Below are positions 1 to 64,000 of a DNA stretch of 64,000 nucleotides, in pieces. Position 1 is the first letter of the stretch; each line of letters starts with the position of its first letter. The DNA comes from Saccostrea echinata. Taxonomy: Eukaryota. The stretch covers positions 13,020,001-13,084,000 of the forward strand of contig NW_026889796.1 in assembly GCF_033153115.1 (NCBI RefSeq), given 5' to 3'. The notes below the pieces were generated by a model that was given only the letters and a program-made list of their open reading frames with translations, made no database searches and was not told where the DNA came from. The translations under genes were made by a program, and so were the position numbers.

Positions 1-857
1 ATTAAGAAAGATATGTAACACAAGTGCCTTTGGCCTTCGTGTAAACATGATAAAGTTTGTACCCCGACAAAAACGGTCACACATTTTCGAGTAAGTGTAC
101 ACTCAGGAAAAAAATGAATTACCTACATGTCCATGTTCCTATACTTGCAAATAGATCCTCAAACATATAGATTTTAGTCGTTAAAAATGTATTACCCATG
201 TGTATCTCATCAGTACCGATCATATTTTAGGAATCACCCATATCATGTTCATGTATCCTAGTTCCTCAGATTCAGAAATTTTATTCCGTCACTCTTTAAT
301 GGCTTTATAATTACTTTCTAAAAAATACAAGTAGTAAAACTTCCAATGATTTTTATGTTTATAAAATTAAATTATACGGCTTCGCCTCGGTCAATATTGA
401 TATTTTTCTGGTGAATAACAAACCATATTCACCACCGAAAGAGTCCATAATTGTATATTTTAAAATTACTCGATTTCTGCTATATTTAGGCTGTAGGTCA
501 AGATCTAGTAAATGAAAAATGCCTAGAAAGATTTCTCAAATTTGAGAAAAGAGTGCCTTTAATAATCCATTACAATTATAGTTCAATAAATCAAGGTGTA
601 TCTGGATTCCGGACATAGTTTTAAGGTAAAATCAATGAAAAAATTTTAATATGCCTTTTTCATTGAAAAATTTAAAAAAAAAATCAGGTATAAACATGAG
701 AATTTTCTCCATCTCAGAAAAAGGAAATGTATCTTTATTGCCTATACAGTCTCTCGGGAAAAACTGTTTTTCATATCTTTTCGACCTCTTCTTTAAAATG
801 ATATTACATATTTTCCCTGTCCTGGGATTATTTGAACATTCTTATATATAAGCTTAA

Positions 858-1165
858 GGACAGACGAGACCTTCCTTGAATATCTTATTTTGTATCTCTT
901 TGTAACGTGCCAAAAATATTTATAATTCTTTTTATCTTGTGATTTATAAACTTTTTTCAAATTGCTTTAAAAGATACAAACACCAAAAATTGTGATTCAA
1001 GAAATTTGAGTAATATCAAATAGGATTATATAGGAAATACAATCCTCTGGTATTTAGCAAAATTGCCTGGTAATGCATCTCAATTTTTTTGCGAGGAGAC
1101 ATGTTAATGTCACTCTCAAAATCTTGGGAAAAATTATATATTATGGCGGAACGTCTCGTCTGACC
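858..1165. mobile_element. Non-autonomous DNA transposon with TTAA flanks (Kolobok-like MITE)
   Basis: TTAA|GGACAGACGAGAC...GTCTCGTCTGACC|TTAA terminal inverted repeats. Confidence 0.7.
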
Positions 1166-2021
1166 TTAAGGTATTCTGCCCATTCAATGAATTTTGTTGC
1201 ACAATATAAAGTAATGTTATATTACTCAATATATTTAGACAATTATAAATACTATGTAATAGATTTCAGTTAGGGGACACAGCCAAACATTTTCAGTTGT
1301 GGGGGGAGGCACTATGTACCAAGCAAAAATTCCTTGACAAGCAAAGGAAAAAAAAGTAATCAGACGTTATTATTGAAAGGCAAAATATTTGGAGCCCCCC
1401 CCCCCCCCCTCCCATGAGTTCGTACGGCCATGCTGTAAAGATTGAATATGCCCTAAATTATGATTTTGGCCTGTCCTTGTAGAGTTATCTCCCTTTGTTT
1501 TTCTATTCTAAAAAAATCTATCCAAATATCCAATTAAAAAAATCTTTTCCAACTGAAATGTTATTCTTAATAATAAGATTTTTCACCATGAACTTTGTTT
1601 GCATTCTTTGTATTTATTTTTTTTTCATTATTATCATTTTAAAAGTTAACTTATCTTCATAGTTCTCAATGCAACCTTCGTTGATTAATTACTCCTTAGG
1701 TAATAAGATGTATATTTTTGAAATTTTCGATTCTCTTGGTAAAAATGTTTTTGTTGAATGCCAGAGTAACTTACTGTATGTAATATAGACCTAGTATGGA
1801 TGGAATACCTTAAGATTCGTCTCCTTTATCTTTAGTGTTTTCAGAAGAAAAAATAATGAATTCACCAATAAAAACGTTTCCAATACATTTAATATAAAGC
1901 AGTATAGAGAAATGTCAATGTCAAAGAAAACATTTATTACAGAGAAATGTTTTTTGGTCATGTTTTGATAATTTAATAAATTACTCGCGTATTACACGTG
2001 CAGTAAATTTTGATTCTGAAA

Positions 2022-5000
2022 TCACACATTATCACTAGGTTTGTACACATTTTGCATCTCTTCATTGTGATTGCATGTACACGTACGCGAAACTTTAGGA
2101 TGACAAAGTGTATAATACATTATCATGAACAGAGTACATAGCACAACCCCTGATGAAGCCACAGATATTGTGGCTATATATACCCAGCTAGACTTATCTA
2201 CGTCACCCCAAAATACAAACAGCGCCACCATAACAGCGTTTTCTACATGGAACAAAGAGTAATATGCTATGGCAAGCACTCGAGATTTGTCTCGACTCAA
2301 ATTCATGAAGGATATGATTTGCACAAAGCCGATGAACACAATGAATAAAATGTTGTGTAATGTTCTTTTATAAGCCTTGACATTTTTGAAAAATGCAACA
2401 GTTATCATAACCATCCAATGGAATAGAACACCAAATATTACGTAGTACGGACCGTTTCCTTCGATTGATATCAACATCACAATGGCTGTAATTCTCGGTC
2501 CGATCTCGAACACTCGCCAAAGGAAGTATCCTACAGCTCCACAGTATGTGTTTGCTTTCAAACCGGAAGTTGCGTTAAAGATACGCAGTGCTCTGTTGTA
2601 TCCCGTCACAGACCATGCCAGACCTGCTAAAGACGATGCTATGGTAACAGCTCGCAGAATTTCTGTAATTAAACAAAATTTGATTAATTTAAATAATCTC
2701 TAAGTTTTTATGAAATCAGTCTTGCTTCAATAGATATTAAAGAACACCTTTTTAATCATACATGTCTATCAAAATAAATTTCGAGTTTTTGATAATAATT
2801 TTATAAATATTATTAAATATTCTTTCAAATTCGAACTTACATGATAACTATGATAGATGCATGTATAATGAAAGACCCTTTAAAGCTACATTGAAGGAAA
2901 TGATATATAATCTTGTTAAGACACTGTCACGATTCCTGGAAAATTATTCCTATTCAACTTTAAAGAAAATTACGAATTTAAGATTCCAGGGGGGTGGGGG
3001 TGGGAGATACCTATACACTTCAAAACACCTAGATTTCAGTCCTATTAAATGTAAAAGTATGAAAAAAATATTTTGCTAGAGTTGATATTTTCAGTTTGTA
3101 TTTAAAAACACATTAAGAGTATTTTTTTAAGTTTTCACGCATTAAAGTATTCAAAAACAGATCTAGAACTTTTAGATTTTATTAAAATAGTTGGATGCAA
3201 CAAGTGTAGTACATTTTATGTAGAAATAAAAAAAAACCCAGCAAAATATTACTTATGAACAGCCGATAACTGCTGTTTGACAATGATTTCAAAAGACAAC
3301 ACAACATTTTGCTGGAGACTATAAAATATATAGTGTTGTCAAATCGGACGATTTTTAGTAACCGGTTACTCGCTTACTTTTCCGATCGAGTAACCGGTTA
3401 CTCGGGTGGTTTTTCTTTAGGCCTCAAACATCCTTTTTCGCGGTGTATATACTGAATGGTAACTGAAATACATTTTATATATGTAACATCGTTACCATTT
3501 CTATATAAATCATCATTTGTATATACCGGTATATATAAAACACAAATGCACTGCTTATGAACTTTATTCTTAACAAGCATTCTGAGAGTATTGCATTAGC
3601 AATACTAGTCCCCTACCGGCAAGTGTAATCTGGTTCCCGTTAAAAATTGAAAATGCCATAATTCCATCAAAAATCAATGAAGCGGAACGAAATGTATACT
3701 TAAACTATAACTCATCAAGGTAAAGTCACATACCAAAAATTAGCTCAATATCTGCAAGCGTTTAGAAAAAAAGTGCGGAAAACCAAGTGGGACAGACAGA
3801 CAGACAGCTAGACAGACAGACGGACGGACAGTCTCAGAGGAAACCTATAGTCCCCTCCGGTTTCACCGGTAGGGGACTAATAACAAACCCACAGTATTAA
3901 ATACTAGTATCTTCTGAATAATATTTCCTCGAACACCCCGTAATAGTTTGCTGTTTTGCGGGATGTCGTTTATATAATATATCGCTTGTTTCAGAGTTAA
4001 TTTTCAATTTTAGGTGGTTTAGCATATTCGGTGTCCGACCCGTGCATGTTAATTCCCAAAATATGTTACACCTTACGGATTTAAATTCAATCATTTTTAA
4101 AAATTATTTTGATGCATATGGCGGCGTCCTCTTTAATCTTGTACTGCGGACTAGCTCAGATTTGTGTGGAGTAATTATAATGAACTCAAGCCTTCAAAAC
4201 TTGTATACCCCTTGGCAATGAAAGCCGCCTATTAGATAAACTGTGAAATACTTATCAAAACACATTGTTCATATTTGTAAAACGCTAGGTCTATAGTCTA
4301 TTGTTAAATGACAGTAAATAAAATAAGGAAAATTAAAAACAAAATTACACTTTTCCCTGCTGATTTAAACATGTTAAAATGTAAAAATTTATATATCCGA
4401 GTAACCGAGTAGCAGTTTTACTAACCGATACTCGCATCGTTCGACGGTTAACCGGTTAACCGGGTACTCGTTGACAACACTAAAAATATACAAATAACGG
4501 AAAGAGAATAGATATATATCCCTGGAGTTGTTGGTATACTAGTACATGTAGCCATCTACCTATTCCCCGTTCCATCATAAAATTGACCAATTTTAATAAA
4601 ATTTCAGCTTTGTTCATTCTTTGATGGATCAGTTGATTTCGAAAAATTAATATTTATAATTGAAGGAGAAATACACGCTCTGGCACAAATAAACATTTTT
4701 TCCCCTTTACTTACGTAAGTGTAATTCTTCTTGCGGCGTGTCATGGATAGCAATGTAAACCTGGATGATCAGCTGAGGAGCGGATTCAAAAAAGGCGTCG
4801 AACATCCGTAGAAAACTGGCATCTATATCATTCTTTATCATTCTATTGTAATGTTTCTTTTTATCAGTGGATCTGCGACTTAAGAATCCATGTTTTAAGT
4901 AAGAGAAGTTTCTGAAAAAAGAACACAGTGCTTTAATCGTATCGAATTTGGATAAGATGAGACAAGGACTGCGTAAAGAATAATTGCGAATGAATAACGT

Positions 5001-5746
5001 ATCTAGATCCTAGTATCTTTGAATTTCACCTATAACAGTGTATATATACTTTAGAAGTAAAACATTTTAAAGTCACTGACTAAAGTTCTTGAATGTGAGT
5101 TATTTAAGGGTCTCCCTGTGATCCAAAATGGCACTGATTTTAAAGCTGCGATACACTACCTGATAATGGTAGAAAATGGGAAGGCCACAACAAGAAACAA
5201 AAACTTTCCAACTTTTCCTACAGGTCCACTTCCGTCTTGTAAGTACCAAACCGTGCTTAAGGACCCTGCCACCAGAAATGACGCAACCACAACCGATGAC
5301 GTGAGTGCACACTCTACCATTCTACCGTGATTTTTGTATTCCATAGCTAGAAGAATGTCCGTTACAACGTCAAAGACAAAGAGTACTATTGAAACAACGA
5401 CACCAAGAAAGTCCAAAATGGTAAATGGATAGATTTGGATATTGTTTTTATCATCTATGGCAGTGTTATCACCCGAGTTATCAATAAGTGTGATGTTTTC
5501 ATCTCGGAGCCCCACCATATTTCTCAGCATAATTTCTCTCCTACTTTGATCACTCTCTCCATTTTCTCTCGATTTCTCGCCGACATCGACACAATCTACA
5601 GGGTCCACAGCCGGATAACTTTTATGTTGTCCGATTAGGTTGTCCTTCTCACCTTGATTCATTTGTTTTGCACGAAATCCAACCATATTGTCTACTTCAT
5701 CCTTGTTCCCTGTTTCTTGTTTCTTTTTTGATTTTAACTCCTTCAT
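2022..5746 (-). CDS. XKR: XK-related protein (XKR/CED-8 family scramblase-like), copy A1, apparently intact, 474 aa; exons 5746-5160, 4911-4715, 2662-2022
   Basis: Hand-spliced at GT-AG sites (phases 2 and 1); exon lengths 587+197+641=1425 nt, open throughout. XK-family motifs FDVVTDILLA, FESAPQLIIQVY, FEIGPR, HVENA and YYTLCHP. N-tail contains DEVD-N and DPVD-CVD. Orthology to a numbered XKR cannot be assigned. Confidence 0.9.
3331..4482. mobile_element. Non-autonomous hAT element in A1 intron 2
   Basis: TIR TAGTGTTGTCAA/TTGACAACACTA with 8-bp TSD AAAATATA. The paralogous site in A2 (about 18945-18965) is empty. Confidence 0.85.
3572..3883 (+). mobile_element. Helentron/HINE-type element nested in the hAT element
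   Basis: Subterminal inverted repeat TAGTCCCCTACCGG / CCGGTAGGGGACTA, (GACA)n microsatellite and 3' hairpin. Confidence 0.7.
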
Positions 5747-6495
5747 TGTGTCACAATTTGTCTGTAATTAAAATTTAGTTTGGGGAAAGTCTCATGGAAA
5801 TATTTAGCGAGTTTCGTTTTAGAACTATTTCCTACTGTAATCTATATAAATCAGTTGTTTAAGATTAGGGGAACCTATGAATAGATTTGTATACCTATAT
5901 TATCTGTACTGCCCCACTGAATTCAATGTTGACAACAAGATTGGGATTTAATGTCGAAATTTAGATTTCGTGTAGTTTGCATTAGATTTTAAATTACAGA
6001 CACTCCTATCTAAAAACATATATTAGATATATTAATTACTATGATAATCAGTTTCGTACTTCATATATACAGTGCAATGTCTCTATAGGTTTTAAAAACT
6101 TTCATATCGCCTAGCTTGTTTATTTATATAGGACCAGAATAATGTTTTAATCTTTCAGTGGCAACTGCGCTGCTTGCACAACTACTAGTATACATGTATT
6201 TGATGTTTATTTTGATTGGGAAGTTTCATTTAAATTGTCTGAGCCATCTGTGAGAACTTCTGCAGACAAAATTAGGTTGAACAATAATAATTATATGTTC
6301 TCCGACCTCGTTCAGGATGATATGATAAGAAGTTCAAAAGAGTTGTTTTTTTTTTCCAAATAGTTTAAAAGCATTAATTATATCCTTTGTACATGTACAT
6401 AGAGACATTATAAAGGTTTACTTTTGATTGGTTATTTAATTCATAATAATTCTTTCCACAGAAAAATGGTATAATTAAGGATAAATAACACAAGT

Positions 6496-6870
6496 TTTTA
6501 TAAGCCCCCGTATCGAAGATTCGGGGGTATATAGTTTTTGCCCTGTCCGTCCATCTGTCTGTTTCTCCGCAAAAACTTTAACCTTGCCCATAACATTTGA
6601 TTGCTTGGAGCTATGACTTTTATATTTCACATGTGTATTCCTTGTTTCAAGACCTTTCTTTGGGTACCATCATATTTGACCTTTTACCTTCACCACAACT
6701 TTTGAACAGTTGGAGCTAGGGCTTTCAAATTCCACAGGTATATTCCTCGAGACAAGACCTTTCTTTGGGTGCCAACATTTTTGATCTCTTGACCTGGAGT
6801 TTGACTTGCATTTGAGAAACTTTAACCTTCGTCATACGGGAACATCAGTGTTTCACAAACACATCTTGTT
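6496..6870. mobile_element. Helentron/HINE-type insertion between A1 and B1
   Basis: Hairpin cccccg..cggggg, TGTCCGTC microsatellite, catcttgtt end, inserted in a T-run. Absent from the paralogous spacer near 35115. Confidence 0.65.
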
Positions 6871-8262
6871 TTTTCAAATATACCAGCAATATATCTAATA
6901 AATTTATATTCATATAGATGACTTGAGTAAAGTTTGTCAGAGTAAGTATGGAAATTTTGTAGGATTTTGTAATAAATTAATGTCATAAAATGTGACCAAA
7001 ATTTTGTGTAGATTTATATAGAAAATGGTATAAAGTCGCATATTTAAATACCAAAGAAAAGATACGATTTCTTCATATTTTAGAAATTACTATTTTAATT
7101 ATGTCATTTCTATTCAAAATAAGTAAAATAATTACATAATTATATCAATCCTTTTTTTTTCTTAGCTATTCATAATTGAAAATATACAGAATTCTAAACA
7201 AAATACACTGTTATAGGTTTAAAGAACTTCCAAGCGACTGAGTGATGACAATTTAATATAAGCTGGTTATAATAACAATCATGTATATCATTGCTATGAA
7301 AAGATTCGCAATGCCAAACGCATTTCTTGAATCCTATTAATTCTATGAATTATGAGCTGAGTATTTGTTAAGAAGATTCAAATCTACTATTAGCACATTT
7401 ATATTGATAACATGGGGAAGTATAACAGGAAATGCCCTAGTCCTGAAAAGTACAGTAGTCCTCAGTTCACCGATACATGTTCGTATTTACACTGCCTTTG
7501 AACTGATGCACTGCTACGCTTGCTCTGCTAATTCTACGTCTCCATTGCCACTTCTGCATGAACGTGCTACTTTGGGGTGACAAAGTGTGTAGTACATCAG
7601 CATGAACAGAGTACATAAAACGATTCCAGATGAGGCCACTGATACTGTGGCTAAATATACAAAACTGGACTTATCTACGTCACCCCAAAATACGAACAGC
7701 GCCACTATCACAGCGTTTTCCACGTGGAACAAAGAGTAGTATGCTATGGCAAGAACTCGAGATTTTCCTAGGCTCAAATTCATAAAAGATACAATTTGCA
7801 CAAATCCGATGAACACAATGAATAAAATGTTGTGTAGCTTTCTTCTATAAACTCTCACATTTTTGAAAAAAGCAACAGTTATCATGATCATCCAATGGAA
7901 TAGAACACCAAAAATTATGTAGTACGGACCGTTTCCTTCGATTGAAATCAACATCACAATGGCTGTGATTCTTGGTCCGATCTCGAACACTCGCCAGAGG
8001 AAGTATCCCACAGCTCCACATTTCGTATTGGCTGCCAAACCGGAAGTTGCATTAAAGACACGGAGTGCTCTGTTGTATCCCGTAATCGACCAAGCCACGC
8101 CCGCTAAAGAGGATGCTATGGTGATAGAGCGCAGTATTTCTGTAATATGGAAACTATTTTATTTTATTCAAGTTTCTGATTTAAGTCAACTGACACATAA
8201 AATTAATAGGAATACTCTCTTTTGCATATGAATGACAGGAGAAAACAATTTCAACAAAATAC

Positions 8263-9229
8263 TAGGGATGTCGACGAATAGTCGACTTTTCGACTATCAG
8301 TCGAATGGACCGACGATCGAATAATGAAACGACATTCGAATATTATCATAATTAAATAAATGCAATAAAAGAGTGATAACGTGATGGAATTCTCATCACA
8401 AAATTGAGAAACCGTCTTTCCTCAGAGACAGTCGATAAGAAAATTTTCCTCAACAAAAAACGGTTGATTTTCCATGTACGTATAGAAAGTACAGTAATTA
8501 TAAGTGCTTCACTACTGTCGCGTACTGCGGGAATTATTTATCAGTAACTGCCTGTGTTGTTTTTGTAATTAATTACCCATCAATTTACTAGGCTTTGTTT
8601 GTAAAATTATAAATTGGACTGGATCTTATACCATGTACCAATTATTTTTTGTTATTTTAAGATTGCTCAAGCGCAAGGAAGAACCATAACTGTGACATGT
8701 TTTGACACTTCGATAATTATCAAAACAATTCGCTTACATTTTAAACTGTATAAGGACATTTTGATAGCCAGAGCAAACAATAATCGAATAAGCAGTATCT
8801 AACTGTTTAACAATTTCACAGGCACTTGACATGTGGATAGTTTGAGATTAACCCCCCTCCCTCAATGTATTTCATAATAATCTTTAAAAAATATCTCCTG
8901 GCAATTTTTTTTCTTTGCTTACTTAAATAAAACCTGGCTGCATGTACAAACCCAATTATTAATTCTATTGACGGGGAAATCATACATTTTGGAAAATTAG
9001 GTTTTGAAATTCAAATAATCATGCTCTCCACGCGTTACGTTGCATAAATTTTGATGTTACTTTTTAAATAGATTTAAGTAAAAGGGTTTCTGAATTATAA
9101 ATAAATCATGTACCAGTGAAGTTTCAAATACAATTTTATTTTCAGGAAATGTTCCGAATATATTCGACTATTGTTCGAACAATGCAATCGAATAATCGAC
9201 GAAGGAAAATAAATATTTTGACATCCCTA
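8263..9229. mobile_element. Non-autonomous hAT element in B1 intron 2
   Basis: TIR TAGGGATGTC/GACATCCCTA with 8-bp TSD CAAAATAC. Absent at the B2 paralogous site (about 36460-36475). Confidence 0.85.
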
Positions 9230-9370
9230 CAAAATACATATCATAATACAGATGTCTCCAGAATAGTTTGAGCATAAAAAAATTCGCGGGTTGAAAGTTA
9301 ACCACTGCCATATTCCTTTCGGTAGCAAACCACTCAAAATGCCAATCTGCAAAACATATAACTGTAATAA

Positions 9371-10470
9371 AATCTAGAGGAACTGTGAGCACTGAGCTCA
9401 CACAATTATACCTCCGCCTCCCATATATTTAAAATGGCAAAGTCCATGTTTTTCAACGAGAGACACGAAATGAGTATCCGATCAAAAAGTAAAATAGGAG
9501 GTCACAACGGCACTATGTAACAAAGATTATGTGAAAGTATCATTAAATTAGGAGGAGTTGCGGATAAGAGATGGGTTCCTCTCAAAATCATTAAAACATA
9601 GGTAAGGCAAATTTCATATCATATTCTTTTTTTAGTTAGTGTACATCCCAAGATCAATATCCATGCAAGTTTGGTTTATGTACGACTTATAGTACTTGGA
9701 AATAGACCTGATCAAAAAACGTTTATCCTGTTTACTTATCAAGAAAATTTTGGTCAGTTCCAACATCCAAAGTGTGTCTGGAAGTTTTTATCCTTAGATG
9801 CACCATCTATGCAAGTTTAATCATAACAGGCCATAATGTTATATATATAGCTACTCCAAAAAAACTATCCTGGTCACTCCTCAGGAAAATGTAGGTCAGA
9901 TTCAGAATCCAAAGCAAGTCTGGAAGTGACCAATCCTAGCTACATCATCCATGGTAATTTGGTTAAAATATGGCTTAAATTCAATCATGTGGAAAAATCT
10001 AGGTCGAATCCAGCATGCGAAGCAGGTTGGTTAGCATACATCCCTAGATGCATCATCCATGCAAGTTTGGTCAAGGTAAGGCTTATAGTTACTTGGGAAT
10101 GGACATGCTCCAAAAACTTTCACATGGTCACCCATCTGGAAAATCTAGATGAGATCCAGCACCCGAAGCATGTGTGGTAGTGTCCATCCCTAGATGCATC
10201 ATCCATGGGCTTATATTACTTGGGAATGGACTTGCTCTTAAAACTTTAACCGGGACGCCGACGCTAACGCCGACGCCGGGGGTATAGCATAAGCTCATCT
10301 CGACTTCGTCGAGGTGAGCTAAAAACGGCATTGTCTATGTTTTGCTATTGGAAACTCGAAATATGCGTCCGATCAAAAAGTAAAATAGGAGGTGCACAAT
10401 GGCACTATGTAACAAAGGACGTTCAGACAGACGGACGGACGACTAGACTTTTCAAGCGGGGGGTATAACA
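9371..10470 (+). mobile_element. Nested Helentron/HINE-like elements in B1 intron 2
   Basis: Internal degenerate tandem units; GACGCC repeats followed by the hairpin agctca..ctcgac/gtcgag..tgagct (to about 10325); (GACG/GACA)n near 10425. Absent in B2. Boundaries approximate. Confidence 0.55.
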
Positions 10471-12967
10471 ATGTGCGTAGTAAGAATTTTTTGAAATGGG
10501 AAAAATTGCAAAGACATTAGAGAGAGAATCAACTGGAAGCATTACACACACTGAATATTAGTGTCGGGTAAACATTGGAGAAGTAAATCCATATTTAATA
10601 CAGAGATTAAAGTGGTGTTCTAAATTTTTCATTCCAAAGAAAGTAAAATCAAGAAATCTTCGGAAATCAAACCCTAGTATAAATCATCACTCTGATAGGA
10701 TCTATTTATGAACCGGGCCGAAATTTTAAATTTTCCTCTAAAAGTAATTGTAAGTCCACAGAAAAAAGTTTTTAAAAAAATAACTATTCTGAGATATTTT
10801 CAACTTATTCGTATTAACTATTAAGTCAGTTTAGCTACTATATATAGTTCAACGTTAACTGACGTTTTTCTTACCTAAATACAAAGTTTCTTAAGGCGGG
10901 GTGTGGATCGTAATGTAAATCTGGATAATTAGTTGTGGAGCGGATTCAACAAAGGCATCAAACATACTTAATAAGCAGGCATCCGATCTGTCCTTTATCA
11001 TTCTGTTGTAGTGCTTCTGTTTATCAGTAGACTTACGACTTAGATAGCCATGTCTGATGTACGAGACTTTTCTGAAAGAAATTGGAACATAATTTATTTG
11101 ATTTTCAGTTTGACAAGAAGAAAATGACCAAACAAGAGGTTCACGGTTACAATACTCGCATAATTCACCTTTAATTCTCTCTTTTTGAAAAATAAATAAA
11201 CGAAATGTATACAGTATATAAATGGAACCTCTAAATGTCGCTTCCAAGTTAATATTCCGTGATTTTATAAAATAAATTTTGGAAACAACTTTTTAGAGGT
11301 TTTATTTAAATATACATTATGTATCTACCTGAAAATATTCATGTTTCAAGGAAATTAAAATGACAGTCCAACTATGGACAAAAAGTATCCCAGATGAGTT
11401 TTACAAGTTACGTAAAACAAGAAGAGGGTATTTTTGATGATAGCATCCAAGTACAGTTTTGGGATTACAGGCATCTGGATATTTCAATATGTTTACCTAA
11501 GAATCGTAGCAAATGTAAATGCTACTATGATGAAGAGAGTCTTCGTTATTCTTCCTTTAGGTCCACTTCCGTCTTGTACATACCAAATCGAACTCAGTGT
11601 TCCCGCCACCAGAAATGACGCAACCACCACTGATGACGTAAGTGCACACTCCACAGTTCTACCATGATCCTTATATTCCAGAGCAAGTAGAATGTCGGTG
11701 ATAACGTCAACTGCAAATACTGTTATAGAAACTGTAGCACCAAGAAAGTCCAAAACGGTAAATGGATAAAGTTGAATGTCGTTTTTGTCACCTTCAGCAG
11801 TGTCTTTCTTATCAATGATTAGGGTGGCTTTTTCATCTCTGTTCCCCACCATACTTCCCAGCATTCTCCTCGGCGCCTTATAATCTTTAAATTGATCACT
11901 CTGCCCATTCTGTGTCGTTGTTCCGCCAGAATCGACACAGTCCTCAGTTTCGTTGTTCTCATCAGGATCCTTTTGTTTTCCACGAAAACCAACCATATTG
12001 TCCACTTCATTTTCCTCCGTCTCAAATGTCTTCTTCTTTGACGTCTTCATTTTTGATTTTTAGTTGAAAATATTATTTTATCCCTCCTGCTTAATTTTTT
12101 AAAACAAAAGTGGAAATTTCGAGAGTATACTTCTGTTTTCAATTCTTTTACTGAACCTGAACTAGTCAAAGGCGCTTTCATATGCTTGCATCTATTTATA
12201 GGCTAAAGTACATCAACTTTTTAAACTGTTAAAAACTCTCAGATGAGTGTACATAACGTATAAGCACAGTATATGTAATGTATATATGTTTTAACATACT
12301 CGAGCACATTCAATTATACCCAAATTAACGTTATGTGGGCTTACACTGTAAACCTATAGGGTTTAGAACGAACATTTCATTTGAACAGTTAAAACTTTGA
12401 ATATGTATTTATATCATAATTATTTTAGTTATTAATACTGAACTGATCAGTGACAGTAAAATAAAATCAAATTTGTTAAACCAGGATGTAAATTAATGGT
12501 GTACCAAATACAATGACTGGAAAAATAAAGAGTATTAACTCTACTATCAATTAAAACATTTTTGTGACGTCATTCTTTTGTTTCTACAGTCTATAATATA
12601 ATAATAATAATGTCCTTTATTTATACAGGATAGCACAATTAGTTTGGAGAACTAGTTTACATTGTGGTCCTGAAAACGTTTATAACAGACAGAAAGAGTA
12701 TGTACAGAAACAAATAAATATTATAGAATATGAAAAAAAGCGTGGTCTAATAAAAATAATATTTACACATGATATAATGTAAAACTCAAGTCTCATATTT
12801 CAAAGCATTTACTGGTCTAGTACAATATTATTTTCAGGAGTACAGTATTATATCTAATATTGTACTCCAAAATAATACTGGACTGTGTGAAAAGGTTGAC
12901 GCACCTAGCTTTTAGACAACGAATGAATAAGGCCACAAAGAGACAAAAAATACATGTATTTATATTA

Positions 12968-13315
12968 ATATATAGAAATCAACATCTCGTAATCCAATTC
13001 AAGCTATACAGAAATCAATTTAACATCTCGTTATTCAATTCAAGCTATATAGAATCCAGTTCACGCTATATAAAAATCAACATCTCGTAATCCAATTCAC
13101 GCTACATGTATATAGAAATCAACATCTCGTATTCCAGTTCAAGCTATATAGAATCCAATTCACGCTATATAGAAATTAAGATCTTGTAATACAATTCAAG
13201 CTATATGGAATCCAATTCACGCTATATAGAAATTAAGATCTTGTAATACAATTCAAGCAATACAGAATCCAATTCACGCTGTACAGAAATCAACATCCCA
13301 TAATCCAATTCAAGT
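12968..13315. repeat. Minisatellite built from AATCCAATTCA(A/C)GCTATATAG subunits (about 20/36/56-bp periods)
   Basis: Directly visible tandem repetition. Confidence 0.8.
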
Positions 13316-15970
13316 AAAGAAACTTCCAAAGTAGGAATATCCCAGAAATACCTTTATACTAGGGTCACTGATTGTGGAACTACCGGTATGGAAGCACATT
13401 TAATATAATCGAGTTATCACTTATTATTAAATCTATGTTATTTCCGAAATCACATCCAAATAAATCCACGTAAAGTGGTTCACTCAAAAGTGTTAGCATT
13501 CAGGGGAAGAAAAAGCGACCTGAAAATATAGCCCATGTAACTTCGAATTTTTCACAGAAAATTTAATTTCAATATATATTTCATAATTAATTTACTTAAA
13601 GATGTGGCGCTGTCGATGTCCAAGGGACAAAACGACGCTTTCCTGGAATATTTGCCTATGATCACTAAACATAAACTTTATCTGTTAAGAAGAGGATCCT
13701 TCACAATACTCTCAGAATCGCTTAATTTTATGAAATTGCTCAGCTCTTTTCAACGTATCCGTAGAGTGCCTCAACGATAAATATGATTGAGGTTCAATGA
13801 GGGTTTTTCATGAAAAAAGCTATTAATCCCGTCTTAAACCCATAAGCGTCCCATCCATCTGGTTTGGTCGCCGTACCCAATATCGTATTATGACAATAAC
13901 CAACACAAAAGAACATTGAAAGAATTTTTTAAGTAAGATACAAAACTCAGATGGTCTATTATGCCAGATACGGTGCTCCGAACCTCGTTCCAGTCCCGTA
14001 CATGTATCTGACATATTAACCATCTTGTTTTGTATCCCTTACATACAACACAACACAAACATACATTGCCTGACAGCCAGCCGTGATAGCTGGACGCCCG
14101 TAATTTATTTATGTGCTACATTACTTTAATAATATACACATAAACAAACAAAATGCAGAAAAAAAACGTAATGCTGACCTTTGTAACACTGCAAAATTTT
14201 AAAAAACATGACCAATATCTTATACTTACGTGTAACGACTGAAGTATCCCTTTAAATAGCATCAAGACCGGCCAGGCAAAAACTATATTATAGATAACTA
14301 CAGTGTTCCAAGTTTGAACGCATGTGTCGCCTGCTTTGTAGCTTCATTAAAGATGTAAATAATTTTCAACTATTTTTTTAATACTAGTAATTGCCTGCAA
14401 AGAAAAAAAGCATCCACGGATAGTATTAGACTGCGATAAAATCTGACGATCAAAGAAAATATGGTTCTTCAACCCTCGAATGAAAAATTAAATTGAAAGG
14501 ATTATTATTAGAAATAATTATTTATCATTTTATTAATACCTGTTTCCAACAATCCTCCAAAAGAGATTTAAGAATAGTCAGTCTACACGATTCATTGTGG
14601 AATATCAATCCCGATGTATTTTATAGTATTTAAGTATAAGTTTGTGCGATAACTGAATATCATACAGTTTCAAAGTACAGTATTTTGAGCTCATAAACAT
14701 GTATAAATGCTAACTACCAAAACCCTGCCTCTCAAAATTCAAAAGTTATACTTTGAATTAAACTGCTGGAGTATTTTTTTGCAAAGTAGGTCAAAGGTTA
14801 AGGTCAAGTTGTAACTCTGTGTTTTTTTAAATGTTTTATGTTAAATAGTGCACATGCTCAATACTACAGACTTACCTCTTTAATATAAAAAATATGCTGT
14901 ATATCGGCCCTATGAACTATTTTAAAAGTAGGACAAAAATCAAGGTCAACGGTCACGAGATCGGTAACCATGGTAATTAACGAAAGCCATGGTGCCAAGA
15001 AATATATAAATATCAAATCCATACCTCTTACAGTTCTCAGATATAGGGTGTGATAGACGGACAGACAAATAGCTAGACAGAGACAGACGCCGGGTAAAGT
15101 GATCCCTAAGTGTCGCACTGCTCCGCAGGCGACACAAACACGATGAAAATTGATGAAAAAAAAACCCTCTAGAAACCTGTGTCCGCTGCTCTCCTCACAA
15201 AGCCTTGGCATACATGGTGCTGTCAAAAGACGGGAATATTTACGTCATGTGATCTCGAAGCACAGATCCCGTCATCGAGAGAATAATTAACAAGAAGGTA
15301 TTTGAAGTACTGATAAGTAAACTAGCTTAGGGCAACAGCTCCTGTGGTGATGAGATTGGGACTGAGTCCATAAATTAATATTACAATCAAGGGTTTATCC
15401 CTAAAGGTTGGAGTGCCATGTTGGGCTTCGTTGGTCAACGGACAGAACTAAGGATAAAGCACATTATATGTAGGCGGCAAGGCAATTGTAGGATAGACGA
15501 TAAAAAATTACCATGAATACCCTCTGAGTATGAAATACCCTCTTTGTTGGGGGGGAAAAACGCACCTTCTTAAAATTCTAATATCTCTCTTCCTCTTTTT
15601 GTTCTCGCTCTCAGCTCTTCTTAAATGTTTTGGCAATTTTTGGATTAATCTAAAAAAAATTTTGTATGTTTAAAGTGTATTGCCTTATTCTGATGAAAAT
15701 GCAGGATTTACACACAAAAAATATGTAAGAACACGTTGAATTGATAAACTTTTGAAAAAGATACACAATCTTATTTTTGGCTTACAACACAATGTAATCT
15801 TGAATTTTAGTTTCTCTAAATACACAAACAGTTTGTTAAATGAATTGTAGTTGTCAATTAAGTTTGAAAAAAACTGTCCATTCTCAGTTAGATCGAATGC
15901 AGCTTTTGTTAAAGAAAATAAAACATGCAAATTATATACACAATTTACAAAGAACATTCTCAAACAAATT

Positions 15971-16252
15971 GACCGCAACTGACCTAAGTCGATAAAAAAA
16001 GGGTAGCAACTGTTCCTCCGCCATGCGCTCGGCACTTTGAAGTGAAAGTTGCGTGTCCTTCGGATGAGACCTTAAAAACCGAGGCCCTGTGTCACGGCAG
16101 GCGTTGACACGATAAAGATCCCTCACTGCTCAATGGCCCTGAGTGCCGAGTAAAGGTCAAAATTTGAAGCCCTTCACCGGTATATGGTGACGTCTCTATA
16201 TGAGTGAAAAATTCTCGAATTGGGACGTAAAACACATGCAATCAAACAATCA
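15971..16252 (+). mobile_element. tRNA-derived SINE, 5'-truncated (V-domain-like core)
   Basis: Core CCTTCGGATGAGAC..TAAAAACCGAGG and CAAT-repeat tail; near-copy at 23991-24307. Confidence 0.7.
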
Positions 16253-16744
16253 TACAAATTGAATACCACTTTGCATATTGAACACGATTTGTACTCATGA
16301 TTTTCTGTCATCACAATAAATTCCACACACAACACCAACATGAAAAATGTAATGTTCGTTACATTATCATTTTCCATTTGTTTCACTTACGACTAACAAA
16401 TGAAAGATTATGATATGTGTTCTTCATTTGATGGGTTTTTTTTTTCAGTCAACAGCCCTCGACTGGGGATTTTTGTGCGAACAGAATCGACAGTTTTTGG
16501 TTTCTTTACTTATAAGAGACTGTTCTCACAAATATTCATATATTCATTGACCTGAGGTCAAGCTCTTGAAAACGAGGCTAAGATATTTCTTTTTTCCGGT
16601 ATTCGATATAGTTTTCTATTCATATTACAGTAAATTTTAGGTTAGTCATTCCAGTTATTCAATATGAAAAATAAAACATCGCAAATATATTCCATACTTT
16701 ATCATATTATTACACGTTTTTACTTTTAAGTCAAACAACATGGA

Positions 16745-16866
16745 GTCGCCCGCGTGGCGCAGTGGTTAGAGCGTCTGCTCTAGAGTCGCGGAGTAAGGAG
16801 TTGATCCTTACGTCGCGGGTTCGAATCCCACCGTATAGACCGTATAAACCGAGGTCCCGTGTCGCG
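16745..16866 (+). mobile_element. SINE 5' fragment with tRNA-derived head
   Basis: A box TGGCGCAGTGG and B box GGTTCGAATCC, followed by TAAACCGAGGTCCCGTGTC, which is shared with the other SINE copies. Confidence 0.65.
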
Positions 16867-17637
16867 TACCCCCAATAATTTTGCAGATATATATCTGCAA
16901 ATCAATACTATAGAAAACATTGTTACTTTATGCTTGTGCCCTCTCAGTAATAACGTCTGATGACCTTTTTTAGCTAACCTGTCCGTCCTCCGTCTGTCTA
17001 GCTGCCTGTTCGTCCGTCTGTAAACTTCTCTCATTTTCGACTTCTTGTTTGAAGGGGATTCAAATTTCTTCAAATGAAGGACCAAGCTCTTTTCCAAGGG
17101 GAGATAATTAAGAATTAGTAAAAAATTGGTTGCATTCTTTTCAAAATCTTCTTTTGAATTCAATTTATTCTCTCAAAAACCATGTAAATGGTACATCAGG
17201 TACATAAACATATAAAAACATAAATACATATAATATAGTTGGTCAGGCAAAAGGTGAGATTAATTGAGCTAGCTAAGGAGAACAGACAATTCTATTCATT
17301 TAAGTATTAAATGTACATAATTTTTCAAAGATTTAACATATCTTTTTGACACATGACTTCACAAAACTTTATGGCGATGGCAAACACACTTTTTGAATCC
17401 TTTTATCTGTGAATTATGCATGAGATGAGTATTTGTTAAGAAGATTCGAATCAACCAATAGCACATTTCTGTTGATACATGTAGCATTGGGAATTAATGC
17501 ATAAAAATGTTAAGTATTACAGGAAATGCCCTAGTCCTGAAAAGTCCCCAGTACAGTAGTCCTCGGTTCACTGATACATGTTCGTATTTACACCGCCTTA
17601 GCTGTGAACTGATGCACAACTACGTTTGTTCTGTTAT

Positions 17638-20179
17638 TTATACGTCTCCATTGCCATTTCTGCATGAACGTGCTACTTTAGGGTGACAAAGTGTGTAGTA
17701 CATCAGCATGAATAGAGTGCATAAAACGATTCCAGATGATCCTGTGGCTAAATATACCAAACTAGACTTATCTACGTCACCCCAAAATAAGAACAGCGCC
17801 ACTATCACAGCGTTTTCTACATGGAACAAAGAGTAATACGCTATGGCAAGAACTCGAGATTTACCTCGGTTCAAATTCATGAAAGATACAATTTGCACAA
17901 ATCCGATGAACACAAGGAATAAAATGTTGTGTAGCTTTCTTCTATAAACTTTCACATTTTTGAAAAAAGCAACAGTTATCATGATCATCCAATGGAATAT
18001 AACACCAAATATTACGTAGTAGGGACCGTTTCCTTCGATTTAAATCACCATCATAATGGCTGTGATTCTTGGTCCGATCTCGAACACTCGCCAGAGGAAG
18101 TATCCCACAGCTCCACAGTTTGTGTTTGCTTTCAAACCGGAAGTTGCGTTAAAGATACGCAGTGCTCTGTTGTATCCCGTCACCGACCATGGCACACCTG
18201 CTAAAGACGATGCTATGGTAACAGCTCGCAGAATTTCTGTAATTAAACAAAATGTAGTCAATTAAATCATCTCTAAGTTATTATGAAATCAGTCTTGATT
18301 CAATAGATATAAACGAACATCTTTTTAATCATACATGTCTATTGATTCAATAGATATAAACGAACATCTTTTTAATCATACATGTCTATAAAAATAAATT
18401 TACATTTTTAAATTTTGATAATAATTATATAAATATTAAATATTCTTTGAAATTCAAACTTACATGATAACTATGATATATAGATGCATGTATCATGAAA
18501 GACCCTTTAAAGCTACATTGAAGAAAATGATATATAATCTTAAGAAACTGTCACAATTCCTGAAAAATTATTCCTATTCAACAAGAAAATTGCGAATTCA
18601 AGATTCCGGGGGAAAATACCAAGAAAATACTATTAATGCGTTTTTTCATACAAACCGAAAATACTCACTCTAGCAAAATATTTTTTTAATACTTTTTACA
18701 TTTAATGGGACTGAAATGTAAGTGTTTTGAAGCACTTAATCAATGCTTCAAAACACTTGCATTTCAGTATCTAGAACTTTTAGTTTTTATTAAAATAGTT
18801 GGATGCAACAAGTGTAGTACATATTGTATAGACTGATTTTATGAAGAAATGAAAAACAAATAGCAAATTATAACTTATGAACAGCTGATAATTGCTGTTT
18901 GACAGTGATTTGAAAAAGACCTACATGACATTTTGCTGGAAACTATAAAATATATAAATAACGGAAAGAGAATAGGTCTATATCCCTGGAGTTTTAATAC
19001 ACTAGTAGCCATCTACCCATTCCCCGTCCCATGATACAATAGACCAATTTTAATAAAAATTGGATTGTTCATTCTTTGATGGATCAGTTGATTTTGAAAA
19101 TATTTATAATTTGATAGAGAAATACGCACTCTGACACAAATAAACATGTTTTCCCCTTTACTTACGTAAGTGTAATGCTTCTTGCGGCGTGTCATGGATA
19201 GCAATGTAAACCTGGATGATCAACTGTTGAGCGGATTCAAAGAAGGCGTCGAACATCCGTAGAAAACTGCCATCTTTATCATTCTTTATCATTCTATTGT
19301 GATGTTTCTTTTAACACTGGATCTGCGACTTAACCACCCATGTTTTAAGTAAAAGAAATTTCTGAAAAAGGAACACAGTGCTTATATCAAGTTTGGATAA
19401 GATGTTTAAGGAATAATTGCGAATGAATAAAGTAGATCCAAGTATTTTTGAATTTTATCTAACTCTATATACTTTAGAAGTACAATATATTAAAAATCAG
19501 CGACTTAAGTTATTTGAGGGTCTTGCATGTGATCCAAAATGGTAGTGAAGTTATCAAGTATCTGATTTCAAAGCTGCGATACACTAACTGATAATGGTAG
19601 AAAATGGGAAGGCCACAATCAGAAACAAATACTTTCCCAATTTTCCTACGGGTCCACTTCCGTCTTGCAAGTACCAAACCGTGCTTATATAAGGACCCCA
19701 CCACCAGAAATGACGCAATCACAACCGTTGACGTAAGTGCACACTCTACCGTGATTTTTGGATTCCAAGGCAAGAAGAATGTCCGTTACAACGTCGAAGA
19801 CAAAGAGTACTATTGAAACAACAACACCAAGAAAGTCCAAAATGGAAAATGGATAGGGTTGGACGTTGTTTTTATCATTTGTGGTAGAAGTGTTCTCATC
19901 CGAGTCATCAATGATAAGCGTGGCGTTTTAATCTCGGACCCCCACCATACTTCTGAGCATAATTTTTCTCCTACTTTGATCAATTTCTCCATTTAGCTCT
20001 CGATTTCTCCCCGACATCGACACAATCTAAAGGGTACACAGCCGGTAACTTTTATGTTGTCCGATTACGTTGTTCTTCTCACCTTGATTTTGTTTTTCAC
20101 GAAAACCAACCATATTATCTACCTCACACTCGTCCGTTTCTGTTCTGTGTTTCTTCTTTTTTAATTTCAACTTCTTCAT
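17638..20179 (-). pseudogene. XKR: XK-related pseudogene A2 (A/B chimera); exon remnants 20179-19588, 19361-19166, 18236-17638
   Basis: Relative to A1: a -1 frameshift near 20045, an 8-bp deletion near 19750, a 4-bp insertion near 19690, intron-1 donor GT changed to TT at 19587, a 196-nt exon 2 (-1), and further frame disruption in exon 3 near 18000-18050. Confidence 0.9.
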
Positions 20180-21834
20180 TGTGCTACAATCTGCAGAGTA
20201 AAATCTTGTTCTGGGAATAGAATTTGAAGTACAAAACGTAAGATTCCCGAGAAATCTTGATAAGGAAATATCTAGTATCGTTTTTATACTTATTTCATAG
20301 TGTAATCTAATATCATGTGTTCAATAAGATTAGAGAAACCTATGAATAGATTGATTTATCGCATTATCTAAACCATTAAGGTTTACGACAAGCTGGGTTT
20401 TAACTTATTCGTTCGATTTCTGGTAGATTTCAGAATACAAGAAATGGCATCATGAAACTTGTATGATATAAAAATAATTATTATGTTAATAAAATAATTT
20501 GACATATACATAGATAATGTACTCCGTATAGTCAACGTCTGTGAAAGTTTTCAAAACCTTATCGCCTTGCTTCCGAATTAGTTATAGGACCAAATTAATG
20601 TTCTTGTCTGGATCCTGTTTTACAAAAGAACTGACGACTAAAAGCAAACTTTTAATTCTGTTTATTACTTTGATTTTAAAATGGTTTTCATCTTTTTAAA
20701 AAAAAAAATTAGAAAGATATTTTTATGCTAGCAATTTTAAAAAGAAGAATCATTTTTGCAGAATTTTACAATGAACTAAAGTTTGTGGTTCGTTTGTAAT
20801 ACGGGCCCAGATCGTGTCATTCAATGTAAGAATGTATGCAATAAATGGAAAGGGGAGTTTTGGTTTTATCCAAAATATAGAGTAATATCGTATTCGAATT
20901 TTAAGATAAACTCTGGCATAATATATCATGAGGTAAGAGAAAGTGAGATATAGCTAACCAGGCAAAAAATTGTCCTTTTTTGGGGGGGGGGGGGGTTCCA
21001 CTCACAGGATTCCGTGGATTTTTCGTGTTGTATATAAAATGTATTAATTTGTAACTCAAAGAGTGACTGCCTAGAATATATGTATTAATGGCTCTAATTC
21101 CTTTTGATAATATTTAGAAAGGGATAAGAAATAATACCAAAATTGAAAAATTGTAGGAGAAATCACTGTAGGAGTAATTTCTTTTCCAAATTACTGTGAA
21201 TTATTTTATTTAATATGTATACATGTATATCTTTGCCCAAATAGACAGTATTCGAAGATATGAATGAAGACTAACTTTTGGTTTATTTAAAAATAACTCA
21301 GGGATTTTCTTTACAAACATACCACCGGATAATAAGTGATAAATATTTAAAGAATTTTAAACGATACAAATTTAAAGAACTTAGAAATTACCAAGTGACG
21401 GCACTTTAATTAAGGCTCATACAAATGATTTCATACATGTATACTAAAAGATTTGCGAGGTCCATCAGATAGAATACACTTCTAGGATTCCATTTGATTG
21501 TACAGATTAGGAGCTGAGTAGGGTTGAGAAGATTAGAACCAAATATAAATAGCATGGGCAATTAATGCATAAACATATTGAGCATAATATGAAATGACAC
21601 ATTTCATAAAAAAAGTCCACGATACAGAAAATAAGTACTAAATGAGATAACAGTTCAGTGCATAATAAGCTGTGCATGATGAGATTTCTAAAAACATGTC
21701 CGCCTTAAATTTATGATAAATGCAACTTTTCCAAATTATGAAATTATTGTATTATAGACAAATATAGAATTGTAATTAACAACCAAGATGATGTTCTTTG
21801 AGGATTCAGTATGTTCGCCCAATTTTGATCCGAA

Positions 21835-22222
21835 GTCCAACTACGCTTGCCCTTGTACAAGTAATTCAACGTCTTTACTGCTTTTTCTGCATATATGTGA
21901 AACTTTAGGGTGACAAAAAGTACATAATACGTCAGCATGAACAGAGTATACATAACAACCCCGGATCGATGAAACCACAAATATTGTGATTATGCATATC
22001 TACCGGTACGTCAACCCAAAATACAAACACTATCATATGGACCAAAGAGGAATACACTACTCGGGATTTGCTCAAATTCATGAAAGATACGATTCACATA
22101 CACAAAGCCGATGAATAAAATTTGTGTAGGTTTCCTTTAAAGTTTTTTTTTTGCATTAAAAAAAATACACCAGGTACCATGATATCCAATGGATGATCCT
22201 TGCTTCGTTCCTTCGATTGAAA
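21835..22222 (-). pseudogene. Degraded relic of an XKR exon 3 (eighth copy)
   Basis: Patchy identity to exon 3, e.g. aactttagggtgacaaa...cagcatgaacagagta, ctcaaattcatgaaagatac, ttccttcgattgaaat. Its 3' flank (about 20870-21740) resembles the A3 3' flank (about 28590-30450). Confidence 0.75.
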
Positions 22223-22234
22223 TTATAACTTACG

Positions 22235-22485
22235 CATTATAACTTACTATAAGTAATATCTTGCATGTTAACGTAATTATCTTGCATGTTAACGTAAATA
22301 AGTCGCATGTTAACATAATTCTGTTGCATCTTGCTTGTATGATGTCGTATACCGGCGTTAGTAAGTATGTTTACCAACATTAAAATTAGATTCTCTATAA
22401 AGATTGGTAACTTGCATATCAACATAATTATTATGCATATAGACATAATTATCTTGCATGTTGCAATATTTTTCTCGCATGTTAA

Positions 22486-22523
<38 letters not shown>
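22235..22523. repeat. Single arm of the ATGTTGACATGCA-repeat TIR family (same family as 37918-40754)
   Basis: Ends in GGCAGAAATATGCCACCATA; 14/21-bp internal repeats. Confidence 0.7.
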
Positions 22524-23039
22524 CAATTTAAAGAACATTTATGTACTTAATTCTTTTTTAAAACTCAGTATGCACTCTCTATTAATTAAAAATGCAAAAA
22601 TTTCCAAAACAACCCCCCAAAAAAGTTCAACTTAAACAACCATTTCAAATTTATATTATTTATGTGAAGTAATTGATCTGTTAAACTGTATAAATGTTGT
22701 TATCAGATTACGTTATCGTAAAAAAAAGGATTTTTTTTATTACTGAGTACCTCAGCAAAACATTGGATGGATTTACAGAGTTATGCTTCTTTTCTATAGT
22801 AAACATTGTGGTTTCCCTTCAATAGATTTTTCATTTCATATATATTGTACATGTTGGATTTCATTTATTACAGAATAATTTCTGTTTTAATTAGTTTGAA
22901 GATGGGTCTAAATTTTTCACTAAATTGATTGGACTACTGAGGTAAATTGCAATTTTGAAGTGTATTTAAAATCGGGGGGGGGGGGGGGTTGACTGTTTTC
23001 TGAAAGATTAGCTTGATTAACTGAAGACATATGCTCGCG

Positions 23040-23125
23040 CATCGTCGGTACTCACGGGTGATCTCGTCTTTTACTCATCACCATGATGAGTAAAAGACGA
23101 GATCACCCGTGGGTATCCGAAGATG
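23040..23125. mobile_element. Palindromic hairpin MITE with 9-bp TSD
   Basis: Near-perfect arms of about 41 bp around CCA; flanks ATGCTCGCG / ATGCTCGTG. Confidence 0.75.
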
Positions 23126-23990
23126 ATGCTCGTGCCCTTGATACTCATGGCATTTTTACACAATTGTGTCGTCCATAAATGTAGTCGCAAATCTATGCAA
23201 TGAATTAAATCAATCATTCCTCCATACACATTAAATTTTAACAACATTTTCATGAAGAGGGCCTATTTATTATGCGCACAGCTATGCCTTAGGGAAGCAG
23301 TTACTGTATTTAATAAAAACACACTGTTGCATGGAAAAAACATGAAAAAGTAAACGAGGCTCAAATATCATATCACGTTTTCCTTGTAGGGTTTTTAAAA
23401 TTGATTTTTTTTTTAGATATTTCAACTGCTTAGGGAATGAACGCATGCTTTGTGAAAAAAATCATAGTTATATTTTATCAAGATAAAAGCGAACTCGCAT
23501 TTTTTAGTCATTATGTATAATACTTAACAACTGTTTTCTGTCGAAACTTAATGCTTTACAAAAATGGGACAATTTCACATTTTATCATTGATAGGTAAAC
23601 ATTGTTTTAGTGCATGGCGAAATTCGATTCGAGTGTGCATCACGTAGGCAATTGCAACACTGTGCAAACATCCAGTGGTTACTGTAATTTTACTTTTTTG
23701 ACTATTTTAATTTCCATTTTGAAATGGAACATATAACAACTCTAAGAAATCTGTGGAACCAATGAACACCTAAAAGTTTAAAATTCGAAAGTGGTGCCGT
23801 TTTCTAATGTAGAAAGGCTAGAGTTTTTAGTAAGTAAAAACTTGTATTGAAAAATAGGATGTATGTGACGGTAGCTTGATTTAACAATTATTGAGTGTAC
23901 AAGCATTTGGAAAAGAACCAAGTTACACTAAGATGAGAAAAATTATTTTAACGAGTTCCTCAGCCAACAACTTTCATTGAATTACGGCAC

Positions 23991-24307
23991 TCGCCCCGTG
24001 ATTGGAAGGTCGTGTGTTCGAATCACGGCCGCAATAGACCTAAGTCGATCAAAAATATGTAGCAACTGTTCCTTCTCCAAGCGCTCGATACTTTGAAGTG
24101 AAAGTTGCGGGTCCTTCGGATGAGAACTTAAAAACTGAGCCCCGTGTCACGGTAGGCGTTGGCACGATAAAGAACCCTCACTGCTCAATGACCCTGAGTG
24201 CCGAGTAAAGTCTAAATTTGAAGCCCTTCACCGGTATATGGTGACGTCTCTGTATGGGTGAAAAATTCTCGAATTGGGACGTAAAACAACATACAATCAA
24301 TCAATCA
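23991..24307 (+). mobile_element. tRNA-derived SINE (V-domain-like core)
   Basis: B box GTTCGAATC, conserved core and (CAAT)n tail; aligned by eye to 15971-16252. Confidence 0.75.
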
Positions 24308-24929
24308 TTGAATTAAGAACCAATCCCGATTTATTTTCATACAATTTCAGTTGGTGCGGTAAATGTATATCATATTTTAAGAATAAAATGTCATGAGGTC
24401 ATAACATGTAATATATATGCTCGTTATATCTTTATCTCTCAAAATTCAAAAGATAAGTAAAATTGAAAGTTCAGAATATTTTTGAAAAGTAGATCAAAGG
24501 TCAAGGTAGAGCTGACTGTAACGCTAGAATTTTTCAAAAAAAAAAAAACTCTTTTGACAAGCGGTGTACATGCCTACCTCTCAAAACTCAAAGACAATGA
24601 TGTATATTTGCACTTTGAATTATTTCTAAAAGTATATGTAGGTTAAAGGTCAAGATCAAAGGTCACGAGGTTGCCACCCTGGTATTTTACAAAATGCCAT
24701 TGTTTCAAGCATATCACGAGTAACTAAGATATCTAATCTCTACTTCTACCTCTAACAGTTTTCAAGATATCAGGTGTGACAGACAGACAGACGGATACTC
24801 AGACATATGCCAGGCAAAGTGAATCTTCAGAGTAACTCACCTCTGCAGGCGACACAAAATAGTCTAATACGCTTTGTTCTCATATGAGATTCAAAATCTT
24901 TGTCAATTCTTTATGTTGTTCCTTAATTC

Positions 24930-25515
24930 AATAAAAAAAAAAGGTGACGATAACGAACAGTGATCGATTTAAAAATATATGCAAACAATACACATTTGTG
25001 AACAGAGTATAATACACAGACCCCCCGGAAATTCCAGAGTGGGATCAGGGGCCTAAGAGGAGTAAGCATCCCCTATTGACTAGTCACAACCGCTTTGAGC
25101 CCTTTGTAATGATCAGGTAGACAGAACATTCATTAGTTAAATTTAGTATAAAAACAGAGGCCTAACAATTGGTATGTCAGTCAAAATATGACCCAATGAT
25201 AGGTTATATTTAATAACAAGGTCATTATATCGACCATAGGATTTACGAAATGTTGACTTTAAACGAGGTTATTGAAATCCCAGTTACATCAGCTTATCTG
25301 TCAGTAGCCTGTCTCGGTTTAAAAATTGATCATACTCAGAGCATGCTCTTGAGTATCGAATAAGTTTGGAGCCAAAACACCATACGCAGATGATAGCTGA
25401 ATATTACTAATTGAATACATAAGGAAAGATGAAAAGCTGAAGTCAACTCGTTTGTCATACAATTTAATTGTTAATTGGCCCTTGTCGTCTATAGTCAGTA
25501 AAATATCCAAATATG
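24930..25515 (-). mobile_element. Penelope-like retroelement 3' fragment
   Basis: Decayed translation LTIKLYDKRVDFSF...SNIQLSSAYGV, resembling the YDKRDDF...SNIP..PAYGVY.SQL.RY end of the RT, followed by a GC-rich 3' motif. Confidence 0.65.
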
Positions 25516-25781
25516 AAATTGGTTCAAAAGCTAACTATTGTTATATTGTCAAAATTTATCCAAAATATTAAATGAATGCAGATTTTACATTTTGTCTTTA
25601 AAAAATTAAAAACAAACAACATTACAGCATTGCAAAATCTAGAGAAAGAATTTATTCACAGAAATTTAAAAATTACAAAAAGCAAAAACACAGATTAGTT
25701 TTCAATGTTTGTAGTCATTTGCTAAAATCACAATAAGAATAATGTGCAAGGTGGCTGTTCTTTTTTTCTTAATTAAGAAAA

Positions 25782-26738
25782 CTAAAAATCCAACGTATTT
25801 GAATGACAATTTCGGATACACTTACACATAAGAATTATAAAGAGTTTTTTCCTTACTGTCTTTAAAGATAAGAAATACACAAGAGGGTTTGAAATAAAAC
25901 CTACCATCATAAGAATTGAAACAGAATTAAGAATTGCTCTATTGATAAAAATATTATTCAGATAGAGGACATTAACAACGACAGCCGGAATGTAAGTCAC
26001 AATTGAAATAAAGATAATGGCTGCCAGCATGGCAGACATTGTTTTGTGAAAGGATACTGTGGATTTCGATAGACCTTTTCGAATATTCACAATATTTATG
26101 ATATGAAGTATTGCAATAGGTATCAAACACCCGATAAACGTTAAACAGAAAGTTAATATTTCAACAACAATACTTTGTGACATAGACATGTAATTTTCAA
26201 TAACCAAATACAGATGCACGCTGTACAAGATCGCCACCACAACGGATGAGATCCACACCCCAAGTGACATGTAGACAACTTTAGTGTACGTAAAGGTTAG
26301 GCTGTAGAACGGCTTACTGATATATATGTAACGGATGATCGCAATGATGAGAAGGTGAAAATTCGATGAGAATGTTGCTAATGCCGTAATTCCATAGAAA
26401 TACGGAAATGAAGTTACCCACGGAAACATGTCTTGAAAAGTGCTTAAATATCTAAGAATCAGACTCAACATGTCAGCAACGGAAGAGCAAATTATTCCCG
26501 TAAATGTCGGTATCTTTACCTTTTTGCGAAAGATGAATAAACAAATAGTGACTATATTTATTATAGTTCCTAAGACACAAATAACAGATGCAATGATAAA
26601 ATGGATCTGGTACGACACCCATTTTTCTGTAGAATTTTCCCTGGAAGCTATGGCGGAAGTTTCATTCGTCCCATTGTACCGTTTAGGACCAAAGGTTGAA
26701 GACTGATTTGCCGCCAAGTTATCCCATACAAAATCCAT
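25782..26738 (-). CDS. Intronless orphan rhodopsin-like (class A) GPCR, 318 aa
   Basis: Seven hydrophobic segments: TM1 GTIIN, TM2 VAD, TM3 end IRY...KP (DRY-like), TM4 W, TM5 LIP, TM6 TYIP, TM7 SNPLVY (NPxxY). Four N-glycosylation sequons in the N-terminus and Cys residues after helix 8. Confidence 0.85.
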   Translation of the reverse strand: MDFVWDNLAANQSSTFGPKRYNGTNETSAIASRENSTEKWVSYQIHFIIASVICVLGTIINIVTICLFIFRKKVKIPTFTGIICSSVADMLSLILRYLSTFQDMFPWVTSFPYFYGITALATFSSNFHLLIIAIIRYIYISKPFYSLTFTYTKVVYMSLGVWISSVVVAILYSVHLYLVIENYMSMSQSIVVEILTFCLTFIGCLIPIAILHIINIVNIRKGLSKSTVSFHKTMSAMLAAIIFISIVTYIPAVVVNVLYLNNIFINRAILNSVSILMMVGFISNPLVYFLSLKTVRKKLFIILMCKCIRNCHSNTLDF

Positions 26739-27323
26739 TTCTGAAGTCTGGTGCTACATATACCAGTTAATTGTTTGATTTTGTGCAAATGCTTGGAGCT
26801 GGCCTTTTCCCTGATGGGACCTTTGTTGGAAAAGATATGTTTTTGTTAAAATATTTAAACAGAGTTGACCTATTCATTGATACGCGCATTTCTTTTTATA
26901 AATCAAATAATATTAATTTGAAATGAATAAATGACAATAATATATTTGTTACCATATAAGAAGTCGAATTGGAAGATCTTTCATTACAATAAGAAGTCAA
27001 ATTAACAGATCCTTCCTTGCAAGTGTTCCAGTTTAATTTCTCTAATATTCACCAAAAATTTCATTCTGTCCTCTTCTTTTTAAATTGGATCACAATAAAA
27101 ATTATTCTATTTCAAACCAAAAAAGATATTTCTATCTTGATCGATGTTGCTACGTTCGTTTACTGTTAAAGTCTCTGCAAATATCACTAAACGGCGACTC
27201 AAAATGATGATGCATAATTGATAATACATGGACATAATACCGGTATTCACATTATGCTGAATTACGAGACAGAGTATTGAATAGAAATATATGTTACACT
27301 TTAATTTATTCTATACTTTATGA

Positions 27324-28130
27324 TATGCTGACACACAAAAGAAACGCAACAAGCAGTTACAATTTTTGGAATAAATTCTTCTGATAATATCCATTATTTA
27401 ACAGATGTTAATAGTAAGAAAGAAATTTGATTAAAAACAAATAGAGATTTGATTGAAACTTATAACCTTTAAACTTTAGAAAGTAGCAGTTACCCCCCCC
27501 CCCCCCCCCGAGTTCCCCAATTGAAATATAGCGAGTATGTCAACCATGCATAATACTTGCAGTTCCTCTTCTATTTCGCAATGAGTTCATCAGCCTTCTG
27601 ATTATGATGAGAAGAAATATTCTCCCAGTCTTTTTGAGGTGCCTGTTTCTCAGATGTTGAAGTTGAATTTCTCGATTCTGGCGCAGTGTCTTACCCTTCA
27701 TAGTTTGTTTTCCGGTCCAAGGACTCTGAGTCGTGCTAGTGAGACGTATGTGCATGCAGAGGCGTGATACAAAACATCTTTGCATCTGCAACACTCTTTC
27801 AACTTTATTTTGAGAATTTCTTGCTAAAAGCAATTGTTATGCACGCTAACAGCCTTGGCATCACGTAAGAAGAAACCAGAACTTTTTTACGGAATAATAC
27901 TGCAATACTTCTGAACAGAAACAAACTTTTGTAAACCCAAACTCTAGTAATTTTTTTAAACGCGCAATTTAAGATTTCCGTTAAATCGGGCTCGGATTTT
28001 GGTCTGGAAACTGTGAAATTACCGACTATGCAAAGTTCAAACTTTTCTAACCATTAAAGGTTAAAAAATTATGCACTGTTTTTTTTCTCTAGAAATAGAA
28101 ATAATCAATGTTTCTTTTGCGTGTCAGTAC
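27324..28130 (-). mobile_element. Tc1/mariner deletion derivative
   Basis: TIR CTGACAC(A/G)CAAAAGAAAC at both ends; transposase remnant ...RQNREIQLQHLRNR. Same family as 31284-32125, in opposite orientation. Confidence 0.7.
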
Positions 28131-29074
28131 AATAAGATAGGTATGACACGCCAAATTCACAAAAATACCTAGTTTCAAAGTTGATAAACATAGTTTACGG
28201 ACCCTAAACTATGGTTAACGATGTTAATCTATATTTCACCTCTCTAAACCAAAGTGAACACCTTAATCTTCGTTTAAAAAGTGTAAACTCTACTTGACAC
28301 AGAAAACAATCATATTTGCAAATGCAAAACATAGACTAAGTTTATCTGATAAATACGGTTTTGCGATTTGTAGACTACGGTTTACTACTCTAAACTACAG
28401 TTAACGAATGTTAATTATAGTTTATGGTTGTATACTATAGTTTACATATTTATTTAAGGGACCGAATTCACAAAATTGTAATACACATAGTTTTACCTTT
28501 GAGAAACACAGTTTAACGTCAGAATCTCTTTATAACCATCAACTAAATTGGGAGTTTTTGTATAACTAGTATCCAAACTATTAGTATGGAGTAGAGTAGT
28601 ACTCAGATTTCAAGATAAACTCTGGGATTATATCATGAGTTTAGAGAAGCAGAGATTCCCAAGCAAAACTGTCTCTTTTGGGGGATAGGGTCCATTCACT
28701 TGATTCCTTGATTCTGAATTGATATAAAATTTACAGCAATAAATAAAGCCGCGACTTTAGCTTATAATGACAGGCGCTTGACGAAGGAACAGTCACTATC
28801 TATGTTAAATGGCTTAGGCTGGAACAAGAATCGGACCTGGGCCTCCATTAAGCGAGCACACAACCACTTAGCTACCGTTACTGGTGAGGGATAAAGAATA
28901 ATATCAAAATTGATAATTTTGTAACATTAACTTAACAAGTATTGGACATTTAGATATTTCAACGATGTTTTATCAATTAACAATATTCATTTTCATTCCT
29001 ACGTTGATAAGAAATATCAGCCTGAACTCGAAATAAAAGACACTATATAGTCAGACACATTTTTTTGTATTTGA

Positions 29075-29625
29075 ATATTTTATTTAAAAAAAACATTAAT
29101 GGCAACTTTACAACAAATCTTTATGATAGACGTGATGACTTCAACCTGTCTTATTTATGTAACAATATATCATTATCACCAGCATATGGAGTTTATGTCT
29201 CCCAGCTGATTCGATACTTATAAGAGCGTGCTCTATTCCTAAAACAAGACAAACTATTGACAAATAAGTTAATGATACAAGTATATCACAGTCCCGTTTA
29301 AAGTCAACATTTCGAAAATTCTATAGTCGACCCAATGACCTCGTTTGCAAATACAATCTATCGATGAGTCAGATGTTCACTTTTTTCATAAAATAGTTTG
29401 ATCATTTTTTCACACTGAACTGTCTACGGATTTTTTTCGTTTGTCTGATGATGACAAGGAGCACAGAGCGGATGTGACCGTTAGACAGGAAATGCTTGTT
29501 CCGATCCTCCATGCATTTGATCCCACCTCTTAGTTTTTAGAGTTTCGTGTTTACTCTGCTCACATTTTGTATTGTTCCAAGGGATTTCTGAGCTTGATTA
29601 CTGTTCGTTATCTTCATAATTCATT
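29075..29625 (+). mobile_element. Penelope-like retroelement 3' fragment
   Basis: Translates as NGNFTTNLYDRRDDFN..YLCNNISLSPAYGVYVSQLIRY; shares the 3' motif with 24930-25515 and 41441-41705. Confidence 0.7.
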
Positions 29626-31283
29626 AAATAAGAAATCACTTAAGCGAGTATTCTTTTTTTCAAATAAGCATAAAACATTATACAGTTATAGTATATCATT
29701 GAGAGAGTTAGCATGATTCCAGTTCCCCTCGACCAGGACTATTTCCATTGGCTTCTCATGGGAAATAGTCTTGATCGAACTTGAATCTTGCTAACTTCTT
29801 CAGTAATATACATTTTAACTGATTTATTATACTGATACATATTCGAAGCAGGTATTAGTTCACTTGACTAACGCACGCAAAAGGGGAATTAGTCCATTCA
29901 CAGCGATTTCTATGGAATTATTCACATCAAACAATCTAATTCTATACAGGAAAAAATCAGTAGAGGTATAATGATAAAATTTTTCATTATACTTTTACAA
30001 ATAGAGTAACTTTTGGGCTATTTGAATTAGAATAAATTAATGATAAATGTATACATAATATTAAAAGATTTAAAACAACCAATGGTTGGAATGGGTGGAA
30101 ATATACTGCAATAATTCAATTCAATTGGTACTCAATAAAATTTTTCTGGGACGCGTAAAATTTAGCTGGGACTCAACCTCCTCAGAAATCTTGAGTCCTT
30201 GGACTCGAATTAGCAAAATCCTAATGAGAACCCTGAACTCTGAATTCAATTCTGTTTGTAACAATGGAGAATCAATGCATAAAAATATAAAAATCCTGAT
30301 ATAAAAGGGCCCTATTCTTGAACTCTGCTCAGAAGAGAAGTCATTGGTCCAGAAAATTAAAGAGGTAGCTATTCAATCAGAAAGATGTTTATGATGAGAT
30401 TCACAAAATTCTGGTCGCTTTAACTTCATGAAGAACTGTGCCAAATTATGCTGTAGTTGTAGTTACAGAGTCAAAAGTAACTTAACTAATTAAAAACAAC
30501 ATGATGTCACCAGATTCGGTTCATTAACGGTTTTTGAACTGGTGCACAACTACGCTTGCTCTTGTTATTCCATGTTTCCACTGCCATGTCTGCATGAACG
30601 TGCTACTTTAGGGTGACAGAGTGTATAGTACATTAACATGAACAGAGTACATAAAACGATTCCAGATGAAGCCACCGATATTGTGGCTATGTATACCCAG
30701 CTGGACTTGTCTACGTCACCCCAAAATACGAACAGCGCCACTATCACAGCGTTTTCCACGTGGAACAAAGAGTAGTACGCTATAGCAAGAACTTGGGATT
30801 TGCCTCGACTTAAGTTCATGAAGGATATGATTTGCACAAAGCCGATGAACACAATGAATAAAATGTTGTGTAATTTTGTTTTATAGGCTTTAACATTTTT
30901 GAAAAATGCAACAGTTATCATGATCATCCAATGGAATAGAACACCAAATATTACGTAGTAGGGACCGTTCCCTTCGATTGAAATCAACATCACAATGGCT
31001 GTGATTCTTGGTCCGATCTCGAACACTCGCCAGAGGAAGTACCCCACAGCTCCACAGTTTGTGTTTGCTTTCAAACCAGAAGTTGCGTAAAAGATACGCA
31101 GTGCCCTGTAGTATCCCGTGACAGACCATGCTTAACCTGCTAAAGAGGATGCAATGGTGACAGCTCGCAGAATTTCTGTAATTAAACAAACATCTAATCA
31201 ATTTAAATCATCTGCAAGTTATTATGAAATCAGTCTTGTTACAATAGGTAAAAAGGAACATCTTTTAAGTCATATATGGTTAT

Positions 31284-32125
31284 TATATTGAAATGCAAAA
31301 GAAACGCAACCACCTATTTTAGGGGGAAATATTATATATAGGATATAATTTTGTATCTAAAAAGTAAGGACATCTTCAACTTTGTAAATATCGTTAATTT
31401 AACGGTTGAATGATTTTCATACCATTACCGGAAGTTAAGTTTGAGTCCGCTTCACAGAAATCAAAAATTGCATGTTTAACAAAATATTTGGCAATAATAT
31501 GAGGTTTTAAGAATTTGTATCTGTTCATCATAAGTAATGAAGCAATGTTACGAAAAATAAATTCCCCTTTCTTTTGTGTAAGCGATGCCAGGGCTTCCTA
31601 AAAATGACTTAAGTACGCATTTCCATTGGTTTAGCTGGAAAATCTCAAAATAAAGGTTATGGAGAGTTGCAGATGCAAATATGCAACACAAAGCGCCTCA
31701 ACAGGCTCTTACGTATCATTAGCATGAATGACAGTCCTTGGACCGGAAGTCCAAGGGTTACTACACTGCGCTTGGCTAGAGAAAATTCGACCTTATCATT
31801 TGAAAAACAGGCTTTTAAAAATGGCAAAGAATATTTCTTTCGCTCAGATCTCGAGGTTGATGAACCTACTGCATCGTAGAAATCAAGCTGCAACTGTTGT
31901 ACATGGCAGTCTTGACCGCTGTAATTGAATGGTCGGGGTGGGGGTGTTTTAACATTCATGCGTTACTTTCTAAAGTTAAAAGATAATAATTTAACATTTT
32001 TATCAAATCTCTGATGTGTATAAATCGAGTTCTATCATACTGTATTCATTTTTGAAAATCATTAGATAAAAAATTCAAATATTTGTATATTACTGCTTGT
32101 TGCGTTTCTTTTGCCGTTCAGTATA
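31284..32125 (+). mobile_element. Tc1/mariner deletion derivative in A3 intron 2
   Basis: TA-flanked TIR ..TGAA..GCAAAAGAAACGCAAC; remnant NDSPWTGSPRVTT resembles the DRPRSGRPRVTT linker. Absent from A1 and A2 intron 2. Confidence 0.75.
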
Positions 32126-33318
32126 TAATAAGTTTTTAGTATTGTGATAATAGGTTTATAAATATTGAGTATCTTTTTAAATTCAGAGTAACATGGATTA
32201 CTAGAGATATATGTAGCATGAAAGACCCTGAAAAACTACATTGAAATGATATAACCTTGTTAAGGTACTGTCACAATCCCTGTGAATTTTTTCTTATTCA
32301 TTATTCAGTTACGAATTCTCGATTCCGGGAAAAAATACTGAAAAATTTAATCAATACTTCCAAGAACCACCTAAGGATTTAAATGACAAACACTTATATT
32401 TCAATCCTATTAAAGAAAATATTTGGCTTGAATGGAAAATATCGATTTGTATTTAAAAATGCATTTAGAGTATTCTTTAAAAAAAAAAAAGAAGAAGAGT
32501 TTTCACGCATTAAAGCACTTAAATTCTTACCAAAATAGTTGGATGTAAGAAGTGTTGTACATATTGTAAATTAATTTTATAAAGAAATGAAACTAATTAC
32601 CAGCGAAATCTAACTTATGAAAAGTAAATAATTACTGTTTGACAGTAATTTCGACTACACAACATTATGCTGAAAACTTAAATAAATAAATAACAGAAAG
32701 AGAATAGATCTATTTCCTGGAGTTGTAGTATTCTTGTGGTCAGATACCCATTCCCCTGACAAAATAGACTAATTTTAATCAAATAAAGCTTTGTTCATCC
32801 TTTGAAGAAACGATTGATTTTGAAAATATTTCTTTTGTGAAGGAGACTTACACACTCTGGTACAAATAAACATATTTTCCCCTTTACTTACCTAAGTGTA
32901 GTGCTTTTTGGTGCGCGTCATGGATAGCAATGTAAACCTGGATGATCAACTGAGGAGCGGATTCAAAAAAGGCGTCGAACATCCGTAGAAAACTGGCATC
33001 TATATCATTCTTCATCATTCTATTGTGATGTGTTTTCTTGTTATATTTGGATCTGCGACTTAAGAACCCATGTTTTAAGTAAGAGAAGTTTCTGAAAAAA
33101 AAAAATAAGAACACGGTTCTTAACTTAAAGCAAATTGGGATACGATAAAGCAATGCATGCATGTGTAACGAATAATTGCGAATGAATAAAGCATCTAGAT
33201 CCAGGTATCTTTGAATTTTACCTAACTGTATATACTTTAGAAGTACAACCCTAAAGTCATGGACGAAAGTTCTTGAATAAGAGTTATTTTGGGGTCTCTC
33301 TGTGATCCAACATGGCAC

Positions 33319-33906
33319 TAAAGAACAAGGTACAGTTTCAATACAAATCTTGCCCTGTGTTTTTCTTAAAAATGAAAGTGATATAAAAAATTAAAACTTG
33401 TGCTTTTTGAATCATTGAAATTCCATGCAGAAAGATCATACAAACCATTTTTCTCACATGTCCTTCTAAATTCTAATTGTGACGTCAGAGACCTGTGCAT
33501 TTTCCCGTATTTTCTTGAAAAGTTGCAGAAGACACCAATTTTCAATGGAACTTTCTTTCAGAAAATATTGTCCACAGGCATCGCCCACAAAGATTTTGAG
33601 ATATATGATTTTTCAAAGGATTTTACACAGCATATCCGAAAATTAAAGTGGGCGACAGCTGTTGACACTATTTTCTTAAGGAAAATAACCCTAGAAATGG
33701 GCCATTTTGAGGCTTTTTCTGTTTAAAATAGAGAAATGCATCAAATTAATGACGTCATATTTCCAGAATGGTACTCCTTCATACCATATTCCTTTCAGAT
33801 TTATCATAGTCATATACTCAACTAACATTTAAGCCAGTTTCAAAACTTTTTGAAAACATTGATTTTTTAGGGCACAATAAAGCTAAAAACCGTACCTTCT
33901 TCTTTA
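33319..33906. mobile_element. MITE in A3 intron 1
   Basis: 20-bp TIR TAAAGAA(C/G)AAGGTAC(A/G)GTTT. Absent from A1 and A2 intron 1. Confidence 0.75.
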
Positions 33907-35720
33907 TCAAGTATCTGATTTCAAATGCTGTGATACATACCTGATAATGGTAGAAAATGGGAAGGCCACGACAAGAAACAAATACTGTCTCACTCTGCCT
34001 ATGGGTCCTCTTTCGTCTTGCAGGTACCAAATCGTGCTTAAGGACCCCGTCACCAGAAATGACGCAATCACAACCGATGACGTAAGTGCACACTCTACCA
34101 TTCTACCGTGATTTTTGTATTCCAAGGCTAGAAGAATGTCCGTGACAACATCAAAGACAAAGAGAAGTATTGAAACAACAACACTAAGAAAGTCCAAAAT
34201 GGTAAATGGATAGGGTTGGACGTTGTTTTTATCATTTGTGATAGAAGTGTTCTCATCGACACAATCTACGGAGTCCACGGTTTCATTCATTTCATCTCCA
34301 CGTGAACCAACCGGATTATCTGCCACATCCTTGTTCTTCTCTGTTTCGGGTTTTTCATCTTCATTTTTTAATTTTAACTCCGGCATTGTGTCACAATTTG
34401 TCAAAAATTAAGATTTAGTTTTGGGAAAAGAATTTATATCATGTTATTTTTTATCTAGTTTCGGTTTAGACTTATTTCCTACTGTAATCTAATATCAGTT
34501 GTTTAAGATTTGGGAAACCTATAAAGAGATTTGTATACCTAGAATTGTATTATCTGAACCGCCCCCACTGTATTCAATGTTGACAACGTCTTAATTGAGA
34601 TTTCGTGTGGTTTGCGGTAGATTTTTAAATACAGACATTCTCATCTGGAAACATGCCGGTATATTAGATATATCAATAATTATTGATTTCACACTTCATA
34701 TATTTAGTGCAATGTATCTGTAGGTTTTAAAAACTTTGATCTTGCCTAGCTTATTTATTTATATAGGACCAGAATAATTTTGTTCTTTCAGTGGCAACTG
34801 CGCTGCTTGCACAACTACATTTGGTGTTTATTTTGATTGTGAAGTTTCATTTAAATTGCCTGAGCTATCCTCGAGAACTCCTGCAAACAAAATTAGGTTG
34901 AACAATAATAATTATGTCCTCCGACCTCGTTCGGGATGACGTGATAAGAAAATGTTCAAAAGAGTTTTTTTTTTTTTCCAGATAACTTAAATGCCTTTAA
35001 ATAATCGTATCCTTGTACATAGAGACATTGTAAAGGTTTACTTTTGATTGGTTATTTAAATTATAATTATAATTCTTTCCACAGAAATATGGTACAATTA
35101 AGGATAAATAACACAATTTTTTTTTAAAGAAATTAGCACTATATCTTTTAAATTTATATTCATATAAAATTTTGTAGATTATTGTTTTAAATTAAAGTCA
35201 TAAAATATGAGCAAAATTTGGTATAGATTTATATAGAAAATGGTACAAAGTTGCATACATGTAGTATTTAAATACCAAAGAAAAGATACGATTTATTCAT
35301 GTTTTAGAAATTACTATTTTAATTATGTCATTTCCATTCAAAATAAGTAAATTAATTACCTAAAAGTATATATCAATCCTTTTTTTCTTAGCTATTCTTA
35401 ATGGAAAATATACCGAATTTAAACGATATACACTGTAATAGATTTGAAGAACTTCCAAACGACTGAGTGACGACAATTTAATATAAGCTCGTACATGTAC
35501 TTGATAATTCAATGCTTTTAATTCTATGAATTACGAGCTGAGTATTTGTTAAAAAGATTCAAATCAACCATTATCACACTTCTGTTGATAGCATTGGGTT
35601 ATAATGCATAAAATGTTAAGTATTACAGGAAATGCCCTAGTCCTGAAAAGTCCCCAGTACAGTAGTCCTCGGATCACCGATACATGTTTGTATTTACACC
35701 GCCTTTGAACTCATGCACAA

Positions 35721-38700
35721 CTACGCTTGCTCTGCTAATTCTACGTCTCCCTTGCCACTTCTGCATGAACCTACTACTTTAGGATGACAAAGTGTGTAGT
35801 ACATCAGCATGAATAGAGTACAGAAAACGATTCCAGATGAGGCCACTGATATTGTAGCTAAATATGCCAAACTGGACGTATCTACGTCACCCCAAAATAC
35901 GAACAGCGCCACTATCACGGCATTTTCCACGTGGAACAAAGAGTAGTACGCTATGGCAAGAACTCGGGATTTGCCTTGGCTCAAATTCATGAAAGATACA
36001 ATTTGCACAAATCCAATGAACACAATAAATAAAATGTTGTGTAGCTTTCTTCTATAAACTCTCAAATTTTTGAAAAAAGCAACAGTTATCATGATCATCC
36101 AATGGAATAGAACACCAAAAATAATGTAGTAGGGACCGTTTCCTTCGATTGATATCAACATCACAATGGCTGTGATTCTTGGCCCGATCTCGAACACTCG
36201 CCAGAGAAAGTATCCCACAGCTCCACATTTCGTATTGGCTGCCAAACCGGAAGTTGCATTTAAGACACGGAGTGCTCTGTTGTATCCCGTAATCGACCAA
36301 GCCACGCCCGCTAAAGAGGATGCTATGGTGATGGAGCGCAGTATTTCTGTAATATGGAAACTGTTTTATTTTATTCAAGTTTCTGATTCAACTCATCTGA
36401 CACATAAAATTAATAAGAATACGCTCTCTTGCATATGAATGACTGAAGAAAGCAATTTCAACAGAACACATATCATAAAACAGGAGTCTCCAGAATAGTT
36501 TGAGCTTAAACAAAATTCGAGAGTTGAAAAAGACATTTGCAAAAAAAAAAAACCCAATCATAGTTAACCACTGGCATATACCTTTCGGTAGCAAACCAGT
36601 CAAAATGCCAATTTGTTAAACATTTAATTGTAATAAAAATAATGTACGTAGAAAGAATTTCTTGAAAGGGGAAAGGTTACACAGACATCAGGGGCAGAGA
36701 ATTGAGAGAATCAACTGGAAGAATTTTCACCCACAAAGTATTAGTGTCGAGTAAATATTGGAAAGGTAAATCCATATTTATTAAAGAAATTAAAGTGTTG
36801 TTCTGAATTTTTCATTCCCAAGAAAGTAAAATCAAGAAATCTTCGGAAACCACACCCTATAAATCATCACCCTGACAGGATCTATTTAAGAACGTTTAAA
36901 GTTTAAATTTTCTTCATTGAAGGTCAAGGATGCAGCTTGAGCTAAAAGTAATTATAAGTCCACAGAAAAAAGTTAAAAGAACGCGACTTTCATAAAATTC
37001 ACGTTTATAATGAAACCTCTGCATACATGTTTATAATGTAGCTTTTTTGTATAGAGATCTATCTATTTAAGTTGACTTGGTGGTAATTATTGAGATCACA
37101 GGGTACTGTAAACCAACTTTTATTCGCGTGCGAGAAATATTCACGAGTTTCGCGAGCTACCCTAACTATATATCGACTATAAATCGCCGCAAACCAATTA
37201 ATTTACTTTGTAGATAATGTTTCCTGAGTCGCGAAAATTAATTGTCGCGGATTGATTTCAAACTGACGATTCGCGAATAAAAGATGACGCGAATAATAGT
37301 TGGTTTACAGTAATTGGTCAGTTTGTTTAGTGTAAATTCCTGTTTAAACACCGCATCGTTACCCTGACTGTCCTGTAATTTTTCAATGATATCATAATTA
37401 AATAAATCACCGTTGAGCATTGTGAATTGGTACATGTATATGTCTATGTTTTGCAGTTATGTATCAAATTATATTATTAGACAAACATTGTAAATTAAGT
37501 GAAAGTTCCGTCTTAGTTTTGATTATGGTAACAATGCATTGTGGACTTGTGTGACATCTGCTCTGGAAAATTATCAATGTCTGATTTCTCAGGCATGTTT
37601 CATGGGTTTTCTTAATTTTTTTCTTGTCTATAAAACATGTAGTTTCCAGATAAAGGTAACAGAATGTTTCTATCTTCTTAAGGACATATGCAATGTACCT
37701 AACCTACTGATAATTTTTCAAGATATTCTAAATTTAAGATTATAATGTCATCAGATGTTCGTAGACAAAAAATCAGCATGCATTACCAAGGATTTTGAAA
37801 GATATCAACTGATGAAAATTCTTGAATGATTCAAAGAAAAATATATTAAAATTACTAAACATATATTCTAGATTTTTTTTTAACCCAAAACTTGTTTTAG
37901 AAGATGTGTACAACACCTATGGTGGCATATTTCTGCCATGTGTGCAAGTTATTTTTCTGTTAGATATGTCGACATGCAAGATAAATATGATGACATGCAA
38001 GATAGTTATGTCAACATGCAACATAACTATGTTGACATGCAAGAAAATTGCAATCAAATAAGAATTATAAAAAATCTTTTAAAAATCTCAAATATTGCCC
38101 ATATGTGACTTCCAATATGCAAGATGCTACTTATTTATGTCGACATGCAAATTATTTATGTTGACATGCGAAATAAATATGTTGGCATGCAACTTATTTA
38201 TGTCAACATGCAACTTACGTATGTTAACATGCAACTTATTTATGTCAATATGCAACTTATTTATGTCAACATGCAACTTAGTTATGTCAACATGCAATTT
38301 GTTTATGTCAACATGCAACTTAGTTATGTTGACATGCGAGATAAATATGTTGACATGAAACTTAGTTATGTTGAGTAGCATATATAAATATAATTTTTAA
38401 AAAGTAAATATCCAAAAATGAAATCACAAATCGATGTAAATGTCTGAAGACCCAGGAATGACGAAAAAGTTTACAGTGAATATGATCGATTTGTGATTTC
38501 ATATTGGATATAAACTTTTTTTTTTAGATATGATCGATTTTCAAAATGATAAAATTTGGAATTAAATGATTAAATTTAAATGCAAAAGAAATTATGTGAT
38601 ACACAATTTGAACATTTGTGCGAACGTGCAGATTCGTACGGTAAAATTGAAGTTGATTTAATGATCGAAAATTTATTCAAGCAAATGTTGCATTTAAATT

Positions 38701-39386
38701 ATTTTCTATAATATTAGGTGGACAACAAAGTAGAAATTGAATTTCCTTAGATAAAATGTCCCGGCGATTCAGAAACGTGACCGTAGATTATGAAACGTTT
38801 TTTATGGTGGCATATTTCTGCCCCATGTGTGCAAGTTATTTTTCTGTCAAATATGTTGACATGCAAGATAAATATGTTAACATGCAAGATAGTTATGTTG
38901 ACATGCAAGATAGTTATGTTGACATGCAGGAAAATTGCAATCAAATAAGAATGATAAAAAATCTTTAAAAAATCTCAAATATTGCCCACATGTGACTTCC
39001 AATATGCTAGATGCTACTTTTTTATGTCGACATGCAAGTTATTTATGTTGACATGCGAAATAAATATGTTGGCATGCAAGTTATTTATGTCAACATGCAA
39101 CTTAGGTATGTTAACATGCTACTCATTTATGTCAACATGCAACTTAGTTATATCAACATGCAACTTAGTTATGTCAACATGCAATTTGTTTATGTCAACA
39201 TGCTACTTAGTTATGTTGACATGCAACTTAGTTATGTTGAGTAGCGGATATATATATAATTTTAAAAACGTAAATATCGAAAAATGAAATCACAAATCAA
39301 ATCACAAATAAATGTCTGAAGACCCAGGAATGGCGAAAAAGTTTACAGTGAATATGATCGATTTGTGATTTCATTTTGGATACATA

Positions 39387-39424
<38 letters not shown>

Positions 39425-51537: not shown

Positions 51538-53344
51538 ATTTATAATTCCTTATTGTATTATACCGAATAGATTAAAAATGTTTTGTTGTAATATTTTCCG
51601 AACAATGATAAAAAATGTATACATGTAGATATATGTATATGAAAGTCTGAAAAGAGTATTTTTTGAAAATATTTGTGAAAAAAAAATATAAATTTGTATA
51701 TAGTAAAACATTTGCTCTTTTGATCATGCAGACATTCTGAAATTAGACGCCATTTTCATTAAAGTCGTTTATATAACAATATGATTAGAGATTATCCAAT
51801 TTCTCAAAAATAATGAATTATTTTTGTGGGTTAAAATTGAGTTTGACCACCCACAGGTATGTTTCACTTAATACAAAACATGCATTTTTGTGGGTTAAAA
51901 TTGAGTTTGACAACCTACATGTATTATTCACTTAATACAAAACATGCAGACAAGAATAGAATCTGATGCAAAAGGACATATCGCTTTATTAGTGCGTCCG
52001 GCCTCTGTGATCAATGTCTTCTGTCATCGATTTACAAAAAATGTTCACGTTATTTCGAACATATTGAGTCAGACCTTAGTTCGCCTGTCTCTTAAGTTCA
52101 AAGTTTGTCCGCGGTCTGTCTGGAGTCCGTGGTCTTGTTAACTTTTCGACATCATCTCCAGAACTACATAGCCAATTTCAACCAAATTTGGCACAAAGCC
52201 TCTTTAGATGAAGGAAATTCAGAATTGGACCATGCTCATTTTAAAGGGGGAAAGTTAAGATATTAAATTAAAACTGATAGGGTGGCGTCATTCAGAACTT
52301 AATTTTTAAGAACCATTGGACCGTGAAAGACAGTGTGAACATTCCCTTCACATTTCATGGGGAAAGTAGTCACAGAGAACTGACACAGTCTGGACTCTGG
52401 AGTATGAGCAATCGCAATAATATAACTATTCCGCCGATCATTCCGTCAGGTTTTTCCAGACTTGTGTGTGTGTGTGTTTGTGTGTATGAGTGTGTATGTG
52501 AGGGTGTGTGTGAGTGAAGATAATGATACTTTTGGTATGTCCCTCTTTTGGACGGCTTAAAGAACAAGTTTGGGTTTCAGGTTGACTAATTTTTACGAGA
52601 AAGTTTATTGTCCTAAATTTCAAAATATTTAATAATTCACTGTTTCCCGTTGAATTTTTTATGTGCTTGTATAGATAAGGACTACGAAACAAAAAAAAAA
52701 AAAACATATTTGTTTACAGTTCCCGTCTGCCCTAATTTCATGTGCACTGATGTTAAAACTTTCTAGAAAAATATTAACTGCCTATACCCACCGACCCATT
52801 TTTTTTTCATCCTGAAACTGGAGAGGTCAAACAAGCAAACATTTTTTTAAAAGGTGACCAAGAAGATTTTATGGCTAGAAAAAAAGTTAAGAGAGCTTCA
52901 AGTATGTCTTTAAATATTGTAGACGTATTTCAAAGTCATGTTTTTATGTGAAAAATTAATAAAGAATAAAAATGAAAACAAAATCCTACCTACCCGCTCT
53001 ATTTTTTTTTATTAACATATAATAGTAAACACATATTTTTTCTTAGTCTAATAATGAGAAGATTTTTGGTATGTTGATGATAGAATTTCATTTCATTTTT
53101 TTTGTTGATTTATCCGTTTATAGAGAAGTTATCACTCTTAGACCTAAAAAAAATCAATTGCATAATACTGTAATACATACAACTATCACATCTGTAATTA
53201 ATTATATTTGTATGAATCATGCATGTTACAATGTAGATATGCTCAAAAGGGCCCTGATTTGGAATCATAAATACAAATGTATCTATCTATCATAATACTG
53301 TTTAATTCTGGACTTTTATTTTGTCTTCCAAATAATAAGTTGAT

Positions 53345-54648
53345 TTTTAACTCCAGTCATTGACTAGAAGAGCTTATGCGGTAGTAAGGTGTCCGTCGTC
53401 CATTCAATTTTTCAAAATGCTACAGTTTTGGTATGAATTCAATATAACTTGGCACACAAGTAAGCTACATAATTTTGTTTATTTTTGATTTCAATGAAAA
53501 CGGTGTTGCCATGGTTACTAAAAATAGAAAAAAAAATCTGTGAAATACTTTCAAAATGCTATTTCTCTTACAGTTTTAGTCTGATTTCAATATAAATTGG
53601 CACACAAGTAGAATGCACTAAGATACATAATTCTTTTATCAGTCTTTTATTTCAATGAACGGTGTTGTCATGGTTACAAAAAATAGAAAAATCTGTAGAA
53701 TAGTTTTAAAATGCTACTCTTCCTACAGTTTTGCTCTGATTTCAATATAACTTGGCACACAAGTCAAGTAGACTACACTACGATAAATAATTCTGTTTAT
53801 CGATTGTTGGTTGCCATGGTTACTAAAAATAGAAAATTCTGTGAAATATTTTCAAAATGCTACTCCTCCTACAGTTTTAGTCTGATTTCAATTTAACTTG
53901 GCAAACAAGTTTATTGCACTAATTTACATATTTCTACTTATCGGTTTTCAAACTTGAAAAATTAGTTGACCGGCCTAAAAAGGGGATCAAAATTTTCCAT
54001 AGGAAAATCCTTTAGATCAACAAAGCTGTGATCAGTCATATTGGTATGGAAGTATCATCAGGTAGGGTAGATTCACGTTTGTTCAAATTGTGACCCCTGG
54101 GGGTAGGGTGGGCCACAATGGGAGATCAAAGTTTTACATAGGAATATATGGGGGAAAAAATCTTATTCTCAAGAACAGAAAAGCCATTTTTAGTCATAAT
54201 GATAGGAAAGCATACTCAGGTAGTCTAGATTCAAGTTTGTTCAATGATGACCCCCGGGGGTAGGGTGGGGCCACAGTGGGGGATCAGACATAGGAATATA
54301 CAGGAAAAATCTTATTCTCAAGAACAGAAAAGCAATGTTTAGTCTTTTGGTATGGAAGCATACGCATGTAGTGTATATTCTTTTTTGTTCAAATCATGAC
54401 CCACGGGGATAGGGAGTGGCCACAAATGGGGATCAAATTTTTAAAAAGGAATATTAAAAGGAATATACAGAAAAAAAATCCTCTGCTCAAAAACAACAAA
54501 GCTATTTGTTATATTGATATGGAAGCATCCTCAAGTAGTTTAAAATTCAAGCCCCCCCCCCCCTTTAAACTTTTCAATACTAAACTTATTTGTGTTTTTT
54601 CCTAGCCAATGTGCTCAGGAGAGCGATGTGACCCATGGGCCTCTTGTT
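53345..54648. mobile_element. Helentron/HINE element(s) carrying about 150-170-bp satellite-like (Cg170-like) monomers
   Basis: Tandem monomers caaaatgctac...ttggcacacaag and gtttgttcaaa..gacccc..gggccacaatggg; end caggagagcgatgtgacccatgggcctcttgtt. Confidence 0.65.
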
Positions 54649-55298
54649 TTTTCTTCTTTACTTACATGGATTTCTAGATTACAGTGTATATGCGATATTC
54701 AACAGTCTTATATCACAGTAAATTTTATACTTTATCAATGGTTTTGTCTACGATTGTGTAGGTCATTCCAGTCTTTCATATTAAAGAAACCACATAAATA
54801 TTCCAAACAACCATTACACGGTGTTAAGTCAGACAATATTTACGCAGTATTGCTTTTACAGCCCGTTAAGAGTGAATATATCTTTGATAACTATGACCTA
54901 GTACTAAGTCAAATGTTACTGATTTTTAATGTGTTTAATCTCTCCCAAAATGTCTCCTTTTACTTCAGCTGACTAATATTATTAATACTTTAATGATATT
55001 AAATAAACAAGTTACGTATAAGAGTTTTAATTCACTTCAATAAATTAAGGCAATCTTGCGAAGCAACAACAAGGAATTTAGCTAATTATATCATCTTGTG
55101 AGTTTTACATTTACGAAGTGAATGTAAATGCAAATTTTATATCATGTTGTAAATTTTGCATTTACCACCTTCCAGTAAATTAAAAATTTTTCAACCTGTC
55201 TCAATCACCAAGAATCCTTAAATGATCCCTCTGCAGAAATATGAATCAAAGAACAACCATACTTATAGAATAACTTGTGAATTCTACAAAAGATTTAT

Positions 55299-58112
55299 TT
55301 AACAAATGGCTGTATTGGGGTGACACAGCTTATAAAATGATATAATAAAAACTAAATTGAACATAAGGCCACCAGAAACAATGCCAATTGACCCGTAATA
55401 AATCCAAGGACAAAAGGAAATATTTTTAGCCAAAATCCATAAAATAAGTATAGTGATATTCTCAGTGTAAAAGAATAAATAATATAAAAGGGCATGGTAT
55501 CGAGATTTACCGGGACTGACATTCATGAAAGAAAAAATCTGCACAAATCCAACGAATAAAATAAATATAATGTTTTCGTGGGTTTTCTTGTATGGCCTCA
55601 TTTTCGTCGCAAATGACCACGTGATAACAACAATCCAATGAAAGACTACTGTTACTGCAAAAATGATGCCGTTCATTAGAATAATCATAACTAATGCCAA
55701 TACTCTTGGTCCTATTTCAAACGCTCTCCAGAGGAAGTATCCTGTTGCAGCAAAGATCGTTTTTTGTCTCGTTTTGTGCATAGCGTTGCTCACACGGAGT
55801 GCTCGATAGTAAGCAGTCACAGACCACGTGACAGATGCCCAAGAGGAGAGAACTGTTAACAGTCTAAGGATATCTGAAAATTAACCAAAAAATGGTAAAG
55901 TGTTGCAGCGAAATATAACACAATGCTCATATGTATGTGATTTAAAAATCGTCCAATGGCTGTATATTATGTATTTAATTGCCAAACTTAAAAATCTATA
56001 TGGGTAAATTGAATTTTTACAGCTTGATATTTTTTGAATTAGTAACCAGCTTCTCAAGATGTATAGTCTACGGAAATATACAATTTTAAAGTATAGCAGA
56101 ATTTTGAGTAGCTAATCGTAAATATTGAGGAAATACACAACAGAGCTTCAGATTGCTGTGGTAAATTCATGCATGTAATCCATTACCTTGATTTATCGAT
56201 GTAAAATACATATAACTACTATGGTATCAGAAAGAAAATAACTTCTTTTAGATGCTTACTAAATGACTTCTGAAATAATTATGTTATCTTAAGATTGCAC
56301 TCAAAAATATCAATATCCGGTTCAAGACAACTCGTGGCGCTTCCATAAATTTGATAAAATCCGGAAAAAAGAAACTTACGACTGTGAATCGATATGTCTT
56401 CACAATCTTTGAGATTCTCCTGTTCCTTCAGAATGAGGTAGATCTGTAGCACCAGTTGGGGAGCGGATTCAATAAAGGCGTCAAACATTCTTAGTAGACT
56501 GGCATCTCTATCATTGTAGATCATCTCTATGTAATGATAGTGCTTGTTAATGCCTTTCTGCTTGCTTTTGCAGCCGTGAAATACGTAGGTTATATTTCTG
56601 TAAAAAACAATAATGTTACTTTTAAAGAATATAAGAAACTATATTATAATATTATAAGTAATAACATCCTTTTATGTACATGTATATAATATGTGACCCA
56701 CTTTTCCAGAAAAAATGTTAACTCAGCTCGTTTTTGATGACATTTAAAAATGATTTGTGTGACTTGAACATTCTTCATTTCATTTTTTTTTTGTATTGTT
56801 ATTTCTCTTTAATCAATAGTAGGCCTAACCAATTGCTTGTTACGCACTAATCAACAGGACTATTCATTAATATATGACTCAAAAATGTGATTATGAAGAA
56901 TATTTCATGTTAGATCTAAGGACTGTTGCACATTAACTTCATTTAAGTATGAAACACATTGACAGAATATTATCTATGAGTTGTTTGGAACTCTTACACG
57001 CTAAAGGTTATCTGGGATCACAAACCTGACCATGTCTTAATCCTTACATATCTTCGCTAGCCAAGGGTTTCTGATACGCTACTCTCCTCATAGCATATCA
57101 GAAACCCTTGGCTAGCGAAGATGCTTACGTACAGGAAAAGTGCATTAATGTCTACATGATTTAGCCATGAAATAACTTGAAATCCATTGTATCACTGTTT
57201 GTTGCATTTTTAAAAACCCGTGTATTCTTTAACATTTTTTCAGAGAAATGAGACAGGAAAGTACGACAAGAGGTGATGTAAAAGGATGGGAATAGAAGAA
57301 GATAGAAGGGGCCGAGGGAAATGTAAAGCCGGGGGAGCTAGGTTAACGTTATGAGAAAATAAAATGATTACCCCTCCCCATCCCTACTCATGTCAAATGA
57401 CATAATCAAGTCTACCTCTCTATAGTAGCAAATGGAAACATCAGAATCAATAAACAGATATTTCGGCGGGATGGTTCCTGAGTATGCCAGATCGAACTTA
57501 AGATTCCAGTTACTAAAAATGCAGCAGCTACCAGGGATGACGTCAAAACGCACTCGAACATCATTCCATCGTCGTAATAGCTTTTGGCCAACAAAATGTC
57601 CGTAAAAACATCAATGCAAAAAAATATCAGAGAAATACTGATGCCAATAAAATCGATGCAAGAAAATGGATAAAACTGATTTGTTTTCTTTTTTGATTCG
57701 TCAACACGGACACCGCCTCTGTTTGATCCACGCGCTGGCCGACCAGATTGTCGACTTCGTCTGCAGAACTCTTACTTTCGAAAGCACCTGGATTCTCGGT
57801 CGTAGAATCTCTGGTTTGTAATTCGACGTGTTGTCCATTTTTCTTTTTTGATTCGTCAACACCGACACCGACTGAAGAGTCGCCCGTCTCTAAATGATCC
57901 ACGCGCAAACCGACGAGATGGTCGACTTCGTCTGCAGAACTCGTACATAGGAAGCACCTGGATTCTCGGTCGTAGATTCTCTGGTTTGTAAATTCGACAT
58001 GTTGTCCATTCCTGATCGGTCTGAGACACACTCCTTCAACATCCACCTTACGTTGATCGGCTAATCGTCTGGTTAATATCACTTTACATTTCCGGTTCTC
58101 ATGGTTTTCCAT
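55299..58112 (-). pseudogene. XKR: XK-related protein copy C2 with an exon-1 frameshift (pseudogene, null allele or alternate haplotype of C1); exons 58112-57416, 56597-56380, 55873-55299
   Basis: Exon 1 is 697 nt (3n+1, whereas 3n+2 is required). A short deletion near 57712 in the repeat region shifts the frame before TM1. Exons 2 and 3 (218/575 nt) are open and nearly identical to C1. Confidence 0.8.
57049..57123. mobile_element. 75-bp palindromic hairpin insertion in C2 intron 1
   Basis: ATCTTCGCTAGCCAAGGGTTTCTGATA / TATCAGAAACCCTTGGCTAGCGAAGAT with CTTAC(A/G) flanks; absent in C1. Confidence 0.8.
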
Positions 58113-60653
58113 GTCGTTATGGTTGATCTAAAGAATTCTCTCCCATGTTTCACATTCTCGAAACAATTCCATTAGTTCCAGGGAAAATCTAACTGAACAC
58201 AGGTCCTGTTTCTAGTTCAATCATGTCTATGTATAAACGTAAATACTCAATAGTACACGATAACAGGCAACATGATCGGAGACGCATTACTATTCCTCGA
58301 TTCTATAAATATCTCGCAACGCATGTAAACATAATAGTATACTATCTGGAAATATTTCAAGTTCACTGGTCAACGCACTCGTTGTCAGCCTTGTCCAAAC
58401 ACACATAGACGACCTAACTACCTGAGTAAATATCATTTACTGCTGGGTCCATCAGACATGTGCAAGTATAAATGTTCACGTAATCTTGAATTATAACATA
58501 TGTGTATTCATCTGAAAACTTAATCGCCCGTGGCCTAAAATTTAATTGTTTGAATTCAAGTTTCAGTGCGAGATATTAGATATGATGCTAAGTATTTTTA
58601 TAATGTTCATTTAAAATTCAAAGCATTAAAAATTTACATTGTACTTCTACAAAACATTTTCAAAATTCAAAAGTCTACGAAGCATTTTCCTCTAAATTTT
58701 ACCAAAATATTAATGCACATTAATATACAGTAACTGTTTCCCAATTTTCGGCCACGAGATCGAAAAGAACCACCCACATCCACCTAATTTTTGTTTTCGA
58801 TTAATAAATACCCCCTGTCCAAAGTTTTACGTGTTCATTGAGAAACTAGAGAATTTTTTTTTTTTATTAGTATTGCAACCTGCAGTAAAAATTAAAAAGG
58901 CTAAATTATAAAATATTGTAGTTTAAAAGATTTCAAGAGGAATCCTGTATGTGTTCAGACAAAACAAAAAAATTAAAAATAAATAGGAATTTAAGAAATA
59001 AAACATTGGCATTTTTATTTTTTTCTGTAATCATTTATTTATAATAGCTCGTGGAAAATAAGTGCAAATTTCTCGTAAAACAATAAATCTTGAACACAGG
59101 GCCACTTAATTTCGATAGATCGGATTGAGTGAAATCCGTAAAAATTGGAGAACATCGTAACAAAAAGCTTGCAGTTACACTTTTTACATTATTCTTGCGT
59201 GAATAATTTTAAAATCCAGATATTTGACTAAATTAGGCCAAAACCAGAACAATTTAAAACTTTTGAGATTATTTGTGAAAGGACCCCCTCCCCCTTTTTT
59301 TGTTTGTTGTTTGTATTTTTTGTTTTTGTTTGTTTGTTAATTCTTGATCATTTAAAATTCCTTATTGTTCTATTTAATTTATGTGCAGGCTGCCACTTTC
59401 ATTTTATTTTTTATTAAACTGAATAAATTTAAAATAAATTGTTGTAATATTTTCCGAGTAATGAAAAATATATATAAATATATGTATATGAAAGTCTGAA
59501 AAGGAAATTTTTTTTGAAAATATTTATGAGAAAAAATATAAATTTGTATATAAAAAAAAAATTGCTCTTTTGATGAGAAATTCTGAAAGTCGACGCCATT
59601 TGCATTAATGTACCAATATGACTAGAGATGATCCAATTTGTCAAAAAAATAAATAAATAAATTGCTTTTGTGCGTTAAAATTGAGTTTGACCATCTACAT
59701 GTATATATATGTTTCACATAATACAAAACATGCATTTTTGTGGGCTAAAATTGAGTTTGACCACCTACATGTATTATTCACTTAATACAAAACATGCATG
59801 CAGACAAGAATAGAATCTGATGCAATAGGACATGTCACAGGGTCAGGGTCTTGTTTTATTCAGTGAAAACAAAACTGGTTCGGTCTTCAATTATTTAATT
59901 ATGGATACAGAAAAAAACCCTAGAAAATAGAAAAACACACTCACAACACTCATACAAAACAATAGACAAAGACAAACACGAAACATAAAGACATTTAAAC
60001 GTTAACGAAAAGTAAGGGTAATTAAGATATTAATACGACTGCCAGAAGATCGTTACATATATTTAACAAGTAAATGAATTACAAGATTAATGAACATCTT
60101 ACCAGGCATCCAGTATTAAAATCAGGAATAGATAATACACATCGATTGAATCGATCTAAGGCATAACAAATAGTTACGTTATCTGTCAGCGTAAAGGCAC
60201 AAAAGCTTGGGGTGTTATATAATGAGAAGAATTTTGGTATGTTGATGATCGAATTTCATTTCGTTTGATTTTTTTTTTCTCGAAAGTTATTGCTCGTAAA
60301 CTTTGAATTTTTCTAATTATTTACAGTTTTCAGAATTTTTCTTGCGATGCTTGTAGATAATTGAGCTGATTTCTGGTATTTTTCCTATATTGATGACTCG
60401 CAGATTAGTTGTTGATGTACCCGTTTATAGAGAAGTTATCGTTCTTAGACCTAAAAAAAAAAATCAATTGCATACACTATACTGTATACAACTATCACTT
60501 CTGTGAAGAAGTACATGTATATGAATCATGTGTTTTACAATGTATATATGCTCAAATGGACCCTGATTTGGAATAATAAATACAAATATATCTATCTATC
60601 ATAATGCTGTTTAATTCTGGACTTTTTTGTCTCCCAGATAATATTAGGTCGAT

Positions 60654-61200
60654 TTTTAACTCCAGTCATTAACCAGAAGAGCTTATGTTATGCGGTAGTA
60701 AGGTGTCCGTCGTCCATTCAATTTTTTCAAAATTTTCACCTCCTACAGTTTTGGTATGAATTCAATATAACTTAGCACACAAGTAGACTGCACTAAGCTA
60801 CATAATTCTGTTAGTCTTTTTCTGATTTTCTGATTTCAATGAATGGTGTTGCCATGGCTACTAAAAATAGAAAATTCTGTGAAATACTTCCAAAATATTA
60901 CTTTCACAGTTTTAGTCTGATTTCAATATAACATGGCACACAAATATACTGCACTAAGTTACATAATTCTTTCAATCGGTTTTTTATTTCAATGAACGGT
61001 GTTGTCATGGGTACAAAAAAAATAGAAAAATATGTGGAAAAGTTTCAAAATGCTATTCTTCCTACAGTTTTGGTCTGATTTCAATATAACATGGTACACA
61101 AGTAGACTACACTAAGATATGTAATTCTGTATATCAATTTTTGATTTCAATGAAAGGTGTTGCCATGGTTACTAAAAATAGAAAATTCTGTGAAAGCTAG
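60654..61200. repeat. Paralogous copy of the HINE/satellite array at 53345-53950
   Basis: Same start (ttttaactccagtcatt..agaagagcttatg) and same monomers. Confidence 0.65.
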
Positions 61201-61923
61201 TCTCATCAGAGACTTCTAGTTTTTCTTTTCATTGATGACTTAGAGGTCAAGTTCAAGTTTAATGTTGCTTGACCAAATTCAAAGATATTGCCCTTAAACT
61301 GTGAAAATTATTAATTATTCAATTTCCAGTCATTTTTAAAGCATGAGCTGATATTTGGTATGCCTCTTTATCTTGATGTCAACTCGTGCCAATATTCACC
61401 AATATAACTTCAATAACCCTATAACATCCACTTTGTTCTCTGGCTCAACTTTCAGTTTCATCATGATTGACCTATTGACACAAAAGTTATTGCCCTTAGA
61501 CTTGAAAAATTTTTCATCAAATAAACTGTTTTCTGGACTATTTTCTTGGCTGTACTAGTAGTTGATCAACTACACTGAGTCTTTCCTGTTCATCGACCTT
61601 TCTCATCACCAGAGAAACCTCAAAGAATATCATGAAATTGCACAGAAAAATAAATGAATGGTTTTGTGTCCAAAAATGTCTATCTGATTTTTAATACTGT
61701 AAATACATGTACTTTGTACAATTTTTTTTTTTTTATTTGTTAAACTCTCTTTTAAGTCTAAATCTGCAAACATGTCTAAATAAATGTAAGCATGTTCAAA
61801 TGAATACATGTACTCCTTTCAAATAAACCAATAAATGAAAACAACAGCCAAATTTACAAGAATCACATATTTTACTTGAAATGTAAAGAGAAACAAAAAT
61901 TATTATAAGTCTATGATGTGCTG

Positions 61924-63866
61924 TTAATCTTCTTGCATAAACTGTGGTGTTAAAGGTCGATCTGCATGTACAACTCTGTTAGGGACTCCTAAATCATAGG
62001 CTAAGTCATTCATTTCATCTGAAAAGGAAGGCATAAAATAAACCATTACTTAAATGGGCTACGATTTACAATAGAGAAATGCTATTGCTTGTGATCAAGA
62101 TTTTCTAAATCTGTCTGTCACACATGCAGTTAGACCTGCTTATAGCAAAATATGTCACATACAGTAAAATCTGATTGTAGTAAGATCATAAACAGCTAGA
62201 ATTGTATTGTTACATTCATATTTTGTTAAATGATTAATGCTTCATTATTTTCTAGTTTATAAGTTGAAAAAAAAGTGATGCCATTGTAAGCATTTTGACA
62301 AATCTTTCTATGCTATAAACACATTACTTTTCTTATCTTGTATGTTACACATTTCATGAAAGGTCCTGTACATTTCCAACAAATTTTTATGACTCCAACA
62401 AATTTTATGATTCCTTAATTACACGTACAGATATGGGGAGATGTCTTTTTCAGACTTGTTTTTTTAAAAAAGCTGAGAAATATCTACTCAAGTACATCTC
62501 ACCATAGTATTTGAGCCAGCCAATATCTTTGTCTAGTCTCTTAATGGCCATCTTAATTCTCATCTGGTCTTCCTGGAAAACTTCTTCATAAGCTTGCAGT
62601 TCCTCTGATAAAATGTAAGAAATTCATTAGAAGGTAGTTTCATATCAAAGAAACTGAAATAGGCTCAGCTGTAATGTTTTTTCAAAAGAATTTTTAGCAT
62701 ACATGTACATGTGTATGCACTTAAGAAGTACTGTGCTCATGCATCAAACTGTTTCTAGTGGTATGTCAATCAAATGTATTAAGAAACTTTTTGAGCAGTA
62801 CAATAAATATCTGATGTTTGTATCCTATGACTATGAAGGATTGTGACAGTATGTTTGCAGCCCTGTACCTACCCTGACTGCACATACTGTTATCCATTGG
62901 TACATATTGGCACTGGGGATAATTATGCACATGTATATGCAGAAATTAGCCTTTCTTACTCCCTGCAGAATGGATGAAAACGTGTACCTTACCAGGGATG
63001 GGGTCAATTACGTAGGAAAGTAATTAATGAACACAGGAAAATAACAACTTCAGCTATGTTTAAATTGTAAAATAAATAAATTTTGTTTAATTGTTTCAAT
63101 TTTATTCCAACAAGCTCCATCTTTTCTGAAATTCTGCACAAAGACTTACTTTATTTTGGAAAAAATGTATGTGTACAATGTTAATCGCTTTAAATAGATA
63201 TGTAAAAAAAAACTTTCCAAGAGCACACTAGCAAAAAACACAAATATAGAACATTGGCGATTTGTCATAGCAAACTGCCAAAATCCATATGTGCAAAAAT
63301 TTGACACCTTTAATTTAATTCAATTAATGGCACCACTTGGCACAAACATGTAATCGTGGCAAACCCACACGATACCCAAAAAACCAAGTGTTGATGATGC
63401 ATCTGTGTATAGGTACATGCTGTCATCTGGAGTCCTATAAATCTGTTATTGTATGTTCTTTACAAAATGTTTGATGTTAATGTGAAACATGGAATACTCA
63501 CTCTTCTTCCTAAAGCCATACACTACTCCCAAAGTAAGGGCAAAATATCTTGCAGTCTGTGTAAAGAAGAAAATAATCAATAATTTTTATAAACATTTAT
63601 TTTCTGGGTTACGACCTGAGACATAAATAACATGTTTGTTATGTGACTGTAATTACTTAAATAGTAATGTAATTAAATGTAACACCTAACAATTTACAGG
63701 ATAAAAACAGAGGAAATTCGAATCAGTCAAAATTCTTACATTTACTCGTTTTTTTACATTAAAATTATCATATGAACTAAGTCAAGAAAATAAAGATGAT
63801 CATTAAAAGACAAACCTTTAGACCAGGAGAAACACCTGGAACATGTTTCCAGTATTTAAACGACAT
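61924..63866 (-). CDS. ATP5ME: Mitochondrial ATP synthase subunit e, 100 aa; exons 63866-63816, 63556-63502, 62604-62503, 62018-61924
   Basis: Hand-spliced protein: MSFKYWKHVPGVSPGLK/TARYFALTLGVVYGFRKKK/ELQAYEEVFQEDQMRIKMAIKRLDKDIGWLKYYD/EMNDLAYDLGVPNRVVHADRPLTPQFMQED-stop. The VSPxxKxxRYxALxLGVxYG pattern (with GxxxG) matches subunit e. All introns are GT-AG with consistent phases. Confidence 0.85.
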
Positions 63867-64000
63867 GATTTTTTTAGTCGTGGAAGGTCAATCAACACTG
63901 GAATGGCCTCAAAAACCGATGACAAGGTTAACTCCCGAGGAGTTCCTTAAATTTCTAAGGAAGAAAGAACTGAATCGGATAAAAACGAGCTAGCGATTTT

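What the first reader, a model, noticed from the sequence alone, without database searches (positions are those of the whole stretch)
2022..58112. Expanded XKR scramblase cluster with N-terminal effector-caspase sites: candidate CED-8-style, caspase-gated 'eat-me' system
Seen: the otherwise divergent, acidic N-terminal tails carry DxxD-type motifs. A1 has DEVD-N (5701-5690) and DPVD-CVD; B2 has DEVD-N (43234-43223) and DCVD-SGG; B1 has NEVD-N and DCVD-S; A3 has DVAD-N, DSVD and DCVD; C1 has 3x DEVD plus DKVD; C2 has 2x DEVD. The block EVD(N/H)(M/L)VG is about the only N-tail sequence shared between the A/B and C subtypes. Established: DEVD is the optimal caspase-3/7 site; vertebrate Xkr8/4/9 are activated by C-terminal caspase cleavage, whereas nematode CED-8 is activated by N-terminal cleavage by CED-3. 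Inference: a lineage-specific family of scramblases switched on by removal of an N-terminal tail, possibly acting in apoptotic phosphatidylserine exposure or haemocyte clearance. I cannot verify that this is undescribed.
Basis: partly seen in the sequence, partly recalled or inferred. Interest (0 to 1): 0.85.

Follow-up and report, generated by a model that had tools for sequence, protein, structure and literature searches.

The report
Oyster XKR genes with N-terminal DEVD
A tandem array of seven oyster genes for XK-related membrane proteins, the family of the lipid scramblases that flag dying cells, of which three are intact; their floppy N-terminal tails carry a perfectly conserved caspase-type DEVD motif, so they are probably cut by caspases as the worm protein CED-8 is, but this is untested.

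Summary

Only A1, B2 and C1 are intact as assembled:
- B1 has a TAA in exon 2.
- A3 has a TAA in exon 3.
- A2 is riddled with frameshifts.
- C2 has a net 13-nt loss that puts its tail out of frame with the membrane core.

The three intact genes all read DEVD-N. Three of the four broken ones read NEVD, CEVD or DVAD.

The block D-E-V-D-N-x-V-G-x-R is invariant in 11 A/B-type proteins from Saccostrea, Ostrea, Crassostrea and Magallana, while the rest of the tail drifts. It recurs in the C clade. Pinctada and Mytilus relatives carry DEIDG or DDVDG in their N-tails.

The tail is predicted to be disordered. The core folds like XKR9, XKR4 and XKR8 and keeps the acidic residues needed for Xkr4 scrambling. 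There is no C-terminal DxxD.

An N-terminal, CED-8-like caspase site is the best reading (about 0.55). Neither cleavage nor scrambling is shown, and the conserved N-x-V-G-x-R half points to a second, non-caspase function. The motif is not specific to this species. I found no paper on mollusc XKRs. An earlier scan note (s1-805454) had already flagged the C1 repeat on this same window.

The parts
2022..5746 (-). A1, intact XK-related gene of 474 aa. Exons 5746-5160, 4911-4715 and 2662-2022. DEVD-N at 5701-5690 (residues 16-20).
   Evidence: Splice model (GT/AG sites). It is identical to the NCBI protein P0125, 'XK-related protein 6-like [Saccostrea echinata]'. Pfam hits.
7514..12050 (-). B1, disrupted copy. 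Exons 12050-11497, 11071-10875 and 8139-7514. In-frame TAA at 10893-10891 in exon 2. The motif reads NEVD-N (12011-12000).
17623..20176 (-). It has several frameshifts and stops in exons 1 and 3. The motif reads CEVD-N (20128-20117).
30565..34404 (-). A3, disrupted copy. Exons 34404-33941, 33091-32892 and 31175-30565. In-frame TAA at 31134-31132 in exon 3. The motif reads DVAD-N (34329-34318).
35721..43273 (-). B2, intact gene of 458 aa. Exons 43273-42720, 41256-41060 and 36346-35721. DEVD-N at 43234-43223 (residues 14-18).
   Evidence: The model is identical to the NCBI protein P0124.
47435..50194 (-). C1, intact three-exon model of 573 aa. Exons 50194-49266, 48511-48294 and 48009-47435. The 224-aa N-tail carries DKVD-H and three DEVD-N. 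A 225-bp in-frame duplication lies at 49572-49991.
   Evidence: Exon 1 equals the database ORF P0001.
55299..58112 (-). C2, disrupted as assembled. Exons 58112-57416, 56597-56380 and 55873-55299. Relative to C1 it lacks 70 + 168 nt and gains 6 nt, so it lacks the 225-bp duplicate and a further net 13 nt, with the breaks near 57692-57716. The ATG and DEVD tail are therefore out of frame with the membrane core.
51395..51537 (.). Assembly gap in the intergenic stretch between C1 and C2. It is not part of any exon.

Best explanation
This is a birth-and-death tandem array of XK-related genes in the oyster Saccostrea echinata. Three are intact (A1, B2, C1) and four are decaying.

Each intact protein has an XKR4/8/9-like ten-helix membrane core. 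It keeps the TM1 and TM3 acidic residues needed for scrambling in Xkr4. In front of the core lies a disordered, acidic N-terminal tail of about 95-225 residues.

The tail carries a composite short motif, D-E-V-D then N-x-V-G-x-R. A/B-type tails also carry a second D-x-V-D-(G/S/C) and an Asp-less N-x-V-G-x-R-D-E copy.

Inferred mechanism: during apoptosis an effector (DEVDase) caspase cuts after the P1 Asp. This removes a 17-19-residue lysine-rich N-peptide in A1 and B2. In C-type proteins it removes a longer segment that holds a conserved basic stretch (R-K-x-K-V-I-L-T-R-R-L-A). The cut changes the activity, location or partners of the scramblase, by analogy with CED-3 cutting CED-8 after residue 21.

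Shown here: gene structures, family and fold, motif conservation, predicted disorder, and absence of a C-terminal site. Inferred: cleavage, its effect, scrambling, and any role in phosphatidylserine exposure.
For: Family and fold:
- PF09815 hits.
- phmmer against PDB sequences: XKR4 6e-25, XKR9 5e-18, XKR8 1e-17, XK only 2e-3.
- AlphaFold2 core at pTM 0.71. Foldseek target-normalised TM-score 0.80-0.83 to rXKR9, 0.85 to hXKR4 and 0.73 to hXKR8.
- D126, D130 and E238 align with Xkr4 D123, D127 and E310 (PMC10495444).

Motif conservation:
- D16, E17, V18, D19, G23 and R25 are 100% conserved, and N20 and V22 90%, in 11 A/B-type proteins of four oyster genera. Mean conservation is 0.92 for the block, 0.49 for the rest of the tail and 0.71 for TM1-2.
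- Motif codons differ synonymously between paralogues: GTA/GTG/GTC, GAT/GAC, GGA/GGT/GGC.
- C-clade proteins keep DEVD, DDVD, DELD or DETD followed by N-x-(V/F)-G-x-R.
- The variation spares P4, P3 and P1 and falls on P2, as DExD specificity allows.
- The A/B and C clades each contain Saccostrea, Ostrea and Crassostrea members, so the motif predates their split.
- Pinctada has DEIDG and DDVDG; Mytilus has DDVDG.
- In 38 more distant XKR N-tails, DxxD occurs 58 times against 28 in shuffles, and D[DE]xD 15 times against 4.1.

Other support:
- Intact copies read DEVD; three of four broken copies have degenerate P4-P2.
- N-tails have pLDDT below 50.
- All DxxD of A1 lie in the tail, and no intact gene has one after the last helix.
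- Precedent and enzyme: CED-8 is cut N-terminally, on an intracellular terminus (PMC12334663). C. gigas caspase-3 and caspase-1 cleave DEVD-pNA (PMC3923871). The genome holds many Peptidase_C14 loci.
Against: - There are no cleavage, expression or scrambling data for any of these proteins.
- P1' to P6' (N-x-V-G-x-R) are as conserved as P4-P1, which a caspase does not require.
- The same block recurs about 55 residues downstream without an Asp.
- Some paralogues keep (N)-x-V-G after losing DEVD: two S. cucullata proteins, P0013 and P0127, and P0014.
- Full-length CED-8 and hXkr4 scramble in liposomes without cleavage (PMC12334663), so 'cleavage switches it on' is not secure even for the models.
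- AlphaFold2 shows no docking of the tail on the core.
- The contrast between intact and broken copies rests on only seven copies.
Confidence: 0.55

Rival explanations
1. The conserved block is a docking or sorting motif whose core is (N)-M/L-V-G-x-R. It would bind a partner, a lipid-transfer protein or a trafficking adaptor. The acidic DEVD in front of it would be part of that motif rather than a protease site.
For: - N-x-V-G-x-R is conserved as strongly as DEVD. It occurs twice per A/B tail, the second time without an Asp.
- S. cucullata P0127 has three M-V-G-x-R copies and no DEVD. P0013 and P0014 keep N-L-V-G without DEVD.
- Other XKR members work through partners: XK with VPS13A, Xkr8 with basigin, Xkr4 with an XRCC4 fragment (PMC12334663).
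Against: - All four residues of the optimal caspase-3/7 tetrapeptide are invariant in the A/B clade. Variation elsewhere follows DExD rules.
- DExD persists without the V-G-x-R half in Pinctada, Mytilus, an O. edulis second site and C1's middle copy.
- DxxD is enriched in N-tails of distant XKRs.
- The two readings are not exclusive: cleavage could unmask or detach the docking motif.
Confidence: 0.25
2. The site is a true caspase site, but cleavage shuts the protein down or times its destruction. Cutting exposes an N-terminal Asn, a destabilising residue in the Arg/N-degron pathway (from general knowledge). The cut protein would then be short-lived rather than activated.
For: - P1' is Asn in almost every homologue. 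The exceptions are Ser in the M. gigas A/B protein and His in the first site of C1 and C2.
- That conservation is not needed for caspase recognition.
- Full-length CED-8 and hXkr4 are already active in vitro (PMC12334663).
Against: - This is purely inferential; nothing was tested here.
- The known XKR precedents link cleavage to phosphatidylserine exposure in cells (PMC12334663, PMC10113483).
- Pinctada and Mytilus have Gly at P1'.
Confidence: 0.12
3. The DxxD motifs are chance products of acidic, low-complexity tails and have no function.
For: - The tails are 11-14% Asp and about 10% Glu.
- Generic D..D counts in single tails are not significant on their own (P of 0.05-0.1).
- C1's three DEVD come from one recent duplication.
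Against: - The block is positionally invariant across four genera and two old paralogous clades, with synonymous codon changes, while its flanks diverge.
- Exact DEVD is expected in under 1% of shuffled tails.
Confidence: 0.03

Closest known systems
C. elegans CED-8 (XK-related; cut by the caspase CED-3)
   Same: - It is an XKR-family membrane protein.
- Its caspase site lies in the N-terminal intracellular tail. The processed form lacks residues 1-21 (PMC12334663). DEVD ends at residue 16-21 in the A/B-type oyster proteins.
   Different: - Orthology was not tested, because no tool gave me the CED-8 sequence.
- The oyster motif is a longer composite (DEVD plus N-x-V-G-x-R) with further D-x-V-D and Asp-less copies.
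- C-type proteins would lose about 75-195 residues, not 21.
- The genes sit in a tandem array with pseudogenes.
- Cleavage is unproven.
Vertebrate Xkr8 and Xkr9
   Same: - Same fold: Foldseek target-normalised TM-score 0.73-0.83.
- Same family: E of 1e-17 to 5e-18.
- They are caspase-regulated scramblases that expose phosphatidylserine.
   Different: - Their caspase site and inhibitory helix are C-terminal (PMC12334663, PMC10938166).
- The oyster proteins have short C-termini of 5-24 residues after C-H-P, without DxxD.
- No basigin-type partner was examined.
Vertebrate Xkr4 (and the Xkr4/6/7 group; NCBI names the oyster proteins 'XK-related protein 6-like' or '9-like')
   Same: - It is the best sequence match among solved structures (6e-25) and the best fold match (0.85).
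- The residues aligned with D123, D127 and E310 are conserved (PMC10495444).
   Different: - Xkr4 is cut far from the membrane in a long C-terminal tail and needs an XRCC4 fragment in cells (PMC12334663, PMC10495444).
- The oyster tails are N-terminal.
XK (XKR1), the VPS13A partner
   Same: It belongs to the same Pfam family.
   Different: - The match is only marginal (E of 2e-3).
- XK lacks a caspase site (PMC12334663).

Membership tests
XK-related protein family (Pfam PF09815) | Profile match above the curated cut-off | tested here: met
   Exons 1, 2 and 3 score 30-111 bits against a cut-off of 24.8. The genome scan agrees.
XK-related protein family (Pfam PF09815) | XKR membrane fold | tested here: met
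   The AlphaFold2 core is mostly above pLDDT 70 with pTM 0.71. Foldseek target-normalised TM-score is 0.80-0.85 to rXKR9 and hXKR4 and 0.73 to hXKR8. The next hit has E of 0.08.
XKR scramblases (Xkr4/8/9 type) | TM1 and TM3 acidic residues needed for scrambling (mXkr4 D123, D127, E310) | tested here: met
   D126, D130 and E238 of A1 align with them. These columns are invariant or nearly so in 23 relatives. PMC10495444.
XKR scramblases (Xkr4/8/9 type) | Phospholipid scrambling activity | not testable with these tools
   Needs a cell or liposome assay.
C-terminally caspase-gated XKR (Xkr4/8/9) | Caspase recognition site in the C-terminal cytosolic tail | tested here: not met
   There is no DxxD after the last helix in A1, B2 or C1. 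The tails after C-H-P are 24, 19 and 5 residues.
N-terminally caspase-gated XKR (CED-8 type) | Caspase-type tetrapeptide in the N-terminal intracellular tail | tested here: met
   DEVD lies at residues 16-19 (A1) and 14-17 (B2) and occurs three times in C1. It is conserved across genera. This is a sequence-level test only.
N-terminally caspase-gated XKR (CED-8 type) | Site lies in an accessible, unstructured segment | tested here: met
   pLDDT is below 50 for residues 1-104 of A1 and 1-91 of the S. cucullata C-type protein. This is a prediction, not a measurement.
N-terminally caspase-gated XKR (CED-8 type) | Cleavage by an effector caspase, and a gain of phosphatidylserine exposure on truncation | not testable with these tools
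   Needs a bench test. Oyster DEVDase activity exists (PMC3923871).
N-terminally caspase-gated XKR (CED-8 type) | Orthology to CED-8 | not tested
   No tool gave a CED-8 or human XKR sequence by reference, so no joint tree was built.

The most novel reading that the evidence does not exclude
N-terminal caspase gating is not a nematode oddity. It would be the usual mode for a large protostome XKR clade (bivalves at least, perhaps myriapods), built on a two-part module:
- a DExD cut site;
- fused to it, an N-x-V-G-x-R element that is unmasked as a new N-terminus, acting as a degron, plug or partner-docking site.

Copy number of the module (one to three or more per tail, by in-frame duplication) would tune sensitivity to caspase.
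Probability: 0.25. Interest if true: 0.65.

Novelty: new member of a known kind. Interest (0 to 1): 0.45.

Why it matters
If the site is cut, oysters would give the first lophotrochozoan example of a caspase-gated XKR scramblase. It would also show that the N-terminal (CED-8) layout, rather than the vertebrate C-terminal one, is widespread in protostomes.

The finding names concrete candidates (A1, B2, C1 and their orthologues in farmed Crassostrea and Ostrea) for the unknown machinery of phosphatidylserine exposure in bivalve haemocyte apoptosis. That process is studied in oyster disease and stress.

The invariant residues after the cut site pose a sharper question than the DEVD itself: what does the new N-terminus do?

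The value is that of a well-supported, testable prediction. It is not a new kind of system.

Tried and rejected

Tail acting as a plug on the core:
- AlphaFold2 leaves the whole tail below pLDDT 50, both for A1 and for a C-type orthologue.
- That gives no support for a plug, and it is not evidence against one.

Readings rejected:
- All seven copies functional.
- Chance origin of the motifs.
- A gap-related artefact; the gap is intergenic.

Literature:
- Three searches found no paper that holds Xkr together with oyster, bivalve or mollusc terms.
- The CED-8 cleavage paper (PMC3939056) and the 2014 JBC paper by Suzuki and colleagues (PMC4215210) are not held. The CED-8 site is therefore cited only through PMC12334663.

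Steps not done:
None of those sequences could be obtained by reference. Comparison with solved structures stands in for it.
- Any search or fold with a joined (spliced) model. Exons were searched by reference. The joined frames were built only inside a local script, to test that they stay open. The A1 and B2 models proved identical to database proteins P0125 and P0124, and those were used for searching and folding. The joined C1 model was neither searched nor folded.


Full report
**What is in the window**

The window is C47:13020001-13084000 of a 923-Mb animal genome. Two database proteins are named 'XK-related protein 6-like [Saccostrea echinata]'. They lie on a contig of exactly the length of C47 (17,055,740 bp) and are identical to my spliced models of B2 and A1. 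The organism is therefore the oyster Saccostrea echinata.

Six-frame ORFs, Pfam and tblastn with oyster full-length proteins show seven XK-related (PF09815) loci. All lie on the minus strand and each has three exons:
- Exon 1 encodes the N-tail plus TM1-2.
- Exon 2 encodes the E-S-A-P-Q-L region.
- Exon 3 encodes the C-terminal half.

From high to low coordinate the order is:
- C2
- the assembly gap
- C1
- B2
- A3
- an intronless receptor-like ORF
- a small exon-3 remnant
- A2
- B1
- A1

Two more divergent exon-1-like pieces lie just left of the window.

**The assembly gap**

The gap at 51395-51537 lies 1.2 kb upstream of the C1 start codon and 3.8 kb downstream of the C2 stop. Nothing XKR-like lies between 50300 and 55200. 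No reading frame of this finding crosses it. I did not try to fill it.

**Which copies are intact**

I searched all GT/AG combinations for open three-exon frames. This gave models only for A1 (474 aa), B2 (458 aa) and C1 (573 aa). The other four are disrupted as assembled:
- B1 has an in-frame TAA at 10893-10891, five codons before the exon-2 donor.
- A3 has a TAA at 31134-31132 inside a membrane helix of exon 3.
- A2 has several frameshifts and stops.
- C2 differs from C1 by +6, -70 and -168 nt. It lacks C1's 225-bp duplicate and a further net 13 nt, which puts the start codon and tail out of frame with the membrane core.

The array is therefore a birth-and-death cluster, not seven working genes.

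**The motifs**

The state of the first site tracks the state of the gene:
- Intact copies: A1, B2 and C1 read D-E-V-D-N.
- Broken copies: B1 reads NEVD, A2 reads CEVD and A3 reads DVAD.
- C2, whose lesion looks recent, still reads DEVD.

The sample is small, but this is the direction expected for a constrained site.

C1's three DEVD come from one 225-bp in-frame duplication (97% matches). This agrees with the earlier scan note s1-805454.

**Chance or conservation**

Shuffling each tail gives an exact DEVD in under 1% of trials. The stronger argument is comparative.

A profile of the five exon-1 translations, run against 1.84 billion representative proteins, found only 70 relatives. The named ones come from:
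- Ostrea edulis
- Saccostrea cucullata
- Pinctada imbricata
- Mytilus galloprovincialis
- Mizuhopecten
- Physella
- the centipede Strigamia

A further search added Crassostrea virginica and Magallana gigas proteins and spliced transcript-like ORFs.

In 11 A/B-type sequences from four genera:
- D16, E17, V18, D19, G23 and R25 are invariant, and N20 and V22 are 90% conserved.
- Mean conservation is 0.92 for the block, 0.49 for the rest of the tail and 0.71 for TM1-2.
- Codons of the block differ synonymously between paralogues.

Two further islands exist in the A/B tails: L-D-x-V-D-(G/S/C) about 30 residues downstream, and N-x-V-G-x-R-D-E with no preceding Asp.

In C-type proteins:
- A basic N-terminal stretch (R-K-x-K-V-I-L-T-R-R-L-A) is conserved.
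- The site is S-(S/A)-D-E-V-D-N-L-V-G-x-R, with DDVD, DELD and DETD variants.
- Several C-type paralogues have lost the site: P0013, P0014, P0133 and P0011.

An exon-3 tree puts Saccostrea, Ostrea and Crassostrea/Magallana members in both the A/B clade (support 99/99) and the C clade (100/99). Pinctada lies outside both. The A1-A3 and B1-B2 copies form a Saccostrea-specific expansion. The motif therefore predates the radiation of these oyster genera.

Further out:
- Pinctada has DEIDG and DDVDG, and Mytilus has DDVDG.
- Strigamia has L-E-V-D-N-I-I-S-F-R just before TM1.
- In 38 distant XKR N-tails, DxxD and D[DE]xD are enriched 2-fold and 3.7-fold over shuffles. None of 5,000 shuffles reached either observed count.

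**What the proteins are**

- A1 matches solved XKR4 (6e-25), XKR9 (5e-18) and XKR8 (1e-17), but XK only marginally.
- The AlphaFold2 model has a confident core (pTM 0.71). It superposes on rXKR9, hXKR4 and hXKR8 with target-normalised TM-scores of 0.73-0.85, and nothing else comes close.
- D126, D130 and E238 align with the three acidic residues that are essential for scrambling in mouse Xkr4 (PMC10495444).
- The N-tails of A1 and of a C-type orthologue are predicted to be disordered.
- No intact gene has a DxxD after the last helix. In A1 all three DxxD of the protein lie in the tail.

**Mechanism**

Vertebrate Xkr4, Xkr8 and Xkr9 are cut by caspase-3 in a C-terminal intracellular tail. CED-8 is cut by CED-3 N-terminally, and the processed form lacks residues 1-21 (PMC12334663). 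In A/B-type oyster proteins DEVD ends at residue 16-21. Oyster effector caspases have DEVDase activity (PMC3923871), and the genome has many caspase loci.

I therefore take an N-terminal effector-caspase site as the best reading (about 0.55). In A1 and B2 the cut would remove a lysine-rich 17-19-residue peptide. In C-type proteins it would remove a longer segment that carries the conserved basic stretch.

What the cut does is inference:
- Activation by analogy with CED-8 is the simplest guess.
- However, purified full-length CED-8 and hXkr4 scramble without cleavage (PMC12334663).
- AlphaFold2 gives no sign that the tail docks on the core.

**What does not fit a plain caspase site**

The six residues after the Asp are as conserved as DEVD. 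They recur without an Asp, and they survive in paralogues that lost DEVD. Conversely, DExD survives without them in Pinctada, Mytilus and some second sites. These look like two separable modules placed side by side.

The second module could be a docking element or, through the near-invariant P1' Asn, an N-degron. Both are speculation. The N-degron rule is from general knowledge and was not tested here.

**Novelty**

The genes are annotated automatically as XKR6-like or XKR9-like. Three full-text searches found no paper that treats XKR proteins in molluscs. The kind of system (a caspase-gated XKR with an N-terminal site) is already known from CED-8, so I file this as a new member of a known kind. 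It carries a testable twist, the composite motif. Interest is moderate.

**Limits**

- There is no tree with CED-8 or the human XKRs.
- Joined exon models were never sent to a search or folding tool. Exons were searched by reference, and the natural database proteins P0124, P0125 and P0009 were used where a full-length protein was needed. The joined C1 model was left out of all searches.

Noticed in passing
window 25782-26738 (-): An intronless 318-aa ORF with a seven-helix look sits inside the XKR array. It has no Pfam hit even at E of 5. Its language-model neighbours are rhodopsin-family 7TM receptor clusters (score 0.97). This is a lead only.
   Followed up: partly
window 21853-22093 (-): Weak exon-3-like XKR fragments (E of about 1e-4 to 1e-5) lie between A2 and the receptor-like ORF. 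They are probably the remnant of an eighth copy.
   Followed up: no
L033 9343-9633 and L031 8058-8390 (C47:13019343-13019633 and C47:13008058-13008390, minus strand): Two more divergent XKR exon-1-like pieces lie just left of the window. The nearer one has a short N-tail without DxxD. No matching exon 3 was found nearby.
   Followed up: partly
L017 (G000:C9:2710518-2710787, +): An unlinked XKR paralogue of the same genome also has DEVD in the ORF upstream of TM1 (H-D-E-V-D-D).
   Followed up: no
Proteins P0019, P0026, P0039, P0041, P0053, P0061, P0067: A separate, unnamed XKR subfamily carries a conserved D-x-V-D-M-(A/P/S)-(V/I) block in its N-tail, upstream of TM1. P0067 has three copies. The source organisms are unknown.
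   Followed up: no
P0127 (S. cucullata, 606 aa): An A/B-type paralogue with a doubled tail. It has three M-V-G-x-R or I-V-G-x-R copies but no DEVD, and a C-terminal S-I-S-S-D-R-D-G repeat.
   Followed up: no
window 38982-40543 (both strands), inside intron 2 of B2: ORFs made of short repeated peptide units indicate satellite-like repeats within the 4.7-kb intron.
   Followed up: no
window 53461-54435: Two adjacent tandem arrays of 146-bp and 149-bp units (76-79% matches) lie between the gap and C2.
   Followed up: no
O. edulis proteins P0071 and P0115: The A/B-type and C-type genes of Ostrea edulis have consecutive RefSeq accessions on the same 75.6-Mb chromosome. The pairing of A/B with C therefore looks syntenic across oysters.
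   Followed up: no
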